From an uncultured virus (IMG/VR IMGVR_UViG_3300047661_000097) (taxonomy: Duplodnaviria > Heunggongvirae > Uroviricota > Caudoviricetes), in the IMG/VR virus record IMGVR_UViG_3300047661_000097: DNA of 64,000 bases; one strand, written 5' to 3'. The position numbers and the translations under genes were made by a program. Shown piece by piece: positions 1 through 64,000 of the stretch. How positions within the stretch are numbered: position 1 is the stretch's first letter; each line of letters starts with the position of its first letter. The notes under the pieces are model-generated. The model was not told the origin of the DNA and made no database searches. It saw only the letters and a list, made by a program, of their open reading frames with translations.

Positions 1-1998
1 CTACGGCATCACTTCTGATCCTTCAGATTCCGTTTCGTCTGGTGACTCTGTTTCTGGCTGCGTTTCCGCAGAAGGTTCGGCCGAAGCATCAACAGGTGCC
101 ATTTGTTCAGCTTGTTGTCGCAACTGGCCAAGAGGCTTTGTAGTAGATTGGCCGACAACTGCAACGCCTAATGCTGCTAGCGCAGCTTGAAGTTGAGCTG
201 GCGTTCGTGCCGCCTCCCCAGCCCTTAACGCATTAACTCCATCAACTTTTGTCATTATATTGACAAAAGGAATTGCAGGCATCCGAATTATTGACCGCCA
301 AAAAACACTGCGTAACGAATAGCCATGAACAAAACTGTACCCCGAACCCGTTGCAGCACGAGCACGATCTAAAATATCCGCTGCTTGACGAAGATTTGAA
401 ATTTCATCGTGAGTAAAAGCCTTTCCAAGAATTCCGCTTTGCTCCAAGGCGTTCAGACGATTTACCAAATTCGGGCCCAAAATGCGAGTTTGAATAGGGC
501 TTAATCCTGACGCTTGTTCTGCTGCTGGTGTGCCTTTTGTCGATTTTCTAAAAGCATCAGCGACATCCCGCAGTGCATACCCTTTCGACCAAAGATGATT
601 TGCCTCCACCCAGTTTTCATATAGGGGCGTACCTTTAAGCGCTGTTTCCATGCTTTCGTTCATTGTGCGAATTTCGTTAGAAATAGCATTCCGGGTTGCT
701 GCATCGGCCGTAGAGCGTTGCATCTTTAAAAGCTGCGAACGTACTTTTATATAAGCAGAAAGCGGAGTTCCATTTCCTGAATCGTCAATAATTCCCTCTT
801 TAACAAGAGCATTCCATCGTTCCGGATTTGTTGCCTGAGAAATGCGCGTCCCTCCCCACTGAATTGACCCATCTTTATCAGGTCTGATTTTGCTTAAATC
901 GATGTTTTCGTCGCCAAAAGCAACTCCAAGTTTTTTAGCTTGCGACATAGTTTGTTGCGTAATTTTCGATACGTTTTCAAGACCATCGGGAACAGCAATT
1001 AAAGACTTATCCAACGCAGTATACATTGGCCGCGCTTTGGCAAAAGTGGCATCAGATGCATCTTGTACTGCCTCTCCAGGCTCTTCAGCCATCGTCCCAA
1101 TCATACCGGAAGTCTGTTGCGCTGTTTTACGAATTACGTTTTTGACAGCCGTTTGTTGCGCTTGTGTTACCCTATCAAATTTTTCTGGACTAACTCCCGT
1201 TCTTTTAAGACCTATCTGTTTTCTTCCTGCCGCAGTTTCCGGACGCGCTTCTCCTACAAGCACAGGGACTTTTTCCCCCGCGATCGGAACGTTTACTGGT
1301 CCATATTTTTTAGCAGCCGCTTCACGAACCGCACGAATTCCTTTTTTACCAAGTGCTCCAGATGTCTCTCCCAAACCACTCATCGCAATGGCTTGTCCAA
1401 TACCATACGGTGCCAATTCAGGATTTTCCCGCAACTGTTCTGCGGTCTCACTAAAAATCGTTGGTTTGCCCATTGCAGCTTTAACAGGTGCCGCAACAAC
1501 TCCGCCAACTCCTTGTAAAGTTCCAATTGCCGTTTGAATTGGATGCCGCGGCACGCTGATTGCGCCAGCTCCAACGTTTGCAACATCGCTGGCTAGCATT
1601 TCACCAGTAGTCGCGCCTCGAGGTCGCTGATGAGGCATGGCAAGTGCTTCGGTCGCTCTCAGCGGATGGCGAAGTAAAGCTCGTCCCCATGCTTTGCCAG
1701 ATGGTTCAGCAACAAAAGCCGGACCCGTTTCAATTTTGCGCACTGGATCGGCGCCATAATCTCGGTTGAACCGTTCCTGTTCAGCTGGGTTGACAAAACT
1801 CCACCCTTGCGGCCGTTTTGGCACATTGCTGTAAGACAAACCAACCACTTTTCCTTGCGGCGTTCGTACTTGATACAAACCCTCGCCTTTTGGATTGGCC
1901 GTTAAATCAGGCTTAGCCGAAGGAGCATTTTTTGCAAACCAATCCTCGTTTTTTGCATTTGTCTTTGGCGCGTTTGCTGTAAACCAATCTTGAGCCAT
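1..1998 (-). CDS. Putative internal virion / DNA ejection protein (665 aa)
   Basis: Long Ala/Gly-rich ORF at the distal end of the morphogenesis operon, with N-terminal 'DWF' repeats. Position matches podovirus ejection proteins. Confidence 0.5.
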   Translation of the reverse strand: MAQDWFTANAPKTNAKNEDWFAKNAPSAKPDLTANPKGEGLYQVRTPQGKVVGLSYSNVPKRPQGWSFVNPAEQERFNRDYGADPVRKIETGPAFVAEPSGKAWGRALLRHPLRATEALAMPHQRPRGATTGEMLASDVANVGAGAISVPRHPIQTAIGTLQGVGGVVAAPVKAAMGKPTIFSETAEQLRENPELAPYGIGQAIAMSGLGETSGALGKKGIRAVREAAAKKYGPVNVPIAGEKVPVLVGEARPETAAGRKQIGLKRTGVSPEKFDRVTQAQQTAVKNVIRKTAQQTSGMIGTMAEEPGEAVQDASDATFAKARPMYTALDKSLIAVPDGLENVSKITQQTMSQAKKLGVAFGDENIDLSKIRPDKDGSIQWGGTRISQATNPERWNALVKEGIIDDSGNGTPLSAYIKVRSQLLKMQRSTADAATRNAISNEIRTMNESMETALKGTPLYENWVEANHLWSKGYALRDVADAFRKSTKGTPAAEQASGLSPIQTRILGPNLVNRLNALEQSGILGKAFTHDEISNLRQAADILDRARAATGSGYSFVHGYSLRSVFWRSIIRMPAIPFVNIMTKVDGVNALRAGEAARTPAQLQAALAALGVAVVGQSTTKPLGQLRQQAEQMAPVDASAEPSAETQPETESPDETESEGSEVMP

Positions 1999-3716
1999 TA
2001 CTTCACCACCGCAGCGCCTAAACTCTTGTAGTGATCAACTTGATCCATAGGCACCTGCTTAATCATTCCATTAGGTGCCTTCATTTTTACCATGCCGCTG
2101 TTACCCACGCCGCTACCAACACCGCCCCGGCCGTATTCAGTGTTTAGCCGATCAAGATGCTGTTTTAAAATATTCACTTTTTCATGCGCCAATCCAACCA
2201 TCTGTCTCATTTGTTCGGGGGTTAACGTTACGCCTGATTTCCATCCATCAAAAATATAATTGCCAGTGGCGTCTTGATGAAACGACTTTGCGATCATACG
2301 CTCGTCCAAGTGAGCCGATTGCACAGCTTCATTCCATACTGCTTGGTTAATGCGTGCGCCTTTTTGGCCACCAAGAGTCATACCAATGTGATTAGCTACC
2401 AGCGAAAGCATGGCTTGTTGGTCGCCGCGTAAAGCATTCGCTAAGTTGAGATCCATTGTTTTCATTCTGTCTACGGAAGATTCATAATCCTTTTTCGTAT
2501 CAGAATAATCTTTTGGCGTTTTGAATCCAATTACACGGCCGACTTTAGGCGCATTAGGCACCGCGGCAGAAGTCGCAGGAACCACACCTGCCTTAGAAGT
2601 TGGCGCTGTTGCACGTGGAACACGGCGACGCGCTTCCCCTGGAGTCCTTGGTACTGTATCTGCGGCAGGCGGCGACGCTGCGACTGGCGACGCTGCAGAC
2701 GATGCGCCAGCAGAGGCCGATGGCCCTGCAGCGCCAGGTCTTCCAGCACCAACAGGAACCGACGTATGCGTTTCCGGTACTTGAATGACTTGTCCAGTAT
2801 CTGGATCGACATAATGATAAAAGCCAGTCGTTATTCTCCCCGTTAAAGATGCCGGCGGCACTAAACCGTAATTTCGTGTTCCCGGAATTTCCTGATGCGT
2901 TTTTGCATCTAAATTGACCGAATAGATCTTGCCTTTTGCGTCACGAGCCCACCCCGTTTTTGGCTGCGATTCCTTAGGCGCGATTTTCGCGCCGTTTAGC
3001 ACCTCGTTCGGAATCGGCTCTCCAGTTAAGTATTGCCATTTGCCGCTTTTCACATCCTGCTGAGCCGTCAGCGTTCTGCCGTCCAGCAACGTCAGGGTTT
3101 GTGTCTTAAAACTTTCCGCCGTTGGCTTTGGTTCCGTCACCTTTCCCGTCCGTGCGAATTCCTTCTTCACATCCTCAGGCGGCTGAGCCTCACGCCCCAT
3201 TACTTCCTGGTAATTTGCTGTATATTTTTGCCACGGCGTTTGCTGCGCAACGTATGTCGGTGCCGCTGTCGCCTTCCTTTGCGCCTCCGCCTGTGCTCTC
3301 AGCTGCGCTGGCGTCTGTGGTCCCTGAACCATATATGCCGCTCCGGCTGGTACCTTTTCACCATCAATATCCATGGTCGGTTGGCCAATAACCGGGGGCG
3401 CAACAGCAGTCTGCTTGCCGCCGCCTTTCGTTAAATGCAACAAATGACCAAACTTTTGAAGCGCGCCAGGTTGTTGCGCAAAAAGACCATTTCGGCTTTC
3501 AATTGCCTGTTGCAATGCATACTTAGTTTTTAAATATTCAGGGGTTCCAGGTTTTACCGTCGAAAGCTTCGTCTGCAAATTACCAATATCATTTTGAAGA
3601 TCGCCAAAGTGAGTCTGAAACTCTTCGTCGGAGAGTTCTTTCTTGCGGGCATACCGCTGCTGCGCAAGTTGCGAACCTAGATTCCAACCACCTTGCCATG
3701 CTTCGCCGCTTGCCAT
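1998..3716 (-). CDS. Putative internal virion / DNA ejection protein (572 aa)
   Basis: Long Q/A/P-rich ORF translationally coupled to the next gene. Call rests on synteny. Confidence 0.45.
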   Translation of the reverse strand: MASGEAWQGGWNLGSQLAQQRYARKKELSDEEFQTHFGDLQNDIGNLQTKLSTVKPGTPEYLKTKYALQQAIESRNGLFAQQPGALQKFGHLLHLTKGGGKQTAVAPPVIGQPTMDIDGEKVPAGAAYMVQGPQTPAQLRAQAEAQRKATAAPTYVAQQTPWQKYTANYQEVMGREAQPPEDVKKEFARTGKVTEPKPTAESFKTQTLTLLDGRTLTAQQDVKSGKWQYLTGEPIPNEVLNGAKIAPKESQPKTGWARDAKGKIYSVNLDAKTHQEIPGTRNYGLVPPASLTGRITTGFYHYVDPDTGQVIQVPETHTSVPVGAGRPGAAGPSASAGASSAASPVAASPPAADTVPRTPGEARRRVPRATAPTSKAGVVPATSAAVPNAPKVGRVIGFKTPKDYSDTKKDYESSVDRMKTMDLNLANALRGDQQAMLSLVANHIGMTLGGQKGARINQAVWNEAVQSAHLDERMIAKSFHQDATGNYIFDGWKSGVTLTPEQMRQMVGLAHEKVNILKQHLDRLNTEYGRGGVGSGVGNSGMVKMKAPNGMIKQVPMDQVDHYKSLGAAVVK

Positions 3717-3725
3717 ACATTACTC

Positions 3726-4319
3726 CTACTGGTTATCGCCGCCCGAATAATAACTTTGCAGCCCACTCATAGCGCCTTTGCCTGCTCCAGTCTTAGAAAG
3801 CGCACCGCCAGCGGCACCCAATCCAAACGATGTGGCCGCGCCGACTCCTCCAGAAATAGTGCGCCCCAAAATGCTATTTGACCAATTTTGCGTCTGTTCC
3901 TGCGACAATGTCGCTTGCTGGCCATAAGCTTGCATTCCTTGGCTCAAAAGGCTGCTGCCAGAGCTGGCCAATCCGCTGGCCGAGGTGCCCAGCAGGGAAG
4001 AGATCATACTGTTAACAGAAGACCGCGACTTATCGTCTGAGGTTTGCATAGAAGCATTGCTGCCTCCGCCACGGTTTCCAAACTGCGCTGTTTGCAATTT
4101 GGATTGCTGGCCCTGTCCTTTAACGTTGCTGATCTCCGGACCCAACACCTTGCCAATTTTGGATTGATTTCCACTAAGGATGGAGGACATGAAGTTTGAA
4201 GACTGCGATAGGTTACTCTCGCCCAGATTGGTAGCAAATTTGCCAATCTGGCCAAATTGGTTAATGTCGCCCGACAAAGTCGAATTTGAGCCTCCAAAGA
4301 GGCTTGACCAAAAGCCCAT
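3726..4319 (-). CDS. Gly/Ser-rich pilot/ejection-type protein (start MGFWSSLFGG)
   Basis: GGGGGA RBS precedes the ATG at 4319. G/S/Q-rich with a hydrophobic Gly-Ala C-terminus, as in pilot proteins. Confidence 0.5.
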   Translation of the reverse strand: MGFWSSLFGGSNSTLSGDINQFGQIGKFATNLGESNLSQSSNFMSSILSGNQSKIGKVLGPEISNVKGQGQQSKLQTAQFGNRGGGSNASMQTSDDKSRSSVNSMISSLLGTSASGLASSGSSLLSQGMQAYGQQATLSQEQTQNWSNSILGRTISGGVGAATSFGLGAAGGALSKTGAGKGAMSGLQSYYSGGDNQ

Positions 4320-4344
4320 AAATCCCCCAAGCAAAAACAGAAAT

Positions 4345-4414
4345 AGCCCAGTGGCCACCTCGGGCTCTGAGCCATTGCTTGTTCCCCTGAAGAGAGGAGG
4401 GCATGCTGCTCGAC
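4345..4414 (-). promoter_or_regulatory. Conserved structured late-leader element, copy 1 of 5
   Basis: + strand core GAGCCATTGCTT(G/A)TTC...GGGCATG...CTC(G/A)A shared with 9856, 23716, 25298 and 31171. Confidence 0.75.
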
Positions 4415-4522
4415 AATATATTTCCTGTATAGTTTACCGCTATTGCACAAATACGACTACATGTAAATCAACGTCAAAGCCAAACATAAAACAACGTTTT
4501 CTATCTTTTATATTACCGATAA

Positions 4523-5452
4523 TTAAATCCATACTGCTACTAAAAGACTAGCCCCAGTATAGGTCCAAGAAAGAGTTGTCGAACTGTTAAAAACCTGTAT
4601 TTGAAGAACGCTTTCTGTTGTATTCCACCATGGAGATACTTGAATAAAGGTTGGCTGAGTAGCGTTAGGACCAACAATATAAGCTGATACGACGCTTGTA
4701 GCACTTTCACCTGTTACATGAATCGTACTTGTACTAAGTTGCTCTTGGGGTGACAAAGTTCCATCACCAAACGAAACACTTTGAACAATTGGTGACGAAC
4801 CACCTCCCGTTGCATTAATGGTGACAGTTCCCACACCGCTGGTGGGAGAAATTGTCACATTGGTTCCCGCAACAATCTGTGTAACCACGTTTCCAATATT
4901 CGGAATTAATTCCGCCCAAAAATTTGTGCCATCGTAAACCACCACAGCCACACAGCCTTGCGGAACAGGCATCGATGCCGCACTTAAATTATTATCGTAA
5001 GAAATTGTTCCATTAATCGGCGTTAGCGTTGCTGTACCAGCACCATAATTTAAAATGCTTGTAAACCAAGGTACAGTAATTGCTGGAGAAGACGAACTCA
5101 CGCTTAGCGTTACTGCAATGGCCGAGGCATCATCTAGAATGATGTATTTGCCATAATCCGATTGCACTGTGGTGTAAGCAGTTACTCCTGATTGATCGTT
5201 TACGTAACCAATAGTTGTCGTAGAAGTATTACTGACAACCGTTTCTGAGCCTGATGACGTGCTTGCAGTTGTTGTTGTCGCAGTCGTTGACGTTTTCGTT
5301 GTTGATGTCTGTTGAGACTTTAAAGAAGCAATCGCCTGATTTAAATCAAGGATTCCTTGAAAAGCGTTGCGATGTGCTATCTTCGCCCCTTCACTTTCGT
5401 TGGCAATTTCCGACTCAAATGGATAACGAAACGATTCTAAATTAATTGCCAT
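4523..5452 (-). CDS. Thr/Ser-rich tail/virion protein (start MAINLESF)
   Basis: Beta-rich T/S/V composition and a 'VTQIVAGTNVTISPTSGVGTVTINA' fibre-like motif. Confidence 0.55.
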   Translation of the reverse strand: MAINLESFRYPFESEIANESEGAKIAHRNAFQGILDLNQAIASLKSQQTSTTKTSTTATTTTASTSSGSETVVSNTSTTTIGYVNDQSGVTAYTTVQSDYGKYIILDDASAIAVTLSVSSSSPAITVPWFTSILNYGAGTATLTPINGTISYDNNLSAASMPVPQGCVAVVVYDGTNFWAELIPNIGNVVTQIVAGTNVTISPTSGVGTVTINATGGGSSPIVQSVSFGDGTLSPQEQLSTSTIHVTGESATSVVSAYIVGPNATQPTFIQVSPWWNTTESVLQIQVFNSSTTLSWTYTGASLLVAVWI

Positions 5453-5564
5453 TTTGTTTAGCCTTCCATGCCGTGCATTTAGGACATAAACCGTTTGGAG
5501 GGGGTGTAACCTGTATCGCTCCACAACGTTTGCATCGCCGTTCTGTAACCGTAATTTTTCCCAT
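5442..5564 (-). CDS. 40-aa CxxC...CxxC zinc-finger peptide (not in ORF track)
   Basis: MGKITVTERRCKRCGAIQVTPPPNGLCPKCTAWKAKQNGN. Start overlaps the upstream stop and follows GGAGGA. Confidence 0.5.
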   Translation of the reverse strand: MGKITVTERRCKRCGAIQVTPPPNGLCPKCTAWKAKQNGN

Positions 5565-8500
5565 TATCCTCCACCTCCACTTTCAGCAAAGGGCTGCACT
5601 TCTCTATAAGGCCCTGTCGATTCCCAATCTTTTACTTGCACAACAAAGTCTTCTAAATTGAGTTGAAACTGTATTGTGGAAGTAAACTGAAACCACAACA
5701 GTTTCCATTTGCTCGCGCCGCAGACAAGTTTTAATTTTGTTAGCTCACCGCTAGACGACGGAATTGTAATTGCCGGCGGCCCGTAACTGCCGTTATTTGC
5801 ATCCGCTGCATAGCCGGTTAGCGTAATCGTAGATGTGGATGAATACTCCACGATCAACACCGGTCCCAGCGTCTGCCACCCCTTTCCACCAATCGCTGGC
5901 GTCTGTACGATGGCTGTTCCTGTTTCCGTGCCGCCGCTGGCCAACTGGCGAATGCTTCCATCATTACAACCAACCAGCACGCCCTGCTGGCTTAAGCCTT
6001 CATTTGTTGCGTGGATCGAGGCTGGCCATTCATACACATCCCACACCCAACCCATCGCCTGAATATCAAAAACCAACGTTCGTGGAATACTGGTTGTGTC
6101 GACATAATCGTAGTAAAGATATCCATTTACGATTGAAAATTTTTGTAATTGCGGTTGCGAGTCGTCAGGCGGATAAACTGTTACGCCTTCTCGCGTTATC
6201 GGCTGTGGTACGCTGGTTCCGCCATCTTTATCTTCATGCGGAAAAAGTGACTCTAAATCCGAATCGGTAATAGATTTTGAAGCACCGCCTCCGGGCGAAA
6301 AGTGAATTCCGTCATCCACGCGAAAGAAAATTAGTCCTCCGCCTTCGATCGCTACGCAGCGCGGAATAAACAGTCCGCGGTTGATGCTTGTAGCCTGCAA
6401 GGTCCAAGTTGAACCAGTAGTCCCCGTTACAGTGGCTAAAGCATTAAAAAAGTTGGGCATGATGACCCATGCCCGCCGGATTGAAAACAGCACACCCCGG
6501 CCACCAGACATGGCACCGTTAACCAGAGGCTCGCCAGGATCGGTCACGTCCATTTGGTTGGTATCCGGTGCCGCATCAAGATTCGATCCCGAGCACCAAT
6601 AGAGCGTTCCCGGCCGCAGCGTATCACCCACGCCAAATGTGTAGTTGATGTTGTCCGTAGGGCCAAAAAGATACGGTAAAGGCTGCGCGGCCAGGATCGG
6701 TTCAGCAATTTCATAAGCTAAATCCGTTCCGTCAGGAACGCCAGGAATCGTAATTTCGTTAACAAAACCGTCTGGAACAACAATGCCCTTGTCCTTAAAG
6801 GTCACGGTTCCGCTCACCGTTGTACCGCCAGTAGTGCTAAAGGTCGGGGTTAAGCTGCCAGAAATTCCCGCCGCCGTAACAAGCTGGTAATGGCCATTGG
6901 TATCTTCAATAACCCAGTTCAAAGCATATGCGGTTAAAGCTGCAAAATAACTAGCTGAAGGCCGCGAAATAAACGTATAGGCCAAAGAAGTAGGAGAACC
7001 AATCTTGATAATTGTTCCTGCCAGCCAGCGCGTGTTGAACCCTGTTGCTGTGCCTCCAATTGCTCCCCCGCTAACCCAAGTAATTACGTTACTTGAAACC
7101 GTGCAAATTCCTTTCTGCGGCAAATCGATCGAGGGAAACGGTTCATAGTTGGTGTAAACAAGTAAATCTGTACCAAGTTCCGTGTCTGTTAACGAATCCG
7201 AAACTGGAGTATTAGTTCCACCGCCACCAAGATCATCATTTGGTCCCGTGCAAACGTAAGTAAAATCCGTGATGGATGTGTCAACGCGGTAGTAATCAAC
7301 CTTGTCAACTTGTGGATCGTTAGACCATAGCGATGTAATGGTGTTTGCTTTGACGGGAACAGATTCTGCCGTCGATTCAGGCGACGGATTAGAAGTTGCT
7401 CCCGTTGCGCTGGAGCGATACGTGTAGCGATACTGCACCTCTTCTCTAACCGTATTGCTCAAGGGAAGAACGATCGTCGGCGTAGTTACGCCAGATATCG
7501 TTGATGATGCAGTTGGAGAAACCATTAAAAGAAGAATGCGGCCGGAGTGGTACCAGAAGTCATAGTCGATTTCGATTGAATGAATTCCAGCCGACGCAAA
7601 ATGCAAAATTACAGTCGTAACCGTGCACTGACCGCCTTCGTTATAATAAGTTCCGTTATATTTCAGCGGAGCAACAGGCAAAAGAGCAATGCCGCTTACC
7701 ACTGAAATTGTTTGGCCATAAGAAGAAATTTGCGATTTACTTAACGTAACTGTTCCCGCAGTTGTTTCTTCATTATTGGTCATGTATGTTGCTGTGGCCG
7801 AAACAAAGGTGGGGCTTCCGCCAATGCCCCAGATTGTTTGGTCTTTATTGGTTAAAACAAATTTGTAATATCCCCCTGCTGGAATATAAATACTTCCAGT
7901 CAAACAAAAATTAAAGTTTGTATACGTTGTGCTGGTTGTATAAGTTGACGTTAGGGGTGAAGCAAACACGGCGTTCGAACCAGAAACAACACCCTCCGCA
8001 GTCAGTTGAAACCATTCCATCGGATTATTTATAACGTAGTCGGCAGTTCCGATAGAAATATCCACACCAGGTAGTCCAGGAATTCCGGCGGCAAGAGGCG
8101 GAACGCACGCTGTACCAAACGAGGCATCAAATATAAAAGAATTTCCTGTTGTACTTCCGTCCGCATTAGACGTTGAGCGGGTTGGTCCACTACCGCCAGA
8201 ATCATCTGGGTTTTTCCAGATGTAAGCTCCCACTTGACCTGACGACGGAGAATCTCCCCAATAACTAAGAGACAATGTGCCAAGTGTAGATACTACCAAT
8301 GGCAATGCATTAGTTGTTACTGTCACTGTAATGCTAAAAGATCCAGAGTTATTGCTAAAAGTGTTTCCGGTTGAGTCGATGCCGATTTGCAGCGACACGG
8401 CATTGCTGGGAACAGTAATCTCTATACCTAAATTACCGCCCACGTCCACAATGTTTTTGATATAAAGCGGAGCTTGGCCAGCGGCAATTACATTGCCGTC

Positions 8501-9829
8501 ACCATCCGTAAATGCTCCAATAATGATCGATGGAACCGTCGACGGAGGAGACACGCCGCCAGTCGGTTGCACGTAGTACCCTGGATTAGTTGAGGCCAGC
8601 GCCAGCCCTGCGGCCGTCGGGGTTGTAATTACGTTTCCGTTGATAATCACCGTGTCCGTTGGATCAGGAATGGTAATTGTCACGGTTGTTGCATTTTGCA
8701 CGTTAATTGTGTATGGCGCTGTTCCATCAACAGGAGAGGTAGTATTTGGGTAGCCTTCGGTTTCGCCGTAATCAAAATCCGAGTTTGTTCCCACTGGATA
8801 GTTTGTCCATGGGATTGCCGTTGCATACAACACACCGGTTGTCGTCACACTAGAATTCTCGGTGGAGACAGACGGAGCAAGTTGCGGCTCCTTAATGCCC
8901 ATCTTGTAGCAAACACCATCCGACCGAACCTTCATCATGCCGTTCGACGGAAAATCGTCAGCGGTATGGCCACCTCTGCTATTAGTAATTAAAAATTCTG
9001 TTTTGAGAGTAACGGCTCCTTGTATAGCAGAATCGCCGACATACATCCACGGCTGAACTGAAGTGTTTGGCCGAAAAGGAATCATTGAAACCGGATTGCC
9101 ACTTAATCCTGTCGCTACTACGGTAGTTCCAGAAAACAAAGTAGTATTGACACCGGTTATAAGCACATAACCATTTGATGGCCCGTTTGGCGTAGAATCG
9201 TTTAAACGGCGAATCGTATGTATCGCAGCAGGAGTCGTATAATAAATTGTGACAACAACACTATTAACATATGTCGTTGCTGTTATTCCGCTAAGATTCT
9301 CTACTTCAAATACAGGTGTAAACCCTGCGTTAATAATTGCCGGAGTAACATTCGCTCCCCATATAGAAGTACTGCTCCCAAACGTATATGTTGCGACTGA
9401 AGTCGTTAGCGTAGCTTTATCAACAGTTGCCCCTGTTATTCCAAGTCCAAAAGATAGCGATTGCGATCCAGATGATGCATATGCGTTGCAAGTTATTTCT
9501 ATGCCTGCGATTGTCGCGGTTGTTGGAATTGTTTGCGCGCCAATATTTAAGGATAACGTGCCTGATCCAGAATCGGCGTCTACAGATACTGAAGTGTATA
9601 ATGAGGTTGATGTTGCATTTGCAGGATTAGTCCAATAATCACTGCTGCACGTAATAGTGGGGACAAGACTATAGGGGTTTCCCACAACTTCAATCGCATT
9701 TGTAAGCAAATTGCGAAAGTTGATGCTACCAACAGAATAGGAACGAACATTTTGGGCAATACTTACCGAGCCGCTAAGCATGCGGTTTGGCGGGTGAGTC
9801 AAATCAAGCCCTTTGAAATTGAGCGCCAC
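5564..9829 (-). CDS. Large tail (nozzle/tubular-B-like) protein with inserted beta-sandwich domains
   Basis: About 1420 aa. Likely GTG start at 9829, because the track's ATG lies inside the leader element. C-terminal part resembles podophage nozzle/stabilisation proteins; the centre is PA14-like. Confidence 0.55.
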   Translation of the reverse strand: MALNFKGLDLTHPPNRMLSGSVSIAQNVRSYSVGSINFRNLLTNAIEVVGNPYSLVPTITCSSDYWTNPANATSTSLYTSVSVDADSGSGTLSLNIGAQTIPTTATIAGIEITCNAYASSGSQSLSFGLGITGATVDKATLTTSVATYTFGSSTSIWGANVTPAIINAGFTPVFEVENLSGITATTYVNSVVVTIYYTTPAAIHTIRRLNDSTPNGPSNGYVLITGVNTTLFSGTTVVATGLSGNPVSMIPFRPNTSVQPWMYVGDSAIQGAVTLKTEFLITNSRGGHTADDFPSNGMMKVRSDGVCYKMGIKEPQLAPSVSTENSSVTTTGVLYATAIPWTNYPVGTNSDFDYGETEGYPNTTSPVDGTAPYTINVQNATTVTITIPDPTDTVIINGNVITTPTAAGLALASTNPGYYVQPTGGVSPPSTVPSIIIGAFTDGDGNVIAAGQAPLYIKNIVDVGGNLGIEITVPSNAVSLQIGIDSTGNTFSNNSGSFSITVTVTTNALPLVVSTLGTLSLSYWGDSPSSGQVGAYIWKNPDDSGGSGPTRSTSNADGSTTGNSFIFDASFGTACVPPLAAGIPGLPGVDISIGTADYVINNPMEWFQLTAEGVVSGSNAVFASPLTSTYTTSTTYTNFNFCLTGSIYIPAGGYYKFVLTNKDQTIWGIGGSPTFVSATATYMTNNEETTAGTVTLSKSQISSYGQTISVVSGIALLPVAPLKYNGTYYNEGGQCTVTTVILHFASAGIHSIEIDYDFWYHSGRILLLMVSPTASSTISGVTTPTIVLPLSNTVREEVQYRYTYRSSATGATSNPSPESTAESVPVKANTITSLWSNDPQVDKVDYYRVDTSITDFTYVCTGPNDDLGGGGTNTPVSDSLTDTELGTDLLVYTNYEPFPSIDLPQKGICTVSSNVITWVSGGAIGGTATGFNTRWLAGTIIKIGSPTSLAYTFISRPSASYFAALTAYALNWVIEDTNGHYQLVTAAGISGSLTPTFSTTGGTTVSGTVTFKDKGIVVPDGFVNEITIPGVPDGTDLAYEIAEPILAAQPLPYLFGPTDNINYTFGVGDTLRPGTLYWCSGSNLDAAPDTNQMDVTDPGEPLVNGAMSGGRGVLFSIRRAWVIMPNFFNALATVTGTTGSTWTLQATSINRGLFIPRCVAIEGGGLIFFRVDDGIHFSPGGGASKSITDSDLESLFPHEDKDGGTSVPQPITREGVTVYPPDDSQPQLQKFSIVNGYLYYDYVDTTSIPRTLVFDIQAMGWVWDVYEWPASIHATNEGLSQQGVLVGCNDGSIRQLASGGTETGTAIVQTPAIGGKGWQTLGPVLIVEYSSTSTITLTGYAADANNGSYGPPAITIPSSSGELTKLKLVCGASKWKLLWFQFTSTIQFQLNLEDFVVQVKDWESTGPYREVQPFAESGGGG

Positions 9830-9855
9830 TTTGCCCTTATTTGAAAAAACAGCAA

Positions 9856-9922
9856 TGGCCCAAAACCATTGCTGGTCTTGAGCCATTGCTTGTTCGCCAC
9901 AGGGCGGGGCATGTTGCTCGAC
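9856..9922 (-). promoter_or_regulatory. Conserved structured late-leader element, copy 2 of 5
   Basis: Same core motif and hairpins as the other four copies. Confidence 0.75.
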
Positions 9923-9959
9923 GACTTATTTTACGCTTTTCATTATTTCATATTTGAGC

Positions 9960-11291
9960 TTATTTTGTTTTATCGCTTGGCTGTGTTTTTTGCGCTGCAT
10001 CGTTGTACCGCTCTTGATTCCGGTCTTGAGCCTGTCCGCGCTGTATCAAAATATCGCTAAAGCTACCCGTGCTTTTAAGTCGCGAGTTTTCCGCCGAGCA
10101 CGCTTGAATTGCTCGCGACTCTAATTCCAAAGCCGATTGGAACTCCGCGCCCGCCATCTTAAAGGTCGCATAGCTCTGAGCTAGATCTAAAACAATATCC
10201 CAGTTGCTGCGCGACACTTGAACATAATCGGCATCTAATGTTGGCACTGGTGCGTTCGCCAATACCGTTGCCCCAATACCAGATCCTGTAGGCGCGGCAA
10301 GAAAGTCAATTCCACCAATTACGATGCATGGGCCAAAACTTGTTGGCGTTGAATCCCATTCCGGCGCATATCGATCCATAGCAACAATTGAAGGCATATC
10401 GGTAGCTGCGCCATTTACCTTTGCTAACATTATCCAAGGCGTTTTTAGCAACAGATTTAGTCCATCCTGATATCTGCGCAAGCAATATCCAGCTCGCAGG
10501 CGATCCGTGGCCTCGCTTTCTCGTCCCAAAAGATCGGCCAGTGCTCCCCAGATCAACACCCACGCAAAATCGTTCGGAATGTTTAATAGCGTAGCCGTTG
10601 GTGAAGAAAAAGCTGCGCCCGATTCAAGTACTACAGCTTCATACTTTCCCGGCAAATTAGGCGTAATGTCGACATCCCAAGCAAGCGGTGGCTCCGAAGA
10701 CAACATAAAGGTACTTGGAGTTCCAGAGCCTAATTCGTACAATGGCGCTTCGTAAAACTCCTGTGCCACCGTATCGTCACGATAAAGAGTATTAGGGCTT
10801 CCGGTTACCGGCAAATAGCGCACGCGCGCAACGTCTATAACCGTGTCAGGAAGAATGGTCCGGCGCGTATTAGGAACAACTGCAATATTAGAAAGCAGCA
10901 ACTGGTTGCAGTTTGAGATCTGCAACATTTCATCGCGACGATGCTGCAAAGCCGCAGAAAAATCATTAATGGTAAACTGCGAAGTGCCGGTCCAAGTCCC
11001 CCCCGTTGGCGGCTCCATTAGCATGTATTCCATTAAGGTATAGCAATAGGTATCCGTAAGCGTTCGTTTACGCGGAGAGTTGGTTAAGGTCGCTAACGAA
11101 TTCCAAAGCGTTGATGAATTAAAAACAAAGTCTTGTTTCCAAGTAAACGTAAGCACATTGAACATGCGCAATGCTTGGCAAACATAAATTCCGCATTCAG
11201 CATCCGTCCAAAACACATTTCCGCTATCAGCCAGTCGTGCCGCTAGCTGCTGACGTGCGGTCGAAAATGTGAGCCAGCTATACGCAGCCAT
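9960..11291 (-). CDS. Virion adaptor / tail tubular-A-like protein (443 aa)
   Basis: N-terminal 'RQQLAARLAD..FWTDAE' and 'LNIPNDF..LIWGALA' patterns are typical of phage adaptor proteins. Confidence 0.5.
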   Translation of the reverse strand: MAAYSWLTFSTARQQLAARLADSGNVFWTDAECGIYVCQALRMFNVLTFTWKQDFVFNSSTLWNSLATLTNSPRKRTLTDTYCYTLMEYMLMEPPTGGTWTGTSQFTINDFSAALQHRRDEMLQISNCNQLLLSNIAVVPNTRRTILPDTVIDVARVRYLPVTGSPNTLYRDDTVAQEFYEAPLYELGSGTPSTFMLSSEPPLAWDVDITPNLPGKYEAVVLESGAAFSSPTATLLNIPNDFAWVLIWGALADLLGRESEATDRLRAGYCLRRYQDGLNLLLKTPWIMLAKVNGAATDMPSIVAMDRYAPEWDSTPTSFGPCIVIGGIDFLAAPTGSGIGATVLANAPVPTLDADYVQVSRSNWDIVLDLAQSYATFKMAGAEFQSALELESRAIQACSAENSRLKSTGSFSDILIQRGQAQDRNQERYNDAAQKTQPSDKTK

Positions 11292-11339
11292 TGCTTACCT
11301 TTTTGATGCCATGCGCTTTTCTATACAATCATCCAACAG

Positions 11340-11534
11340 TTATTTTCTGCTGGCAATCCTTTTTCTGCGTTTACCTTTTTTACTTAAAGACTTACGCGGC
11401 CCTATTCGACCTTCCTTACGCAAATACGACAACAAAATCGCTTTTGCCTGTTTCTTGTTACGGACGATTTTTCCTCTTCTTCCAGAATGTAGCTGGTGCT
11501 TGCGAAACTTTTTCATGATTTCGCCAGCGGGCAT
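11340..11534 (-). CDS. Small highly basic protein (64 aa)
   Basis: Very K/R rich, with 'MKKF..HQLHSG.RGKIV.NKKQAKAI.LS'. Confidence 0.6.
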   Translation of the reverse strand: MPAGEIMKKFRKHQLHSGRRGKIVRNKKQAKAILLSYLRKEGRIGPRKSLSKKGKRRKRIASRK

Positions 11535-11540
11535 AAACCC

Positions 11541-11873
11541 TCACTTTGCTGCGTTGTCTCCTGCCACAGCAGCAGGTTTAGACAAATTTGTTAATCTTGA
11601 TACCGTTCCATGGATGCCAGCAGAACCAAGCGCTGCTGTCAAAATGATAAGCAGCGAATTGGTTGTATAAAGCTGGTCAGACGGTATGGCAATTGCCGCT
11701 CCAAGTGCATTTAACACCAAGTTGAGCGCCGCCGCTACCGTGCCGGTAATATACGGCCCAATTAGCGGGGAGTGCTTAACGATCTGCAATACGCCGTATA
11801 CCACCACAGCAATTGCAAGAATCTTTGCAGCGGGCGGAAAAGTAAGAACCACATCAATCAAAATTACTGCCAT
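11541..11873 (-). CDS. Putative holin
   Basis: 110 aa with about 3 hydrophobic segments, directly after the endolysin. Confidence 0.6.
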   Translation of the reverse strand: MAVILIDVVLTFPPAAKILAIAVVVYGVLQIVKHSPLIGPYITGTVAAALNLVLNALGAAIAIPSDQLYTTNSLLIILTAALGSAGIHGTVSRLTNLSKPAAVAGDNAAK

Positions 11874-11895
11874 GTCTTCTCCTTTTTACAAATAC

Positions 11896-12405
11896 CTATG
11901 TAGTCGTTGTGGCGTTTAAAAACTGCTGGTAGTGCTCAACCAATTCAGTCAAGTTTTTTCCGCCAGGTTGCTCATAATCATTACCGGGAAAACTCGCCCA
12001 AATATTTGAACAAGCCTTAATAGCCATAGAAATATCACCCTTTTCAATGTCATCAATTGCGCTACGTTCTTGAATCTGCCGCACGGCAACCGCATCTTGG
12101 CTAGCCGGACTAAAATCATTTAGATGCAACATCAGCTTATAAGCTTCCCACCATTTAAGTTCTAACTGGTAGCGCCCGCTGGCTGTAGACGCAATGCGCT
12201 TTGGCTTAGTGCAAATAACTTTTGCTGGACGGCCAGATGCAAATGGGTGATCGATATAAATTGAAAAAATCTCCAATCCTTTTTCTCCGGCGGCTTCATC
12301 GCCAGACACAATTACGTCGTAACCATTATTTTTGGTCAGCAAATGCGTACTGGTTCCTTCAGACCAAGCAATGGTATCGAGAAAAGCTTTAATCTTCAGG
12401 TCCAT
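11896..12405 (-). CDS. Endolysin, lambda R-type lytic transglycosylase
   Basis: Motifs AFLDTIAWSEGT, GYDVIV, STASGRYQ, DFSPASQD and CSNIWASFPG match the lambda lysozyme family. Confidence 0.92.
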   Translation of the reverse strand: MDLKIKAFLDTIAWSEGTSTHLLTKNNGYDVIVSGDEAAGEKGLEIFSIYIDHPFASGRPAKVICTKPKRIASTASGRYQLELKWWEAYKLMLHLNDFSPASQDAVAVRQIQERSAIDDIEKGDISMAIKACSNIWASFPGNDYEQPGGKNLTELVEHYQQFLNATTTT

Positions 12406-12420
12406 ACGGCGTCTCCTGAA

Positions 12421-12786
12421 TCAAACTGCAATGGCATCAGCTAAAAGCGTGGTCATGCTGCTATGATTTTTAAGCGCCAAATACGCCTGCATCTGTGCCA
12501 TATCTGTTACGATCGTGGGTTGTGTCCCAAATGGGTCGGTACCCAAAGCACAAGCAAAATTGTCTGTGTATAGCGGTGTATTTCCGTCAGATGAGTCATA
12601 GAACGATGCGGTTCCAGTAGCTACTGAGTCATCACCGGCAGTTGCTGCGGAGGAATTAGCGTATATCGAATAATTTACAACAGCCCTCTTTTCCGCGTGC
12701 TCGATGTTTACTCCGGTGACTCGCAGGTATGCGGCGCTAAGTGCAATGCCGGAACTTGTCGTATAGCCATGTAACTGATAAGCCAT
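12421..12786 (-). CDS. Hypothetical protein, possible tail-fibre assembly factor
   Basis: 121 aa with a GGAG RBS, following the fibre-like genes. Confidence 0.4.
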   Translation of the reverse strand: MAYQLHGYTTSSGIALSAAYLRVTGVNIEHAEKRAVVNYSIYANSSAATAGDDSVATGTASFYDSSDGNTPLYTDNFACALGTDPFGTQPTIVTDMAQMQAYLALKNHSSMTTLLADAIAV

Positions 12787-12798
12787 GATTGTATCTCC

Positions 12799-13353
12799 TT
12801 AAGCAATATTTGTGGATGTGAGCATATGGGTTATCTCGCCCAACCTGTGCTCCGCATCATAGGGAGGCGGAAAATCAAATTTGATTGGACCATTTGCACC
12901 CATAAACCAAATTACTGTGCTGCCGCTTGTAGCTGTTGCGATCACATAAATCGCCGTAGGCGTAATACTTGATGTATAGATACCCGCGTAGCCATCGACG
13001 CTTAACTTTACTTGCAGCGTTGACAGATTTGAAATAAATATAACCGCTGAATAGGTTTCACTAGACCAAGAAGTGCTACTCCATTCCTTAAAATTAGTGA
13101 AACCACCTCCACTATCTAAACTGAAATAAGCACCAGCATCTCCGTGAATAACCGATCCACTAGAAGTTACAAATACAGTAATGGCACCACTAACTACCTG
13201 ACTGGACCACAAGTATGTTGTAGAGGCAGCGCATGGACTAGATGACCCAGAAGTGCAATAGGTGGCAACTAGCGTCGTACTTGTATTGTAAGACGTTGCT
13301 TTTGCACCAACTGATATAAGCACCAGTAGGATAATAGTAATTAATCTTTTCAT
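12799..13353 (-). CDS. Signal-peptide-bearing S/T-rich protein
   Basis: N-terminus MKRLITIILLVLISVGAKA. Confidence 0.55.
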   Translation of the reverse strand: MKRLITIILLVLISVGAKATSYNTSTTLVATYCTSGSSSPCAASTTYLWSSQVVSGAITVFVTSSGSVIHGDAGAYFSLDSGGGFTNFKEWSSTSWSSETYSAVIFISNLSTLQVKLSVDGYAGIYTSSITPTAIYVIATATSGSTVIWFMGANGPIKFDFPPPYDAEHRLGEITHMLTSTNIA

Positions 13354-13361
13354 TTTTGTCC

Positions 13362-15662
13362 TTAGTAAGTCGCGCAAATTGTAAGAGACAGTCCTGCCGC
13401 CGTTGCGTCTGCCGTAGATGGGGCATAAACTTCGTATGCATTTCCAGAAGCGACACTTAAGCTGCTAGACCAGCTAAATGTTCCAATACTTGCCGATGCA
13501 GCAAACGTGACAGTGCCAAAGCTAACGCCATTGTAATCAAGATTAAATGTCGTACTTGCTGTCGCCGCACTAAGCAATCTTGCTTCTGATGTGCAAGATA
13601 CACCTACCGCAGTTACTGTGTTATATAAAGTCATATTTACAGGAATTTGGAACCAACTAACTGCCGCAGATGAGGAATACACGCTATTACTCATGTCGGA
13701 AAATCCGAGGTAGTGGACCATTGCTGAGATTGTGCCGCCAAGCGTTACTGCGCCAGTAAACGATGCAGTAGTGCCACTTAAAGCTCCAGTCAAACTTCCA
13801 CCAGACAGCGGAAGGTAGCTTCCCAACGTAGAAGACAACACCACGTTTCCCGTACCAGTCGTCGCTACTGTGCCTAAAACCCCTATATTGGTGTTGGTCA
13901 CAATGCCCGCTGTGCTTAGTGCTTCATCCTGTATTCCAGTTCCGCCAATCAAATAACTTTCCGCAGTGACATCCCCATGAGTATCCAGTGATTCGATATT
14001 ATCTAGCCGTCCTGTCGACGGATTGTACTGTATTGAACCAACATCTAAACTTTGATTACTCGTCGAGTTAGCCGCAACAAAAGTTAAATAATATACATAG
14101 TTATCAGACTTTAAGGTGGTTGTTATCGCCGAGGATACAGGGGTGGTTGTACTAGCCGTGCAAGCGTTGCTGCCGTTGCAATAAACATAGCCGGTTAAAG
14201 AAGAAAATATTGGAGCATTAGAAAAGGTAGTATTACCTGAAAAAGTTGCGGCTGCCGCTGTAAGCGTTCCTGTCAATCCGGGGCTATTTGACAACACCAC
14301 GTTTCCGCTTCCAGTGTAACCAGTGGTACTTAACGGAATTACTACGCCGTTGGAGTTGGAAAGGCTGGCGACAGTAACTGGATACAACATCGAAATACTA
14401 CGCGTCTCGTTCGTATCTGCATTAGCTATGGTTAAAACAGAAGTCGGAGATGAACCACTTCCTACAATATTCGTAAATGTCCAATTTGAACTTATAGGTT
14501 GGCTAGTCGATGTAGAGTAATAGCTTCCCGCAATGTACAAGTTGTTACTATTGTAGTTGGTCAACGAAGTTGCCGCAGCTATCGGCCTGACAGTTACAGT
14601 ACCATACAAATCAATGGTGTTTCCCGCTCCTGATGTTCCAAAAGTAGTGTTACCTGTAAAATTTGCCGTTGTTCCCGTCAAGCCTCCCGTCAATGTTCCA
14701 CCAGTTAAGGGCAAATACATGCCCGAAATAGAAGGAATATCGGCTGCTACCAAGGCTCGAAAGGTTGGCGTACCCGCAGATCCATTTGGTGCGGCAAACA
14801 CTGTATTTGCCGTTTCACTGGCCAAAGTTACTGCAAATGTTCCAGCGACCGTAATCGGCGAACCAGAAACAGAAAAAATGCTAGGCATTGACAGACCAAC
14901 AGAAGTAACTGGACCACCAGACGCTCCTGTGCCGCACGTCACTCCGGTTGATGCCAAGTTGCCATTAACATCTGTAGTAACGCACTGGTTAGCTACAGCG
15001 TTTACAAAAGTAACCGTGCCACCTTTTAATCCCGCAGAAAAATTTGCCGCTTGCGCTGTTATAGTACCAGTCAAAGTAGGACTTGCGGACAGCACCACAT
15101 TTCCGCTACCCGTCGTGGCTGCCAAAACCAGTTGCGATAAGCTGTTGCTGCCCAGTACCGTTGCTGATGCGGGTATCGCTGCGCCATTAACTTTAACTAC
15201 CGTTGCAACAAGCGATCCAGATCCTGGCCCAGCAAGCACATCTCCAGTCAATTGCGATACGCCAGCATTAATATTTGTTCCAGGATATATTCCTGTAACT
15301 GTAATCGCGGAAGGATAAACATTTGGGCTTATGCCACCGCTTAATGAAACATCGTATCCTTGGTTTGCGGCAGCAAAAAACAGCCAATAGCCAGGATTGG
15401 TTGAAGATGCCGCGTTCGCCGTAAACGGGTTAGTTAATGGTGTGCTGCTCGAATCGGAATAAATTGTTGCCAAAGTCGTGGTTCCGGTCAAATAGACCGT
15501 TACCGTGCAGCTAGGAATGATTCCCAACAAATAATTAGAAGAAGACAAGCCAGAAGTAACCGACTGCGCGCCGCCAAGGTTGCAATAGCCATTAACGGCG
15601 GCAATTTGCGCAAATAGAGAATTCGCGAAAATCAATACGCATAAAGCATATAAATGCTTCAT
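13362..15662 (-). CDS. Tail fibre/spike-like protein (766 aa) with signal-peptide-like N-terminus
   Basis: Repeated 'TGSGNVVLS' and 'YLPLTGGTLTG' fibre motifs. N-terminus MKHLYALCVLIFANSLFAQ. Confidence 0.65.
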   Translation of the reverse strand: MKHLYALCVLIFANSLFAQIAAVNGYCNLGGAQSVTSGLSSSNYLLGIIPSCTVTVYLTGTTTLATIYSDSSSTPLTNPFTANAASSTNPGYWLFFAAANQGYDVSLSGGISPNVYPSAITVTGIYPGTNINAGVSQLTGDVLAGPGSGSLVATVVKVNGAAIPASATVLGSNSLSQLVLAATTGSGNVVLSASPTLTGTITAQAANFSAGLKGGTVTFVNAVANQCVTTDVNGNLASTGVTCGTGASGGPVTSVGLSMPSIFSVSGSPITVAGTFAVTLASETANTVFAAPNGSAGTPTFRALVAADIPSISGMYLPLTGGTLTGGLTGTTANFTGNTTFGTSGAGNTIDLYGTVTVRPIAAATSLTNYNSNNLYIAGSYYSTSTSQPISSNWTFTNIVGSGSSPTSVLTIANADTNETRSISMLYPVTVASLSNSNGVVIPLSTTGYTGSGNVVLSNSPGLTGTLTAAAATFSGNTTFSNAPIFSSLTGYVYCNGSNACTASTTTPVSSAITTTLKSDNYVYYLTFVAANSTSNQSLDVGSIQYNPSTGRLDNIESLDTHGDVTAESYLIGGTGIQDEALSTAGIVTNTNIGVLGTVATTGTGNVVLSSTLGSYLPLSGGSLTGALSGTTASFTGAVTLGGTISAMVHYLGFSDMSNSVYSSSAAVSWFQIPVNMTLYNTVTAVGVSCTSEARLLSAATASTTFNLDYNGVSFGTVTFAASASIGTFSWSSSLSVASGNAYEVYAPSTADATAAGLSLTICATY

Positions 15663-15678
15663 CGCTATTCCTTTATAG

Positions 15679-15954
15679 TTACTTAATTCCAGTCGGCTTT
15701 ACTTCTTTACTTTCTGGCTTTTTCTCCACTGGCTTTTTCTTTTCTTGTTCTTCCCGTAAAGCGCTTTGTGTGCTTTGAACCTCTTGTTGCACCTGCGGGG
15801 CTTGGCATTGCAAAAGCGCAGACTGCAATTGCAAAATCTGCAATTTATACTGCGCGATTTGCGCCTTTAACTCGGTTACAGTTGGTTCAGCTGGCTGTTG
15901 AGCAATAATTGGAATGGCCAGCAACAATAACAATGCAAATACAATCTTTTTCAA
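15679..15954 (-). CDS. Small secreted coiled-coil protein (TTG start)
   Basis: AGGAG RBS, then MKKIVFALLLLLAIPIIAQ and a coiled coil. Confidence 0.55.
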   Translation of the reverse strand: MKKIVFALLLLLAIPIIAQQPAEPTVTELKAQIAQYKLQILQLQSALLQCQAPQVQQEVQSTQSALREEQEKKKPVEKKPESKEVKPTGIK

Positions 15955-15976
15955 GGTTTTCTCCTTTGTACTCAAA

Positions 15977-17503
15977 CTAGTAACCACATTGATAGTGAAT
16001 GGTGTAAACCGTGCTGGCCGATGGTGCGCCAAAAGCATAACGAGTAAAACCGGTGCTGGTTTCTAACGTGTAACCTACTGTCGAAATTGCCGTTGGCGTA
16101 TGTACTTCAGACGAACAATTGGGGTAGTTTGTTTGTGCTGATCCATACAGCACTACTGTGACCGCAGTACCAGTCGTTGTACCTGTGCCAGTCGTCAGCG
16201 TCAAAACACCGCTATTAGTCGTGCAAACATGATTTGTCTCGCACACACAAGTTGCACCCGTGCCTGATGCTGCACCAGGAGTGCAAGAAAAATTGGTTGA
16301 ACTACCAGCGTAAATTGGCGAAACATATTTTCCACTTGCAGCATTGCAGCCCGTGGTAATGCCCGTTCCTGATACTGAGCCAAAAAGACTTCCGCACCAA
16401 TAGGTTGAAGTACCTACGCTTAATCCCAAACCTTGCGCAATAACTGGACCTTGAATACTATGAGCAGTAGCCGCGCTATTTGCATTAGAAAGGTTAAAGT
16501 TAGGTATGTACGACGCAGTGCTGTACTTCCCGCCAATAATGATCGCTTGTCCGCCAGAAGTTCCAGTATCTACGTTGTAAGTAGAGCTAGAAGCTGTAAT
16601 ATTGCAGGTATCGCAACTAAAAAGCGCATTTGCGTTTCTGGTATAAAATGTAATTTGTCCGGCAATTTTGACTGCAAACGAAGTTCCATACACATTAAAG
16701 GTAGAAAATCCATATCCACCCGTTATGCCACCTACAGTCATGCCCTCAAACTGCGCAAATACGCTTGTATTTGTTGCGCTGCCGATATTGATCGTGCCGT
16801 AACTTGCGCCACCAACCCACTTGCTTCTTGTAGATGTGTAATTGTGCTCGTAATTGATGGTAGTAGGTGTGGTTGCATTTCCGATAATACAGTGATCTAG
16901 GCCAACTGGAGAATTAAAGGTAATTCCATTTGCATCAACCCACGTCGCACCATTGCAGGTAAAAACGGTAGCCTGATACTGATTCATAGAAACCGCCGCT
17001 GTACTGGTATACAAAGCCGGCGCTATATTAATGCTGTAGGCGCACGGAGAGCCCGAAGTGCAAGATGCAGATTGCGAAGCAATTTTTGCCAGGGCAGCGT
17101 CCATGGTTAAAAATGGACGTTCGGGCGTACCATCCGGTATATAACTATCCGTACGGTTTCCATCAACGTTTAACGCGACAGTGTCAGTGGCAGGATAAAC
17201 AAACGCCGTTGTGCTTGCAGCCGTTTGGTATGGCTGTGCGCCTACGGAACCATTTAACAAATTGGTCGCAGTAGTAGATGTTCCCCCCGATCCAAATGCA
17301 ATATAAGTACCGCTATTGCAGTAATAAGGAAGCCATGTTGTAGTTAAGGTAAAAACGGCACTTCCGATGCACGAGGTTAAAAGCGTCCCCCCCGACTGAA
17401 ACGAAGTAGCCGTATAATTACCGACAATAATCTGCCCGTTTGCAGCTGGATTCAGCATGCAGAACAAAAGCATCGTCAATAAAAACGCGGTTAGCTTTTT
17501 CAT
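15977..17503 (-). CDS. Beta-helix-like spike/fibre protein (508 aa) with signal-peptide-like N-terminus
   Basis: 'DGTPERPFLTMDAAL' motif typical of beta-helix starts. T/S/G rich. Confidence 0.55.
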   Translation of the reverse strand: MKKLTAFLLTMLLFCMLNPAANGQIIVGNYTATSFQSGGTLLTSCIGSAVFTLTTTWLPYYCNSGTYIAFGSGGTSTTATNLLNGSVGAQPYQTAASTTAFVYPATDTVALNVDGNRTDSYIPDGTPERPFLTMDAALAKIASQSASCTSGSPCAYSINIAPALYTSTAAVSMNQYQATVFTCNGATWVDANGITFNSPVGLDHCIIGNATTPTTINYEHNYTSTRSKWVGGASYGTINIGSATNTSVFAQFEGMTVGGITGGYGFSTFNVYGTSFAVKIAGQITFYTRNANALFSCDTCNITASSSTYNVDTGTSGGQAIIIGGKYSTASYIPNFNLSNANSAATAHSIQGPVIAQGLGLSVGTSTYWCGSLFGSVSGTGITTGCNAASGKYVSPIYAGSSTNFSCTPGAASGTGATCVCETNHVCTTNSGVLTLTTGTGTTTGTAVTVVLYGSAQTNYPNCSSEVHTPTAISTVGYTLETSTGFTRYAFGAPSASTVYTIHYQCGY

Positions 17504-17507
17504 TGCT

Positions 17508-17885
17508 TTACCTGGTCAACAGCACCGATACATTTACAGGGTTAGTTAAAGTAACAAGTTTTACCCGCACATACTTTGCATAAAATGAAGGCAACTCTAT
17601 TCGCGTTACATACGAAGCATTTAACCCGACCGTAATTGCGTCGACAGTCACATAATGCGAATCCTGATCGATATCAGCATCTTGAAAATCAACTTCAAAA
17701 GCGCCGGGATTTCCGCTAAAAAAAATCTCCAGCGAAATCCCCCACGGATAAAACGTGCGGTTGACTCTTTCGATTTGAAAGGCAATGCTTGCCTCTCCCA
17801 CCGCAACCGTTTCGTTGTTCCACAAGTATTTCTGTCGGTTATCACGAATCAAAGCAGCTTGTGCTGTTCCCGCATAGCCTGGCAT
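17508..17885 (-). CDS. Hypothetical virion protein (125 aa)
   Basis: GGAGG RBS, in the structural operon. Confidence 0.55.
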   Translation of the reverse strand: MPGYAGTAQAALIRDNRQKYLWNNETVAVGEASIAFQIERVNRTFYPWGISLEIFFSGNPGAFEVDFQDADIDQDSHYVTVDAITVGLNASYVTRIELPSFYAKYVRVKLVTLTNPVNVSVLLTR

Positions 17886-17956
17886 TACTTCCCTCCTGCA
17901 AAACTCGGTACAATAGAAATGCGGTTGAACACCGCCATCTCATTCGAGGTGAGATC

Positions 17957-18478
17957 ATGGCCAAGTATCGAGTCGAGCGCGAGTCTGTTGTCCAACCGCT
18001 CGATCAATCTATCAAACTTATTCCGCTGACAAATGGCTACGTTGCCGTTGTTGATGCTTTCAACTATGAATGGCTGATGCGTTGGAATTGGTACGCATTC
18101 TGGAATATATCTACTCATTCTTTTTATGCTCGGCGAGCGCACAATGGGCCATTGATGCATCGTTTTATTCTCGGTTTGACTGATCCAAAAATAGAGGGCG
18201 ATCATCGTGACGGCAACACATTGAACAATCGGAGCTACAACCTTCGCGTAGCTACTCGCCAACAAAATAGCCAAAATCGCGGGAGCTACAAAAACAACAA
18301 AAGCGGGTATTCCGGTGTGATATGGCACAGTCGAGATCAAGTTTGGCAAGCATACATAAACACAAATGGAAAACGCACACACCTCGGTTATTTCCGCAAT
18401 AAGGATGACGCTTTCTTTGCACGCGCTATGGCAGAGATTGAACAGCATGGCCGGTTTGCACATATTCTTTATCATTAG
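17957..18478 (+). CDS. HNH homing endonuclease with C-terminal AP2 domain
   Basis: 'MHRFILG...DHRDGNTLNNRSYNLR' followed by 'NKSGYSGV.W...WQAYI...HLGYF'. GAGGTG RBS. Antisense to the late operon. Confidence 0.9.
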   Translation: MAKYRVERESVVQPLDQSIKLIPLTNGYVAVVDAFNYEWLMRWNWYAFWNISTHSFYARRAHNGPLMHRFILGLTDPKIEGDHRDGNTLNNRSYNLRVATRQQNSQNRGSYKNNKSGYSGVIWHSRDQVWQAYINTNGKRTHLGYFRNKDDAFFARAMAEIEQHGRFAHILYH

Positions 18479-19488
18479 TTCCCCCAACCGCCAATATTTA
18501 AGCCACCTTCTACAGTGCTGTAAGGCTCGCCAAATGCAGAGGGCAGACGTTGCATTTTGCTGAAATAAAGATCGACAAGACTTTTGTCCATTACACGAAT
18601 ATGTTTAAGTCGGTCGTCATATTCGGCACGTGCGGCCTGTAATAAAAATTGCCAATTGGCTCCAGCGCCGCGCTCCATCTCATCGCCCTTCTGCGATTCC
18701 TTCCACAAATAAAGCATTTCGTAAGCGCGTAACTTGACTAACTCGTCATTTAGCGGATAAGGCAAGGTATCAGACGGTTTGCTAAGCGCCGACCAATTAG
18801 CTTGGCAGGCAAACGTATAAGGCAGTTGCGTAATTGGGTGTGGCCATAGTTCATAAAGCATTTGGCCATACGTTGTGCTTCTAGTACGCGTATCCATTTT
18901 GTACGGCACCACATACAGTGGTTCATCAAAATCGGTTCGTTCGGCATCTTCTTCCGATAAATCAATTTCTGTTTTGCTCCACCAGTCCATGTAATTGTTA
19001 TTGGTGGTATCGCGGATGTTGTACCAACGTTTAAATCCGAGCGGCGCGGGATAATAAGCTTGGTAAATCATGTATGTGCCATTGGTCTGCTTTGGCTCCA
19101 TCCATGGCCGATCGATCGTTAATACCACCGCATTGGTATTCGATACGTCTGCGGCAATAATGCTATAAAGTGAATAATATGGAACGCGTATTTGTTGCTG
19201 CGTAAGAAATGGCGGATTGGTTATAGCCGCAATCCAAGCCGCAGACGCGGTTGCATCGCCAGTGATAGAAGTGGTAAATGGCGTTACGGTAATTCTTCCA
19301 GGACTAAGAAACTCCTTGCTTGGTCCGCCCAATAGTCCAGGTGTTAACCAACCACCATCAATTAACTGAAAACTCCAGACTGATTCATTTTGAATGGCGG
19401 CAAAAGACTCATTGATCTTAGTCGTTACTAAGCCAAAGTTTGCTCCCGGTATTCCTAACAACTCTTGCCGCATGTTAAATAACGCCAT
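18475..19488 (-). CDS. Head-completion / adaptor-like protein (337 aa)
   Basis: Position after the capsid genes; 'LYELWPHP' motif. Confidence 0.45.
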   Translation of the reverse strand: MALFNMRQELLGIPGANFGLVTTKINESFAAIQNESVWSFQLIDGGWLTPGLLGGPSKEFLSPGRITVTPFTTSITGDATASAAWIAAITNPPFLTQQQIRVPYYSLYSIIAADVSNTNAVVLTIDRPWMEPKQTNGTYMIYQAYYPAPLGFKRWYNIRDTTNNNYMDWWSKTEIDLSEEDAERTDFDEPLYVVPYKMDTRTRSTTYGQMLYELWPHPITQLPYTFACQANWSALSKPSDTLPYPLNDELVKLRAYEMLYLWKESQKGDEMERGAGANWQFLLQAARAEYDDRLKHIRVMDKSLVDLYFSKMQRLPSAFGEPYSTVEGGLNIGGWGN

Positions 19489-19567
19489 GTTTTGCCTTTA
19501 ACAAAACGCCCCTTGCGAGTCATCCCCACAAGAGGCGTTAAGTTTGTCTTCGGGAGAAGACCTTGTT

Positions 19568-20575
19568 TTAAAACTGTCCGACAAATGCGCAAAGCTGAAG
19601 AGTTTCTCCTGATAGATTTTGACCAGAAACTACCTCTCCTCCAACTGAAACTCCTGCGCTAACAGTCGCAGTGGTAGCTCCCGAAATGGTCACTGTGCCT
19701 GTCGTGGTAAGTGCTCTGCCATTCAGCGTGCCGCCGCCAAGAGTAACGCCGCTCACCGTCAGAATGTTTCCGTTAACTGTCGAAGTCGCTACCGAAGTAA
19801 AAGCACTTCCCGCCACAAAAACAACATTCGCTGCTTGGGCACCGTTTACTAGTGCGACTGTTTGTCCGCTGGCAAGATTGATCGTTGATCCCGCCACAAA
19901 TACAAACACAGCATTTGAATTGCCTTGGGCGTCCAAAATGATGCCTGTAGGCATCGTCAAGCTGGTAGAACCAAAATAGTTGCCGGCAGTGTACGTCGAC
20001 GCTGTCGACCCATTACCGCCAGTACTTAAGTTGGTTAGGCCAGACAATGTCGGCGTCAATCCCTGGTAATAAACAATCGCCGCCGTTAGGGCTGTTTGTG
20101 CGGCCGCTGCGTTGGTGTTGTCGATTACAGCTGGAGAGGTTAAAGTGCCTGGGGGAAAACCGGTAATGCTTGTAGTGGGATAGCTCCCGATGTTTCCGCC
20201 CGTAACAACCGTATTCCCTGTGTTTGTAATGCCGGAATATGCCAGCATCGCATAGTTAGCGGCACTGCCAAGACGTGTGGTAACAACTGAACCACCACCG
20301 CTCGAGCTGGCAAGAAACCACCGCAAATACCATGGTTGCCGAGTGCCGATTGCGGTTGGCCCTGCGTAAACCACATAATTCTTGCTTACGCTCTCCACAC
20401 CACCAACAAGCGCATCAATGTAATAGTTTGGCAGCGCCAGCGTTACCAGATCTCCCGTACCAGCAACATAAGATACAGGCCCAGAGCCACTCCCAACAAA
20501 GAGTCCACGCCGGCCAGCAAATTCTGGATAGAGTGCGCTAGCACCGGTATTTCTTCCAATTGCTGTGAGAATCAC
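19568..20575 (-). CDS. Virion protein with inserted ice-binding (DUF3494) domain
   Basis: 'LGSAANYAMLAYSGITNTG...TSITGFPPG...LDAQGNSNAVFVF...LVNGAQAANVVF...NGRAL' matches DUF3494. Flanks are paralogous to 20617-20979. Confidence 0.85.
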   Translation of the reverse strand: MILTAIGRNTGASALYPEFAGRRGLFVGSGSGPVSYVAGTGDLVTLALPNYYIDALVGGVESVSKNYVVYAGPTAIGTRQPWYLRWFLASSSGGGSVVTTRLGSAANYAMLAYSGITNTGNTVVTGGNIGSYPTTSITGFPPGTLTSPAVIDNTNAAAAQTALTAAIVYYQGLTPTLSGLTNLSTGGNGSTASTYTAGNYFGSTSLTMPTGIILDAQGNSNAVFVFVAGSTINLASGQTVALVNGAQAANVVFVAGSAFTSVATSTVNGNILTVSGVTLGGGTLNGRALTTTGTVTISGATTATVSAGVSVGGEVVSGQNLSGETLQLCAFVGQF

Positions 20576-20616
20576 GATTGCTCCTGTACCGCCGCAACCC
20601 GGCTAAAATGCCCTTG

Positions 20617-20979
20617 TTAAAACTGCCCAACGAGTGCACCAAGTTGAACCGACTCGCCTGAAAGGTTTGTTGTACTCGCCACTTCGTTTCCAACCGTACC
20701 TGCGGATGCCAAGGCATAAAACCAGCGAAGATACCATTGCTGCCGCGTGCCGGTTCCGGCGGGATCTGGATAAACCACGTACTTGCCGCTTACGCTTGTC
20801 ACACCACCAAGAAGCACATCAATGTAGTAGTTCGGCAAGTTAAGAGTCACCAAATCCCCAGTACCAAGAACGTACGACGTCGGCCCAGTACCATTTCCGA
20901 CAAAGGTCGCGCGGCGACCGATAAAGTCTGGATAGAGCGGGCCGCCGCCTGTTCCTTTTCCCAGCGCTGTCAGAATCAT
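20617..20979 (-). CDS. Small virion protein (120 aa), paralogue of the DUF3494 carrier
   Basis: Shares MILTA...LYP.F.GRR, LPNYYID, WYLRWF and C-terminal VGQF with 19568-20575. Confidence 0.7.
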   Translation of the reverse strand: MILTALGKGTGGGPLYPDFIGRRATFVGNGTGPTSYVLGTGDLVTLNLPNYYIDVLLGGVTSVSGKYVVYPDPAGTGTRQQWYLRWFYALASAGTVGNEVASTTNLSGESVQLGALVGQF

Positions 20980-20988
20980 GGTTTCTCC

Positions 20989-21849
20989 TTAGTCCTGAAC
21001 CACCGGCACACTGTTCAAGTAAATCTTGAACAAGTTCAACGAAACCGGAAGATCAACAGCTTGGCCAATCGTTGCTGTCGTTGGTGACGCTGTAGCCGAA
21101 GGAGCAATAACCGTTCCACCAGTCGTAGCTTCAACCCAGTTACTAACAGCAGCACCAGCGCCAATTGCCGAATAGCCCAAAACAGTCGCCGTACCAAGTT
21201 CTTGAACAAAGCCGTAGTTACCTGGCGTAATCGAATTCAAGAACACAACCGGTCGTACGGTACCAACACCAGGCAAGGCAGCACTACCAGCCGTGGCAAC
21301 ATCGTAGCTAGTCACTACATTCGGGCTTGTGCTTAGCTGCGCAGCGATCGTGCCGCCGGCTGTGCCGGTAATCGTCAACGAAAAGGCAGGAACAGAAGTG
21401 TAGCCATAGCCAGGCTGCACAACGGTAGCGCTCGTGATTGTGCCAGTAGAGCCAACAACAACCTGAATTACCGCATTAAAACCACCGCCGCTGCCGGCAG
21501 TTGCCGCAATGTTGTAAGTTCCAGTTGTCGCTCCCGTGCCAGCAGCCGTAATCACAACGCCAGCTACAGTGCTCCCAGCGCGCACGTAACCGACAGTTCC
21601 GGTCTTTACATTGGCCGCTGTGGCGCCAGAATCAACTTGCACAAAGCGATACCGCCCTGCATATAAAGTGCCGGTGGTCGTGAACGATCCTTGGAACGCT
21701 TCCTGATTGGTAGCGTCAAAAAAATCGCCAAGGTTCAATCCACCAGCCGCAAACGGCTGTCCTGTACGAAGATCTGTAATCGCAGTCGGCGAGGTAAAGT
21801 TCCCGTTATTCCATGCCAACCAAGTAGGCACAATAGGCTGAAAAGGCAT
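20989..21849 (-). CDS. Putative capsid decoration / minor capsid protein
   Basis: G/T/A-rich, immediately downstream of the major capsid region. Confidence 0.5.
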   Translation of the reverse strand: MPFQPIVPTWLAWNNGNFTSPTAITDLRTGQPFAAGGLNLGDFFDATNQEAFQGSFTTTGTLYAGRYRFVQVDSGATAANVKTGTVGYVRAGSTVAGVVITAAGTGATTGTYNIAATAGSGGGFNAVIQVVVGSTGTITSATVVQPGYGYTSVPAFSLTITGTAGGTIAAQLSTSPNVVTSYDVATAGSAALPGVGTVRPVVFLNSITPGNYGFVQELGTATVLGYSAIGAGAAVSNWVEATTGGTVIAPSATASPTTATIGQAVDLPVSLNLFKIYLNSVPVVQD

Positions 21850-22397
21850 TAGACTATCTCCTTCGCTGTTGGCAATGCGCTTTCAATTAGCGCGTTGCTT
21901 GCGTTATTCACATCGAGCAAATCCCATCGGTCTTCCATATCTATAAGCCGCTGTTCAGTAACTTTCTTAAACACCCTACGGTTGTTTGAATTGCTTTCAA
22001 ATCCTTTACGGCTAAACCAAACTGCTTTTTCAGCATGAGCAGTTGGCAAAATAAAAAATCTGTTTTCGTCAACGCCCCACAATACAAAAAAATCAGCAAC
22101 TTCTGAATATGGCCGTAAATTGCTGCGCTTAACTTTCTTTGCATTGCTATCCCATGCACCGCGTCTCAATGCAAAACCGTAGGCTCCATTTGGATAATTG
22201 ACGCCACTTTGAATCCGCAAATGTGCGGTCTTAACTTGAATGCGCAATCCGTTATCCAAAACAATGTCGTAACCAACATCAAGTCCCGGAAAAAGCGGGA
22301 TATGCCCACGCATAGCAAGTTGAGAAGATACCGCCCACACGCCTGCTTGCGCCCTTAATTGAAAATCTTTTCCGTACTGTCTGTTAACAAGCGTCAT
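21849..22397 (-). CDS. PD-(D/E)XK endonuclease, free-standing homing-type
   Basis: 'GYDIVLDNGLRIQVKTA' motif, inserted between capsid genes. Confidence 0.75.
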   Translation of the reverse strand: MTLVNRQYGKDFQLRAQAGVWAVSSQLAMRGHIPLFPGLDVGYDIVLDNGLRIQVKTAHLRIQSGVNYPNGAYGFALRRGAWDSNAKKVKRSNLRPYSEVADFFVLWGVDENRFFILPTAHAEKAVWFSRKGFESNSNNRRVFKKVTEQRLIDMEDRWDLLDVNNASNALIESALPTAKEIV

Positions 22398-22404
22398 TTA
22401 ATCC

Positions 22405-23637
22405 TTAGGCAGTAAAGCCAAACGCATAGTTAGAATGCCGCGGCTGAGTATTGTATAGGTTTGTTCCAAGCCGCATGAACAAAGCATCGATGCTCACGTT
22501 GTTCGGCATCGGCGCGCGACGCAGTCCGAAGTTCCAGCCCTTCTTATTTGTTGGGCGAATCTTGAAGCTTTCCGGCTCCAAGAAATAAAGCACTTCAGAA
22601 GGCTGAATTGTCGTATTTGAAGGCAAGCCAGAACCAGTCGGCGATGTCGTGACAGGCGCGCCATTCTTCGTAAACTGCGGCGTGGTAAACGAAACTGTTG
22701 CCGTGCTCGATCCAACGCCGTCAGCAAGATTTGTGTTGCCTGCCGCGCCATTGGCTGGTGCCAATTCAAGGTAGTTTTGAGCTTGAACGGAAGGAGCAAG
22801 CGGATCGGCATAAATATCAACGCCGTTAAAGTTCAGTCCATCCCACTTGATGTCGTGCTTGGTATTCGAAATATCGCGCCGCTGCGCATCGAGCGCAACC
22901 GCAACCGCCTTAAATCCAAACACGTTCGTGATCCCGAGCGTCGGATTGCCGCCAGTCACTTTGCACTGCGACCAAAGCTGCATCAACGCCGCAAAATCGA
23001 TCTGGCCAGTGGCACCAGTCGATGTACCCAAATACAGCGGCGTGGTGTTCAGCGCGGTTCCAATATTTCCATTGCGCGCCTGACCGCCGTACGTGGTGTA
23101 AATATTGCCGTACACCGAGGGATCGATCCCGTTATTCAACGCTTCGTCCAGGCCGTTGATCGTCTTAATACGATTGTCCTGAACCGTTGTCGAAGAAGGC
23201 TGACCGTGACGAAACGAATCCATCTCCTGCATGGTGTTCATGGTCATAACCATGGCTTCCATGTAGAGCTGGTACTCGTCGACAATCCGCGACGGGCCGG
23301 AGTTGATAACGCCTCCGGTGCCGGAGCCGTCATCCATTTCCCAGTCATCCAGCGGATACCAAGTCGCGTACGCCTTTGGCAGGAACTTGATGCCGGTGTT
23401 GATCTGCTGGCGAGTAACCGTAACAGTTTGGCCAGGATTTACCGCAGCACCCTGCGTACGTCCGTAGAGGATGCCTTCCATCATGCCCGCGCCGCCCAGG
23501 AACTCATCCCAAACACCAGCACGACGCAACTTAGCTTGGAAAGGAGTGTCCACAAACAAGTTGTTATAAACGACGTTTTTTCTTACGCTTTCTAAGTTAC
23601 TCGCGTCGATTTCGTTGTAAAGTGGGTCCGTTGGCAT
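22405..23637 (-). CDS. Major capsid protein
   Basis: 410 aa after a scaffold-like gene, with 'INGLDEAL' and 'GLNFNGVDIYAD' and strong codon bias. Confidence 0.75.
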   Translation of the reverse strand: MPTDPLYNEIDASNLESVRKNVVYNNLFVDTPFQAKLRRAGVWDEFLGGAGMMEGILYGRTQGAAVNPGQTVTVTRQQINTGIKFLPKAYATWYPLDDWEMDDGSGTGGVINSGPSRIVDEYQLYMEAMVMTMNTMQEMDSFRHGQPSSTTVQDNRIKTINGLDEALNNGIDPSVYGNIYTTYGGQARNGNIGTALNTTPLYLGTSTGATGQIDFAALMQLWSQCKVTGGNPTLGITNVFGFKAVAVALDAQRRDISNTKHDIKWDGLNFNGVDIYADPLAPSVQAQNYLELAPANGAAGNTNLADGVGSSTATVSFTTPQFTKNGAPVTTSPTGSGLPSNTTIQPSEVLYFLEPESFKIRPTNKKGWNFGLRRAPMPNNVSIDALFMRLGTNLYNTQPRHSNYAFGFTA

Positions 23638-23715
23638 ATAAATCCTGTCCTTTCAGCGTGTTACTTGGTTATTCCGTAACCATCAATCTTGAATTTTTTT
23701 CCCAAAAACAAAAAA

Positions 23716-23777
23716 GGCTCAAGCCATTTCCGGCTTGAGCCATTGCTTATTCCCCGAAGGGGGGCATGTGTCTCGAC
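23716..23777 (-). promoter_or_regulatory. Conserved structured late-leader element, copy 3 of 5 (upstream of capsid)
   Basis: Minus strand ends in GGCTCAAGCC-GGAAAT-GGCTTGAGCC-TTTTTTGTTTTT, a perfect terminator-like hairpin. Confidence 0.8.
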
Positions 23778-23800
23778 TACTAACTCAAAAAATTACCGCA

Positions 23801-24820
23801 CTAAGCAGCTACCGCTTGCTCCACTATTTCCTGGTGAATTGAATGAGAAGTTGCTTGACGGCGTTGTTGGTCGTTCAAACTCAACGGATCTGGGCGTTCA
23901 TTGGCTTTTACGGCACGCGCCACATCGGCAAACCGCGAAGGTTGCGCAACATGAACGTCCGGGTTCGATCCAATCTTTTCCGCCCATTCCTTATCTTTTG
24001 CCACCAGTTTTTCTTGAATTTCTTTATCCTTGGCGGCTAACTGCTCTTGCAGCGGTTTCTGCGCAGCGGCTGCAACTTCGGCATCATGCTCTTGCTGTAC
24101 CTTTTGCTGCAAAGCCGCTTGCTTGCTAGAGAAATCGTACTTGCGAGCTACATAATCGCGGAATGGCAAGCGGGCATTTGATGCTTCTTTCGCTAGCACA
24201 TCAAAGCTGTCAGGCAAAAACTGACCGCCGCTTAGCCTGGCGTATTCCTGCATTGCCCAACCGACATTACTGATGCCGGCTCCCAAGCGCTCGTCAATGG
24301 CCTCCAAAGAGAAAACCGGAGAGCCGGGTGTACCTTCACCGGTGCCGGCCACATAGCGACCCTTTGCGTCACGTACTTGGATAGGTTGAGTAGGGGGTGC
24401 AAGAGGATTTTGCGGTTGATAGCCCGGCGCATCCTGCGGAATAAATCCACCAGTTCGCGCTGATTCATTTTGAGTTTTATAGAACGCGATTTGCGCCTCT
24501 AAATTTGCCTTTTCCGTACCCCATGTATTAAGCGCCGGCGCAATGCTTTCGTCATAGAACTGACGATAACTACGCTCTGCAACTTCGGCCGACTCCTTTG
24601 CTTCAGCAGCAGTCTTACGCTCTTGCTCGGCCTTTGTAACAGCGTCTGCCGCGGCTTTTCTTTCTTGTTCTGCTTTTGCCGCAGCTTGCTGTGCAGCTTG
24701 GCGCTCCTGTTCCGCAGTCGTCAATACACCGCTAAAAGCCTCAACGGCCTTAGCGTCGATGGCGGCGATTTGTTCATCGGTAAAGCCGGATTGTTTCAAA
24801 ATTTCTTGAACAGTAGCCAT
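23801..24820 (-). CDS. Scaffolding protein
   Basis: A/E/Q/K coiled-coil protein between portal and capsid. Confidence 0.6.
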   Translation of the reverse strand: MATVQEILKQSGFTDEQIAAIDAKAVEAFSGVLTTAEQERQAAQQAAAKAEQERKAAADAVTKAEQERKTAAEAKESAEVAERSYRQFYDESIAPALNTWGTEKANLEAQIAFYKTQNESARTGGFIPQDAPGYQPQNPLAPPTQPIQVRDAKGRYVAGTGEGTPGSPVFSLEAIDERLGAGISNVGWAMQEYARLSGGQFLPDSFDVLAKEASNARLPFRDYVARKYDFSSKQAALQQKVQQEHDAEVAAAAQKPLQEQLAAKDKEIQEKLVAKDKEWAEKIGSNPDVHVAQPSRFADVARAVKANERPDPLSLNDQQRRQATSHSIHQEIVEQAVAA

Positions 24821-24843
24821 AACAGTGTTTTCTCCCGAAATTT

Positions 24844-25158
24844 TTAATATTGTGGCTGTTGAGCCATAGGTGTCGGTTGCGGCGGCGTAATAAGTGCCGT
24901 CTGCATATCCTGAATACCTTGTGAAACTTTTTCAGCGCCTGCAGCAAGACGCGGATCGGAAGCAGCCATTTGCTTTACGACTTGGTACCATTGCGCAAGT
25001 AATCTTTGTAGATCGGTGCCAGGGCCTTGCGAAGGCGCTTGTGGCTGTTGCTGCGAAGCATCTGATGGGGGAGGGGTCTGCTGAGGCGCGCCGCCTCCCT
25101 GGGGGGGTGCGGCGCCCTGAGTTTGTTGATCTGGCATTGGTGTTGGAGTAGTCGCCAT
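24844..25158 (-). CDS. P/Q-rich hypothetical protein
   Basis: 104-aa ORF in the late operon. Confidence 0.55.
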   Translation of the reverse strand: MATTPTPMPDQQTQGAAPPQGGGAPQQTPPPSDASQQQPQAPSQGPGTDLQRLLAQWYQVVKQMAASDPRLAAGAEKVSQGIQDMQTALITPPQPTPMAQQPQY

Positions 25159-25162
25159 TTAA

Positions 25163-25270
25163 TTAAGCCTTAATGGCGCTTTTCTTGCCACGGCCCTTGC
25201 GGCCACGAGCTTTGCGGCCCCTCTTCAGGTGACTCGCCTTCACAGCTTTAACGCGATGACGCTTTGCCAT
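25163..25270 (-). CDS. 35-aa protamine-like peptide (not in ORF track)
   Basis: MAKRHRVKAVKASHLKRGRKARGRKGRGKKSAIKA, with an AAGGAG RBS. Confidence 0.65.
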   Translation of the reverse strand: MAKRHRVKAVKASHLKRGRKARGRKGRGKKSAIKA

Positions 25271-25297
25271 GATGTTCTCCTTGGGTTGAAATAGAAA

Positions 25298-25364
25298 TGG
25301 CCCAGGGGCCATTTCGGTCCTGAGCCATTGCTTATTCCCCAAGGAGGGGGGGCATGCCGCTCAA
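25298..25364 (-). promoter_or_regulatory. Conserved structured late-leader element, copy 4 of 5
   Basis: Core motif, preceded on the minus strand by TTGACA-N17-TATATA. Confidence 0.8.
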
Positions 25365-25411
25365 TATCTTTTCGATATATATGACTTATATTACTCTTTG
25401 TCAAGCACTAA

Positions 25412-25651
25412 TTACAAAATTTTTGTACCTATGCCTAATAAGTTGCGAGTTTCTTCCACAAGAAGCTCCGGAATTCTAGTACGTTGCTCTACATTTACTC
25501 CTTGATGTTTGCCTTGGTTGTACTGAATAACCATTTTTCCGGTCGTACCGGTTGCTTTAAGTATTTCATCGACCTCGGCGACATTAGCAGGTAATTCAAT
25601 GCTGGCTTCAGTCACGAAGTAATCTTTTTGAACAGCAATCTGAAAAGGCAT
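25412..25651 (-). CDS. Hypothetical protein (79 aa)
   Basis: AAGGAG RBS. Confidence 0.55.
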   Translation of the reverse strand: MPFQIAVQKDYFVTEASIELPANVAEVDEILKATGTTGKMVIQYNQGKHQGVNVEQRTRIPELLVEETRNLLGIGTKIL

Positions 25652-25669
25652 TCGTATCTCCTTCTGTTT

Positions 25670-27757
25670 TTACGATTCACTAACAACGGTTCTGGGCGTG
25701 CCACCTTGAGAACCTTTTTGTTTTAATTGCGGTGCTTTTGCTCCGCTTGGGGGGCGACCACCACTACCTTTCCCCTCACCACCACCTTTACCGCCACCGC
25801 CACCCTTACCACCGCCTTTTCCGCCACCCTCCTGCGGAGACTGAATTCCTAGCTGCTGCATTAACTGCTGAGCAGCAGCGGCAGCAATGATCTTAAGTTT
25901 TTGCATTTCAATTTCTTCGTTAAACCATTTTTCGCGCTCGGTGTTGCCAGGCACATCGCCGTAATTCGGCACGTCAAGTTTTTTCATGACTGTCGCCCAT
26001 GAAATAGGGGCATTTCCGCGCTTTAGTTGCAAATACTTCATTTGCTCTTGCATCTGCGTAATACGCAGCAAGGTGCTCGGCACAGAAACTAAACGAATTT
26101 GCTTGGCAAACCAACGCGCGCGCGTTAAACGATCATACTGGGATGAATTTGGCGGGAAATTTCCACCAATAAGTTCATCCGGCATATGGCTAGGAACCAA
26201 GTCATCCGGATTGAAATCAAAAACCTCCCTGTCGACTTGATCTGGGCCAACATATTCCATAACCCGTTTTACGTTGAACCATTGCAAAATAAGAAACTTC
26301 ATGCGCTCGCCAATGGCCTTATTTGCTTTTTCAATCCTTGCCGCAATGCCCTTGGCAATAGGCCCAATTGATTCCAGCATCTTATCGGCCGTTTCATTGG
26401 CCAAGTTCATTTTGATGTTTTGCAGATTTCCTAAGTCTTGTAACCCTAATTGCGACTGTTTGCAGTTTTTTAGGTACTCTAAGAACTTAAAATGTTCTGA
26501 ATTGACGCGAACCTCTTCAGGCAAAATCGATTGCATAATTTTTTTGGGCTCGCCATCAACGCCGTACCGAACGTCTTCTTCAAAAATGTCAAAATGCTCA
26601 ATTTTTGCGCCACCGGTCGCGGTGTGATCGTAACCAATTGGTGGGTTTAGCGTAGCCGTAATAACTTGATCGATTTTTCGTTCAATTTTTCGAGTTGTAA
26701 TTTCGATCGAACCGACATCGCCGACCAAAGATCGTCCCATCGGTTCCCAAGCCCAATCATCGACAACATACTGAATGACCGGCATCTTACCGTCCCAATC
26801 GAATGCTGGCCCGTCGTACATTGGTCGATCCAAACCCGCCGAAGTGATAATGAGCCTTAGATTTGGATATACGCGGCAATCCTCGATGCTTCCCGGTCGC
26901 ATGTAAGGCATTCCGTTGCGCATCCCGCCAAAAATCATTTGGCCAACGTAGGGCACTTTGTAAAACCAGCTTGTGTTCGGATCGCCCATTGGCAATTCAA
27001 AACCAGTATTATTGATACGAAGATCTCGAATGAACGTATAGCGGATCTCCGTATAGAGATTTCCGAAACTACGACCCTGTTCGCCGTAACGGTAGCGCTC
27101 TGCATAATCCAAGCGTCGCGCTTGCGTTTGTGTTTTGTAGCTACGCGGCCCAACTGTCTGCAAAAGTCCTTGATAAAGTGGAAACCGGCCATGAGCTTCC
27201 GCAATCGGCATGTAATCGTAAATTGTGACCGCATAGGCATCTTGCACATCATTGGTTCGCGGAATTTGTACCGGAACAACATCTAAAAGTCCTAAAGCTT
27301 CGAAAACGATCTTGCGTTCGCCGTATCCATATTCATCGGCACGCACTTTAGGCCACAGATACCCGATGCCCATTACGCTGGCATATTGCAGGACTTTTAA
27401 AATCTGGAAGGGAAAATCTGATTCTAGATAGACTGCCCTAGAAACCTTAGTAAGCATTTCTGCAAATTTTTTATAGGCGGGAAAATCGGAACCATAGGCT
27501 GCAATTTCGCGAACTTCAGCCAAAGTCTCGCAAAATTTACGAATATCGTACTTTAGCTCATTCGTTATGAGTGTCGATCGCGATTTATCGCGAAAAATCG
27601 CATCAAACACACGTAGGTTAGCGCCCAAATTCTTGAAGCAGGTTTGACCCTCTAAGAAACCTTCGCCTTCTTGAATTTGTTCTTCAACCCATCCAGCGCG
27701 AACGCTGGGTGACGACTCAAAGCTTGGTACTTGCCAGCAGGTTGTATCTAACTCCAT
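25670..27757 (-). CDS. Portal protein
   Basis: 695 aa between terminase and scaffold, with a Q/G-rich C-terminal tail as in P22-like portals. Confidence 0.7.
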   Translation of the reverse strand: MELDTTCWQVPSFESSPSVRAGWVEEQIQEGEGFLEGQTCFKNLGANLRVFDAIFRDKSRSTLITNELKYDIRKFCETLAEVREIAAYGSDFPAYKKFAEMLTKVSRAVYLESDFPFQILKVLQYASVMGIGYLWPKVRADEYGYGERKIVFEALGLLDVVPVQIPRTNDVQDAYAVTIYDYMPIAEAHGRFPLYQGLLQTVGPRSYKTQTQARRLDYAERYRYGEQGRSFGNLYTEIRYTFIRDLRINNTGFELPMGDPNTSWFYKVPYVGQMIFGGMRNGMPYMRPGSIEDCRVYPNLRLIITSAGLDRPMYDGPAFDWDGKMPVIQYVVDDWAWEPMGRSLVGDVGSIEITTRKIERKIDQVITATLNPPIGYDHTATGGAKIEHFDIFEEDVRYGVDGEPKKIMQSILPEEVRVNSEHFKFLEYLKNCKQSQLGLQDLGNLQNIKMNLANETADKMLESIGPIAKGIAARIEKANKAIGERMKFLILQWFNVKRVMEYVGPDQVDREVFDFNPDDLVPSHMPDELIGGNFPPNSSQYDRLTRARWFAKQIRLVSVPSTLLRITQMQEQMKYLQLKRGNAPISWATVMKKLDVPNYGDVPGNTEREKWFNEEIEMQKLKIIAAAAAQQLMQQLGIQSPQEGGGKGGGKGGGGGKGGGEGKGSGGRPPSGAKAPQLKQKGSQGGTPRTVVSES

Positions 27758-27835
27758 TCATAACTGCTTTCCTCCTCGGTAAGCTACTATCGTGCATAGT
27801 ACTTAAAAATCGGCTTTTCGTCCACAACAAGTTAG

Positions 27836-28225
27836 TTAACGATGCTGTTCGTATGCTTCGCTGTGCAAATAGCTAATGCGTTTTTGCTTGGTGCGATCTT
27901 CACGCTTGTCGTAAAGCATTAAATGACGTTCCAAAAACTCCCGATTAATTGCATTGCGTGCATTCGATATTTGCCACAAAATTTGTTTGCGCAGCGCATC
28001 TCGTATCGGACCTTCAACCATTTCACGTTTTTGATTATTTATTTCGCCATTCATTGCTTCCCAAGTGCGCATTTTCTCCGAACATAGTTCGGCCTCGTGC
28101 GCCGTATTGCACACAACTTTTTCAAAACCATCTGGTGCCGGATATGCTTCTGGTAGTCCCATGCGCCATTCTTTGGTCGTTGGGCTAAACCAATAAACGA
28201 TTTTTTTGCTTAAATTAGCACTCAT
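27836..28225 (-). CDS. Hypothetical protein (129 aa)
   Basis: ORF between terminase and portal. Confidence 0.55.
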   Translation of the reverse strand: MSANLSKKIVYWFSPTTKEWRMGLPEAYPAPDGFEKVVCNTAHEAELCSEKMRTWEAMNGEINNQKREMVEGPIRDALRKQILWQISNARNAINREFLERHLMLYDKREDRTKQKRISYLHSEAYEQHR

Positions 28226-28231
28226 GGTTGA

Positions 28232-30841
28232 TTAATCCCATCCTCCTACCCCAACGGCATTAAGGGAGCATACAGAGTGGCTAAGCGGCGGATTTATATT
28301 TGTTGGCGGTGAATAGCGTCGTTGCGCACGATCCGCCAATACATCCATGTCGTGAACCGTAAAGTACGATTGCGCAGCTGCGCGTACGCGGTCGTCATGG
28401 TAACCGCTACGATGCACCATTTTTGAAGCTCGGCCGGCGGCTTCATGGCGCTCCAGGGTCTTTAACTCTTCAATTAGCCACTTTGACGACGGTCGATACC
28501 AACCTCCATTTACGGCTTCCGTAAAGCGCGTCATCAAAATAGGCACGCTCCATACGTTTGAATACCAACCCTGCTTTTTGCTTGAATCGTCTTTAATCTT
28601 TTGGCTATCGTAGCGCTTTGGCTTGTGATGGTTATGGAATCCCATTAGCTTGAGCTGGTGTTGGCAAGTATCGCCAGGTCGGCTGATCTGTTCTACGCAA
28701 AATTTGACACCCAACGGGTTTTTGGTTCGTTCGCCATACCAAGCAGCTAAACAAGCAGCAAAGCCTACAATTTGTGCTGAATTTATCCTATTTGAAGTAA
28801 GTTCTGCCACTTGAATATCGCACTCATCACCAAATCTATTACGTGTCAAAGAAACGCAAGTGCGATCTTCATCCTCTTTTCCCAAACCATCAGCTGTATC
28901 AATTCCGCAGCTATAATCACAGCCCGGTTTTGGCTCTTCGTAAACCAAAAGCTTGTCTAGGGTATCGTTTTCTTCTTCTTCGTCTACCGTTTTTAATGGC
29001 ACCAAAGTCCAGAAAAATCTTTGTCCGCGGTCCGAAGTCCAATTAACACGAATATGTTGTTTTTCATAATCAATAGTCGTTTCATCAGGGTAAAACTCTT
29101 TGCCAATCGAATCACCAGTAATCGCGTATGCCTGAATTGGATTTTTTCTTTCAGCTTTACCATTTGGCTGAATTTCATAAACATACTTTTCGATTTCATC
29201 AATCACGTCAGAATCAAAAACACTGTCATGAACACCAGTTAAAGCCTCAAAATCATCGGCAGCCATTTGTGCAAACCAGATTTTTTGAGTATGGTTCTTG
29301 CACGCTTGGGAATAGTTAAACTCCCAGAACCATTGCTGCTCAACTGGCATTCTCCAATCTTTGCCTACTACTTTAGTTAAATATGGAGTATTACGAACAT
29401 AAAGTTCGCAACGCGTTATATGTTTGCGCGTGGCATCAATTGGATGCCAATCGCCAGGAATAGGAAATTTTCGAATCCAATCTTGCTCGGGATAAAGATC
29501 CGGCACCATAACCCAAGGAATAAAAATCGGGCAAAGCCGTGAGCGCCCTTTAGGCCAGTCTTCTTTAGCTGCGCGCCAAGTATCGGCCAGCCAGCCGGTG
29601 TTGCCGCCACCAGTTCCTTCAAAAACCAAAAACAAGTTGCGAGAGGAGTGAGTGGCCCTAAGTAGACCTTCCTCGATCACTTTCTTCGGTTTAGGTATAT
29701 CCGCTAACTCAGAAACGTGAATGGCCGTAGGTGTCCATCCTTGGGCAATTCCGGTCGCTTGCATACCAGACTGGATCGATAAGATCGATCCGTTCTCGTA
29801 GGAATTTTTTGATGTAGCTCTAGGCACAAGCCACCAAGGACATTGGTTGTAGACAGTATTTAAAATACGGCCGATCAATTCGGATTTATCCGATTGCACC
29901 GAAGCCATTACAGCTTGCGTATGTGGAATGAATAGCAGCTTATGAATAAATTTCAACGCGGTTTTGGTAGAATTATGCGATACAAACCCCTCGGCAATAA
30001 AGGTATGCGTTGAAGTTTGGATGTCAATCATCCGCTGCGGCGGAAGGGACTCCACCTTTACAACTTTTTTTAATTCAGTTGTTAGTTTAACTATTTTTTC
30101 AGATTTAATTATTCGCTCTTTGCCAAATGCGACATATCTGATTTTGTCGCCAACAATAATATCTTTGGTAAACTGCCAGCAAGCCTTTGTATTTTTATAG
30201 CCTAAAAAGCGGTGTTCTGGCGTCGCAATTAGTATGCGGCCGTCTTCAAACGTTAATCGTATTGCAGGTTGAAACACATCCCATTTAGCTTTAATTGTTG
30301 CCGTACTCATATACCATTTTTGATTATTTGTGTTAATTTCTTTTACAGCTACGACTTCTTCGCCAATAGCTAAATCATCAATCCGTTTCCACTCCAATTG
30401 TGCAGTAAGGACTTTCGTATCGGGCGATAGGCACATACCAACTTGCCGCGCCTTGATAACAAGCAACTCAATTGAAACTTGTTTTTCGTCAAAGTCCGCA
30501 ATTACTGAATCAAATATTTGTTGGGAAAGCCGGTTCTTAAATTTATAGATTTGGCCTTTTTCATTGCACACGTAGGCATAGCGGCTTTCAAAATAATTCG
30601 AGTCAAGGCCGCACAGTGCCTGCTCATTTTCAATCCAATGCCAAACTTCTTTACGACGTTTTTCAGAGATGGTACGGGTAAGAGTTACGTATGAAGATCG
30701 AGAGTTGCTCTCAACTTTTACAATAGAGTTGATGTAAGTCTTAAATTCATCTACTTGTTCAAGGGTATGATAGGTCGGCATCCATCCTTCGCGAGCTGCA
30801 AACTCGGTCAGGTTCGCCAGGATTACTCGTTCAGAATACAT
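28232..30841 (-). CDS. terL: Terminase large subunit with intein
   Basis: Walker A 'KARQVGM/ST', Walker B 'IHVSE', nuclease 'GIDTADG' and 'HDDRV'. Confidence 0.9.
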   Translation of the reverse strand: MYSERVILANLTEFAAREGWMPTYHTLEQVDEFKTYINSIVKVESNSRSSYVTLTRTISEKRRKEVWHWIENEQALCGLDSNYFESRYAYVCNEKGQIYKFKNRLSQQIFDSVIADFDEKQVSIELLVIKARQVGMCLSPDTKVLTAQLEWKRIDDLAIGEEVVAVKEINTNNQKWYMSTATIKAKWDVFQPAIRLTFEDGRILIATPEHRFLGYKNTKACWQFTKDIIVGDKIRYVAFGKERIIKSEKIVKLTTELKKVVKVESLPPQRMIDIQTSTHTFIAEGFVSHNSTKTALKFIHKLLFIPHTQAVMASVQSDKSELIGRILNTVYNQCPWWLVPRATSKNSYENGSILSIQSGMQATGIAQGWTPTAIHVSELADIPKPKKVIEEGLLRATHSSRNLFLVFEGTGGGNTGWLADTWRAAKEDWPKGRSRLCPIFIPWVMVPDLYPEQDWIRKFPIPGDWHPIDATRKHITRCELYVRNTPYLTKVVGKDWRMPVEQQWFWEFNYSQACKNHTQKIWFAQMAADDFEALTGVHDSVFDSDVIDEIEKYVYEIQPNGKAERKNPIQAYAITGDSIGKEFYPDETTIDYEKQHIRVNWTSDRGQRFFWTLVPLKTVDEEEENDTLDKLLVYEEPKPGCDYSCGIDTADGLGKEDEDRTCVSLTRNRFGDECDIQVAELTSNRINSAQIVGFAACLAAWYGERTKNPLGVKFCVEQISRPGDTCQHQLKLMGFHNHHKPKRYDSQKIKDDSSKKQGWYSNVWSVPILMTRFTEAVNGGWYRPSSKWLIEELKTLERHEAAGRASKMVHRSGYHDDRVRAAAQSYFTVHDMDVLADRAQRRYSPPTNINPPLSHSVCSLNAVGVGGWD
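29972..30433 (-). mobile_element. Mini-intein (154 aa) in TerL Walker A
   Basis: Begins CLSPDTKVLT, has block B 'ATPEHRF', ends 'FIAEGFVSHN' followed by Ser. Too short for a homing endonuclease domain. Confidence 0.92.
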
Positions 30842-30868
30842 GCAGCTCCGGAACTCCGAAGCGAAAAG

Positions 30869-30994
30869 CTATGTTTTTCCTCGCACGCCTTTGCTAGATA
30901 CTTTGCTCATTCGTTTACCAACGCCATGAACGGGCGGTCGCATCTTTTTTAGTTGCACGAGAATTACATTGCCTACACGCTTTTGGGATTTCAT
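30869..30994 (-). CDS. 41-aa basic peptide (not in ORF track)
   Basis: MKSQKRVGNVILVQLKKMRPPVHGVGKRMSKVSSKGVRGKT, with a GGAG RBS. Confidence 0.5.
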   Translation of the reverse strand: MKSQKRVGNVILVQLKKMRPPVHGVGKRMSKVSSKGVRGKT

Positions 30995-31017
30995 GCGAAG
31001 CTCCGGGGCTATGATGA

Positions 31018-31131
31018 CTAACCTTTTACGGCAATAGTTTTGCTAGCGCGTTTGCCTAGCTTTTTAAGGCGGTCAGTGCCTTTACGGACCTGCGCACACT
31101 TTGCTGAACTAATACGTTTGCGAGATGCCAT
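31018..31131 (-). CDS. 37-aa basic peptide (not in ORF track)
   Basis: MASRKRISSAKCAQVRKGTDRLKKLGKRASKTIAVKG, with an AAGGAG RBS. Confidence 0.6.
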   Translation of the reverse strand: MASRKRISSAKCAQVRKGTDRLKKLGKRASKTIAVKG

Positions 31132-31170
31132 TGTGTTATCTCCTTGGGAATAGAGCACAAAAACAGAAAC

Positions 31171-31240
31171 GGCTCAAGGCCATTTCTGGTCCCGAGCCAT
31201 TGCTTGTTCCCGCCTAGCAGCGAGGGGCATGTCGCTCAAC
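31171..31240 (-). promoter_or_regulatory. Conserved structured late-leader element, copy 5 of 5
   Basis: Core motif, preceded on the minus strand by TTGACA-N17-TAAATC. Confidence 0.8.
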
Positions 31241-31455
31241 GATTATTTTAGATTTAAGCCGAATTTAGTCTAATGTCAAGCACATCTTTAGCTTTTAAAA
31301 ACTTTGCTTACTAATTTAGCTTTTGCTTCTGCTTGGTTTTGCGTCTAAGTAAAAAGCTAAACGCATAAAAGCCGTTCCCAAAAGCAACATAGCGAGGCAT
31401 CCGCAAGCAAATCCATCCCAAAAAGAGCGTACATCAAGCTGAATCATTTTATACC

Positions 31456-32283
31456 TCATGATGTTAATTGCCTTTGTCGAATTGGTAATAGCTTTTCCTG
31501 CATGGTCGAGCAAGATGGAAACAGATCATCCAAGTCGTCATCTTCACCAAAAGTTGCTGGTGCTTCGGCGTTTTCGCTGTTGCTAGTTGTTGATTGAGAT
31601 CCAAAGACAGCTTTGCCAATAAAAGTAGGGCCTTTGGGGGAGGGCAAAAATCCAAGCGCGGTATCAATCGCAGTACGATCGCGATCGCCAGAAGGCAGTT
31701 GGGCGTATTTAATACGCGCTTGGGTAATAAGGGGATGGGAAGTCAAAGCAATAATTTTAACCATATTAACGGAAAGTGCTTGAATGGCAAACATAATCGA
31801 ACCTAGCAGTTGGTTCATTTCGATTTTGGCGGCCAAGGCAATTGCTTCCCAGGGTAGTCGTTCGCGATCGCCAGCGGGTATCGCATCGTATTTTTTAAGA
31901 AAAGCGCTGATTACTTCGTCATGGGGCGCAAAACGCATGGCGGTTATGACAGCAGTTAAGCCGCCCTCGGCATTTCGAAGAAGTGGAGTGATTTGTGGAG
32001 CATTGGCAACATCTTCAGGACGAACTTTCAGACGTTTCAGTGCTTCCGCTGCTCTTTTCCTCTGTTTTATAAGCTTTGGCACTTCGTTCGAGGAATTCTC
32101 GTTCGCGCACGCCGATAAGCTCTTCTTCCCCAAGTTCGCCGAGCCATTCTTCAAGCGAGTTCGTGCTGGTGCCGAGGGCTTCGCGGATGCGCTCTTCTTC
32201 GGTGGGGACACGAGTAACAATGGCTTCCCGGAATTTTTGGGGATCTCGGAATTTCCGTTCGAATTCCTTTTGTCGCGTGACAT
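31456..32283 (-). CDS. Hypothetical protein, possible terminase small subunit (start uncertain)
   Basis: Helical protein upstream of terL. Its 5' part overlaps 32015-32353, so the true start is probably later. Confidence 0.4.
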   Translation of the reverse strand: MSRDKRNSNGNSEIPKNSGKPLLLVSPPKKSASAKPSAPARTRLKNGSANLGKKSLSACANENSSNEVPKLIKQRKRAAEALKRLKVRPEDVANAPQITPLLRNAEGGLTAVITAMRFAPHDEVISAFLKKYDAIPAGDRERLPWEAIALAAKIEMNQLLGSIMFAIQALSVNMVKIIALTSHPLITQARIKYAQLPSGDRDRTAIDTALGFLPSPKGPTFIGKAVFGSQSTTSNSENAEAPATFGEDDDLDDLFPSCSTMQEKLLPIRQRQLTS

Positions 32284-32353
32284 GAATGCCCTCTAGCGCC
32301 GCTGCAATTTGTTCGACGGCATGCACCAACCGTTCTTCCAGTTCAGAAAGCAT
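32015..32353 (-). CDS. Hypothetical protein (112 aa)
   Basis: AGGAG RBS; acidic helical sequence. Confidence 0.5.
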   Translation of the reverse strand: MLSELEERLVHAVEQIAAALEGIHVTRQKEFERKFRDPQKFREAIVTRVPTEEERIREALGTSTNSLEEWLGELGEEELIGVREREFLERSAKAYKTEEKSSGSTETSESSS

Positions 32354-32378
32354 TAGCTTGCTCCTAGTAAGTGCAGTC

Positions 32379-32804
32379 TTACTGGGATAGTTCTACATCT
32401 TCTAGTGCCGATGCTTCGACATTATGACGTTGATAGCGCCGTTTCTTGATGACCGGATTGCCAGCTTCGTCACGGCTAAGCGTAGGAACATCCTGATTGC
32501 TACGTTGGCGTACAACATTAAGCTGCGGCTCAAGGGGTATGTCAACGCGGCCCTCGGCAACTTTTTCGATCACATTGTCAATCGGCTTGATAGGAGGTGC
32601 TCCGACAATAATTTTCGAGTGGATTTCTTCTGTATCCAAGCCGCGAAGCCGCAGATGGTATTCAATCGAACCATCATAGCCACCAGGATAGGAATCAGTC
32701 GCGCGTAGATTGCAATCGTTATGAAGTTTTCCATCTAGTTGATCGAGAAGGTCGTTAATGATCTCATCTCCCGTCAAACCTTCAACATAATCATCTTCTG
32801 CCAT
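32379..32804 (-). CDS. Hypothetical acidic protein (141 aa)
   Basis: First ORF downstream of the repeat array. Confidence 0.55.
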   Translation of the reverse strand: MAEDDYVEGLTGDEIINDLLDQLDGKLHNDCNLRATDSYPGGYDGSIEYHLRLRGLDTEEIHSKIIVGAPPIKPIDNVIEKVAEGRVDIPLEPQLNVVRQRSNQDVPTLSRDEAGNPVIKKRRYQRHNVEASALEDVELSQ

Positions 32805-32835
32805 TGATAACCGCCTTTGTTAACACACATTGCGC

Positions 32836-34063
32836 GTTGCATTTCTTCAATGCACTTAGCACGATTACTATATAACTAGCACAAAAACGAATTCGTGTAA
32901 TGCACTATTTATTTGCCCGTCTAAGATTGTTGCATCTGTTCGATGCACTGCTTGAAGGGTTTTGAATGTGGTGCTTATGCAGCACCCTTTTAAAAGTCTC
33001 CTTCATCCAAGGTTGCGCTTGTTCAGCGCACTGTACAATTTCTTTCCTGGTTGCATTTGTTCAATGCACTTTGATCTCATCCCCAATGAGTTGCATCTGC
33101 TCGATGCACTACAACTTTGTTGCTATGCGCCTGCCGCTATTTTTTGCCATTCCGTGGCGTTGCATCTGCTCGATGCACTAATAAGCAAAAACGAGTTGGA
33201 CTTGGCGATGTGTTGCATTTGCTCAATGCACTTTCCCTATTCCGAGCATCGAATGGTTGCATCTATTCGATGCACTGTGAATTGCGCGGGCCGGTCGCTA
33301 CTCCGGCTTCCTTATTCCAAAGGACCGTATCTAGTGGCGATAAACCTGTCCAACTATCAACGGGTGTCTGCTTTCCACGCCGCCGCGCAAACTTAAACTT
33401 CTTCGATCTTGATCTTAAAAATACGCGCCATCAGCTTACGCTTTATAACGTAATCCTTCGTCATATACAATCAATCAGCTCAATCACCTCCCTATGTCTC
33501 GTTGCATCTGTCCGATGCACTCCAACTTCGTTGCAACCGTGCAGTGTTTTCGCCGCTACAGGCTTCTACATGTTGCATCTGTCCGATGCACTACAAATTC
33601 ATTGAAGCCCTTCAGCATCATCGTTTTGTTCGGGCTTATCTTCGTTGCATCTGTGCGATGCACTACAACTTCGTTGCAACACCATCACCAGACATAGCAG
33701 GCTCCGTTTGAATAGTTGCATCTGTTCAATGCACTCCAACTTTGTTGCAGCGCGCCCTGCAAAGCGTTGCAATCCCTATCAAGACCAGTTGCATCTGCTC
33801 GATGCACTACAACTTCGTTGCAGCCATATATGAGGCTTGAGTCTTGCGGTCTGATCCAAGTTGCCACAAATTTCCCCGTTGCATCTGTGCGATGCACTGA
33901 TAGCCCCGTCCCCGTTGTTGCGTTTGTTTAGCGCACTGTGGCTTGGCTTCAAAAGGCCACGAATCCAAATAGTTGCATCTGCCCGATGCACTACAAATTC
34001 GTTGCAGCCGAAGTTTGGTGCTACATTCCAATCTGAACTCGGTTGCATCTATTCGATGCACTG
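32836..34063 (-). CRISPR. Cas-less CRISPR-like array, 17 repeats (7 full 37-nt, 10 truncated ~21-nt)
   Basis: + strand consensus GTTGCATCTGTNCGATGCACTACAACTTCGTTGCAGC. Starts at 32836, 32929, 33012, 33050, 33090*, 33159, 33212, 33256, 33501*, 33572*, 33644*, 33715*, 33788*, 33878, 33917, 33972*, 34042 (* = full). Unique 33-36-nt spacers lie between full repeats. Confidence 0.85.
33282..33390 (-). ncRNA. tRNA-like structured element inside the array
   Basis: Closing stem TTGCGCGG/CCGCGCAA, D-arm-like GTGGAAAGCAGACAC, enlarged CCGT/ACGG arm, variable-arm hairpin TCCTT/AAGGA, and T-arm-like GCCGG-AGTAGCGA-CCGGC. Confidence 0.55.
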
Positions 34064-34348
34064 TGTTCCTTTCCGTTGTTTGTATTTTACTTTAAGCGCC
34101 AGGAACTTTCGAATCGTCTCCGGATGCGGATATAAAACTTTGCCGCCTTCAATCATTTGTACGGTACGCCGGCCGACGCCTAAAATCTCAGCGAGCCGCT
34201 GTTGGGTGAACAGGTTGTCGCGCCGGAACTTCGACCATTCGCTGGCACGTTTTTTGCTTTCTTTTTCAAGCACTGATTTTTCAACTGCCGATTTAAGCAT
34301 GACGGACTCGCTTTTTGCTAACTTGCTCTCGATTCTGCGCTTTGTCAA
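34049..34348 (-). CDS. XRE-family HTH regulator abutting the array
   Basis: 'RRDNLFTQQRLAEILGVGRRTVQMIEGG'. The stop codon lies inside the first repeat. Confidence 0.8.
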   Translation of the reverse strand: MTKRRIESKLAKSESVMLKSAVEKSVLEKESKKRASEWSKFRRDNLFTQQRLAEILGVGRRTVQMIEGGKVLYPHPETIRKFLALKVKYKQRKGTQCIE

Positions 34349-34682
34349 CTGGGCTTTTCAGCATTTTTCGCAAGCGATCGATTTCGGTTCTAAAATCTTC
34401 GATTTGCGTATCCGCGCCCTCTAGAACCCGTTGCAGATAATCGCGTTGTTCGGCCGTAATTTGTAAATAATACTGCGCTTTTTGTTCCACGAGGAACGCT
34501 TGCGCCATGCGACGAACGGAACCGTTCAGCCGATCGCGTTCCGCCTTAAAGATGTCGCGTTCAAGCGCGTCCTTTTGCAGACGCTGAATTTCTGGCACAA
34601 TTGCCTTTTCGTCTATACCGCCCATTTCTTCGCGTATAGCGTCTACAAGCGCTTGCGCTTTAGACTGACTTGCCTTTTTCAT
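34293..34682 (-). CDS. Coiled-coil hypothetical protein (129 aa)
   Basis: ORF coupled to its neighbours. Confidence 0.55.
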   Translation of the reverse strand: MKKASQSKAQALVDAIREEMGGIDEKAIVPEIQRLQKDALERDIFKAERDRLNGSVRRMAQAFLVEQKAQYYLQITAEQRDYLQRVLEGADTQIEDFRTEIDRLRKMLKSPVDKAQNREQVSKKRVRHA

Positions 34683-35038
34683 TGCGTAGCCTCGAGCTGC
34701 GATTTTTCAGCTTTGTTTATGAGGTGTATTCGCCGCTCAATATGATTGCACGGGGGATCAAGCATGTAAATCAAGTGCTTTTCTCGACTCTTTCTTGCAT
34801 TAGAATCGAGTATTTTTTCAAACGAAAAGTGCGATGGATTGTAGCTCAAAATATGCAAATACCGAATTTTCTCGCAGCGCAAAATCGCCAGCAATCGTGC
34901 CTGAATGTTTTGTGTTGCTTCGACATAGATCCATTCTTCGCCGGTCTTGATCCCAAAAACGCCAGCGACAACGGGTACGCAGTCCAGGATCTGGACTTCG
35001 GTAAAGGGCTGTATTCCTTCTTTATCAAATGGCATCAT
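34679..35038 (-). CDS. Small GIY-YIG-like protein (degenerate)
   Basis: 'AGVFGI...WIYVEATQNIQARL...REKHLI...PPCN' follows the GIY-YIG layout. Confidence 0.5.
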   Translation of the reverse strand: MMPFDKEGIQPFTEVQILDCVPVVAGVFGIKTGEEWIYVEATQNIQARLLAILRCEKIRYLHILSYNPSHFSFEKILDSNARKSREKHLIYMLDPPCNHIERRIHLINKAEKSQLEATQ

Positions 35039-35161
35039 TATTCCTTTACGTACAATAAATACCGGCCTCTTAGCTCAAAACTATTATTACCAAACTTTTA
35101 AGACGCGCAAGGTAATTTTTCGACTACACTTGATTACGTAAAATGACACTCCATTGCAAAA

Positions 35162-35201
35162 ATGCCAGCCACAATTAATCCCTCCGTGGCTGGCATATTT
35201 T
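35162..35201. terminator. Inverted repeat, putative bidirectional terminator
   Basis: ATGCCAGCCAC...GTGGCTGGCAT flanked by A and T runs. Confidence 0.5.
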
Positions 35202-35621
35202 TACCCTCCGATCGGATCAATTACGACTTTTTCGGTCTATAATCTCTTAAACGAAGTGGGAGTCTCCATAAAGGGCCATCTCTAGACTGCCACTTTCGTT
35301 TTGGCAGAAGGGTCGGGGTTGGTCCTCCTACCATTTGCCAATATGCACCAGCTTTTGCCACCTCGGTTGGGCTGGTGCATTTTTATATCTATTTTTAAAT
35401 TTTCCTGTTCAATCTCGACCATTCTGGAGTACACTGGCTTCCATACAGCAGAAGCGTTTTTTCCATCAACACTCCATGGCCTTCTGCTCCACAGTGGCAG
35501 AACCTTCCTTGGGCCCTCTCTGCCATATAAGGCGCCAGTTACATTGGGGGAATGTAGCTGGTGCCTTATATTCCCCACATTCTTTTTGCTACGGGCTTAT
35601 GCCGCATCAAAGGCCGTTGCC

Positions 35622-36065
35622 ATGTTTTCCAACGTTTATGAATTGATCCGCGCTGTTGAAGCTCGCGGTGGCCACTTTACCATCGACGACGAATGCCTTT
35701 TTGTTTTGCCAGAAACCGCCGCCCAGCCGCTTTTTGAAGATCTCCACAAGCACGAGCAAGAAATCATTGCCGCCCTTCTCGATCGCGACGCCGCCACCTG
35801 GCAAAAACCCTTTCAAAGATGGCTTTATGCCGCCTGCATCCAAAGCCCACGCGACGCCGCGAACCTCAATACTCTCTTCAAAAACTTTAAAGCCTATACG
35901 GCCGCCCAAAACCGTGCTCCTTGCTACCCCGATCTGTTCGAATACCTTCTAGCCGAAGCCGGCTTCAAAATTGGCAACATATCCGGCACCTACCTCGTCT
36001 TTGGTCTTATCCTCGCCGAAGACGCCGATATGTTTAAACTATGCCGGCAATATCTATTACCATGA
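35622..36065 (+). CDS. Hypothetical protein (147 aa)
   Basis: Start MFSNVYELI. C-terminus is winged-helix-like. Confidence 0.5.
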   Translation: MFSNVYELIRAVEARGGHFTIDDECLFVLPETAAQPLFEDLHKHEQEIIAALLDRDAATWQKPFQRWLYAACIQSPRDAANLNTLFKNFKAYTAAQNRAPCYPDLFEYLLAEAGFKIGNISGTYLVFGLILAEDADMFKLCRQYLLP

Positions 36066-36071
36066 GGAATC

Positions 36072-36524
36072 ATGCCCAAGAAATCGCTTGCCAACTACGC
36101 CAACAACAAATACTGCATTCTTCTTGTCTACAATCCCAAGGGCTTCTGGACCGCCAGAAACCCTGAACTGCCAGGCTGCACCGCCGACGGCAAAACCAAA
36201 CAAAAAGCCATTGCCTCCCTTAAACTCTCTCGAGAAGCCTGGATCGAATCCCGCCTAGCCGCCGGCCTTGAAGTCCCAATCCCAACCTTCAATTACACAA
36301 ATATTGCACCTAAAATGGTGCAAAAACCCCTAATTTCGTACGCAAATCTACCTCCCCAAAATGCCCATTTCCCCTATAGGCCAGTATCCATGCTTAACTT
36401 GATGTCAACTTCCCTGATATCACTAATTTACAAGATTTTCTCTGCGCTAAATCCGCGCCGTGCTCCCCTAAAATTTCGCTGCGCTAATTCTGCGCTAGGT
36501 CACTTATGTGGTATCTTGCGCTAA
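36072..36524 (+). CDS. HicB-like antitoxin-fold protein (no hicA seen)
   Basis: 'ARNPELPGCTADGKTKQKAIASLKLSREAWIE...GLEVPIP' is the HicB N-terminal motif. Confidence 0.8.
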   Translation: MPKKSLANYANNKYCILLVYNPKGFWTARNPELPGCTADGKTKQKAIASLKLSREAWIESRLAAGLEVPIPTFNYTNIAPKMVQKPLISYANLPPQNAHFPYRPVSMLNLMSTSLISLIYKIFSALNPRRAPLKFRCANSALGHLCGILR

Positions 36525-37302
36525 TTCTGCGCATCGTGGTTTGGGGTTGGTCAAAATACGGGGCGGGGAAGCGTCGACGACATCGCGGCATGGGGGGGTG
36601 CCGGACAACTGCACAACGTCTGATAATGCGGCTCTCGCGCGAATGACAGGGGCACCACTTCCCCCCTGTGTTCGTTCGCATTCTCGGCAGGGATTCACAC
36701 TCTCATTCGTTTCAATCACTTAGAGCGATAACGATCAAATATGCCAAGGATGTAGCACCATAATACGCAAAAAGACAACATAGGGTGACCGCGCCAAACT
36801 CCCAGCATTCACGGGCACCGCGCGCCCTTGTGCCGGCCGCCAGGTGCCGCAATAAGCCGCTCTGCGCGACCTTTTGATATGGGCCCAAAAAGCGCCATTG
36901 AACGCGATAACGTTTCATTCCATTCGATTAAGTTGTTGGCAGATTGCGCACAAAAGTTAGTTTGGCGAGCGGTTTAGGTGTTGTTGTTCTGGCAGTTGGC
37001 GGCGCGGGAGGTTGGCTTGAACCGTTTAGCTTTCGGCATGGAAGTTGTTTGTATTGTGTGCGTTGAATGACTAGGCAGGCAGGTAAGCGTGTAGAGCGCG
37101 CGCGGGGAGCTGGTATGGAGTGCGGCGTTGAAAGTTTGCGCGCGCGAAGGGCTTGGCACTATATAGGGAAGGGATAGATATTAGGGATAGTGAGGAAGTT
37201 TAATAGCCACGGTTTTAGGCCGGTTTTGGGCGGCCGCAGCTTCGCCGGCGTCGTGAAGAGTCTTGTTTGATAAGTTCAGAATCTGGACTGTATGATTGCC
37301 GC

Positions 37303-37323
37303 AGTGCATCGCACAGGTGCAAC
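37303..37323 (+). repeat. Solitary CRISPR repeat handle
   Basis: AGTGCATCGCACAGGTGCAAC is the reverse complement of the 33644/33878 repeat core with one A>G change. Confidence 0.7.
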
Positions 37324-37415
37324 AGCGTTATTGTCGTTTATATTTTATTGTTTTATCCATACTAGTTTGCTGTATAGTAATAGATAGCGGCTTCCGGCCG
37401 CGTGGAGCGCAAACC

Positions 37416-37622
37416 ATGTATGAAGTGATCGTTAGCAATATCGGCAAAGTTTACGACGGCGGTTTTTACCAGTCCGCATTAGATTGTTTCGCCGTTTATC
37501 AACGCAAGTCAATCAACAATGACGGTCGCGCGGCCGGTGAATCGGTTACGCTCCTGAAAGACGGTGAGCCTATACGCGAGTTTGCCGGTAGTCGCGAAGA
37601 AGAGGAGAGCGTTAAAGGGTAA
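37416..37622 (+). CDS. Small early protein
   Basis: TGGAG RBS after the conserved leader hairpin; start MYEVIV. Confidence 0.6.
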   Translation: MYEVIVSNIGKVYDGGFYQSALDCFAVYQRKSINNDGRAAGESVTLLKDGEPIREFAGSREEEESVKG

Positions 37623-37766
37623 CTGCAGCTTTCTCGACCAACATGCAGGGACGGATTTTCCGACCGTCCAGATTCTGGACACAATCGTGTTGGTCGAATC
37701 GCAACTTTCCGGGAAAACCGGATGATTCGCGGCAATTGAAAAGTCGGAAAGATTGGAGCATGAGCA

Positions 37767-37955
37767 ATGAAATTCGTCTTAGAAGTCGAACTCGGCAATG
37801 ATGCAATGCAAACCGGCAGTGACGTGTTAAACGCCTTGTCTGACAGTTTGAAAGATGAAGAGACATTGCCGCTTGAAGTCGGAGTCGGCGGCCGCCTATG
37901 GGACGAAAACGGGAATACAGTCGGCAAATGGGAAGTAATCGGCGAAACGGCATAA
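37767..37955 (+). CDS. Small acidic early protein, paralogue of 43345-43533
   Basis: MKF.LE.ELGNDAMQT...D.NGNTVGKWEV shared by both. Confidence 0.65.
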   Translation: MKFVLEVELGNDAMQTGSDVLNALSDSLKDEETLPLEVGVGGRLWDENGNTVGKWEVIGETA

Positions 37956-38080
37956 TTACAAGCCTGAATGTAGCTGCACAAGGGTGAAGATTTTCTTCAC
38001 CCTTTTATTTTCTATTGCATTTACCAAACTAGTTTGCTATATTTATATCTAACGGCTACCAGCCGTATGGAGCGTACACA

Positions 38081-38605
38081 ATGGGATGGACCACGGAACA
38101 TGCAACACGCGATGAAATTGTCACACGAGAAATAGGCCCTTGGAAGTCCGTTGAAGGCGCCACGGTCACGGCCGTCAAGCATGCGCGTTCTGGCAATGAA
38201 GACTGGTTTCTCTTCCAAGCCGAAAAAGACGGCAAAGTCGCTGAAAAGTTCATTATGGTCATGATCTGGGAGCAAGGCGCGCACAAAGAAATTGATGAAG
38301 CCTGCCACCCGTTTTACTACGGCTGCCCGGTTGAATGGTTCGATGAAGTTCCCCTGCCTAAATACGGTACCGCAGAAGCATGGCGCGATGAAGTCCGCCG
38401 GCGCGCGACGCCGAAAGCCGCGTTGAACGGCTACGTTTGTTTCTATCAAGGTAAGCGCGTGGAAGTTTACGCGGAAACGACTTTCGGCGCGCAAAATAAG
38501 GTTGCCGCACAGTTGCACGTGCCGGCCAAAAAACAATACCTGATCTCCGTCAACCTTTGCGAGCGCGCGGACGGTTCCGAAGTCATTCACACGGCAACGT
38601 TCTAA
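38081..38605 (+). CDS. Early hypothetical protein (174 aa)
   Basis: RBS after the leader cassette; 'KEIDEACHPFYYGCP...AWRDEVR'. Confidence 0.6.
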   Translation: MGWTTEHATRDEIVTREIGPWKSVEGATVTAVKHARSGNEDWFLFQAEKDGKVAEKFIMVMIWEQGAHKEIDEACHPFYYGCPVEWFDEVPLPKYGTAEAWRDEVRRRATPKAALNGYVCFYQGKRVEVYAETTFGAQNKVAAQLHVPAKKQYLISVNLCERADGSEVIHTATF

Positions 38606-38833
38606 GAGAAAAGGTGCATTATGCTTTTGCTTAAAATTGCAGCGGTAATGATTATTATCGAGTTTGTAGGCGGAATCATCGGCGTTTTGCTCGAATGGTT
38701 CGATTTTTAGACGGGCTTTCCCATTATGCGGCCGGTACAGTTTATTCTGTATCGGCCTTTTCTTTTTATTGCATTTACCAAACTAGTTTGCTATATTACT
38801 TTCAGCGGCTACCCGCCGTATGGAGACGAACCT

Positions 38834-39508
38834 ATGAAGCTCGATACCGAAACACGCATTGTGACCTTTGAATCAAAACCTTGCTACGGTTGCAGCGAAA
38901 ACGGCATTAGTTCCGGCAAGCGCTTTGCAAACGAATGGCAACCTTGCCCGGAATGCCACGGCACAGGACGCGGCAAGCGCGGCGGACGGCATGGCTGCCA
39001 AAAGTGCAATGGTATGGGGAAAATCATCGTTCAAACATCGCGCCTTGAGACTTGCCCCAATTGCAATGGAACCGGAAAACAGCCTGAAAACAATTGTGAC
39101 GATGTACCGGCCGGATGGTGGCAATCCTTTGCATTCCGCGTTTATCGGTCAGAGCGTAAACAGACCTATAACGAATATCTGTTGGGAATTGGATGCGTTT
39201 ACAGCTGCACAGATTACGGCACGGCCGCTGGTATGACCGATGAAGCCCTTATCGCCAAAATTAAAAGCGAAGAGGACGGCCACTTTTTACAGCTCTGCAA
39301 AGTCGCCAACAAAGAAAACAAACTTGCCGACCATATCGGGATTTTTGTTAGTGCATCTGGCTATTCTGTGCGGCCGGTTTTCGAGCCGGATGCCACGGAC
39401 GCCAAACGAACCATCGCCAGCGAACGCGGCAAGAATGAAGGTTTTCAAGTCGGCGCGAAAATTGCCCGCAATGGCGGTAACGGTACTCTCGGCGCAATCT
39501 ATCGCTAA
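38834..39508 (+). CDS. DnaJ-type CxxCxGxG zinc-finger protein
   Basis: CPECHGTG, CQKCNGMG, CPNCNGTG. Confidence 0.7.
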   Translation: MKLDTETRIVTFESKPCYGCSENGISSGKRFANEWQPCPECHGTGRGKRGGRHGCQKCNGMGKIIVQTSRLETCPNCNGTGKQPENNCDDVPAGWWQSFAFRVYRSERKQTYNEYLLGIGCVYSCTDYGTAAGMTDEALIAKIKSEEDGHFLQLCKVANKENKLADHIGIFVSASGYSVRPVFEPDATDAKRTIASERGKNEGFQVGAKIARNGGNGTLGAIYR

Positions 39509-39874
39509 ACCGTCCAGATCCTAGACTTTTCAGGGGCGAAGATTTTTTTCGCCCTTTTTTGTTTTGCTCCCGCCCGCGCTATTCTATCGCCATGAAACAC
39601 CGTGAAGACGCCGAATCCGCAAACCTGTTTGTAGATTTAAACTGCCAACACTCCCGCATTAAATGGGGCGCTTTGCAGCACGTCTATCTTGACGACGGCC
39701 GCGCGATTATCTGGCAAGAGGGAACCTGCAAGGATTGCAATACTAAAATGCAGCTCGATTACACCGCCTGCCCGCCGCGCTTATTTCTTGCCACAACTAA
39801 ATAATTTTATTGCATATACCAAACAAGTTTGCTATATTAATTCCAGCGGCCACCAGCCGCGTGGAGAATCCATC

Positions 39875-40786
39875 ATGTACAGCTTTCATTACGGTCGCAA
39901 CATGGGCACAGGATACCGGGAAGCGCTCACACTGGACGCGATACGTGCAATTGCGCCGTCCGCGTTCGCCACTTCGCCGCACGAGTCACGCTCTGCGCGT
40001 TATACGTACATTCCCACATCCGAGATTATTGCGGGATTGATGCGTGAAGGCTTCCAGCCTTTCAAGGCCGCTCAAAGTCGTTGCCGCATCGAAGGCAAGG
40101 CGGATTTTACCAAGCATCTGATTCGCTTTCGTCACGCCGATTCGCTGGCCACGGCAAGCCCCGAAGCCATTCCCGAAGTCGTTTTAGTCAACAGCCACGA
40201 CGGAACCAGCGCGTATAAACTCTTCGCCGGGATCTTCCGCATGGTTTGCACCAATGGCCTGATAGTCGCCGATTCCCTAGTCGGCTCGCTCTCCGTCCAG
40301 CACAAGGGCGACATCCTGCAGCAAGTCATCGACGGCAGTTTTCAAATTGTCGGCGATACCACTAAAGCGCTCGGCCGCGTCGATGAATTCCGCCAGCTCC
40401 GCCTTACGGACGGCGAGCAGGACGCATTCGCAGAGTCCGCCCATTCATTGCGCTTTGCCGATGCTGCCGGCGAAGTCAAAACGCCGATTACTCCCGCACA
40501 ATTGCTCTTCCCGCATCGCTCCGATGACCGTGACGAAAATTCTACCGTTTGGGGGCGCCCCGGCCATGACCTCTGGCACACGTTGAACACCGTACAGGAA
40601 AACGTGATTCGCGGCGGCCTCCATGGCACAGCCTACACGCCGAACGCGCAAACCGGCCGCCCCGTCCGCCGGCGCGTTACCACTCGCGCGGTCACCGGCA
40701 TCGATCAAGATGTAAAATTGAATCGCGCTCTATGGATGCTGGCGGAACGCATGGCGGAGCTAAAGGGTGTAGCCGTAGCGGCCTAA
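39875..40786 (+). CDS. DUF932/DUF945-family protein
   Basis: 'HESRSARYTYIPT', 'FTKHLIRFR', 'LVNSHDGTSAY...FRMVCTNGL' and 'DVKLNRALW'. Confidence 0.85.
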   Translation: MYSFHYGRNMGTGYREALTLDAIRAIAPSAFATSPHESRSARYTYIPTSEIIAGLMREGFQPFKAAQSRCRIEGKADFTKHLIRFRHADSLATASPEAIPEVVLVNSHDGTSAYKLFAGIFRMVCTNGLIVADSLVGSLSVQHKGDILQQVIDGSFQIVGDTTKALGRVDEFRQLRLTDGEQDAFAESAHSLRFADAAGEVKTPITPAQLLFPHRSDDRDENSTVWGRPGHDLWHTLNTVQENVIRGGLHGTAYTPNAQTGRPVRRRVTTRAVTGIDQDVKLNRALWMLAERMAELKGVAVAA

Positions 40787-40793
40787 CGCCTCA

Positions 40794-40826
40794 CCGGGAC
40801 GGTTCCCCGCCGTCCCGGTTTTCTTT
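40794..40826 (+). terminator. Intrinsic terminator
   Basis: ACCGGGACGG-loop-CCGTCCCGGT followed by TTTCTTT. Confidence 0.7.
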
Positions 40827-41365
40827 CCCTGTATTCACTTGGCACGCATTTAATTGCGTGCCCATGGGAGTCTCACAAATGGCAATACGGCATTTACTCA
40901 GCGGCCCCGTTACGATCATGACTCCACGCAAGGATGGGCGAGTCTGGATTCGCTACTATTCCGGGCGAATTGCAGAGGTGGACGGCACAGAGCTAAGCGC
41001 AGACAACGGAATCTCTGAAATAGGCTCAGCTCTGACAGCCATTGCAGATAAGTGGGACTGGCGAGAGTGGGATACACCTAACTGGCATCTACAGGCAACC
41101 GCGCAACGGGCGAACTAGTCCAGAATCCGGACTGTTCAACCTTTGCCCGCCCGTGAGCTTGATACGCGGGCAGAAAGAAAAATGCTATGTTTTGGGTAAT
41201 CCGCAATTCTAACGGGTTATACGTTGCGCGGCCCGGTTCGCGCTGCTCATTCACCAATAAGCTACAACTTGCGCGCCGCTTTACAAGCGAAGAGAGCGCA
41301 CGGCGGGAATGCTGCGGGAATGAACATCCCGAAAAAATCGCATAATTACGCGGAAAGGGGACACC

Positions 41366-41581
41366 ATGGCAGATCTTATATTTAAAATCGTTGCGCAGTT
41401 TGGACCGGAATACGCTTTTGTATCTGACAGTCAAGATACAGCGCCGATCAAGGATTCTATCCCGAGCGCAAAAGACTATGATTCTTTTTTTGTGCTTACC
41501 GCAGACGGCGACTTTGTAGAAGTTTGGGGAATGATAGGAATTGTGCCTTACAAGTCAAAACTGGTTTCGCGACTGCTGTAA
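41366..41581 (+). CDS. Small early protein (71 aa)
   Basis: AAGGGGA RBS. Confidence 0.5.
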   Translation: MADLIFKIVAQFGPEYAFVSDSQDTAPIKDSIPSAKDYDSFFVLTADGDFVEVWGMIGIVPYKSKLVSRLL

Positions 41582-41663
41582 CTCTTAAGGCATTTTTGTT
41601 GTATCACCCAAACTAGTTTGCTATATTCACAACAGCGGTTACCAGCCGCATGGAGAATCGAAA

Positions 41664-42131
41664 ATGTCAGCATTCATGTTAGACAAAGCGCACATTGACG
41701 CTTTGGTCGCTACAGCTCTTCACGGTCCTCAAGAAATTTTTCTTCCCTCAAAACGCTGGTACACTCTAGATTTCGGTCTCGATTATCGCCGATTGATTCC
41801 TGAAGACGATAGCGCGAACACCCTTGGCGAATTACTGCTAAAAGAGAACCTCTCCAGCATCCTTTATCGGTATCCAGATACAAAAAATAATCCCGATAAT
41901 TTGCCGGGCCCGGCTGATTCTTACTGGTCCAAGCCTTACAAGTTCCCGCCAAACACAAAGCGGCTTACGATCATTCAAGCGCTCAAGGCACTTGACTGCT
42001 ACGAATATCAATCTTGCGAGCATCTTGAATGGGAAGCAAGCGCCGCCCACAAATTCTGCATTAACTTCCGTACCGCGCTTATTGCGTTTCTTCCCGGCTA
42101 TGAGGAAGCAGCGTGGAGCATTGAAGCATAA
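41664..42131 (+). CDS. Early hypothetical protein (155 aa)
   Basis: Follows the leader cassette; 'LKALDCYEYQSCE'. Confidence 0.65.
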   Translation: MSAFMLDKAHIDALVATALHGPQEIFLPSKRWYTLDFGLDYRRLIPEDDSANTLGELLLKENLSSILYRYPDTKNNPDNLPGPADSYWSKPYKFPPNTKRLTIIQALKALDCYEYQSCEHLEWEASAAHKFCINFRTALIAFLPGYEEAAWSIEA

Positions 42132-42377
42132 AGGGAAATCAATTATGACAATGAGTAAGAAAGATTTTCAATGGATCAACATTCTAATTGATTTAGCGCT
42201 TGCAGATGTGAAGTATTGCATTGATCGCGGAGACGAACACCACGCATACACCGCCACACTTACACTTTGCATGAGAGCAAAAAGATTAAACGCAAAGTAG
42301 GGTTACAGCAAAAAATTAATCGCCGCGCCCGCGCGCTCGCGGGCAAAGCAGTAACCAACTGCATGGAGAATGAAGCA

Positions 42378-42830
42378 ATGGCAGAGCAAGATGAGTTTTT
42401 CGGCAAAGTGATTTACAGCTATACGCGCGCGCAAGCGATTGCAGACGGCGTACTCGTCGACCTTTCGGACCCGTCTTTCACCTTCCGCCCCGGCCTCAAC
42501 ATTTTGAAAGAGGCCGGCATCAAATATCCCGTAGCCATGACGTTGACCGCATTCGCGCGCATGGTGCATGATCCCGATAGCAATGAGCCGTTACCGCCAG
42601 GTCAAGACGTGAGCGGCCGCCTATGGGACGTTCTAATGGTCTTCAAACTCTACGCGCGCCAGACCGCCGGCGATATATTCCTCTTTCCCGTTCGCGTGCA
42701 GAATTGGGTGTACGTCGACGGCAAGCGTACTGAGCGCGCCAAACTCGAAACCGTAGAGCTCAAGGCGGTTTGCGGCCCCGGCGACACGCCCGCGCCCGTC
42801 ATTACCATCATGCTGCCCAATGAAGACTAG
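42378..42830 (+). CDS. Early hypothetical protein ('YSYTRAQAIADGVLVD')
   Basis: Motif common in mobile-element proteins. Ends 'VITIMLPNED'. Confidence 0.65.
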   Translation: MAEQDEFFGKVIYSYTRAQAIADGVLVDLSDPSFTFRPGLNILKEAGIKYPVAMTLTAFARMVHDPDSNEPLPPGQDVSGRLWDVLMVFKLYARQTAGDIFLFPVRVQNWVYVDGKRTERAKLETVELKAVCGPGDTPAPVITIMLPNED

Positions 42831-43181
42831 CGAACGAGTCCAGAATCTGGACTGTTTTTGATAGCGTGACCAAAATTTTCCCACCATGCCGGCGTGCCGG
42901 CAGAATCGAAAGAGCTATGAAGTGTAATCACTGCGGTAGGGAATCCGAAGACTTTCCCTTATGTCGGCTATGCGCCGCGCTTTCCGCCTTGCGCCCCGTC
43001 CGTCAGCATTGCGTCCGACTGGCGGCCATGGCGCCCGATAGGATTCGGCCCTATGTCAATCTATTAAGATCTGACATTGAAAAGGCGCTTGAAATTCTTG
43101 ATACGAATCGCACACGAAAAATTTGATAGGTGACCAAAAATTTTCCATTATGCCGGCACGCCGGCAGAATCGAGAAGCACA

Positions 43182-43355
43182 ATGAAACCAGATACGTGCT
43201 ATTACGATAACGATAAATGCCACGGCGAATTGTGGCAGTGCGAAACCTGCGAAGAATGGTTTTGCGAAGAGCATAACCACGTAACCAGCAAAGGCACAAA
43301 CGTTGAATGCGTCGCTTGCGAGCGCGCAAGAATCGAGAATTCCAATGAAATTTAA
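43182..43355 (+). CDS. 57-aa Cys/His-rich peptide (not in ORF track)
   Basis: MKPDTC...CETCEEWFCEEH...CVAC; overlaps the start of the next gene. Confidence 0.5.
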   Translation: MKPDTCYYDNDKCHGELWQCETCEEWFCEEHNHVTSKGTNVECVACERARIENSNEI

Positions 43356-43533
43356 ACTTGAAATTGAACTAGGCAATGACGCCATGCAAACCTTTGATGA
43401 CGTACTAGAGGCATTACAAGAGAGCCATAGCAGTTTGGCAGATGGGAGCGAACCATTCATAGTTGGAGATTATGACTTATTACGCGACGTAAACGGGAAC
43501 ACGGTTGGCAAGTGGGAAGTAACAAAGCAATAA
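43345..43533 (+). CDS. Small acidic early protein, paralogue of 37767-37955
   Basis: Shared motifs as above. Confidence 0.65.
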   Translation: MKFKLEIELGNDAMQTFDDVLEALQESHSSLADGSEPFIVGDYDLLRDVNGNTVGKWEVTKQ

Positions 43534-43973
43534 AAAATTCGGTGCCGCCTTGCTCTTGATAGGTGACCAAAATATTTTTTTGTTGTTTCGCACAAACCAG
43601 TTCTGCATACTTGGATCAGCGGCCACCAGCCGCATGGGAGGAACCATGAAAACCTTCTTTTTTACCGTCGAGCTAAGCGGCCAAGGCGACACACCCGAGG
43701 ATGCTTGGGAAAATGCCGTCGAGGGATTCTCCGTCGACCCCGGACCTTGCCCCGATGAATTTAGCGTTGACGACGAAGACGACTCCGATTTACCTGAAAC
43801 TGCTTGATCTTTGCTGCGCCGCATCCACGGTAAGCAAATGCGTCCCGCGTGGTAGCGGGCAGGCCGGGCGTAAGACGGCCATTCCTTCCCCCTTTGATAG
43901 GTGACCAAATCTTTCTCCCCAATATTTATATATTGACAATACCAAACTAGTTTGGTAAACTTAAAAAGTAATA

Positions 43974-44495
43974 TTGATAGAGGGTATTCGCATGCTTTCA
44001 GTCATTCCCGCGCAAGAGTTTGTCGAGACGCCCGCAGAAGCCGAGCAGCCTGTCCAGCGCGCGCCCAAACGCCGCCGCGGACGGCCTAAGCTGACCACGA
44101 CACAGCGCCGCGCACGTGATCTGGCCACCAGCAACAATCTTACCGATCAGTTGCTCTACGCCTTTCGGCGCGGCAATCGCCTTTTTGCCATTGGCGGCTT
44201 GCTCGTGGGCGGCTTTATTCCTTTGGGCAGCTATACGCTCATTCATCAAGAAGTTGCTGCTCGGCCTTACCTCTGGGCGCTGGTCGCCGGCGGTCTGCTG
44301 TATTCTTCCACCAGCGTCTTTTTGTGGGCAGACAGCTACTTCCACAGCAAGCTCAAGGCAGTTGGCTTTGTCGTGCTGCTCGAGGGAATTCTTACGCTCT
44401 CGTCTGTTGAATGGCTCAGCATCGCCGGCCTGGCCATTTTGATGAGCTTGAACGCCGTCACGGCGGCCATGCCCCCCCAAGCCAAAAACCACTAA
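43974..44495 (+). CDS. Membrane protein with AT-hook-like RRRGRPK motif
   Basis: Basic N-terminus followed by about 4 hydrophobic segments. Confidence 0.55.
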   Translation: MIEGIRMLSVIPAQEFVETPAEAEQPVQRAPKRRRGRPKLTTTQRRARDLATSNNLTDQLLYAFRRGNRLFAIGGLLVGGFIPLGSYTLIHQEVAARPYLWALVAGGLLYSSTSVFLWADSYFHSKLKAVGFVVLLEGILTLSSVEWLSIAGLAILMSLNAVTAAMPPQAKNH

Positions 44496-44520
44496 CCAAA
44501 ATTACAGGGGAAGAAAAATC

Positions 44521-44991
44521 ATGAAAATCGTACTGATTATGGACGGCGGAGTCATTCAGCAGATTTTGTGCGACGAAGCCGTAAAAGTCGCCATCGTCGA
44601 TTATGACGTGGATGGGATTGACGAATGCCAGCGCACTTCCATCCAGCTCGACGACGACGCGCCCGAAGAGGCTTTCACCAATATCATGGTCGCCGATGTC
44701 GCGCCCGGCCTGGCGAACAAGCTGTACGGCATTTGCGAAGCTGATAGCAAACCCACTGAAACCACCCCAGCGCCGGCACCCGCGCCCACCCCCCAGCTAA
44801 ACCTTGCAGAGCTTGAACGCATCGGCTCGGAACTCGCGCAAGCGCTTTTCTATTGGCTGCCGGGCACAAAGCCGATTCCATACGTTCACGACAAAACCGG
44901 CGAAGCGCATCATCAAAAATGGGATGAGGCTAAACTGATTCTCGACCGCGCAAAGCAATTAGGGTTGACGAAGCCCATAAAAGTCTTATAA
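44521..44991 (+). CDS. Hypothetical protein (156 aa)
   Basis: Its last codons overlap the first promoter of the sRNA array. Confidence 0.55.
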   Translation: MKIVLIMDGGVIQQILCDEAVKVAIVDYDVDGIDECQRTSIQLDDDAPEEAFTNIMVADVAPGLANKLYGICEADSKPTETTPAPAPAPTPQLNLAELERIGSELAQALFYWLPGTKPIPYVHDKTGEAHHQKWDEAKLILDRAKQLGLTKPIKVL

Positions 44992-45933
44992 TGATCTTGA
45001 TCGCCGTCGGCGACAGAAGACGATTACAAGTCAATTGCTTTTAGCTAATTACACTTCAACAAGTGTCGCTCGAACGCGCCCCGCAAGGGGCGCGTCCTGT
45101 TTCTGGTTGACAATGACCGAAAAAGTCTTATAATTATCAATGATCGCCGCCGGCGACAGAAGACGATCTGCTTGCCAAATTGCTGTGCAAAATTTGTATA
45201 AGTGTCGCACGAACGCGCCCCGTAAGGGGCGCGTCCTGTTTTTAGTTGACAATGATCGAAAAAGTCATAAAATGATTAGTGGTTGCGGTCGGCAACAGAA
45301 AGCAACCAAGTTTTACAAAGAAGTTCATTCTTCTTTACTAAGTGTTGCACGAACGCGCCCCGCAAGGGGCGCGTTCTGTTTCTGGTTGACAAAGCCCATA
45401 AAAGTCCTATAATGATACTGATCGTTGTCGGCGACAGAAGACGATCATAAGCTGATTGCTACAACTGATAGATGAAGTGTCGCGCGAACGCGCCCCGCAA
45501 GGGGCGCGTCCTGTTTTCAGTTGACAAAGACCATAAAAGTCCTATAATAATCTTGATCGTGGTCGGCAACAGATGACGATTACAAGCGATCACAAACTAC
45601 TTGCTAGCAGACCTTAAGTGTTGCACGAACGCGCCCCGTAAGGGGCGCGTCCTGTTTTCGGTTGACAAAGACCGCAATAGTCTTACAATGATCTTGATCG
45701 CCGTCGGCGACAGAAGACGATCACAAGCTAATTACTTTTAGCTTTCAGCTAAGTGTCGCGCAGAAGCGCCCCTTGCGGGGCGCGTTCTGTTTCCGGTTGA
45801 CAATGACCACAAAAGTCCTATAATAATCCTTACCGTGGTCGGCAACAGATGACGGTTTAGTTTTAAAAAAAACTGTACAAACGTAATACAAGTGTTGCAC
45901 GAGCGCGCCCCGCAAGGGGCGCGTTCTGTTTCT
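44963..45933 (+). ncRNA. Tandem array of seven promoter-sRNA-terminator cassettes
   Basis: -35 boxes at 44965, 45107, 45246, 45386, 45521, 45662 and 45797 (period 135-142). Each has a -10 box, a 5' hairpin, a variable segment, AAGTGT(C/T)GC and a GCGCCCC-N4-GGGGCGC hairpin with T run. Confidence 0.8.
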
Positions 45934-45949
45934 GTCCAGATTGTAAACA

Positions 45950-45978
45950 CAAAAAAAGCCGGGCGCGCGGCCCGGCCT
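45950..45978 (-). terminator. Intrinsic terminator for the convergent minus-strand genes
   Basis: A7 run, then GCCGGGC...GCCCGGC. Confidence 0.6.
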
Positions 45979-45998
45979 AAAGTTGCTTCTCGATCTTT

Positions 45999-46295
45999 CT
46001 ATTTCCGCTCAAGATTCGTAATGCGAACGCTGCATCCCTCGATTCTCCCGGAATGCTCACCCAACAGCTCATAAAACCGCCGCAAGTCGCCCTCGATCAC
46101 GTTCAAGCGCCCTTCAATCTTTGTAAAGCGCCCTTCAAACCCTGTAAAGCGCCCTTCGATCCCTGTAAAGCGGCTTTCCACTTCTACAAAACGTGCTTCG
46201 ATTCCTTTGAAGGAATACATATTCAGCAAGATCCCAAGCAGCACCATAAAACTTGGAATCCCAATCGCCAGCCATAATTGCAGGTTTGTCATCAT
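45999..46295 (-). CDS. Membrane-anchored heptad-repeat coiled-coil protein
   Basis: N-terminal TM segment, then 21-nt repeats encoding (I/F)EGRFTG. Confidence 0.65.
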   Translation of the reverse strand: MMTNLQLWLAIGIPSFMVLLGILLNMYSFKGIEARFVEVESRFTGIEGRFTGFEGRFTKIEGRLNVIEGDLRRFYELLGEHSGRIEGCSVRITNLERK

Positions 46296-47180
46296 CGGCG
46301 CCCTCGACCTTTCCAGTATACCTGAACTGTTCTGCCATTATCGCCTAATAATTGTTCATTTCTGACCAATTCGCGATTCTAAATTTTCCATCTTCTTTAC
46401 TAACAGGTCATGCGATTTCCAGACAGCGCGGCGCACGTCAACCGCGGCCGCGCCAATAGCAACAAGAATCATTACAATCCAAACGTGATCCATACTTCCT
46501 CCGTCTTAAACTCCTGGAACAATCACCCAGGTTTATTCGGCCAATATAAAAATAAGCCGCAAAGAAAAATCTCTGCGGCTCACGTGCCAGTGGTCGGGCA
46601 CAAAAAGTTATTCGGGTGGTGTAGCATTCGCCGGCTGCTCTTTGGCCGCCGCAGATCCTTCCTGGTCAAGCAAGTATGTGTTGGTAGCTTCAACGTATTT
46701 CGGACCGCTGACGCTATCAACTTCCATGTTGTCTACCATGTCGATGGCTTGCTCGGCATCATCCGCATCAATTACAAAGTCTTCGACATAAGTTTCAAGC
46801 TGCCTGATTAAAAACTTCGGCATCGCACCCCCTCCATTCATCTTTTACTAATATATGCAAACTGGTTTGGTTTGTCAAGAAAAATATATATTGATATTTT
46901 GAAGATTGCTAGAAAAAAGCCCCCTGGCCGTGCTACAAAAAAGTATGATCTCTCGGGGTCGAATTTTGTGCTGGCATTGTGTCTGCGAAATCTGCAAGCA
47001 CAAGTGGATCTCCATTAACAAACATCCCCCAGAATTTTGCGCCAATCACGCCTGCCATACACGTGATTGGAATGGCCCCAAGAAACACCGCAAAATATCT
47101 ATTGCACTGCCCAAACCTAACAAGATGCGGCACCCTAATGAATACGACACCGATACCGCGGCAGCTTAGCGAGGCTAGTC

Positions 47181-47531
47181 ATGGATGACGATACAAACGC
47201 AACCGAAGTATCGACCGTCTTCGCAAAAATTTGCGATCTGGGCTTGGCGCTCGGCCATACCAGCATCAAAGATCAGCCTGGTTGCTGGGAACATCAAATC
47301 GATGAGCATTGGTGGTTTGCTATCAATCCCCACGACGTTTCAACTGAATGCGCGGGGGGAACTGAAGTCCCCCCATACACCGCTTATATCAAGTTCTGCG
47401 GCTGGCCATTTGGCTTGGTCTGCCCCGCCGGCGGCATGTTTGCCAAGGGTGCCCTAGCCAATGAAAACACCTTAATCGAGGCCCTTAATAAAGCAATTTC
47501 CGCAGTCGAAAAAGCCAATCAAAAACGTTAA
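47181..47531 (+). CDS. Hypothetical protein (116 aa)
   Basis: GAGG RBS. Confidence 0.5.
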   Translation: MDDDTNATEVSTVFAKICDLGLALGHTSIKDQPGCWEHQIDEHWWFAINPHDVSTECAGGTEVPPYTAYIKFCGWPFGLVCPAGGMFAKGALANENTLIEALNKAISAVEKANQKR

Positions 47532-47643
47532 TTCACTCGCTTTTGCCATCCGGCAACGATTTAGCGCCGGTTTCGTTCATTTTCGACGCTTCACGGCTTT
47601 TAAAAACACGGCCTAACCCTTTGTTTTTCTTTGTGATAGCGAA

Positions 47644-48066
47644 TCAATGGAAATCGTCCCAAAAATCATCAGATGCCACAGGGGCAGTTATTACGGGCGC
47701 GGGTGCCGGCGCCGGCGTTTCTTTGTTCAAGGGTGCGCCCAGCAACGCCAAATCGTTTACCTTGATCTGCGTTTGCGACTTTTTTTCACCCGAGCGCGAA
47801 TCCTGCCAAGAATGCGTCTCGATCTTGCCCTCAATATAGATTTTGGAACCCTTCGACACGAACTTCTCAACAATTTCTGCCAGCTGCGCATACGCAGCCA
47901 GGTTGTGCCACTCTGTACGGTCTTGCCAGTTGCCTGCGTTGTCTTTGTAGCGCTCGCTGGTGGCCAGCGTCCAGGTCGCAACCTTTGTGCCGCTGGGCAT
48001 CGCCCGAATCTCTGGGTCTTTGCCCGCGTTTCCTAGCAAAATAACCTTATTTACACTTTTCGACAT
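47644..48066 (-). CDS. ssb: Single-stranded DNA-binding protein
   Basis: 'SVNKVILLGN.GKDPEIR', 'TEWHNL', 'KGSKIYIEGKI' and an acidic tail. Confidence 0.95.
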   Translation of the reverse strand: MSKSVNKVILLGNAGKDPEIRAMPSGTKVATWTLATSERYKDNAGNWQDRTEWHNLAAYAQLAEIVEKFVSKGSKIYIEGKIETHSWQDSRSGEKKSQTQIKVNDLALLGAPLNKETPAPAPAPVITAPVASDDFWDDFH

Positions 48067-48871
48067 ATCACACCTAGCTTCTCGCCGCTGCAAACGGCAA
48101 ATTTCTTGAGTTATCATAACGCAGTATTTATTTGTAAGCTAGACGAATAACGCACTTAGTTAGTTTGGCTTTACGTTCGCTTTTGACCGCATCACTCCAT
48201 AGGCATCCAAGCATTGCTTTAACGGCTCAATATTAGGATGCATGTTATGTTCCACAGCCGTTTCAATCGCTATTGCGCTAAGAGCAATATGCTGCAATGC
48301 AATAATTTCACGAGCCTGTTGCTCGATGAAATCTTTGCGCTCATATAGGCTATCTATTAATCTCTGTATCAAATAATCACGCCAAATAATACCAACAACT
48401 AAAAACAACTCCACGCCGCACAGAACAATAGCGCCAACATAACGGTGAAAACTAAAATCAATCGTTGCTTGCGCTCCATCCATAAAAGCCCATGCCACAA
48501 CAAATCCAGATAGGCACGTATTTAAAATCTTTGTCAATTTAATTTTCAAAACCACACCTCAACAATGCAAGGATCGTCATCATCATAACGCGCCATTCGG
48601 TAAAGCCCTGGTGGCACCATTTTCCGAATCTCCGCAAGCGAATCCGCTACCTTAATATCGTTGGTCGCAATCATCTGATTGGCGCGAATATCCCATCGCC
48701 GCAAAACGTATTTTGTTGGGTAGTCGCGTGGATCGTCATAAATGACCCATTGCGATATTTCCGCAGATGGCTTATCAGTCAAATCTTTTTCCATGCAAGC
48801 GCTCCATGCAACGCATCCCGGTAATCGTCATTTAAGCACCCCCTCAATAAATGGCAATTACCGGAACACAG

Positions 48872-49324
48872 CTACCGTTTCGGCAATACAGCATAATATT
48901 CCATAACTCGAGCAACAAATTCCTGTGTTGGCAGCCCGTTGTCCCGCGCAATAAGTTCAGCAAGGCTTTCAATTTTTCCCAAAGCATATCCCAACAATTC
49001 CGGGCTTATTTCTGACGCGGAATTTGCTGGAGGTTGCACTTGTTGAGGTACCGGTTGCTTCGTAATTGCCTTTGGATTCTTTGCTTTTTTAGGATGCCCC
49101 AGCGTCTTTTTGGCTGACGGTTTCTCCGGTTTTTCATGGTAAGTAATACCTCTTACACCATGCTTAAACCAGCGATGCATCCCCAACGTCCTTCTGGTTG
49201 GAAGCAAAGTAACGATATTTTCTTCTTTGCACTCTGGACATTCAAACTTATTTTCTGCGGGTGTTGCACTTTCATCTTGCACGGGTGTAGTTTCTTCTTC
49301 CATCTTTCCTCCTCGGTGTTGCAT
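48872..49324 (-). CDS. C2H2-like zinc-finger protein
   Basis: CPEC...LGMHRWFKH. Confidence 0.5.
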   Translation of the reverse strand: MQHRGGKMEEETTPVQDESATPAENKFECPECKEENIVTLLPTRRTLGMHRWFKHGVRGITYHEKPEKPSAKKTLGHPKKAKNPKAITKQPVPQQVQPPANSASEISPELLGYALGKIESLAELIARDNGLPTQEFVARVMEYYAVLPKR

Positions 49325-49328
49325 TGTT

Positions 49329-49985
49329 TTAAAGCTGAATGATGCGTGGAGCGCGCGTCGGCGGCCGGTAATTAAGCCCTAACGCCGATACGTTATAGCA
49401 ATCAATCTTCCCCATCTTGCCTGTGATCTGTTGCTCTAAACCACCGCATTCATGAATGTGCCCAAAAACGTGATAATGAACTTTACGCGCTTCAATTGCT
49501 TCCCGCAATGCAAACGAACCACAGTGATTATCCAAAACTCCGGCTGGCGGCCCATGCGTCACCAACACATCAATCTCAGCAGGCATATTGCGATAAATGC
49601 ATCGCAATTCATCTTCCGTGCGCATAAAAGCCCAATTCATAAACGGCGGCGTCCACGGCGAGCCATAAAAAACATAACCCCGAAACTCGCATGCTTGATC
49701 CACCAGCACTTGAAAGTTATACGAAAAATTGTAAACGGCTGGCTCAAGCGCTTTTTCAAAGCACATATCATGATTGCCAGGCACTAAAATAACTTGGTCA
49801 TAAGCGGCGGTTTTTACATATTCCCCCCAAGTAATAGCTTGATCCCACTCTCCTGTTTTCGTCATGTCGCCGGCATGAATCAGTACGTCAGCTGTTGGCA
49901 AATCAAAATCATATCCGTGCGTATCAGATATTGCAGCAATTTTCATGGCGCTACTTCCCATATCTTCAAACCAAATCTTTTCCAT
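49329..49985 (-). CDS. Calcineurin-like metallophosphoesterase
   Basis: SDTH, HAGD, GNHD, THGPP and FGHIHE motifs. Confidence 0.9.
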   Translation of the reverse strand: MEKIWFEDMGSSAMKIAAISDTHGYDFDLPTADVLIHAGDMTKTGEWDQAITWGEYVKTAAYDQVILVPGNHDMCFEKALEPAVYNFSYNFQVLVDQACEFRGYVFYGSPWTPPFMNWAFMRTEDELRCIYRNMPAEIDVLVTHGPPAGVLDNHCGSFALREAIEARKVHYHVFGHIHECGGLEQQITGKMGKIDCYNVSALGLNYRPPTRAPRIIQL

Positions 49986-50674
49986 TGAGGGTCAAATTGG
50001 CAATTTGGCGGGGCATCGGCAAACAATGGCGCAATATCCTCATCGGTATACCCCGCCAAACCACAGCCGATTCGCGTTACCACAAAATCCAATTCAGCGT
50101 GATCTTCCGCATATCGCAAAAAGGTTTTGATGCTGACGCAGATTTTTTGAATGTTTCGACGTTGATACGGCCCAGCCTTGGTAGGAATCGCGTATGACTG
50201 CCCGGTACGCCCTTCGCCTACGCCCATTTGGGCTGCGTACTTGATGCGCGCTGTACGCGCCGCACCAGCTCCATGAATTCCCTTTAAATTGCTTCCAAAC
50301 ACGAAAACAGGTACGCAATACACATAAACCTGAAGCCCTTTTTGGCGAGCTACGTCGATCATGTATTTAGTGCCATGGCTTTCACCATCCCAAACAGCGA
50401 TCACGGCCTCGGCATATTCCGCCATGCGCTCGTTTCGGCGAAAGCCGGCGCCACAATCAAGTTTTCCTTCTGGATGCCAATCGACTGGCATTTCCTTGAC
50501 CGGCACATGATGCTCTTCAGCCCACCCCTTGCCGAGTAGATCTACACCAGTGGCTAACCCGCAAACCAGCTCCGTAATTTTAAAGCCGCTCTGCTCAATA
50601 GCGCGATCAACAAAGGCCGCGCATGTAATCGAACGACTGCCGGCAACAATCACTTTCACGGCACCACTCCACAT
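49943..50674 (-). CDS. SLOG (YspA/DUF2493-like) domain fused to an A1S_2505-like domain
   Basis: 'VIVAGSR...GLATGVD...AGFRRNERMA...WDGESHGT' followed by 'FVFGSNLKGIHGAGAA...YAIPT...TRIGCGLAGY'. Confidence 0.75.
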   Translation of the reverse strand: MWSGAVKVIVAGSRSITCAAFVDRAIEQSGFKITELVCGLATGVDLLGKGWAEEHHVPVKEMPVDWHPEGKLDCGAGFRRNERMAEYAEAVIAVWDGESHGTKYMIDVARQKGLQVYVYCVPVFVFGSNLKGIHGAGAARTARIKYAAQMGVGEGRTGQSYAIPTKAGPYQRRNIQKICVSIKTFLRYAEDHAELDFVVTRIGCGLAGYTDEDIAPLFADAPPNCQFDPQWKRFGLKIWEVAP

Positions 50675-51477
50675 TTACTGCATTTTGCTGTTCCGTTCCT
50701 TTACTTCTCCTGGGAGTCTTAATTTTGCAAACCAGCGCCACCCGCAACGGTACCACTGCATATACGTCCATTTTCGAGTAAAGTTTTTTACCATCGCCGC
50801 AATGCACCCTTCCATCAGTACCAGATCGCCAAATTGCGGCAAAGCAGTCGGCGTAAGCGGCTCCCACTCGTAGGTCGCTAGTTCGTCTTCAAGTTCCCTT
50901 ATGCGTTGCGACAAAAACTTGTTTTCTTCGCGCAGTCGCTCAAGCAATATCGTCAGGTTTGCAATTTTTGTTTCGTCCTCAGCGCTCAAGATCGTTCTCC
51001 TCGTAAAGCGCTTCAATCCGACCTTCAATGTCGGCGTTCAATTCCGTTAAAAACTCAATTGCATCCCCTGCCGTCATTTTGTCGAGTGACGTTGCTTCAT
51101 CAATCGTTTCAAGAATTTGAATACGCTTTTGGTAATGTTTCGTTCGCATTTCAAAATCTTCCTACTGAACCGAACCGAAAAAAGTATTATTTTTTTCTAG
51201 TTCAGCAATTTTCTTCCGCAACATTTCAAGGTAAAGATCCTGTACTTGCAGCTGGCCGTTAGAGAGCAAAACAAATTCAGCATTCGGCCGTGAAAAAATC
51301 TCAGGCATCCTTTCTTGCACATCTTTCAGCGCCAGGCTAATTACGCGCATCTCTTCGCCTTCCGCCCGAACTTCTTTCATAAGCAGTTTTCTGGCAGCAT
51401 CCACCGTAGCCGCGCAAGCTACGGCCATATACTCGCAATCGTGCCCTCGCCAAACAAACATCTTGTTCATAGGCCAC

Positions 51478-51807
51478 CTATTGATTGGTTGCCGGCTTCT
51501 CGCTGTCTTTCTCTTCTGCCACTCCCCAAATCTGCTCTATTGGAATTTGATAAGAAGCGGCTATCTTCAGCGCAATCACCAAACTCGGAATATCTCCATT
51601 TTCAATCCGGCTTAAAGTCGCATGCCCAATACCAATAATCGCTGCCGCCGGTTTAACCGCAATCTTTGCCTGCTCACGCAGTTCTTTCAAATCAACCAGC
51701 AAAACGGCTTTGTCCAATGTTTTTTCTTCCACAGAATTTCCCCTCCCCACTGATAAAGATAAAGATACCCTTTTTGAACTCCAAAACATAGAAAAAATTG
51801 CGCGCAA
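51478..51807 (-). CDS. XRE-family HTH regulator
   Basis: 'AAAIIGIGHATLSRIENGDIPSLVIALKIA'. Confidence 0.8.
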   Translation of the reverse strand: MRAIFSMFWSSKRVSLSLSVGRGNSVEEKTLDKAVLLVDLKELREQAKIAVKPAAAIIGIGHATLSRIENGDIPSLVIALKIAASYQIPIEQIWGVAEEKDSEKPATNQ

Positions 51808-52092
51808 GGTTTATTTAAAGCAAAATAATCAGCGACCAACCAACTAGCTTTTTTCTGCATCAAAATTGTTTAAAGGGTAGTCGGCATTTTTGGCAACGAC
51901 CCGCGCACCGGTTGTGCTAAGAAATCGCCGATCTTTACCATTAGAATTCCAGCGCAAACTACGGCATTGCCGGTTTTTACACCTTTTTCGCAGGGGTTTC
52001 CCCGGTTCCAATACCCAGCTGCCGCCGCATACGTCACACACGCAAATATCGCCACGAGTAATCACAGTTTCAATTTATCCCACAAAAATTGA

Positions 52093-52166
52093 AATGCGTC
52101 AGATAATTGGCACAATGTGTCAAATAGTTTGGTACAATGTGTCAAATAGTTTGGTACAATGTGTCA
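52093..52166. repeat. 22-bp tandem repeat upstream of the resolvase
   Basis: AATGTGTCAAATAGTTTGGTAC twice exactly, plus degenerate and partial copies. Confidence 0.8.
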
Positions 52167-52179
52167 GAGGGGAGGGCCT

Positions 52180-52782
52180 ATGCGTGTCGCGATCTACCTT
52201 CACGATTCCCAAACTCAGGGCCTACTTGAAGCTGAGCAACTAACAGCATTCACCACACAAAAGGGGTGGAAAATCGTAAAGATTTACCGCAATAATTCCG
52301 CTAAAAAAACAGCCTTTCGCGACATACTAAAAGATGCCCAAGAGGCCCATTTTGATGTGTTGTTGTTTTGGTCGCTCGCTCAGATCTCAAACGATAGCAC
52401 CTCATCCACCATTCGGATATTGAATCAGCTAAACGAATTGGGTATCAAATTTCAATCATTCACTGAACCCCATTTTGGAACATGTGGAACACATGGTAAA
52501 ACAACTTCTTTGGTTCTCTCTTCACTCGCCAAAGAAGAACAAAAATCCTTATCTAAACGTATCTCAGAGCGCACAAAAGCCGGCCTTGCAAAGCAAAAAG
52601 CCGAGGGTACACGCGGTCCTCAAGGGCACCTTGGGCCCGGCAGACCTCCAACCCAATTCAATGAAAAACTCGCTCAAGCCCTGTACGCAAAAAAAATGTC
52701 GTATGCGGAAATTGCTGCCGCTTGTCACATCTCCAAAGCCAAAATTTGGCGCTATTTCAACTCACACAGCACAAAGCGTTGA
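52180..52782 (+). CDS. Small serine recombinase (resolvase/invertase-like) with degenerate active-site motifs
   Basis: 'MRVAIY', 'FDVLLFWSL', 'ISERTKAGL', 'GRPP' and a C-terminal HTH. Confidence 0.75.
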   Translation: MRVAIYLHDSQTQGLLEAEQLTAFTTQKGWKIVKIYRNNSAKKTAFRDILKDAQEAHFDVLLFWSLAQISNDSTSSTIRILNQLNELGIKFQSFTEPHFGTCGTHGKTTSLVLSSLAKEEQKSLSKRISERTKAGLAKQKAEGTRGPQGHLGPGRPPTQFNEKLAQALYAKKMSYAEIAAACHISKAKIWRYFNSHSTKR

Positions 52783-52790
52783 ATCTCCGC

Positions 52791-53966
52791 TTACTCTTCC
52801 ACAACCCGATAAACACCAAGAGAGACGCGCCGCAAAATACCTTCATTTGTTAGGTTTGACAGAATACTAGGAATGACTTTACGCCCATGTTTTTTCTTGA
52901 TTTCCGGCAAAAGAGAACATACATCGCTTGCTTTCCATTCCCTCTGCTTATCAGCTTGCAGTATGTCTAAAACATCTTTGCGGTGGCAAAAGGCAGGATC
53001 ATCTGACCAGCGAGCGGTTTTTCCCTTTGGCGTATGGCGCCAGTTGTCTGACTCCGCTTTTTGATGATGTACCGACACTTGCGTGAATAGATTTACATCC
53101 AGTGCCGCGCTTTGTTCGGCCACAAGAGCACAAGCAGCAATCATCTCGTCTAATTGATGCACATAATCCCGGTGCTGCTCGATCTGAAATTGCACGGTAT
53201 CCAAATCGGCATGCATCTTTTCATATTGCTTTTGTATCTCAGATTCACGATGCCGTAGTTGCTCTAAAGTAAAAGCAATTCTTGCCTTGGCATCGCGTAC
53301 ACGTCCAACAATCGACTGCAGATCCCCCACAAACGGGGTCTGCTTTTCCAGCCACTTCAAATCAGGCGGCAACGAGGTTTTGGCAGGGGTCAAATCCGCA
53401 CTCTGCGGCGCTTCTGCTTTCACTTCTATTGCAGAAATGGCCTTCTGAGGAGGTATGCTTTCACTAACCTCCTCCTTCTCCTCTACCACAAGAATGGGTT
53501 TCGGCTCTTCTTGAACAATCGCTTTCGGTTCGGGCGTAACGGTTGTATTTACAACAGTTTTTGGCTCAGGTACAGCTTCCGGTTGTACAACGGGCTTCGA
53601 CACCGAAATAGCTGGAGGAGCTACAACAATCTCTGGTTCTGGCTTAGTTTCTACTTTCAATGGCTCTTTTGTGACTTCAACTGCGGGCTCTTCCTCTTCA
53701 ACCACTTTCAAAGATGAAAGGCCCGTCGCAAAAGGCGATACCATAGGATAAACGTGAACGGCAAAAGGCTTGGATTTCTTAGGCGGCACAATATAACGAG
53801 GCGACTCAACTTCATCTGTAACTACTCTTTGGCTTGCCATGTAGGGTCGTTTTTTGTGGGGCATCTCCACACTCCCTAGCCGCCGTGCTCGTGCGCCCGT
53901 TAAAGGGATGGGAATACCCGTCCCAAGCACAGAAGCTAGTTTGTCTCGCATGGTCGTATTATGCAT
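52791..53966 (-). CDS. P/E-rich coiled-coil protein with C-terminal winged helix
   Basis: Ends 'LSNLTNEGILRRVSLGVYR'. Confidence 0.5.
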   Translation of the reverse strand: MHNTTMRDKLASVLGTGIPIPLTGARARRLGSVEMPHKKRPYMASQRVVTDEVESPRYIVPPKKSKPFAVHVYPMVSPFATGLSSLKVVEEEEPAVEVTKEPLKVETKPEPEIVVAPPAISVSKPVVQPEAVPEPKTVVNTTVTPEPKAIVQEEPKPILVVEEKEEVSESIPPQKAISAIEVKAEAPQSADLTPAKTSLPPDLKWLEKQTPFVGDLQSIVGRVRDAKARIAFTLEQLRHRESEIQKQYEKMHADLDTVQFQIEQHRDYVHQLDEMIAACALVAEQSAALDVNLFTQVSVHHQKAESDNWRHTPKGKTARWSDDPAFCHRKDVLDILQADKQREWKASDVCSLLPEIKKKHGRKVIPSILSNLTNEGILRRVSLGVYRVVEE

Positions 53967-54109
53967 AAATCCTCATTCCTCCCCCTTGTATTTGCTCTTT
54001 TCTTTCCCAAAGCCCCGTTAAAGCATCGGCTCAAAAAGGGTTTCTCTTTCGGAAACACTCTATCTTTAATCAGGTCATTTGTCTACCAAAATTTGCGCCC
54101 GTCAAAATT

Positions 54110-54505
54110 TTATTTGGGCTGGTTAACCAGGCGGTAAACACCACGACGAATTTTTGAGACGTGTCCTTCCTTAAACAGCAAAAACAAGCGCTGCGCCGCA
54201 TACTTCTGGGCACTGTATTTCTTCGGCTTCGTGGCCGCCTTAATCAAATCGGCCGCCGTCACTTCATCTTGCGGATGCTTCTCAAAATAAGCCAAAGCAT
54301 CCACCCTGCCCCAAATTGCCGATCGATCCAGCGGCTCTGGCTTCGGCACCCGCGCCGCTTTACGATGAGCAGCTTGAGCCTTTAAGATGTTAAGCCGGGC
54401 GGCCTGCTGCTTCACTGTCGTCTTTGCCTTACCACCAATTTTGCCCCCCGACGAAGCAAAGCATGCCGGGCAAATCAATTCCACGCCATGTATCTTGCAT
54501 TTCAT
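54110..54505 (-). CDS. Small winged-helix-like protein
   Basis: Ends 'LFKEGHVSKIRRGVYRL'. Confidence 0.5.
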   Translation of the reverse strand: MKCKIHGVELICPACFASSGGKIGGKAKTTVKQQAARLNILKAQAAHRKAARVPKPEPLDRSAIWGRVDALAYFEKHPQDEVTAADLIKAATKPKKYSAQKYAAQRLFLLFKEGHVSKIRRGVYRLVNQPK

Positions 54506-54855
54506 TGAATAATCCTCTTCCTTTCATAATAACAAACTTGTTTAGATTCCCCAAAAAGATGTTTACCGCGTCCTTTTGGGCCTTTTGATTTCTTTAATTG
54601 TGCACCCGTCATGTTCATAAAGCCGGCGTGCACAACAAACGCAAAGCACCATCCTGTAACCATTCACGTTATAAAGCCAGCCATGATGCGGGCACTGCAC
54701 GCTTTTAAGCCACCTGTAATGGCCATTTGTTTTGGTCCTTTTACGCAAATAATTCTGGCATTGCGGCGCTCCCGCCTGCGGTCGACGAAACTTCTTTAAG
54801 CGCCGCTTGCCAGCACAAAAAGTCAAAGCAAAATAAAGCTGCTTAGGCTTTTTCT

Positions 54856-55578
54856 TCAAATCGTAGCCTCAAACTTCGGCTCCGACCACGTGTCCACATA
54901 CACCGCCATCTCAGCATCCAGCCAGCGTGATGGCTGATTAACAACAAAATCAGTCAATGCAACTATCGACACAATCAAAAATGGATCAATGGCCAACTCG
55001 TCAATGTAGAAGTTGGCTTCAGGCAGTTCACGCTTGATCTCTATAGCTTTTGCCAAAACAAATTCCGGCACCGGTTTTAAATACCTGGATAACGGCGTAA
55101 TGCGCCACGTTGGTTCGATCATTTTCTCCGCTGTCCTGTAATGATCGGCCATCTGCGCTTTATAGCTGTCCACCTTCTTTTGATCGAAAATCTCGATCTC
55201 CAATTTGGCTAGGGCAAGACGCAGACGCCCCGGTGCCTTCAGCTCCTCGCGCAGCGGCGTATAGCCAAGCAGCGCTTCAGCCTCCATAGCCAGTTTTCGC
55301 CGCGGATCGCTCAGGTCTACGTCATCGGCTTCAACCTTTACTCGGGTCAGCATTTCGCGCGACGGCTCTTCGACAATCTTTTCCGGCTTCCCTAAAGATC
55401 CGCTACCACCAAACGGCGATTGAGGGAAGTCGTGGCTCAAGAAATAATAAAAGTATTCGCCATTGTTCTGATTTTGCTGTTGATGAACAAGGTTGTTCGG
55501 TACTCTCATCGGCACTGATCCGAACGCCCCATTCGTTTGCGCTGAATCCAAATTTGGTGCTTCCGTTAAGTTTGGCAT
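54856..55578 (-). CDS. Hypothetical protein
   Basis: GGAGG RBS before MPNL. Confidence 0.55.
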   Translation of the reverse strand: MPNLTEAPNLDSAQTNGAFGSVPMRVPNNLVHQQQNQNNGEYFYYFLSHDFPQSPFGGSGSLGKPEKIVEEPSREMLTRVKVEADDVDLSDPRRKLAMEAEALLGYTPLREELKAPGRLRLALAKLEIEIFDQKKVDSYKAQMADHYRTAEKMIEPTWRITPLSRYLKPVPEFVLAKAIEIKRELPEANFYIDELAIDPFLIVSIVALTDFVVNQPSRWLDAEMAVYVDTWSEPKFEATI

Positions 55579-55615
55579 TTTCCCCTCCCGAAAAACGTTT
55601 TTCAAAAACAAGTAT

Positions 55616-56470
55616 TTATTTCCATGCTTGCCCTAAATGCATCATCCAGGCATCGCTCACATGCTCATCAAAATACGCGTACGGCATCCAATAGCAACCG
55701 CGGTCTGTACGTCCAGTTGCCGAAATCCCCCAATCGCTCCCCCACGAGTTTTGGATAAAAACGCCACCCGCGCTCCCGTCCGAAAATTTGATCTCGTCGT
55801 CATAGTCCATTGCATGCTGAGCATGGCGACCAAGTAGTCTTTCAGTGGTTTTTGGCAGCGGCATAAAGCCGGTCTTTGCCAAACCGTTTTCCTCAAAACT
55901 CTCGTAGACGTCAATACCAATGCCCACGGAATATCCTGAAGCAATCGATGCCTTAATTTCTTGCAACGCGGGTAGATAATGATAAGCGCCGCCTTTGTAC
56001 GCAAGCGCTTCCTTATATTGCTTATCGCTCGGCGCTACCGAATAGCTGGTATCCGAATAGGGCTCCTGCGTATTCAAACATGCGCCTTTTTGATTCAGCG
56101 TAATAAAGGTCTGGTGAATCGTCGAACCTACATCCTGGCCTAAATCTCCACCAGCAATCAGATTACACAAATAAACAAAAGCGGCCGAAGCCGTAAAATC
56201 GGTGGAACTTACGCTTTGGTCTTTCTCAAACAAATAGAGCTTTCTGTATAGCGCGTCGCGGTACTCGGCGCCTAACTGGCCAGTACAAGATCCTTCTTGC
56301 CCTTGGTCGCGAATTTTCCCCATCCATTGCGAGGTTGTGGCCCGCACGGGTAGTTGCAATTGAGCAGGGGCATGAACCGCCAACAGGGTTCTAGCTGGCG
56401 AAAAAACATTATCCCGATAAAGTCCGTATCGCCTTCCGCTAGGCGAAGGTGTCAGCAAATCGTTTGCCAT
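55616..56470 (-). CDS. Papain-like (C1) cysteine peptidase
   Basis: 'IRDQGQEGSCTG', 'GRHA' and 'QNSWG' supply the Q/C/H/N catalytic residues. Confidence 0.9.
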   Translation of the reverse strand: MANDLLTPSPSGRRYGLYRDNVFSPARTLLAVHAPAQLQLPVRATTSQWMGKIRDQGQEGSCTGQLGAEYRDALYRKLYLFEKDQSVSSTDFTASAAFVYLCNLIAGGDLGQDVGSTIHQTFITLNQKGACLNTQEPYSDTSYSVAPSDKQYKEALAYKGGAYHYLPALQEIKASIASGYSVGIGIDVYESFEENGLAKTGFMPLPKTTERLLGRHAQHAMDYDDEIKFSDGSAGGVFIQNSWGSDWGISATGRTDRGCYWMPYAYFDEHVSDAWMMHLGQAWK

Positions 56471-56570
56471 AGCATCTCCAATTTATGGCGGCCTCACAAC
56501 TGCTTGTGCACCCTGTCATTGGCATTCAGCGCAGCAAGAGCAGGGAAGCCGCCATCTAGGCGCGCCCAAA

Positions 56571-57122
56571 TTAAATTTTGGCCGCGGTTAGGTTCAACTT
56601 CACGCACTCGCTATTCCATTGCGCTTTGTAAGCACCTGGCCAAGTCGGATGCAATAAACTTGGGCCCGTTATTTTTACAGCCTTGTAGTGCACGCTGTTA
56701 ACGACTTTTCTCCGGTTTTCAACCTGCGCCGTTGACGTCAATTGCACGGTCAGCCCAAATGCACTCATAATTGTTTCAATGGCCGCGACTGCAATATCAA
56801 CAAGCGCAGAGAAGGTCGCCGTTGCCGGAATAACAGCCAAAACCGCCTCAACCGTATCAAGAGCGTCCGTTACGATTGCAGAAGTGCTGCCCGTTTTCCA
56901 TTTCGCTTCAGCTTCCTTCAAGGCAGTAATTGCACTGTCCAACGAGCTGACCCAAGTCGAGCTAGAATCAGCTAATTTTAAAATTGACAGTAGTGAATCA
57001 AGCACGGTGTTAAGAGCACTGGTTACGTTAAAGGTGCAGCCTTCCATCAGAACAGTAGAAGGCAGAATGCTTGCGGCGGCGCCGGCAACAGCCGCATTTC
57101 TCATAAAGATCCGACGGTTCAT
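56571..57122 (-). CDS. Putative Tat-exported lipoprotein
   Basis: MNRRIFMR twin-arginine motif, hydrophobic stretch and lipobox-like MEGC. Confidence 0.6.
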   Translation of the reverse strand: MNRRIFMRNAAVAGAAASILPSTVLMEGCTFNVTSALNTVLDSLLSILKLADSSSTWVSSLDSAITALKEAEAKWKTGSTSAIVTDALDTVEAVLAVIPATATFSALVDIAVAAIETIMSAFGLTVQLTSTAQVENRRKVVNSVHYKAVKITGPSLLHPTWPGAYKAQWNSECVKLNLTAAKI

Positions 57123-57424
57123 AATTTCCTTTCATGGTTTGATTTGCGCTGCCCACAAGCTACCGGCTGAGGGTTGCGTAATCTGTGCTGCGTTATAAAC
57201 CTGCGTGGGCGTAGCTGTTGAAACCGTGTAATTTAAATTAAGCCCGCTATTTCTTGTCTCGGAGCTTTGTTCTGTCATTGCCCACGGCATAGTTGATGGT
57301 AACGGCCTGTACGCCGCAATGGTTGTTTCTGAACCTCGCTCTCCCCTAGTTTGGTCCGAATCATTCAAACAGGCAAGAGCTGATTCTATTGCCCCCAATG
57401 ATCGGTTCTTTACCTTGGGGGAAG

Positions 57425-57646
57425 CTAAAAAGGCCGAACAACAATTTCAACTTGCTCCAAGCGGTCAAGATACTCTGCCGGAATCGATCGCGCAGCTAAA
57501 ATCGAAACCTCATCCGGAGTGGCCGCCAATTGCCGTGTTACATCAGTCAAAATCTCTGACTTACCTGCTGTTTCATTGCCTGCCGCATCCTTCTTTGGCT
57601 TGGGATGAAACAACACCGCGTACTCAAACAACTTTCCTTTTGCCAT
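57425..57646 (-). CDS. Hypothetical protein (73 aa)
   Basis: AAGGAG RBS. Confidence 0.55.
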   Translation of the reverse strand: MAKGKLFEYAVLFHPKPKKDAAGNETAGKSEILTDVTRQLAATPDEVSILAARSIPAEYLDRLEQVEIVVRPF

Positions 57647-57672
57647 ATTGGCTCCTTTTTTGCGTTCATATG

Positions 57673-57885
57673 CTATTCTTTGGCTAAAAATCGATCCAAT
57701 AGCTTATGCATACATGCTTGGCCACAAAGATGTTGCGTGGTGGTTTCATTCAGTACTGCTGCATTGGCATCTTTCCATCGCATAATTTTCAAACCATACA
57801 AAGACTCCACCGCAACAAACCATCGATTCGTTTCTTTGCGCTCTATATTGCAAATAGAGCAAAGATAAGTTCTTTTTATCGTCAT
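57673..57885 (-). CDS. Small zinc-finger protein
   Basis: CSIC...TNRWF...HLCGQAC. Confidence 0.55.
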   Translation of the reverse strand: MTIKRTYLCSICNIERKETNRWFVAVESLYGLKIMRWKDANAAVLNETTTQHLCGQACMHKLLDRFLAKE

Positions 57886-58062
57886 AGCGGAAAACGCTCC
57901 CGCCGAGCCATAACCAACAAATCGGCCGCCTCAATCGCTTTTGTGGCTTCCGCACTGCTTGCACTACCATCCAAAAGGCATTCCACGCATTCTGACCAAA
58001 ACTCGCGGTCGCATTCCATACGATAAGATTGTTCGTTTAACAACCTCATTTTCTCGCGTCTT

Positions 58063-58467
58063 TCAATCTTGTCTTGTTGGTTTTGGCTCATCTTTACGCA
58101 CCTCGTGGTAATTAATCCTTACGCTGCCTTTGCGTATATTGCACATGGCATGCGCCGCGCCATTGTACGGCTCCATCTTTCCTGTCTCACGGTTTAAACG
58201 CTCAATGCGATCATCCCGGTGCCCGGCGTCATAACCTCGACCATCTTGGTGCTCAAAAACCGCATCCGCAAGCCGCAACTGACCAGGGCAGTGTTTGATA
58301 TAGCCTTCCAAACAACAACGGCGATTCTGGCGCTCCCACATCACCCTAAGACGCCGCATATATTCGTCACGGCCTTCTTTAGTCAAAAGATTGCAAATTT
58401 CCCGTCCATTGGTCAAAACTCGAATTGTAGGCTTCAATTTGTTTTTCACGGCGCACCAGCCAACCAA
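58063..58467 (-). CDS. HNH-like protein
   Basis: 'FEHQDGRG...HRDD...AAHAMCN..KG'. Confidence 0.45.
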   Translation of the reverse strand: MVGWCAVKNKLKPTIRVLTNGREICNLLTKEGRDEYMRRLRVMWERQNRRCCLEGYIKHCPGQLRLADAVFEHQDGRGYDAGHRDDRIERLNRETGKMEPYNGAAHAMCNIRKGSVRINYHEVRKDEPKPTRQD

Positions 58468-58788
58468 TTAAGTTGTTTTTTCGCGATACTTATCAAAATC
58501 GTCGCAGGTAACCCAATGCCCTATCGCTGGCGTATCTTCTGTCGGCATGGGGTTCATAGGGATGTTGCGGCCTTGCGGCGTCAACCACCATTCAATTTCA
58601 GCTTGGCAAATAACGCATACCCCGTGGTCTGAAAAACGGTAACCTGCTAGCCGCATTCCATTCGCATTAGCAGAAAATGGCATTTATCTTTCTCCCGAAA
58701 AAAGGGGAATCCAATTGCATACTTACGCCGGATCCCCCCCCTGCGCCCATACAAGCTGGCAGTGCCGGTAGTACCGTCAACTTGTTCG

Positions 58789-59601
58789 CTACCCTTGCGG
58801 CGCAAAACTTTGTTTGTCTAACTTGTCTCCGCAGCAAATTGTTAGAATTTCCCCCATATCATGAATGTGAATTGCTAACAATTCTTGCAGCCTTTTCAAA
58901 TCATCAAAGGTTTCAGCACTTGTTACCGCCTGTGTCAGCCGAGGGATCGACTCGGTCAAAAAGCCCACCAGCGTCGGCCGGTCGTGGAATTCGGCGATCA
59001 TCAGTTCAATTGCGTATCCTTCATCGTCAATGCCGTGTTCCGCCTGCCAATCCTTTAATCCCTGCTCAATCACTTCCCGCTGCGCTTCTTTCACGCGCCA
59101 TTTCATGGTGACGTATACTTCGCCCACTGCCTTGTTTTCTTGCCGGGCAGTTTCTAATACCAATTCGCCTTCAAAATCCCGCGTAGTCATGGTGGCCGCA
59201 GATCCAACAATGGCTAAATCCTTACGCGTTTCCATAGGCGCTACGGCCAATTGTTCAGCGTTTTCAATTGACATTGCAATGAACTGCTCTTTAGTCAAAT
59301 GTTGAAAGCGTTCCGCCAAGCCAACCATCTTGTACCAGGTTGAACGGCCAATACCCGTTGACGCACGATAACTTTTTTCGCTGGCAAATCCCAAAACTTG
59401 CCAGGCGTTTGTTGTGCGCAAAAATGCGCCTTCCCAACCAATTTCCATCGAATGCTTACTAGCTTTGTGCCATGCTTGCCGTATGCAGCAATCACTTTCT
59501 TTTACCTGCAATTCAAGCTCAGCGCTTATAGCCAGTAATCCTTGCGGCGGCAATGTGGCATCCACCATTTGCAAACTTAGCCCATCACTTGCCATGCTCA
59601 C
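58789..59601 (-). CDS. Hypothetical protein (270 aa)
   Basis: AAGGAGG RBS. Confidence 0.55.
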   Translation of the reverse strand: MSMASDGLSLQMVDATLPPQGLLAISAELELQVKESDCCIRQAWHKASKHSMEIGWEGAFLRTTNAWQVLGFASEKSYRASTGIGRSTWYKMVGLAERFQHLTKEQFIAMSIENAEQLAVAPMETRKDLAIVGSAATMTTRDFEGELVLETARQENKAVGEVYVTMKWRVKEAQREVIEQGLKDWQAEHGIDDEGYAIELMIAEFHDRPTLVGFLTESIPRLTQAVTSAETFDDLKRLQELLAIHIHDMGEILTICCGDKLDKQSFAPQG

Positions 59602-59862
59602 CTCCTTACCTTTTTTTCTTTTTAATCATTTACTTTGTCCGCCATACTCTCAGTCCCCAATCGTCGTACTCTGCCATAAACTCCTTGTTGTTTTTCAATC
59701 CGTAGCGATAAACAGAAACGCTAGAAACGGGCGGAAATCCACTGTTACCTACATTCTGGATATAAATTGAATCGTTCGGTTCCATGTGCGCCAACTCAGG
59801 CACAATTTCCTCTGCTCCCGGAGTGTCGGTTGCAAGCAAAAAATTCTTTTCGACCCGTATCG

Positions 59863-61575
59863 TCATACGCTCTCCATTTGGTTGAATAGCGGCGCATCAG
59901 CTTCTATCCGTAGCTGTGCAATCTTTACGTAATCAGGATTCATCTCAATACCAATAAAATTGAATCCTTCACGTATAGCCGCAATTCCTGTGCTTCCCGA
60001 GCCCATAAACAAATCAAGAACTGTGCCTTTTGGCGGCGTCACTAATCGGCAAAGATAAGCCATTAGTGCTATAGGTTTGACCGTTGGATGGAAATTCTGC
60101 GCACTGCGGTCCGTTCCATCGGACTGAAAAGTCCCCGGCGATTGCGTTCCAGCCGACCACAGCAACGGTTTCTTGTCCATCGCTTCGCATCCGCGGTTAC
60201 GCTCTTCGCGGCTTGCTTTCGCACAATAAATCAAACTATGTTGAAAGTCCTTCTCCCCATGTTCCAAGTTCTTCGGCATGATGCTGAATATGGCATTTAC
60301 GACAGAGCCGTTCTGTCTGGAGAGGCTGGTCGTAATCTTCGTGATGCCGGTCTGCACACGGAGCACCACACTTTGTACATGGCCGATTTTTTGGGTCAAA
60401 TCTTCGGGCGGCTGCTCGAGCCAGGACTTTCTTCCTAAACTCTGGATCGTCTCTGTAACGCTTGTTGCGATCTGCCTTAATTCGTTCAGCGTTACGTTCG
60501 TAAAAGGTTCCGGGAAGACGACCTTTAAGCGCAGCTCCACGGGGAGTGCCTCGCTGACTGCATGATCGAGAACAGTAGACGCGAGTTTGCTTGGCAGGCA
60601 AGAAAAGCCGTCCACAGAATGCACAAGGTTTGAGAGACCGCTTTGCTCCAGCCATTCTCTGTCCTCCAGTGAACAGGTTTTAAAGAACCGCGCTGCAGAG
60701 CCCTTATCGAGACGGGGTTCCCAACCATAGCCATTGGTCCCAAATTTCCCGTATACATTTTGCTGGGTGCGTTGGCCATCGTCGCTGGCACGTAGCTGCC
60801 CCGGCGCATCTGGAAATGCTGCCAACACTTCGTCGCTGCCATCATGAATAACATTAGCTGGCCAGCGACCCAATTCCGGCGTGTTATACGGTGTACTACT
60901 CTCTCCAACAAACGATTTAGCGCCGCTGGTTCGCCCGTAATTGTGGTGTGGAAGTTCTCCAGAAATTCGGCACGCATCGATATTCAACGCACCGGTTCTA
61001 TACTCCAAAACATTGGCCGCCACGGTGCCCACCAGCGGCTTGCGAGCAACAACAATCGGCTCGTGCGCCGGTTTCAACGCTGTGCCAAATCCTTGCCACT
61101 GCTGCGCGGCATCGGTCGCTGGAGCCGTAATTGGTTGCGGCGGATAATCATAGCTAACCTTTCTCGTTTCGCTATAACGTTGCGTTGCTTTTCCACGCTT
61201 ATAACGCGCAGGGGCCACAATCGCCCGTTCCACCTTTGCGGCCTTATCGATCGCTTTTGATACGTCGACCGATTTAGGAAATCCGCTGCCATAGATCCAC
61301 ATAATCTGATCGCGGATCTCGAATCCCGCATCTTCAACGGCACACGCCAGCCGGTGATACGTGCGGCTTCCGCCAAAGGCCAGCAGATAACCACCAGGCT
61401 TTAACACTCGCAATGCTTGCTTCCACATCAACACGGAATAAGAAATTCCAGTTGCATCCCACTTTTTCCCCATAAAACCAAGTTCATATGGAGGATCGGT
61501 AACGATGGAATCCACCGTCGCATCGGCCAGCGTTTGCAATTGCTCCATCACATCGCCCTCCAAAATTCGGTACAT
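59863..61575 (-). CDS. N4/N6 DNA methyltransferase (beta class) with 151-codon insertion
   Basis: TDPPY, HPTVKP and LDLFMGSGSTG motifs. Confidence 0.9.
   Translation of the reverse strand: MYRILEGDVMEQLQTLADATVDSIVTDPPYELGFMGKKWDATGISYSVLMWKQALRVLKPGGYLLAFGGSRTYHRLACAVEDAGFEIRDQIMWIYGSGFPKSVDVSKAIDKAAKVERAIVAPARYKRGKATQRYSETRKVSYDYPPQPITAPATDAAQQWQGFGTALKPAHEPIVVARKPLVGTVAANVLEYRTGALNIDACRISGELPHHNYGRTSGAKSFVGESSTPYNTPELGRWPANVIHDGSDEVLAAFPDAPGQLRASDDGQRTQQNVYGKFGTNGYGWEPRLDKGSAARFFKTCSLEDREWLEQSGLSNLVHSVDGFSCLPSKLASTVLDHAVSEALPVELRLKVVFPEPFTNVTLNELRQIATSVTETIQSLGRKSWLEQPPEDLTQKIGHVQSVVLRVQTGITKITTSLSRQNGSVVNAIFSIMPKNLEHGEKDFQHSLIYCAKASREERNRGCEAMDKKPLLWSAGTQSPGTFQSDGTDRSAQNFHPTVKPIALMAYLCRLVTPPKGTVLDLFMGSGSTGIAAIREGFNFIGIEMNPDYVKIAQLRIEADAPLFNQMESV
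60236..60655 (-). CDS. Zn-finger/HNH-type endonuclease nested in another frame of the methyltransferase
   Basis: GGAGG RBS; CAFC, YCSRSC and CTKC...HHEDYDQPL...LCRKCHIQHH. Confidence 0.7.
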   Translation of the reverse strand: MAGAKRSLKPCAFCGRLFLPAKQTRVYCSRSCSQRGTPRGAALKGRLPGTFYERNAERIKADRNKRYRDDPEFRKKVLARAAARRFDPKNRPCTKCGAPCADRHHEDYDQPLQTERLCRKCHIQHHAEELGTWGEGLST

Positions 61576-61815
61576 TTGCTCTCCGCCGTTATCTGCTAAA
61601 AGCACACTTATTTTTTCTTAAAGATGCTTGCGCCATTCTGTCTTCAGCGTCCCACCGCAATGTATCCAATTCGCAAATACGGCTTAGCGCAATATTCCGG
61701 TCGAGCAAGTGATCGTCGGCGGCCTTGGCCAACGCCCGCCGAAAGAGTTTTAGCTCTAGCGGATTCATTGAAACCTTTACCCGCACTTCCGTCATATCTT
61801 TACCTTTCTTGCGCA

Positions 61816-63519
61816 TCAATCAACCCAACTGGGTTTAGAAACGCCATGGATATTCGGATCAAAAGGCATTACATTTTCCAAAGGAGCTAACTTTAAATTC
61901 CCGCCCTCGTGCTGAATAATGAATGAAATTGGCTCGCAAGACTCGGCCGCCTTGGTTTCAAACTCCGCCCTGCGCCGTAGCTTTTGTTCACCAGGGTTTT
62001 CTACCGTTAGCCCTATGCTCCATTCCGTCCAACCGTAGATGGCGCTGGCGCCGCGGATTCGTGTAAAAAATCTTCCCGTCGCGTTTTCCTTGCTTACGTG
62101 GTGCACAATACCAATCGAGCATCCAGCCTCTTGCCCAATCTGGCCGATCTTCTTTACCACCTGCGCCATCTCGCCATTGTTGTTCTCATCGCGGTTATGT
62201 ATGCGATTCAGCACATCAAAAACTGCAAATTCTATTTGCCGGTCTTTTAAATCCAAAATCATGTTGGCAAGCTGCTCGTCATCGTCAACGTCAAAATCTC
62301 CAAGTTGCTCACGCGTGTTGATCCACAGCCACCCGCTAACGTCTTCTCGTAAGCCCTTGCCACGCAATAACGCTTGCACCCGCACCTTCGTTAGCACTGG
62401 CGAATCTTCGCGGCTAATGTAGGCAGTGCGCACGCGGCGCGGCACCCTTCTTCCCAACCACGGCTCGCCCGATGCTAATGAAATCAACAGATCAAGCGCC
62501 GCCAGCGATTTTCCCGTCTTGGGCTCCGCGGCAATCAAGCCGTTACCGCCGACTTGAATAACGCCGTCCACCAGCCACTCAATCTCCGCATTGGCTGATT
62601 GCGCCCATTCCACCGCATCTACAAGCCAGTTTTCTCGCTCGGTTGATGCCGTCCAGATCCTGGACTCGCGTATGCGCTTTTTCAGCTCCTCTGGTGAATG
62701 ATTTTCAAGAAAATCGCTAACATCGCTTTTTTCCGGCAACTCGGAGAAGTCGACCATGCGCACGGCATAGGCAAACTTGGTAATCGCCGATGCCGCCGTC
62801 TCGGCATAAATCCGGCCAGGCTCGTCGTTATCGGCAAAGATGATGACTTGCTTGCCGGTAAAATACGGCGCGTAAGAATCCAGCCATTTTGGCGAATGTC
62901 CCTTTTGCCAAGCCCCGTCATGCGTTGTCGTCGCCGCAATCGAAAGCGCGTTTTCGGTGAACAAATTGGCATCAATTAGACTTTGGCAGTCTTTTTCGCC
63001 CTCACAATAAAACGCCACATTGGCCTTGATTAAATCGGGCAGGTTGTACAGAATACGCCGCGTGCGGCTCCCATCCTTGCGATCGATTCCCAGCTTCCAC
63101 TCGCCATTTTCAGGGTGAAACACGCGAAAAGTCTTCTCGCCAATTTCAGGCTCATAGCGCCGCTTTTGGAAAAGCGTCAGCCCGTTCTCGTCGCGGTAAT
63201 CGTAAATGGCCGCCGGCACCCCTAAATTACTTTCTTCCTCGTACCAGCTGGCCGGCGTCGCGCCGGTAATCTTCGCGACATTCGCTTCGGCTTGCTCCAG
63301 GGAGCACGAAGAGAATCTCGCTTCAAACTGAAAAAGATTGCCCTTCGCGCCGCAGGCATGGCAGTTAAATCCGCCGTTGCCGTCAAGGAAAAGCGTGCAC
63401 GATGGATTCTTTTCGTCATGGAAGGCGCAGCGCACGGCAACTTTTTCGCGCGCCGGAATCCTTTGCCCAGGATGCCGGTGCTCGAAGTATTGCCGAATTT
63501 GCTCGAAGCTAAGCTGCAT
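61816..63519 (-). CDS. Primase-helicase (CHC2 zinc finger, TOPRIM, RecA-like/AAA_25 helicase)
   Basis: CAFHDEKNPS...CHAC, CEGEKD, ADND, AEPKTGKS and IVHH..K. Confidence 0.9.
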   Translation of the reverse strand: MQLSFEQIRQYFEHRHPGQRIPAREKVAVRCAFHDEKNPSCTLFLDGNGGFNCHACGAKGNLFQFEARFSSCSLEQAEANVAKITGATPASWYEEESNLGVPAAIYDYRDENGLTLFQKRRYEPEIGEKTFRVFHPENGEWKLGIDRKDGSRTRRILYNLPDLIKANVAFYCEGEKDCQSLIDANLFTENALSIAATTTHDGAWQKGHSPKWLDSYAPYFTGKQVIIFADNDEPGRIYAETAASAITKFAYAVRMVDFSELPEKSDVSDFLENHSPEELKKRIRESRIWTASTERENWLVDAVEWAQSANAEIEWLVDGVIQVGGNGLIAAEPKTGKSLAALDLLISLASGEPWLGRRVPRRVRTAYISREDSPVLTKVRVQALLRGKGLREDVSGWLWINTREQLGDFDVDDDEQLANMILDLKDRQIEFAVFDVLNRIHNRDENNNGEMAQVVKKIGQIGQEAGCSIGIVHHVSKENATGRFFTRIRGASAIYGWTEWSIGLTVENPGEQKLRRRAEFETKAAESCEPISFIIQHEGGNLKLAPLENVMPFDPNIHGVSKPSWVD

Positions 63520-64000
63520 TGCTTCCCTCGTAGGCCCGCATGCCGTTTTTTAATCCCCAGAGCTTTGAAGACATCCATCTGCCTTCGCCAAAAAACTTTT
63601 CAGGGCTCATCGGGGGCGCGCGCAGCTTTTCCCTTTTGGCGCAATCGCAATACTCTTTCCAGGCCACAATCATGCTGTCGCGAACGCCATCGAGATCCCC
63701 AGGATGTTCCTTGAGCGCGAATTTGGCTTGCTCGAAAAGCTGGTCCCTAGCCCATCGCGTGGTGGTTCCAATCGAATCAACCACGGCAGTTGCAATCATG
63801 TGTGCCTCGTCGTTTTCCGTAGAAGAAGCCGCGCGCAGCGCAGGGAGTGGTTCTGCGATATTCCGGAGATCCTCCGGAATTCCCCCCCCTGTTCCCTGTT
63901 CCCTGTTCCCTGTTCCCTGTTCCTGACGGAAATTCTCCGGCGGCTCTCCAGAAATTTCCGGTTGTTCCCCGGAATTTTCCAGGGGATTTCCAGAACTTTT
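63509..64000 (-). CDS. C-terminal part of a phage replication initiator (5' end outside window)
   Basis: Frame appears open upstream of the track's ATG. GGAACAG heptamers encode the EQGTGNR linker seen in phage Rep proteins. Confidence 0.55.
   Translation of the reverse strand, partial: KSSGNPLENSGEQPEISGEPPENFRQEQGTGNREQGTGGGIPEDLRNIAEPLPALRAASSTENDEAHMIATAVVDSIGTTTRWARDQLFEQAKFALKEHPGDLDGVRDSMIVAWKEYCDCAKREKLRAPPMSPEKFFGEGRWMSSKLWGLKNGMRAYEGSNAA
63888..63923. repeat. 7-bp tandem repeat (CCTGTTC)x5
   Basis: Directly visible in the sequence. Confidence 0.85.

Follow-up and report, generated by a model that had tools for sequence, protein, structure and literature searches.

In the 64,000-nt stretch of viral DNA analyzed here (the window), five copies of a leader RNA stand ahead of late genes. 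The reading we lean towards is that they form a protein-dependent switch that turns on these genes, with p79, a small protein encoded among them, as its reader. Comparison of the copies shows that each leader can either form a bulged stem, P1, or yield the 3' strand of this stem to a long GNRA-capped terminator. The same kind of comparison indicates that p79 and the RNA site are inherited together, and p79 is a likely factor for switching the late genes on.

Leader copies and gene order in the late region

The sequence GAAYAAGCAATGGCTC occurs exactly five times in the window with zero mismatches, always on the minus strand (4369, 9880, 23737, 25322, and 31194), and no additional match was found in the window at up to 3 mismatches. 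Shuffled sequences gave a mean of 1.39 matches at the 3-mismatch setting, and five or more were reached in 3 of 100 shuffles. Each of the five sites is preceded by a GAG-nnn-CATGCC block and followed by an inverted repeat, and the same five copies, with no sixth in the window, were recovered by two covariance models. These results bear out the five leader copies reported in the first-pass annotation. The coordinates given there (4345, 9856, 23716, 25298, and 31171) mark the 3' arm of the terminator, the full elements being wider, and GAG is followed by a spacer of 3 nt rather than 1 nt. All five copies are intergenic and sense to the late genes.

In the direction of transcription (all features are on the minus strand, and the spans of the copies are approximate), copy 5 (31155..31237; core 31194-31237 plus terminator) stands ahead of the genes for two basic peptides and the block of terminase, portal, and p79. 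It follows a sigma70-type promoter (31251..31279; TTGACA-17-TAAATC) lying 13 nt before the core, a spacing that is the same in relatives, and it is spanned by one RNA-library contig. A 37-aa Lys/Arg-rich peptide (31018..31131) comes immediately after copy 5, followed by the second basic peptide of 41 aa (30869..30994), a large terminase-like gene with an intein (28232..30841; PF14890, E 1e-8; phrog_5989, E 4e-4), a portal-like core gene present in 10 of 10 records (25670..27757; phrog_156, E 1e-4), and the core gene for p79, a candidate RNA-binding antiterminator (25412..25651). The second sigma70-type promoter (25376..25404; TTGACA-17-TATATA) starts 8 nt past the p79 stop and leads into copy 4, the universal copy (25285..25362; core 25322-25362 plus terminator), with a 35-aa Lys/Arg-rich peptide (25163..25270) immediately after it. 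Copy 3 (23705..23774; core 23737-23774; terminator 23716-23741 plus U-run) is located between a scaffold-like gene and the major capsid protein gene (22405..23637). Copy 2 (9844..9919; core 9880-9919 plus an 18-bp terminator) precedes a 1,400-aa virion-type gene with a probable GTG start near 9829, and copy 1 (4334..4411; core 4369-4411 plus terminator) precedes a Gly/Ser-rich gene (start near 4319) and then two large genes. The TTGACA promoters previously noticed ahead of two copies were found as TTGACA-17-hexamer, 13 nt before GAG, at copies 4 and 5 only. The earlier capsid label stands through a weak PHROG match (phrog_9953, E 8e-7), and the labels 'tail' and 'ejection', for which Pfam and PHROG gave no match, rest on position.

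Contigs from the RNA libraries (peat metatranscriptomes) of four peat studies end at 25352-25366, adjoining the predicted start near 25369, and run across the copy-4 terminator; such contigs carry no strand or level, and short terminated RNAs are lost from them. Contig cover was low over portal and terminase, an observation that was given no evidential weight.

Alternative folds and their covariation

Each core measures 38-45 nt and forms a bulged stem (GAG..CAUGC / GCAAUG.GCUC) whose inner hairpin varies. P1 is made of the GAG/CUC pairing, a purine-rich loop, a 5-bp helix with one bulge, and a CY/AAYAA loop, and it encloses the variable hairpin P2; the 3' strand of the core doubles as the 5' arm of the terminator. 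The GAG/CTC pairing and exclusive folds proposed in the first-pass annotation were recovered, in a longer helix that also includes CAUGC paired with GCAAUG, one base being bulged out. The downstream part, where a variable hairpin had been placed, is able to fold in two ways. Among 38 diverse copies, 95.4% of the P1/P2 cells were paired, with two-sided change in 8 of 11 pairs and a covariation of 0.374, compared with 0.168 for shuffled and at most 0.109 for slid alignments. The long terminator was 97.8% paired in 27 copies, with two-sided change in 4 of 14 pairs. Its 3' arm was present in 140 of 153 distinct class-I matches, and at least 5 U occurred within the next 8 nt in 124 of the 140. Rfam yielded no match at the gathering score in the window and, in E-value mode, none on the element at 6 loci with the motif and 2 with DUF2292. 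The covariation of both helices, the confinement of the copies to late-gene leaders, and the lack of an Rfam match support the reading of the element as an attenuation switch.

An unregulated alternative, in which leaky constitutive terminators or hairpins for RNA stability set gene dosage and spread by duplication, would be compatible with the close fold energies of the two states in copies 4 and 5 (about -28 vs. -28 to -29 kcal/mol) and with the existence of read-through RNA. However, a fixed terminator needs no conserved unpaired loops, bulge, covarying rival helix, terminator-less copies, or p79-linked swap (see below), and we give this explanation almost no credence.

Five distinct copies have no terminator, and in these the C-rich P2 arm pairs onto a G-rich ribosome site. 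Sequence comparison thus shows that, for a minority of the copies, the competing helix can bury a Shine-Dalgarno site instead of terminating, so the folded core would be the ON state in both designs. In 27 of 38 aligned copies, a G-rich run is followed a few bases later by AUG or GUG. This would suit ribosome-dependent attenuation, in which the G-rich P2 3' arm and the AUG within the conserved block would serve as a translation start and a ribosome bound there would keep the terminator from forming. However, the start codon is absent there in 11 of the 38, most such changes are compensated in the pairing strand, and the reading frames from copies 1 and 2 of the window are unlike in length and register. 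We therefore consider this mechanism highly improbable.

The simple two-state model is complicated by a third short helix, formed by a short repeat and the 3' arm of the terminator (93.3% paired; two-sided change in 5 of 10 pairs). It is followed by at least 5 U in 48 of the 140 copies, including copies 2 and 5 of the window, so holding P1 may not suffice against termination there. The persistence of this helix and U-run within the P1 fold of some copies calls for more than strand competition. It would fit a core that serves as a loading site modifying the elongating RNA polymerase (nut-like with a protein, put-like without one), so that both the adjoining short-stem terminator and later terminators are ignored. 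The cores lie 11-20 nt downstream of the -10 box wherever a promoter was seen, also as expected of a loading site. However, a terminator or ribosome site of its own at every copy, with up to eight copies, is unneeded in a processive system. Translational copies are unable to act via polymerase, and the P1 strand is physically common to the terminator. A loading site is thus distinctly unlikely. Because every copy has its own terminator or ribosome-site partner, control appears to be exerted element by element. The earlier suggestion of a protein or ligand acting in analogy to nut/put sites or a riboswitch is accordingly narrowed, with the evidence favoring a phage protein and BglG/RAT-type logic.

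p79 as a candidate reader

The 79-aa p79 has a beta-alpha-beta-beta-alpha order (predicted model pLDDT 88) and was found in 47 of 47 loci examined. The distance from p79 to the element behind it is at most 137 nt in 43 of these loci and at most 1,500 nt in 46. In three loci with distant p79 relatives, the gene is again followed by a promoter, a GAG..CTC-type leader, and a terminator; no locus was recovered when one distant relative served as the query. The RNA sequence was tracked better by p79 than by six neighboring genes. With portal and capsid removed, the partial r between RNA-core distance and p79 was 0.44 (n = 34, by permutations that ignore kinship), compared with 0.09 for the basic peptide, -0.04 for p104, 0.08 for the scaffold, and -0.05 for p129, and the p79 value drops to 0.25 in an 18-locus diverse subset. 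Loci L162 and L151 share 94% identity on both flanks and only 43% identity in p79, and p79, promoter, and gate have been exchanged as a single block. Since p79 adjoins the tested copy, linkage alone is able to produce both the correlation and the swap. The protein is not basic (8 K/R vs. 10 D/E) and gave no significant match to Pfam, PDB sequences, or folds. Foldseek with the p79 model found none at E ≤0.001 in PDB and BFVD, a result that excludes no fold, and the best Z in the VIA fold search was 3.7. The homodimer prediction (score 0.26; mark 0.42) carries no weight either way. On balance, we hold with modest confidence that p79 is the reader of the RNA gate.

The same switch might instead be read by another phage-made factor, such as p141, p112, p275, a 99-aa HTH protein, the Lys/Arg-rich peptides, the product of a gene located beyond the window, or a small RNA acting in trans. 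The genes for p141, p112, p275, and the 99-aa HTH protein lie upstream of the first late promoter and are core in 9-10 of 10 records. They occupy the position of lambda Q, would be made ahead of any gate, and stand outside the correlation test, which covered p79, portal, capsid, basic peptide, p104, scaffold, and p129. For p141, only primase-helical-domain leads were obtained, and its predicted model (pLDDT 48) was too poor for a fold search. The basic peptides behind copies 4 and 5 resemble arginine-rich RNA binders, by analogy to lambda N. However, the low partial r of the basic peptide shows no tracking of the RNA sequence, and the peptide is identical in L162 and L151 though their gates differ. 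The window covers only about half of such a genome, which leaves room for a reader encoded elsewhere. Against another reader in general, the L162/L151 swap takes p79 along with the gate while the neighbors stay. A reader other than p79 is, in our judgment, unlikely.

That a phage protein drives the switch is quite probable. Unbound leader RNA would terminate or stay untranslated, and the phage-made protein would bind and hold P1, allowing polymerase read-through. Identifying this protein as p79 is less certain than the switch itself. As the p79 gene closes the terminase-portal block, directly ahead of the universal copy, the packaging genes would come first, and p79 would then open the gates of the capsid, tail, and lysis-side genes. 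Positive feedback would result wherever p79 itself is under copy 5, the first trigger there being unaccounted for by this scheme. The third helix probably locks the ON fold once read-through has occurred.

Distribution and comparison with known systems

All nine other phage records examined contain the element (1-8 copies each), and 42 of 44 model matches in the window and these records fell between genes, in the sense direction of late genes. In three records, the gate ahead of the terminase is missing and the one behind p79 is retained. The family consists of large temperate phages (120-140 kb) of soil and peat, probably with Acidobacteria hosts. Outside these phages, the element precedes toxin-antitoxin and satellite-like genes. 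Thirty-five of 141 metagenome loci had no phage protein match; 8 of them look real, and the rest were rejected as chance matches in coding sequence. The covariance model found 1 credible match in 151 Acidobacteriaceae genomes, matches in G252, G255, and G279 being rejected because they lie inside coding sequence. A relaxed pattern matched 43 of 401 genomes, and of 4 chosen by eye, 1 was real; a match at L084 was rejected as chance. PADLOC gave no match on the gated toxin-like ORFs. One of the ORFs (L257) may carry an ADP-ribosyltransferase-like pattern, with no match in Pfam. The captured copies before toxin-antitoxin and satellite-like genes suggest a means by which hosts and parasites could detect that an infection has reached its late stage.

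Virion production could also be tied to the state of the host by a riboswitch that senses a small molecule or ion, or by a host-protein site. One conserved core carrying two expression platforms (terminator and ribosome site) is typical of riboswitches, and the conserved purine-rich internal loops could make a pocket. Against this, Rfam gave no match, the core sequence drifts by phage lineage and inside genomes, and the single credible match in the Acidobacteriaceae set argues against a regular host element; none of the real copies seen stands ahead of metabolic genes. We regard such a sensor as very unlikely. The P1 sequence varies between copies even inside single genomes (G007, G003, and G005), so any reader must be tolerant.

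Literature searches found no description of the element. It may be among the 10,006 uncharacterized candidates of Fremin et al. (2023; PMC10690425), in four of whose supplements the motif strings and three contig names are absent. PMC11109978 has no passage on phage or Acidobacteria.

Like the lambda Q/PR'/tR' system, in which the late genes are kept off until a phage factor acts, copies 4 and 5 combine a host-type promoter, a short leader, and a terminator ahead of late genes. To our knowledge, known phage late switches act via promoter DNA, factors bound to polymerase, or new sigma factors, and N/nut and HK022 put are further comparators for antitermination. Lambda Q binds promoter DNA and polymerase (PMC11364771), whereas in the element described here the conserved feature is RNA pairing, which recurs ahead of every gene block and cannot form together with its own terminator. 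Pfam and PHROG turned up no credible gene of the Q, N, or NusG type among the 125 window ORFs; one Q-like PHROG match (E 6e-4) was set aside as a zinc finger only.

The eut 13-mer AGCAANGRRGCUY of the ANTAR RNAs overlaps the 5' arm of a terminator, with several copies per operon (PMC3369931), and the conserved phage block AGCAAUGGCUC recalls it, also at the terminator 5' arm. However, AGCAAUGGCUC is two bases shorter and so has no six-base loop, its bases pair with the upstream CAUGC strand by covariation, and the tandem hexaloops with A1 and G4 by which ANTAR RNAs are defined (PMC3369931) are missing. No ANTAR domain was found in the 125 window ORFs.

A helix-strand-strand core over 38-39 columns may be common to p79 and DUF2292/YezD/OscA, and p79 differs in its extra N-terminal strand and C-terminal helix. 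The hhalign match was weak (probability 2.3% and 7.6%; P 0.02 and 0.0046), the Atlas score of 0.81 (184 shared features) is below the 0.9 bar, and PF10055 matched 0 of 39 and 0 of 48 p79 members. At three Acidobacteriota DUF2292 loci, short GA-bulged stems, judged by eye, lie behind the gene; the phage RNA model did not match these hairpins. It is a tentative and rather doubtful idea that p79 represents, as its first phage protein, an unrecognized class of small RNA-binding activators related to DUF2292/YezD, traveling with its RNA site as a swappable cassette and timing virion assembly by antitermination and translation. Hosts and satellites would then have captured the RNA, letting the late activator switch on toxin-antitoxin genes (abortive defense) or satellite replication. 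If the DUF2292 link is true, it offers a direct experiment for that family of unknown function.

A similar logic is that of the RAT, a stem interrupted by internal loops and variable at its top. It is a stem-loop of roughly 30-45 nt that partly overlaps an intrinsic terminator, and bound BglG/SacY/LicT protein is thought to hold it and permit read-through (PMC12591593). As in BglG/LicT systems, the phage antiterminator stem and the 5' arm of an intrinsic terminator overlap. Unlike RAT, it has no sequence match to it, occurs up to eight times per genome with translational copies and a third helix, and controls virion genes rather than sugar operons; no CAT RNA-binding domain was matched in the 125 window ORFs (Pfam). 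Site-by-site RNA-binding antiterminators have been described in bacterial metabolism, and a search of a 2025 review (PMC12591593) gave no occurrence of the word 'phage'. In these phages, the same site-by-site logic appears to run the whole virion program with a 79-residue candidate protein and a 40-nt RNA, a minimal, testable pair with natural orthogonal variants.

Leader copies, genomes and transcripts

The 16-base conserved block occurs exactly five times in the window, always on the minus strand (copies 1-5, near 4334-4411, 9844-9919, 23705-23774, 25285-25362 and 31155-31237), and two covariance models recovered the same five copies and no further one, in agreement with the five late-operon copies of the first-pass annotation. 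Every block has GAG-nnn-CATGCC on its 5' side and an inverted repeat and a U-rich run on its 3' side; the annotated leader stands, except that its spacer is nnn and not a single base. Copies 4 and 5 start 13 nt past a TTGACA-17-hexamer promoter, which agrees with the two TTGACA promoters annotated earlier, and at copies 1-3 no promoter satisfied the search pattern used. The proposed Rfam search gave no match to the element.

The window represents about half of a phage genome, with endolysin, capsid-, portal- and terminase-like genes, SSB, methylase and primase-helicase. Its relatives measure 120-143 kb; two carry terminal repeats and two are classed as proviruses. An exact-pattern search found 83 loci in IMG/VR and, in GTDB genomes, a further 4, of which two come from acidobacterial MAGs; the records suggest Acidobacteria as the probable host group. 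The second covariance model gave 44 matches over the window, nine phage records and six other loci, part of them belonging to its training set; 42 were intergenic and sense to late genes, one lay in a coding region and one was marginal. The intergenic copies number five in the window, eight in G005, seven each in G003 and G002, five in G004, three in G007, two each in G011, G009 and G010, and one in G008. No such gate lies ahead of the terminase gene in G008, G009 and G010, and the copy present in all records is the one behind p79, a 79-aa gene (25412-25651, minus strand).

Mobile inserts of the late region include an intein inside the terminase-like gene (28232-30841), a PD-(D/E)XK gene following that of the capsid (21849-22397) and, on the other strand, an HNH-AP2 gene (17789-18478). 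A probable virion protein (19568-20575), paralogous to an adjoining 120-aa gene, has an ice-binding-like domain (PF11999, E 2e-32), and a 64-aa basic gene (11340-11534) has a gate on either side in relatives and none in the window. Between an HTH gene and p141, which has primase-helical-domain leads, fifteen 26-nt imperfect palindromes (TTGCATCTGYYCGATGCAC core; 32835-34066) resemble an iteron or operator array. At 45044-45931 a strong GC hairpin recurs in each of seven repeats, which have a spacing of 135-141 nt and variable intervening sequence; the set may be either an array of small-gene cassettes or non-coding repeats. Probable early genes are preceded on the plus strand by six promoter-like repeats (37337-43961), and behind most of these come a conserved short hairpin and a ribosome site.

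Contigs from four peat metatranscriptome studies, mostly at least 99% alike to the window, end at 25366, 25363, 25352 and 25357, close to the predicted start (near 25369), and each of the four runs across the terminator of copy 4. These ends and crossings agree with a working promoter and with read-through RNA, although the contigs carry no strand or level, may include DNA and would miss short terminated RNAs. Among the matches listed, one contig crosses copy 5 and three cross copy 3, ending at 23753, 23753 and 23767. Fixed leaky terminators are a rival to a regulated switch. Contigs of two studies end at the same base, 23753, within the variable hairpin (P2) of copy 3, which may mark RNA processing or a stop of the reverse transcriptase.

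Mutually exclusive folds of the leader

The core consists of GAG, 2-3 nt, a 5-base strand, CY, the hairpin P2, an A-rich loop of 4-5 nt, a 6-base strand with one bulge, G and CUC. Across a set of 38 diverse copies, pairing holds in 95.4% of cells, with two-sided change at 8 of 11 pairs. The covariation score is 0.374, against 0.168 for shuffled and at most 0.109 for slid controls, the latter being lenient as the structure was drawn from the same 38 sequences and the shuffle test being inflated by sequence relatedness. The direct evidence from sequence for the core helix is, over these scores, its compensatory series: CAUGC/GCAAUG, CAGAC/GUCAUG, CACGC/GCGAUG, CGUGC/GCGGCG and CGCGG/CUGGCG.

A long GNRA-capped hairpin (97.8% paired, 27 copies) uses the core 3' strand as its own 5' arm. 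Both helices are paired across copies, which supports the mutually exclusive GAG/CTC folds proposed earlier. In the class-I survey, whose energies were computed with a fixed consensus 5' arm, the 3' arm of this hairpin is present in 140 of 153 distinct matches, and 124 of those 140 have at least five U within the next eight bases. The remaining 13 comprise seven terminators that the filter overlooked, one chance match and five copies without a terminator. In these five, the C-rich P2 arm pairs with the G-rich ribosome site ahead of a small basic gene. The folded core would be the ON state in both designs. Ribosome-dependent attenuation is a further rival for the control of the switch.

The terminator loop region contains a second version of the conserved strand, able to pair with the terminator's 3' arm and form a short third helix (93.3% paired, two-sided change at 5 of 10 pairs) that can coexist with the folded core. 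Fewer U follow it than the long hairpin (median four vs six); at least five follow in 48 of 140 copies, among them copies 2 and 5 of the window, and one clade lacks this helix. We interpret the helix as locking the ON fold once the termination point has been passed. Alternatively, it may signal that the polymerase must be modified too, and polymerase modification is itself a rival explanation.

p79 as candidate reader

Six core genes have no structural label: p79, p129, p275, p112, p141 and the HTH protein. p79 is present in 47 of 47 capsid loci (a non-redundant choice out of 80), and the element lies downstream of it, no more than 137 nt away at 43 loci, no more than 1,500 nt at 46 and about 1,515 nt at the remaining one. 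The order of gene, promoter, structured leader, terminator and basic peptide is preserved at three loci whose p79 relatives are distant, with leaders diverged past the reach of the covariance model.

With portal and capsid removed, the distance of the RNA core correlated with that of p79 (partial r 0.44, 34 loci), and still did after removal of all six other genes (0.45); values for the basic peptide, p104, scaffold and p129 were 0.09, -0.04, 0.08 and -0.05, and p79 gave 0.25 in a subset of 18 diverse loci. This correlation is suggestive, because the tests ignore kinship and p79 is the gene nearest to the element. The cleanest case of apparent joint replacement of p79 and gate is the pair L162 and L151, whose DNA is 94% identical as far as the portal end and once more from immediately past the terminator. 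Between these flanks there is no alignable DNA, and the pair differs in p79 (43% identical), in the promoter and in the gate; the basic peptide is identical. L157 and L144 form a weaker second case (58%). The predicted fold of p79 is beta-alpha-beta-beta-alpha, with confident pLDDT (88); the protein is not basic, and its sole lead, DUF2292, is below significance. We infer p79 to be the likely reader of the element RNA, the rival being a different phage-made reader.

Copies elsewhere and known switches

Elements judged real outside these phages scored 30.6-50.6 bits, L085 and L087 having been in the training set, and they are rare in Acidobacteriaceae. Several adjoin toxin-antitoxin or toxin-like genes. 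The element precedes a BrnT toxin/antitoxin pair with host genes adjoining in L087 (1731-2447) and L292 (205-914), the two loci matching PF04365 at E 2e-22 and 4e-24, and follows such a pair beside ParA in L247 (605-1534). In L256 (850-1690) and L265, from one sample, its neighbours are a TacA-like antitoxin and, on the other side, a GNAT-toxin-like ORF that is split between frames and has no Pfam match, and in L257 (261-1140) it precedes a 123-aa ORF without assignment. Satellite-like genes adjoin it in L085 (4627-6826), after an integrase at mnmE and ahead of a primase remnant, and in L410 (4954-5295), ahead of an HTH_17 gene (excisionase-type HTH). Defence modules and satellites may have captured the element; given the short contigs and the degenerate 5' ends in L085, L087 and L257, decay or misassembly may be the cause instead. 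A gate beside toxin-antitoxin genes is possibly a phage-triggered abortive defence. In one Acidobacteriota genome (L234, 1090-1255), a DUF2292 gene is preceded by a c-di-AMP riboswitch.

The earlier proposal of an attenuation switch worked by a protein or ligand keeps its terminator/antiterminator logic, with a phage protein as the best reading and a ligand or host factor as a rival only. The unbound leader RNA would terminate transcription, and a phage protein would hold the bulged stem, so that the late genes are read. No description of the element appeared in the literature searched, which covered few subscription papers and not the alignment archives of PMC10690425. By analogy, a BglG/RAT-like switch is the best reading. 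The element would work like the RAT (PMC12591593) and ANTAR (PMC3369931) systems and would fill the late-switch role of lambda Q (PMC11364771), but it failed the tests that define each of the three. The switch logic is known; the RNA family, the protein family and the use are new to the literature searched.

Follow-up and report, generated by a model that had tools for sequence, protein, structure and literature searches.

The 64,000-nt stretch of DNA analyzed here, which we call the window, comes from the genome of a temperate phage of peat Acidobacteriaceae and carries a genuine CRISPR array of the class 2 type V kind. A 21-nt hairpin (GTTGCATCTGNNCGATGCACT on the plus strand) occurs in 17 copies within 32836-34062, starting at positions 32836, 32929, 33012, 33050, 33090, 33159, 33212, 33256, 33501, 33572, 33644, 33715, 33788, 33878, 33917, 33972 and 34042. 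In seven copies (33090, 33501, 33572, 33644, 33715, 33788 and 33972) the hairpin is joined to a 16-nt part resembling ACAACTTCGTTGCAAC, giving a 37-nt repeat, and the spacers of these full repeats, 32-36 nt in length, are all different. Full and hairpin-only copies are interleaved within one array, which has a period of 71-73 nt over 33501-33830 and is irregular in the remainder. Hairpin-only copies are separated by gaps of 17, 18, 19, 23, 32 and 34 nt, four gaps measuring 17-23 nt, and there are longer non-repeat pieces of 62, 72 and 224 nt. A preliminary description of this DNA had counted seven full repeats and ten cut to the hairpin. The 17 copies and the seven full repeats stand, but the first unit (34062) and the last (32856) look like units whose 5' half has degenerated, not ones from which it was cleanly removed, so that about eight clear truncations remain instead of ten; an eighteenth copy, inverted, was added at 37303. 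The stem variants listed at that time (TGCATC/GATGCA, TGCATT/AATGCA and TGCGCT/AGCGCA) are all present. Beyond these copies, none was found at up to six mismatches in the 64-kb window, save for one overlapping six-mismatch match inside the array.

Read on the minus strand, the array opens with a leader-proximal part of nine hairpin units (33501-34062), comprising five full 37-nt repeats with 34-36-nt spacers, the full repeat at 33572 with its degenerate 5' half, two hairpin-only units at 33917 and 33878 with an 18-nt gap between them, and the first unit (34042-34062), which has at most a degenerate 5' half. A non-repeat insert of 224 nt (33277-33500, minus strand) then splits the array; no homologue of the insert was found in any of the fetched loci. 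The trailer part (32836-33276, minus strand) has eight hairpin units, with the 16-nt 5' half only at 33090 and gaps of 23, 32, 32+16, 19, 17, 62 and 72 nt. One of these gaps, the 17-nt "spacer" at 33033-33049, looks mostly like a remnant of a 5' half and is thus not taken as a guide. L004, L018 and L028 have syntenic arrays in which the last two units of the trailer and the 62-nt piece are kept at about 83-85% nucleotide identity. The piece itself (32950-33011) contains a GGTGCT/AGCACC stem-loop conserved in L004, L018, L019 and L028, and on the plus strand it reads like a terminator, with a stem followed by CTTTT. Directly upstream of the array in the crRNA sense lies a 99-aa ORF (34049-34348, minus strand) with weak HTH_19/HTH_3 matches, the stop codon of which sits in the loop of the first hairpin. 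A weak promoter-like site, TCGAAA-17-TAAAAT (34084-34112, minus strand), is located 22 nt upstream of that hairpin, and its score of 9/12 is no better than that of shuffled sequences. On the other side, a 141-aa ORF with no assigned family (32379-32804, minus strand) heads the minus-strand structural gene block, its ATG following the last hairpin (32856-32836) at a distance of 31 nt.

A pattern scan of IMG/VR placed the hairpin on 23 contigs, in 53 loci, and many of these contigs encode proteins 40-95% identical to those of the window. Hairpin arrays are also present in Acidobacteriaceae genomes among the matches listed in a genome-wide scan. The pattern used in that scan was loose and the listed matches were mostly single and due to chance, so only multi-copy loci were used; among the matches listed, all of these belong to Acidobacteriaceae except one 2.2-kb contig from a "proteobacterium" bin. 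The nearest genome record (G001, 11.7 kb) is without the hairpin. As for the cognate cas locus, which the preliminary description had proposed to seek by means of the repeat, a 745-770-aa PF07282 protein is encoded directly upstream of the arrays in L001, L024 and L038, and in some relatives cas4-cas1-cas2 also stands beside the array. The order in L001 is cas12, cas4 (PF01930), cas1 (TIGR03640, 473 bits), a 96-aa cas2-like ORF and the array. At least one hairpin is found in 36 of the 62 metagenome loci that carry the effector, many of the others being short, and contig 3300017941_000010 has cas12 together with arrays 20-28 kb away. The type V-like character assigned to the array at the outset is therefore borne out by relatives in which a RuvC/TNB gene is immediately followed by the same hairpin repeat. 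This association also largely refutes the idea that the hairpins are a regulatory or processing motif unconnected with CRISPR (a terminator, an attenuator or a REP-like element). Such a reading can appeal to the intergenic position of the array, flanked on both sides by minus-strand genes, to the one hairpin 31 nt upstream of a start codon, and to the lack of any match in Rfam (and tRNA) scans of the window. Given, however, the 71-73-nt period with unique spacers, the cas12, cas4, cas1 and cas2 genes flanking the same repeat in relatives, and a relative's spacer that matches another phage at 37 of 37 positions (see below), we regard it as scarcely credible.

Several observations support the minus strand as the functional sense, as was originally suggested. 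In the eight effector loci listed, six with hairpins and two distant ones without any, the hairpins lie on the cas12 strand, and the same is true of L001, L024 and L038; because the arrays of these relatives stand directly behind cas12 and on its strand, the crRNA sense corresponds to the minus strand of the window. TATAAT-like leader promoters precede the arrays in the cas12 sense, G:U pairs number 20 in this sense versus 9 in the opposite one, and the full repeat is predicted to fold into two stems at -12.0 kcal/mol compared to -7.9 kcal/mol for the other sense. The T-rich 5' flanks of protospacers agree with this orientation. From the strand, the position of the hairpin and its conservation, we infer that the crRNA consists of the 3' part of the repeat followed by the spacer.

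The absence of cas genes from the window, reported earlier, is confirmed and extends to the adjoining DNA. Locus L032 is 100% identical to window positions 58292-64000 and continues 12 kb further, and no cas gene is present in the window or in this extension. The scan for RuvC/TnpB proteins beyond the window, which had been recommended, yielded none in these 12 kb: against the window and extension, the best E value of a 30-effector HMM was 1.6, the control scoring 1226 bits. The phage itself, though, is probably not Cas-less as had been supposed. L219 and L221 are 83% identical at the nucleotide level to L032:605-5861 and carry cas12 just upstream of the matching array, and this synteny implies that the effector gene of the window's phage most likely lies just beyond the 12-kb extension of the window's right end. 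The first spacer of L032, used as a probe for leftward extension, matched the same contig only. On the other hand, the effector was retrieved from only four of the 23 IMG/VR contigs, so Cas-less members may exist and the window's phage could be one of them. No effector is present in the records of four relatives (89 kb with a CheckV completeness of 82%, 73, 60 and 53 kb) or in an 18-kb record that extends the window, empty answers that are weak proof. The complete host genome of Telmatobacter bradus has three hairpin arrays with neither effector nor Cas1. Relatives that bear the effector are temperate and have several arrays per genome, and the longest effector contigs measure 120-130 kb.

The effector found in relatives is a RuvC/TNB protein of about 750 aa (full-length homologues are mostly 711-783 aa) with PF07282 and the motifs GLDIGWR, E, QDxNAA and CxxC..CxxC. 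It is thus a single effector having a C-terminal RuvC domain split by a zinc-ribbon (TNB) domain, and its PDB profile and fold matches are all to Cas12 or TnpB proteins. Cas12m gives the best match in the profile search against the PDB (23vw_A, E = 1.6e-19; also 8hio). An AlphaFold model with a pLDDT of 82.6 places Cas12m2/Cas12m at Foldseek ranks 1-4 (8hhl, 8hio, 8pm4 and 8hhm; E = 1.8e-20), with TM scores normalized to the target of 0.51-0.58 and sequence identities to the solved Cas12m chains of 13-15%. By profile and predicted fold, the closest solved relatives of the effector are therefore Cas12m proteins, although its length of about 750 aa differs from the roughly 600 aa of subtype V-M (577-614 aa for the solved Cas12m chains). 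The preliminary assignment to the Cas12f/Cas14 type does not hold, since the Cas12f profile reaches only E = 3e-5 versus 1.6e-19 for Cas12m, Cas12f folds occupy ranks 5-10, and an effector of that class would be expected to have 400-550 aa and to work with a tracrRNA. The Cas12 "hacker" (Cas12p), with 500-700 aa, use of a tracrRNA and fold rank 42, is a different thing. Among 30 members of the family, the RuvC residues are D in 23 (E in six), E in all 30, and D in 27. Most members, 23 of the 30, thus keep D-E-D, which we list as a difference from Cas12m even though D-E-D, H-D-D and N-D-D triads are all reported for Cas12m in PMC11013384; for this reason the triad does not decide between binding and cleavage.

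Further likenesses to Cas12m (Cas12m2, GoCas12m, MsCas12m) include location on mobile elements, probable guidance by crRNA alone and a repeat predicted to have two stems (PMC11013384); the 17-bp heteroduplex of Cas12m2 (PMC10442227) matches the 17-19-nt short guides seen here. The differences are that the family effector has 725-783 aa rather than about 580-615 aa, that the family belongs to temperate phages bearing several arrays apiece and, in some cases, a type I-C-like cas4-cas1-cas2 module, and that only 21 nt of the repeat are conserved whereas solved Cas12m crRNA scaffolds are pseudoknotted and span about 29-36 nt (PMC10442227, PMC11013384). Given such scaffolds, and with the full repeat here folding into two stems, a 21-nt handle may be insufficient. 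The system also resembles CasPhi/Cas12j, CasLambda/Cas12l and the Cas12r of Thermus Lalka phages in pairing a compact phage Cas12 with adjacent arrays and spacers against mobile elements. Cas12r arrays (10.64898/2026.04.20.719267) share with the present ones degenerate repeats, and are reported to have no adaptation genes and a 6-nt spacer fragment. In contrast to all three, several arrays are scattered here over the genome, decay is graded down to hairpin-only units and the same handle appears in host chromosomes; CasLambda moreover takes only fold ranks 16 and 38 (TM 0.26-0.30), and neither CasLambda nor CasPhi is matched by sequence.

Conservation within the repeat is sharply partitioned. 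In 66 hairpin variants, 98% of stem cells are paired and 51 cells show double changes, a result reached by none of 500 shuffles, and three of the six stem pairs covary. The orthologous last unit, for example, differs from that of L004 by a C:G to U:A swap. In arrays that adjoin cas4-cas1-cas2 the 37-nt repeats are identical (within L001 and within L210 the 5' halves have a pairwise identity of 1.00), but this value falls to 0.80-0.86 beside cas12 alone and to 0.25-0.77 in distal arrays like that of the window, where mainly the hairpin is kept and stem changes are compensatory. For the 21-nt part the identity is 0.84-1.00 throughout these classes. L001, L210 and Telmatobacter bradus share the hairpin but have unrelated 5' halves. 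What systems with wholly different 5' halves have in common is therefore the 21-nt 3' hairpin alone, and the parts deleted in the window are the non-conserved ones, in line with the proposal in the preliminary description that the deletions take away what maturation discards. Some constraint on the 5' half is nevertheless retained, its G..GCAA.G core being 82-93% conserved. Arrays near to and far from adaptation genes thus amount to a natural dissection, in which 21 of the 37 nt stay under selection for RNA, and the pattern suggests that the remaining 16 nt may serve mainly in spacer acquisition.

Whether the array is simply a dead relic, in which hairpins persist only for lack of time, bears directly on these data. 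Degenerate 5' halves, irregular deletions, a 224-nt insertion unique to the window's phage, the failure to find targets for the array spacers and the absence of cas genes across the known 76 kb are all features that a relic would show. Stems, however, stay paired through compensatory double changes, also in the hairpin-only units 33012, 33050, 33212 and 32836, where the adjacent bases drift, and where the identity of the 5' half is 0.25-0.57 that of the hairpin is 0.85-0.87. Array sequence is also present in RNA libraries: metatranscriptome contigs from four runs, with 0-2 differences, cover 32769-33130 and 33451-33776, although these contigs provide neither strand nor ends and DNA carry-over is possible. 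Gaps in this coverage, such as 34143-35400, do not count as silence. We consequently consider a relic to be very improbable.

Taken with the anatomy of the locus, these observations make it likely that this is a distal array, no longer acquiring spacers, of a type V system indigenous to a family of large temperate peat phages whose hosts are Acidobacteriaceae. In our model, the array would be read on the minus strand within or just behind a leftward transcription unit, and Cas12, which the window's phage presumably encodes itself, appears to recognize nothing of the repeat but its final 21 nt (AG-UGCAUC-loop-GAUGCA-AC), the guide following this handle. The 16-nt 5' half would remain uniform only where cas4-cas1-cas2 keeps copying the repeat; away from these genes it would drift and be deleted, sometimes along with the far end of the spacer, until only the hairpin remained, in some units with a guide of 17-23 nt. 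Short-spaced units account for 34 of the 352 unique units across the family, and the first 13 nt of one 18-nt unit are the same as in a full spacer of the same phage. Hairpins alone would then act as handles, and the truncated units may still yield usable guides. Engineered minimal Cas12a arrays, which combine truncated direct repeats of about 19-20 nt with guides of about 20 nt, resemble these units in placing a handle-only repeat and a short guide in tandem, although the effector is another one and those arrays are designed whereas the present one is natural.

Hairpin-only units might instead be decoys or regulators, acting either as RNA anti-CRISPRs against the Cas12 of a rival prophage or as crRNA-like regulators of the CreR/Cracr type, through whose short and partly matching guides Cas12 would repress a promoter. 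Regulators of this type are characterized by a guide with nine or more PAM-proximal matches to a cas or toxin promoter. Both repeat mimics of phages and "Cracr arrays" have been reported (10.1101/2024.10.29.618823, PMC10651486), and the V-A Cracr example in these sources has nothing left of the repeat but its 20-nt hairpin part, with a guide having a match of about 10 nt. As in these Racr/Cracr elements, repeat-derived phage hairpins occur here away from adjacent cas genes, often behind a promoter, and can be stacked as arrays. The solitary eighteenth hairpin (37303-37323; AGTGCATCGCACAGGTGCAAC on the plus strand), which has the opposite orientation and is conserved in L018, has an anatomy that fits Racr, being a lone repeat away from cas genes whose start follows by 7 nt the end of a promoter-like site (TTGATA-18-TATGAT, 37267-37296). 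Promoter-then-hairpin modules in L002 and L007, and a lone hairpin in L024 that precedes the likely cas12 start by 23 nt, point the same way, as do two guides of a Telmatobacter bradus mini-array that recur in the irregular array of L002 with only their first 15-20 nt conserved; because the effector-bearing relatives are temperate, the rival could plausibly be a Cas12 from a resident prophage. Against this, no seed match to a cas promoter, and no self-target of at least 14 nt, begins at a guide 5' end in the 76 kb of window and extension, where the best self-matches of 11-14 nt begin elsewhere in the guide. The guide of the solitary unit is conserved no better than its flanks. A candidate target of the conserved L002 guide lies inside a 175-aa ORF with two mismatches in 14 positions, which is within chance expectation, and it was dropped. 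Truncated units are also mixed with ordinary units having 34-nt spacers, and, unlike Racr/Cracr elements, which mimic a host system, they have a cognate effector that is the phage family's own. A decoy or regulatory role therefore seems to us unlikely.

Direct indications of targeting come from relatives. An unrelated tailed-phage contig contains a match to the first spacer of L210 at 37 of 37 positions, with the 5' flank TCGTTC, and a second spacer of the L210 lineage matches the same contig at 27 of 34 positions, with the flank TCGTTT. The system would thus appear to be used against another phage in this one relative. The spacer search that had been advised as a means of finding a shared PAM accordingly gave these two T-rich flanks (n = 2, both from relatives) and none for the window array, for the spacers of which no target was found in GenBank phages and plasmids, 401 genomes, the fetched loci and one IMG/VR scan. 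In these searches, family spacers (252, later 347) had no match in the fetched loci outside arrays; GenBank phages gave one chance match (E = 0.4) and plasmids none; the 401 Acidobacteriaceae-family genomes, a set including the unpublished G013, G036, G184, G258 and G279, gave hairpin-length matches only, a negative that depends in part on those unpublished genomes; and in IMG/VR the leader spacer of the window and one L032 spacer returned nothing or the array itself. The first spacer of L001 matched only itself. Host spacers compared with phage loci gave nothing convincing, a single 20-nt match being between arrays.

A bolder extension of the distal-array reading, which we put forward tentatively and think doubtful, is that the 21-nt hairpin forms a shared "handle commons", such that any RNA bearing it might be loaded by a Cas12m-like effector, whoever encodes that effector. 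This would explain selection on the hairpin in arrays without cas genes, those of phages as well as those of host chromosomes. Units reduced to the hairpin and a 17-19-nt guide would then be minimized working guides fitting a heteroduplex of about 17 bp, and the array would be the most compact natural multiplex guide array known. If hairpin-only units do work, a tool based on them would need only a very short handle and could carry multiple guides in a compact form. The effector family is common in peat and permafrost metagenomes, and phages of Acidobacteriota are little studied; in the public sources searched, the effector is annotated only as "hypothetical" or "zinc ribbon domain-containing protein", and no subtype name for the family was found. 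That a complete host genome contains orphan arrays with this handle prompts the question of in-trans Cas use between phages and hosts and, were the handle shared in this manner, hosts and Cas-less phages could arm, or be armed by, a Cas12 provided in trans from a prophage or an infecting phage.

The 21-nt unit GTTGCATCTGNNCGATGCACT, in which a 6-bp stem (TGCATC/GATGCA) encloses a 5-nt loop, occurs in 17 copies on the plus strand of the window at 32836-34062. Seven of these copies (33090, 33501, 33572, 33644, 33715, 33788, and 33972 in plus coordinates) also have a 16-nt part resembling ACAACTTCGTTGCAAC, which completes a full 37-nt repeat; the full repeats are spaced by 71-73 nt with spacers of 32-36 nt, all unique, and the remaining copies are without the 16-nt part, with gaps between hairpins that include 17, 18, 19, and 23 nt. 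The mixture of full and hairpin-only repeats reported in the preliminary description is therefore confirmed with small corrections (17 copies, seven full), although its ten cut repeats become about eight truly hairpin-only units because the first and last units, when judged against the family consensus, seem to retain a degenerate form of the 5' half (the 16-nt part) and not to be clean truncations. At least one short "spacer", the 17 nt at 33033-33049, looks like leftover repeat and not a guide. A 224-nt non-repeat insert (33277-33500) divides the array in two, has no homologue in any of the fetched related loci, and is confined to this phage; in the minus sense it contains a 22-codon ORF (ATG ACG AAG ... 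GTT TAA), with a GGAGG upstream at a distance too large for a ribosome-binding site. An 18th hairpin lies at 37303-37323 in the orientation opposite to the array, with a promoter-like site 7 nt upstream, and a search allowing up to six mismatches gave no further copies in the rest of the 64 kb.

An exact-pattern scan places the hairpin at 53 loci on 23 IMG/VR contigs, mostly in long arrays of 71-72-nt period and often in several per contig. These contigs are related to the window phage, their large proteins being 40-95% identical, and three of them (L004, L018, and L028) are syntenic with the window at 78-89% nucleotide identity with the array in the same position. Other multi-copy matches are in Terracidiphilus and Acidobacteriaceae MAGs. 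In the phage loci L001, L024, and L038, a 745-770-aa protein with a Cas12f1-like TNB domain (PF07282) is encoded upstream of the arrays, on the strand on which the hairpin reads AGTGC...GCAAC. It ends 70-120 nt from the array in L024 and L038, and about 2.1 kb from it in L001, where the order is cas12, cas4, cas1 (type I-C-like, 473 bits), a 96-aa cas2-like ORF, and the array. A metagenome scan gave 62 loci for this effector, several on 120-130-kb contigs, and all hairpins are on its strand in each of the six listed loci that have hairpins. The repeat is part of a phage-borne type V system, so that "type V-like" was the right description, and the possibility that the hairpin is a non-CRISPR motif is excluded by this cas association in relatives together with a protospacer match (see below). 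Two neighbouring units with an identical spacer (CAGAACTACTGG...) at L001:10526-10647, in the cas1-adjacent array, represent a tandem repeat-spacer duplication.

Members of the effector family fall into 111 clusters (37-94% identity), whose sole labels are "hypothetical" and "zinc ribbon domain-containing protein [Terracidiphilus sp.]". Against the PDB, the family profile has its strongest match in Cas12m (E 1.6e-19), ahead of TnpB and Cas12f, and a Foldseek search with an AlphaFold model (pLDDT 82.6) returns Cas12m2 and Cas12m as the top four hits (E 1.8e-20 to 4.6e-17), followed by Cas12f, with CasLambda, Cas12g, Cas12o, and Cas12p much lower. The nearest known subtype is thus V-M rather than the Cas12f type (V-F) proposed earlier; the effectors are, however, about 750 aa long and only 13-15% identical to solved Cas12m chains, and so are nearest to V-M rather than assigned to it. 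Repeat lists in the supplements of the cited papers could bear on this subtype question. The three RuvC positions are D in 23/30 effectors (E in 6/30), E in 30/30, and D in 27/30. At the first of these (the column of L024 residue 443), the six with Glu for Asp include L001 and L038, and one effector has Arg; these replacements hint at altered nuclease chemistry, as in Cas12m.

The window itself is phage DNA, encoding an endolysin, a major-head-like protein, an intein-bearing 869-aa protein, an SSB, a primase-helicase, methylases, and a resolvase; few of its genes have family matches in library scans, and tRNA and Rfam scans found nothing. The 869-aa ORF (28232-30841, minus strand) is 74-92% identical to large proteins of relatives; its intein splicing domain (PF14890, residues 152-290) scores 35.5 bits, just below the Pfam cut-off of 35.8, and the L004 counterpart has 1383 aa, so that intein content seems to vary among these proteins. 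A 335-aa structural-region protein (19568-20575, minus strand) of this peat/permafrost phage has an ice-binding-like domain (PF11999, E 2.4e-32), and the array sequence is present whole in 14 peat and permafrost DNA runs. As stated in the preliminary description, there is no cas gene in the window, either by library scans or by the effector-family HMM, for which the best window match has E 1.7-1.9 compared to 1226 bits for the control. IMG/VR contig 3300036421_000021 (L032), which is 100% identical to window 58292-64000, runs 12,089 nt past the right end, and on L032:1-12089 the same repeat forms three further arrays (of 8 or more, 8, and 16 units) in a region that also encodes recA, an ERF recombinase, and a tyrosine integrase; the integrase and the added arrays imply a temperate phage with at least four arrays. 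The effector HMM also finds nothing in the known 76 kb. L219 and L221, however, are 83% identical to L032:605-5861 and have cas12 (7001-9241) followed directly by a 6-unit array and then the L032-homologous region. Because L032 starts inside the corresponding array, synteny predicts a cas12 gene immediately past the end of that contig. Effector-bearing relatives, too, have arrays far from cas12, at 20-28 kb. Against this, only 4 of the 23 hairpin-bearing IMG/VR contigs gave the effector, and it was not found in the records of four relatives (the longest 89 kb, 82% complete) or in the 18-kb record extending the window, although such empty answers prove little. It is quite probable that the window phage has its own cas12.

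Five agreeing lines of evidence identify the window's minus strand as the crRNA sense, as the preliminary description had read it: the hairpins share their strand with cas12, TATAAT-type leaders precede the arrays in that sense, the 5' flanks of both protospacers are T-rich, G:U stem pairs are more frequent (287 unique units contain 29 non-Watson-Crick stem pairs, which read as G:U in the crRNA sense in 20 cases and in the other sense in 9), and the full repeat folds better, into two hairpins (-12.0 versus -7.9 kcal/mol). Across 66 hairpin variants 98% of stem cells are paired; covariation at the three inner pairs (AU/GC, UA/CG, CG/UA) amounts to 51 double-change cells, a number reached by 0/500 shuffles and compared to 0-17 in slid controls; the outer AGTGC and GCAAC were set by the search pattern, which makes them invariant by construction. 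The compensatory changes noted earlier also occur in hairpin-only units of the window (TGCGCT/AGCGCA at 33012; TGCATT/AATGCA at 33050, 33212, and 32836). In addition, the window's last unit differs from its L004 orthologue by a C:G to U:A swap. This pattern of substitution indicates selection on the hairpin's structure, and such compensation makes it unlikely that the array is a pure relic.

In L210, the spacer nearest the leader is identical over 37/37 positions to a site in IMG/VR contig 3300048040_000027 that has no adjoining repeat, and a second spacer of this lineage matches the same contig at 27/34 positions overall and 21/22 at positions 2-23. Since this contig belongs to an unrelated tailed phage (it encodes TerL, portal, and prohead protease, and its GC content is 58.7% versus 48%), the system in relatives targets another phage. 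The suggested search for targets and a 5' PAM gave T-rich flanks at these two protospacers (TCGTTC and TCGTTT), but no target for the window array's own spacers in any sequence set searched. Two stretches, 32769-33130 and 33451-33776, are matched with 0-2 differences by metatranscriptome contigs of four runs belonging to four studies; the array sequence is present in RNA libraries, as contigs that carry no strand, ends, or level and may include DNA carry-over.

Arrays adjoining cas4-cas1-cas2 (L001, 11 units; L210, 22 units) have perfectly identical 37-nt repeats. Pairwise identity of the 5' half is 1.00 in these arrays, 0.80-0.86 in arrays adjoining cas12 alone, 0.25-0.77 in distal arrays in general, and 0.57 and 0.25 in the two halves of the window array, whereas the 21-nt part remains at 0.84-1.00 in all positions. 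Moreover, the 5' halves of L001, L210, and a Telmatobacter bradus array are mutually unrelated and the hairpin part is the same. The simplest reading, which is not proven, is that hairpin-only repeats represent decay of an unrenewed 5' half around a needed hairpin: the effector would need only the 3' hairpin, and the 5' half would serve acquisition, perhaps processing, and without renewal would drift and then be deleted. This gradient lends comparative support, short of proof, to the earlier idea that the deletions spare the needed 3' handle. Short-spaced units are 34 of 352 unique units family-wide, and 16-19-nt spacers (11/347 unique) are mostly in the window phage and phage contig L002; an 18-nt unit in the window phage has its first 13 nt in common with a full-length spacer in a neighbouring array, which fits an origin of short units from full ones. 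Counting against a 21-nt handle, however, the 5' half still keeps a G..GCAA.G core (82-93% conserved), and solved Cas12m crRNAs use 29-36 nt of repeat plus a pseudoknot.

Alternatively, the hairpin-only and solitary units could be Racr-like decoys (RNA anti-CRISPRs) or Cracr/CreR-like regulators, elements documented in phages, as the promoter-then-hairpin modules and two guides common to a T. bradus mini-array and L002 would suit, but a search for seed matches to promoters found none. A lone TGCATT/AATGCA-variant hairpin at L024:7556-7576 (also L184:6987) precedes the likely true cas12 start by 23 nt, with a ribosome-binding site between them, which suggests that cas12 is autoregulated through the handle of its own effector; the last hairpin of the window is the same variant, 31 nt upstream of ORF 32804-32379. 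The complete Acidobacteriaceae genome of T. bradus DSM 23630 (NZ_CP184532.1) has three small arrays of 8, 2, and 2 units (L181:19871-20000, L182:11-607 and 2136-2228, L117:8001-8094; about 1.032, 1.034, and 0.862 Mb) among housekeeping genes, with the same 21-nt hairpin and a differing, internally uniform 5' half (GTTACATCGCAGATAA); effector homologue, Cas1, and PF07282 domain are all absent from this genome. The guides of a 2-unit mini-array (AACAGCATCCCGTA..., GCGTCAAGGA...; L117:7986-8073) recur at L002:9808-10218, in the irregular array of phage contig 3300050034_000403, and in relatives. Their conservation only over the first 15-20 nt is the pattern that would be expected of crRNA-like regulators, for which no target was found.

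Phage-encoded type V systems, Cas-less viral arrays, and repeat-mimic RNAs are already known kinds, as are phage arrays in which repeats are degenerate and spacers tiny, described in the Cas12r preprint (10.64898/2026.04.20.719267). Neither the effector family nor the phage group was named in the papers that the literature search found. Within the literature searched, what is new is a large Cas12m-related effector family in Acidobacteriaceae phages, graded repeat decay down to the handle, and arrays in a complete host genome that share only this handle and stand without effector or Cas1.

Follow-up and report, generated by a model that had tools for sequence, protein, structure and literature searches.

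A Phage Array of Seven Sibling Genes for a Predicted Structured Small RNA with a Divergent Middle Segment

Introduction

Positions 44963–45934 of the window, the whole 64-kb stretch of phage DNA analyzed here, hold seven tandem units that each carry a promoter and a hairpin, and the locus raises the question of what these units encode and how their products might serve the phage. An earlier note on this DNA had described them as independently transcribed genes for pseudoknotted RNAs of ~105 nt, with a constant scaffold and a unit-specific segment, and had offered guides, antisense RNAs, or decoys as possible roles. The anatomy of the array, its conservation in three phage lineages, the compensating changes in both helices of the RNA, and its presence in RNA libraries are documented below. 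The reading that we favor, tentatively and with less than even confidence, is that the array comprises seven sibling genes for a new phage small RNA that would act in trans, by a mechanism that we infer.

Results

The seven units (135–142 bp, all on the plus strand) were recovered, as the earlier note had described them, by repeat finding, in which family D3 has seven copies at a spacing of 135–141 bp, by TRF, which reports periods of 135 and 139 bp and also one of 276 bp, corresponding to two units, and by motif counts. The loop motif GTCGGCRACAGANG, with at most one mismatch, occurs seven times versus 0.09 by chance, and a promoter-plus-spacer motif occurs seven times versus an expected 0.00, the rest of the window being without it. 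From 5' to 3', each unit is composed of a σ70 promoter, a 5' stem-loop, an AU-rich divergent segment, the motif AAGTGTYGC, and a GC hairpin, followed by CTGTTT. The promoter pattern TTGAC(A/G)-16-TA(T/A/C)AAT is matched in all seven units, with scores of 12/12 in four and 11/12 in three, and a terminator-like GC hairpin is present in every one. What had been reported as a T run after this hairpin is a T-rich tract, but a short and interrupted one, CTGTTT(T/C). A short U tract is atypical for Hfq-type small RNAs.

Unit 1 (44963–45104; 103.7 bits with model R1) has a G-type loop, GCGACA; its promoter lies at 44965–44992 (TTGACG-16-TATAAT), its predicted RNA at 44998–45104, and its divergent segment within 45018–45060, followed by AAGTGTCGC from 45061 and a hairpin at 45074–45095. 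Units 2 (45105–45243; 101.6 bits) and 4 (45384–45518; 102.7 bits) are also G-type and have 12/12 promoters at 45107–45134 and 45386–45413, predicted RNAs at 45141–45243 and 45419–45518, divergent segments within 45161–45199 and 45439–45474, and hairpins at 45213–45234 and 45488–45509, respectively. The remaining G-type unit, unit 6 (45660–45794; 92.3 bits), has its promoter at 45662–45689 (TACAAT), its predicted RNA at 45695–45794, its divergent segment within 45715–45750, and a hairpin with the loop TTGC at 45766–45783. The A-type units (GCAACA/TGTTGC) are units 3, 5, and 7. Unit 3 (45244–45383; 108.8 bits), with the 5' stem GGTTGC/GCAACC, has its promoter at 45246–45273 (TAAAAT), predicted RNA at 45280–45383, divergent segment within 45300–45339, and hairpin at 45351–45376; for unit 5 (45519–45659; 102.3 bits) the corresponding locations are 45521–45548 (12/12), 45554–45659, 45574–45615, and 45629–45650, and for unit 7 (45795–45934; 108.2 bits), with the 5' stem ACCGT/ACGGT, they are 45797–45824 (12/12), 45830–45933, 45850–45889, and 45901–45926.

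The array sits where rightward and leftward blocks of genes converge. On its left, an ORF of 156 aa (44521–44991, plus strand) overlaps the promoter of unit 1 with its final codons and stop; this ORF is kept at the same position in both related phages described below, has no Pfam, PHROG, or PADLOC match and only five homologues found, one of them on a 139-kb contig, and has an Atlas model with no named fold at TM > 0.5, it being noted that RAMPs are hard to see by sequence. At the right-hand end lies the terminator hairpin (45956–45978, minus strand) of a convergent gene for 98 aa (45999–46295, minus strand). Cumulative GC skew has no turn at the array, iteron-like short repeats are absent, and no tRNA or tmRNA was found in the window. 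A 73-kb relative has an estimated completeness of 54%, so that the window is probably only a part of a genome whose full length is likely to be well over 64 kb. Fourteen DNA runs, from peat and permafrost metagenomes, hold at least half of the sampled words of the stretch; its source is an uncultured peat phage.

Relatives were sought by exact-pattern scans, metagenomes being covered in one of them. Among viral sequences, one of the seven loci from the pattern scan is a true relative, the single locus from the hairpin scan is that relative again, and a relaxed scan gave 64 loci, of which one, in the same viral record, passes model R1. In the metagenome scan 4 of 38 loci were true, representing the window's own genome and one new lineage that was seen twice, whereas none of the 21 loci from species genomes was, so that they provide neither a prophage copy nor a clue to the host. 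These scans yielded only two other lineages, whose genomes are ~72–78% identical; in both, the element occupies the corresponding place in the genome, with nine units in L039 and one in L006, giving copy numbers of 1, 7, and 9 across the three lineages; the terminator hairpin at 45956–45978 is conserved in both. A blastn search of the array against 50,697 phage records gave no match at E ≤ 1e-3, and the nearest record, G001 (11.7 kb), has no match. When the upstream ORF was used as an anchor in viral contigs only two weak N-terminal matches were found, and the downstream ORF gave none.

The fold was evaluated with 17 units from the three lineages (seven from the window, nine from L039, and one from L006), but it should be noted that the alignment, A3, was fitted to a model, that tandem copies share ancestry, and that only three independent genomes are represented. 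Within the window, the reported co-occurrence of loop and downstream sequences is present in all seven units, GCGACA being paired with TGTCGC in units 1, 2, 4, and 6 and GCAACA with TGTTGC in units 3, 5, and 7. The pairing is therefore kept in every unit, as had been claimed, but this does not amount to seven independent events, since the two-unit period of 276 bp suggests that the alternation of G- and A-types was partly copied by duplication. The claimed variants of the 5' stem (ATCG/CGAT, GGTTGC/GCAACC, and ACCGT/ACGGT) were also seen; over the 17 units this 6-bp stem has double changes at four of its six pairs and is 91% paired. RNAalifold, unprompted, predicts an 8-bp helix between the loop of the 5' stem and sequence 3' of the variable segment. 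Pairing reaches 97% in this long-range helix, whose covarying pair is G-C in 10 units, A-U in 5, and G·U in 2, with no A·C (Fisher one-sided p = 0.0034, not corrected for shared ancestry); an A·C mismatch is found elsewhere in the helix in 2 of the 17 units, which need a shifted register. The A/U state is found together with three distinct 5' stems, an argument for the switch having occurred more than once, and the 16 G·U versus 7 A·C cells favor a plus-strand RNA over double-stranded DNA or the minus strand.

The alignment thus supports the maintenance of both helices by compensating changes in the 17 units of three lineages. Of the proposed family of ~105-nt pseudoknotted RNAs, what stands is a structured RNA of predicted length ~100–105 nt in which both helices covary; these may form an H-type pseudoknot or be the two states of a switch, the sequence fitting either. 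A pairing of ACAG in the loop with CUGU in the tail was rejected, as its four pairs are invariant and the flanking position is without covariation (A3, by eye), and late-leader repeats considered as relatives of the loop share only GCRRCA with it, the prefix not being conserved, and were judged to be chance.

Between units, identity is 86–93% in the core and 81–84% in the promoters, with promoter spacers conserved at 69–77%, as against 49–52% in the middle segment, which is the level of shuffled sequence. This segment is AU-rich, 24–35 nt in length, and partly self-paired, and it differs in all 16 array units of the window and L039 (seven and nine, respectively). Its description as unit-specific is borne out by this divergence to random-level identity but has to be qualified, as the segments of units 1, 4, and 6 have remnants in common, those of units 1 and 6 being 69% identical. 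The segment of unit 3 is 84% identical to that of unit v1 of L039; in this orthologous pair change is confined to the tip of the hairpin, between conserved flanks of the segment, and the hairpin is kept with a different sequence, a pattern that looks like selection on the segment. Folding of the divergent segments is slightly more stable than that of shuffles (mean z −0.88; z < −1 in 6 of 17). Their random-level identity would fit relaxed constraint as well as selected diversity.

The array sequence is present in RNA libraries, two of the four examined having contigs inside it. One contig (45159–45236) falls inside unit 2 and two (45478–45652 and 45440–45590) run from unit 4 into unit 5. Independent transcription of each unit, as proposed in the earlier note, is consistent with the promoter and hairpin that every unit possesses, but three of the four contigs cross a unit border, which points to read-through or DNA carry-over, the contigs carrying no strand or end information. 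In library X16 the depth is 8–17 in the array and zero on the genes that flank it in the 2-kb stretch, and in X15 and X20 coverage is limited to the downstream gene region of that stretch, which has no bearing on the array.

No exact match of at least 12 nt to any divergent segment was found elsewhere in the window. Ungapped pairing of the seven segments with the 64-kb window is within the range of shuffles, 3 to 33 of 40 of which reach the observed score, as is that of eight segments with the 73-kb relative G002 (1 to 18 of 30); the value of 1 in 30, for unit 1 against G002, does not remain significant when eight tests are taken into account. No excess of complementary sites was seen for either the constant loop or AAGTGTYGC. 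The guide, antisense, and decoy roles that had been put forward thus gained neither a target in these 64 + 73 kb of phage DNA nor a recognized partner protein.

A search of the whole window against Rfam 15, whose families include the pistol, twister, and hammerhead ribozymes, riboswitches, CRISPR-DR, and known small RNAs, gave no match at the gathering score, in agreement with the view that the family is an unrecognized one. Among sub-threshold scores (E ≤ 10, 44800–46100) that overlap units, the best is GibS at 20.4 bits (gathering 115), and ACAT and CRISPR-DR36 reach 17.4 (37) and 14.4 (38). No description of the element was found in the literature, where sequence motifs are not searchable, so that this is a weak sign of its being unpublished. 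The RNA family looks real and new, and apparently phage-specific.

The locus also does not have a CRISPR layout, as the earlier note had recognized: the units are 135–142 bp including the promoter, and the sequence to the left of the segment is not repeated to its right. A CRISPR array or crRNA was rejected for want of short (about 23–47 nt) direct repeats on both sides of a spacer. A likeness to the CRISPR repeats that define RNA anti-CRISPRs (Racr, solitary repeat units) did not show up among the CRISPR-DR families of Rfam, which cover few repeats. Cas families are absent from the 57 ORFs searched with Pfam and the 30 each searched with PHROGs and PADLOC, the window not being the whole phage genome; the same three resources gave no RAMP, nuclease, or ToxN-type protein in the ORFs scanned, PADLOC matching none of 30 early-region ORFs. 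In Sib/Ibs-like type I toxin-antitoxin loci, a small hydrophobic ORF on the opposite strand overlaps each RNA gene. The array units have no conserved small ORF on either strand, and ATG ORFs of at least 15 aa occur only here and there in the arrays of the window and L039, and the one unit of L006 has none; as no small ORF recurs unit by unit, this class was rejected. ToxI-type repeats are 34–45 nt in length, are transcribed from one common promoter, and are cut by the toxin; they are tandem, each is said to fold as a pseudoknot, and phage copies act as decoys. The array resembles them in having tandem RNA repeats with a possible pseudoknot fold but differs in its units of 135–142 bp, each with its own promoter and hairpin, and the analogy with pseudo-ToxI that had been drawn, like that with a ToxI-like type III antitoxin, fails on unit size and layout. 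A VIPR vrRNA was rejected because none of the seven window segments contains GG and YNNGG repeats are absent; the neighboring ORFs have no family match to a vipr (RAMP) gene, although sequence searches see RAMPs poorly. The layout of tandem sibling small RNAs, in which ORF-less genes lie head to tail with their own promoter and terminator, is present in all seven units and in the nine of L039.

Discussion

In the reading that we tentatively prefer, host σ70 RNA polymerase would start each RNA at its near-consensus promoter, and the GC hairpin with its weak U tract would end it, termination probably being leaky, to give an RNA of ~100–105 nt with presumably discrete ends. The RNA would open with the 6-bp stem, whose loop CGGCRACA would pair with UGUYGC-N-CG just 5' of the 3' hairpin, and the two helices would enclose the AU-rich segment of 24–35 nt, which appears to be fast-evolving and prone to form a small hairpin. 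The RNAs may then find their targets in trans through base pairing. Their folded core would make them stable and supply a handle common to all siblings, and the divergent hairpin segment, as the putative determinant of specificity, would direct each sibling to a target of its own. Host transcripts or rival mobile elements would be the most likely targets, because none was found in the available phage DNA.

The absence of a base-pairing target in the phage DNA searched would also suit a dosage array of protein-binding decoy or sponge RNAs, an alternative that we regard as possible but rather unlikely. The core and/or the 3' hairpin would titrate a host protein, either a defense or RNA-processing factor or a Cas protein, as with RNA anti-CRISPRs, and the middle segment would be a tolerated linker whose divergence would also keep recombination from collapsing the array. 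The core and 3' hairpin hardly vary, either within a phage or from one phage to another, beside a middle at random-level identity, and the row of seven to nine strong promoters, with copy numbers of 1, 7, and 9, fits a dose effect; for Racr, inhibition is reported to be dose-dependent and the RNA to be highly expressed from its own promoter (PMC10651486). However, no Rfam CRISPR repeat is matched, the best (DR36) being at 14.4 bits against 38, and no partner protein was recognized among the ORFs scanned. The gene conversion that homogenizes the flanks should also homogenize a neutral linker, yet 16 of 16 array units differ, and in the pair of unit 3 and v1 it is the hairpin tip alone that changes between conserved flanks, which looks like selection on the segment.

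It is decidedly unlikely that the RNAs are programmable guides for an unrecognized effector, in the manner of CRISPR, VIPR, or TIGR, with the core as handle and the middle as a guide aimed at rival phages or host genes. Such a role is suggested by the combination of a constant scaffold and a variable insert in arrayed phage RNAs of ~100 nt and by their resemblance to phage VIPR vrRNA arrays, whose conserved tail in the SUSP1 clade includes a pseudoknot (10.64898/2026.04.26.720920); the effector could lie outside the window, since this is probably only part of the genome. But the segments are of unequal length (24–35 nt) and partly self-paired, and their common ancestry reflects mutation, not acquisition; the lack of GG in all seven means that the YNNGG code is absent, and neither a Cas, RAMP, or nuclease by Pfam, PHROGs, and PADLOC in the ORFs scanned nor a match among the 50,697 phage records was found. 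A role at the level of DNA or transcription, as a transcription-activated origin, a promoter sink, or an insulator between convergent operons with the RNAs as by-products, would account for the dense row of consensus promoters where gene blocks converge and for the unusual conservation of the promoter spacers (69–77%). We consider it very unlikely, given the compensating changes in two helices and the 16 G·U versus 7 A·C, which indicate selection on the fold of a plus-strand RNA, and the lack of iteron-like repeats and of a turn in GC skew.

A further possibility, which is unlikely, is a programmable RNA system that is independent of protein or has an unrecognized effector, in which the pseudoknot would act as a clamp presenting an exchangeable hairpin, with each of the seven to nine siblings aimed at a host defense transcript or rival mobile element of its own. 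Within phage lineages the clamp would be retained and the hairpins rapidly re-tooled; such a system, if real, would be the RNA-only equivalent of guide arrays and would have no relation to CRISPR, TIGR, or VIPR.

In the P1/P7 c4 and P4 CI antisense immunity RNAs, loops set specificity and a few loop changes create a new one; these RNAs are encoded by single genes, are processed from a leader, and have their targets in the same operon. The array RNAs are likewise small structured phage RNAs but are encoded in arrays and have no target in the available phage DNA. The GC hairpin of the array may be loosely like type I-C CRISPR repeats, a likeness that is given no weight as evidence. In LhrC and NsiR1 RNAs a conserved single-stranded motif is the seed, whereas the conserved motifs of the phage array are paired to one another, and neither sequence nor Rfam links the array to these RNAs. 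LhrC1–4 of Listeria (PMC4132741) and NsiR1 of Nostoc (PMC4030482, PMC9045159) are tandem multicopy loci of sibling small RNAs and are reported to consist, like the array, of homologous head-to-tail genes with their own promoter and terminator, in copy numbers that vary among relatives, but are chromosomal and under host signals, in contrast to the phage-borne array with its hyper-divergent middle. The vrRNAs of VIPR are defined by 9–16 YNNGG repeats and a Vipr RAMP gene and have a proposed role in inter-phage conflict (bioRxiv 10.64898/2026.04.26.720920). They are similarly ~100-nt phage RNAs, sometimes arrayed, in which a conserved structured part caps a variable one, but GG is absent from all seven segments here and no vipr gene was recognized. 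Racr RNAs are also small phage RNAs with their own strong promoter and the dose-dependent logic of a decoy but are defined by their likeness to CRISPR repeats (PMC10651486), which Rfam did not reveal in the array.

Phage RNAs that disarm or reprogram hosts, such as Racr, crRNA-like RNAs, and vrRNAs, have come into view only recently, and the array represents a clean, covariation-backed case of an apparently phage-only RNA family in which a conserved folded core is combined with a rapidly diversifying insert in seven to nine strongly promoted copies. As the promoters are consensus σ70 promoters, expression in laboratory strains should be easy, which opens the fold, the RNA ends, and any binding partners to tests that do not need the native host. 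Should specificity reside in the insert, phages would have in the array a new means of carrying a set of targeting RNAs; should it not, the RNA would be a new decoy or sponge. Either way, the short list of non-coding RNA families in phages would gain one.

Results

The array comprises seven units of 135-142 bp, arranged head to tail on the plus strand (44963-45934). Each opens with GGTTGAC(A/G), a spacer of 16 nt by the tool's count, and TA(T/A/C)AAT, matching the sigma-70 consensus at 12 of 12 positions in four units and at 11 of 12 in three. A stem enclosing GTCGGCRACAGA begins about 6-8 nt past the promoter; next come a divergent, AU-rich stretch (32% G+C versus 48% window-wide), AAGTGTYGC, and lastly CGCGCCCCGYAAGGGGCGCG with NCTGTTT after it, a combination that passes a terminator scan in all seven cases. 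The promoter-plus-spacer motif occurs seven times versus 0.00 expected and is absent from the rest of the window; the loop motif occurs seven times versus 0.09 by chance. Unit mapping, motif counts, and the terminator scan thus confirm the repeated architecture described in the earlier note. The promoter of unit 1 overlaps the terminal codons of a 156-aa ORF (44521-44991), and a hairpin at 45956-45978, separate from the array units, terminates the convergent gene (45999-46295, minus strand). The 98-aa product of this gene, which is kept in both relatives, has an N-terminal membrane helix and then 7-residue GIEGRFT-like repeats, arising from a 21-bp tandem repeat at 46105-46172 (3.2 copies, 89% matches).

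Relatives were sought, as the earlier note had asked, with a covariance model (R1), applied as a filter after exact-pattern scans. True relatives were few (1 of 7 viral loci, 4 of 38 metagenome loci, and 0 of 21 species-genome loci), and a relaxed viral scan gave 1 true locus in 64, the record already found. With duplicates removed (L026 matches the window at 100% identity and L014 matches L039 at 99.95%), three independent genomes remain: the window, with seven units; the metagenome relative L039, with nine; and a 72,987-bp related phage record, G002 (to which loci L006 and L075 belong), with one, so that the element is found in only two other lineages. Its position is shared by all three, which have a common upstream ORF on one side of it and a common convergent gene on the other. 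G002 and the window are collinear, with a nucleotide identity of about 66-85% (for the most part 72-78%). In G002 (L006:~3110-3290, minus strand), an additional small ORF, whose paired Cys motifs look zinc-ribbon-like by eye, and a separate terminator hairpin intervene between the upstream ORF and the sole RNA unit. IMG/VR classifies G002 as a provirus, but neither an integrase nor a clear host flank was seen. The species-genome scan (21 loci) gave no prophage copy in any named genome, and so no clue to the host. CheckV rates G002 as 54% complete at 73 kb; the window is probably well short of a full phage genome, and a target or partner gene may therefore sit outside it.

Over the 17 aligned units (alignment A3), 91% of cells pair in the 5' stem (columns 2-7 with 23-28), where four of the six pairs show two-sided changes, and 98% in the 3' hairpin. 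RNAalifold, with no structure supplied, returned a long-range pairing of columns 11-18 with 67-75, a helix of 8 bp with a one-base bulge that joins loop CGGCRACA to UGUYGC-N-CG and is paired in 97% of cells. Only one of its pairs varies, being G-C in 10 units, A-U in 5, G·U in 2, and A·C in none (one-sided Fisher p = 0.0034, shared ancestry not corrected for). None of 500 shuffles attained the observed percentage paired or covariation score, and moving the partners by 1-3 columns lowered pairing to 24-51%. Two L039 units have UGCCGC, giving an A·C mismatch, where a register shift of two gives back five pairs. It should be noted that A3 is model-fitted, although its paired columns lie between invariant blocks, and that the covariation comes from three lineages whose tandem copies are related by descent and exchange sequence.

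The earlier note had stressed that this pairing is kept in seven of seven window units. The pattern holds, but the array has a 276-bp two-unit period, so the alternation of G-type (GCGACA with TGTCGC) and A-type (GCAACA with TGTTGC) units is partly copied and the count overstates their independence. A purely copied origin is opposed by the occurrence of the A/U state on three distinct 5' stems (GGUUGC, GAUCGU, and UACCGU), by the association of UACCGU with both states, and by the G·U intermediate in two units of differing context. Since the long helix encloses the 3' arm of the 5' stem but not its 5' arm, the two helices would form an H-type pseudoknot, with loops approximately 3, 4, and 35 nt long, if they coexist; in some units the stem is extendable to 9-10 bp and would then compete with the long helix. 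Covariation bears out both helices of the pseudoknot proposed earlier, and these may constitute either that fold or a two-state switch, which the sequence does not separate. The units are very probably real, selected, structured RNA genes.

The divergent segment behaves differently from the rest of the unit. Mean pairwise identity between units (window and L039, respectively) is 84 and 81% for the promoter, 77 and 69% for the promoter spacer alone, 92 and 93% for the loop, and 88 and 86% for the 3' part, versus 52 and 49% for the middle segment, which is at the random level (50% in shuffled segments). Three window segments have clear L039 counterparts (u3-v1, 84%; u7-v2, 72%; u6-v9, 71%; shuffle 99th percentile, 63%), arranged in a different array order. 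The 5' and 3' modules of u3 and v1 are not alike; in their segments, conserved flanks surround a hairpin tip built from different bases in each. The segments fold slightly better than dinucleotide shuffles (mean z, -0.88; z < -1 in 6 of 17). Spacer-like acquisition was rejected on account of these counterparts and of remnants common to the u1, u4, and u6 segments. Neither in the 64-kb window nor in the 73-kb relative did any segment pair better than shuffles, and sites complementary to the constant motifs were not in excess.

Fourteen DNA runs contained 50% or more of the words sampled from 44400-46400, and six RNA runs contained 6-10%. Two of four RNA runs examined gave array contigs, X16 at 45159-45236, 45207-45281, and 45478-45652 (depth 8-17), with the flanking genes of the examined stretch uncovered, and X17 at 45440-45590. 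The array is thus present in RNA libraries, as contigs that carry no strand or end information; discrete 100-nt RNAs are a prediction. That each unit is independently transcribed, as had been suggested, agrees with the promoter and terminator-like hairpin of all seven, but three of the four contigs cross a unit border, reflecting leaky termination, additional transcription of the array as a precursor, or DNA in the library.

The window is phage-like and sparsely annotated, with a distant major-capsid match (27% identity to Tunturiibacter phages) and genes for SSB, a metallophosphoesterase, DUF932 and DUF6573 proteins, a Cro/CI-type HTH protein, a small serine recombinase, a DNA methylase, and a primase-helicase. 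The DUF932 (39689-40786, plus), DUF6573 (42267-42830, plus), and SSB (47644-48117, minus) genes surround the array; such a set is typical of early or "leading" regions of mobile elements with counter-defence functions, which places the array in an early-gene neighbourhood. The HTH gene (51478-51807, minus) adjoins that of the 207-aa recombinase, of resolvase/invertase type (52159-52782, plus). In the packaging/head region, an 869-aa ORF (28232-30841, minus) matches an intein splicing domain at 35.5 bits, just under the Pfam cut-off of 35.8, and may be a terminase or portal-region gene interrupted by an intein. The 64-kb window has no tRNA genes; beyond its left end, G002 has six in a cluster (L075:11867-12761), Leu(taa), Ser(gct), Ser(gga), Ser(cga), Ser(tga), and Tyr(gta), which we take to be exactly the bacterial long-variable-arm (class II) set.

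A second repeat family, a structured element of ~85 nt, occupies gaps between late (structural) genes on the minus strand, in five copies at about 4335-4432, 9845-9934, 23703-23779, 25289-25366, and 31135-31239. It consists of CATGCCCC...GGGGAAYAAGCAATGGCTC and then a long hairpin with a terminal T run; a ribosome-binding site and start codon lie immediately after the copy at 31135. RNAalifold gives 23 pairs, four with double changes, and Rfam gave no match. Blastn places it at five sites in G002, three of which a stricter regular expression retrieves. A role in late-gene control is possible, as a leader/terminator element such as an antitermination target.

Discussion

The expectation that the array family lacks a known Rfam identity is borne out, there being no match to the units, ribozymes and CRISPR repeats included. 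As had also been recognized, this is not a CRISPR array, since the left and right flanks of the segment are not mutual copies. The suggested likeness to phage pseudo-ToxI repeats fails on unit size and on the promoter in every unit, by which a ToxI-like antitoxin repeat was rejected; a type I toxin-antitoxin repeat was rejected for want of a recurrent small ORF. A VIPR vrRNA was rejected as well: vrRNAs, according to section 6 of a preprint (10.64898/2026.04.26.720920), need YNNGG repeats, and GG occurs in none of the seven window segments.

We propose that the array comprises sibling small-RNA genes that host RNA polymerase would express strongly and whose products would be stabilized by the 5'-terminal stem and pseudoknot and would act in trans. 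That the divergent hairpin segment base-pairs with targets outside the phage DNA examined is the leading but tentative reading, somewhat short of probable. The segment itself may be selected diversity or a weakly constrained linker, both of which fit the data; a dose-amplified decoy or sponge, with the core as the working part, is a less likely account of the array. Guides for an unrecognised effector appear improbable; Cas, RAMP, Hfq, ProQ, and ToxN-type families had no matches among the proteins searched (57 ORFs with Pfam, 30 each with PHROGs and PADLOC). A DNA-level or transcription-level element is more doubtful still, and the 16 G·U versus 7 A·C cells across the structure favour RNA of the plus strand, rather than of the minus strand, and rather than double-stranded DNA.

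No description of the element turned up in literature searches, which is weak evidence for its being unpublished. Rows of self-contained small-RNA genes are already known, examples being LhrC (PMC4132741) and NsiR1 (PMC4030482, PMC9045159), and the array resembles them in this respect. Unlike those rows, it represents a new RNA family, located in a phage, in which a conserved clamp surrounds a fast-evolving insert.
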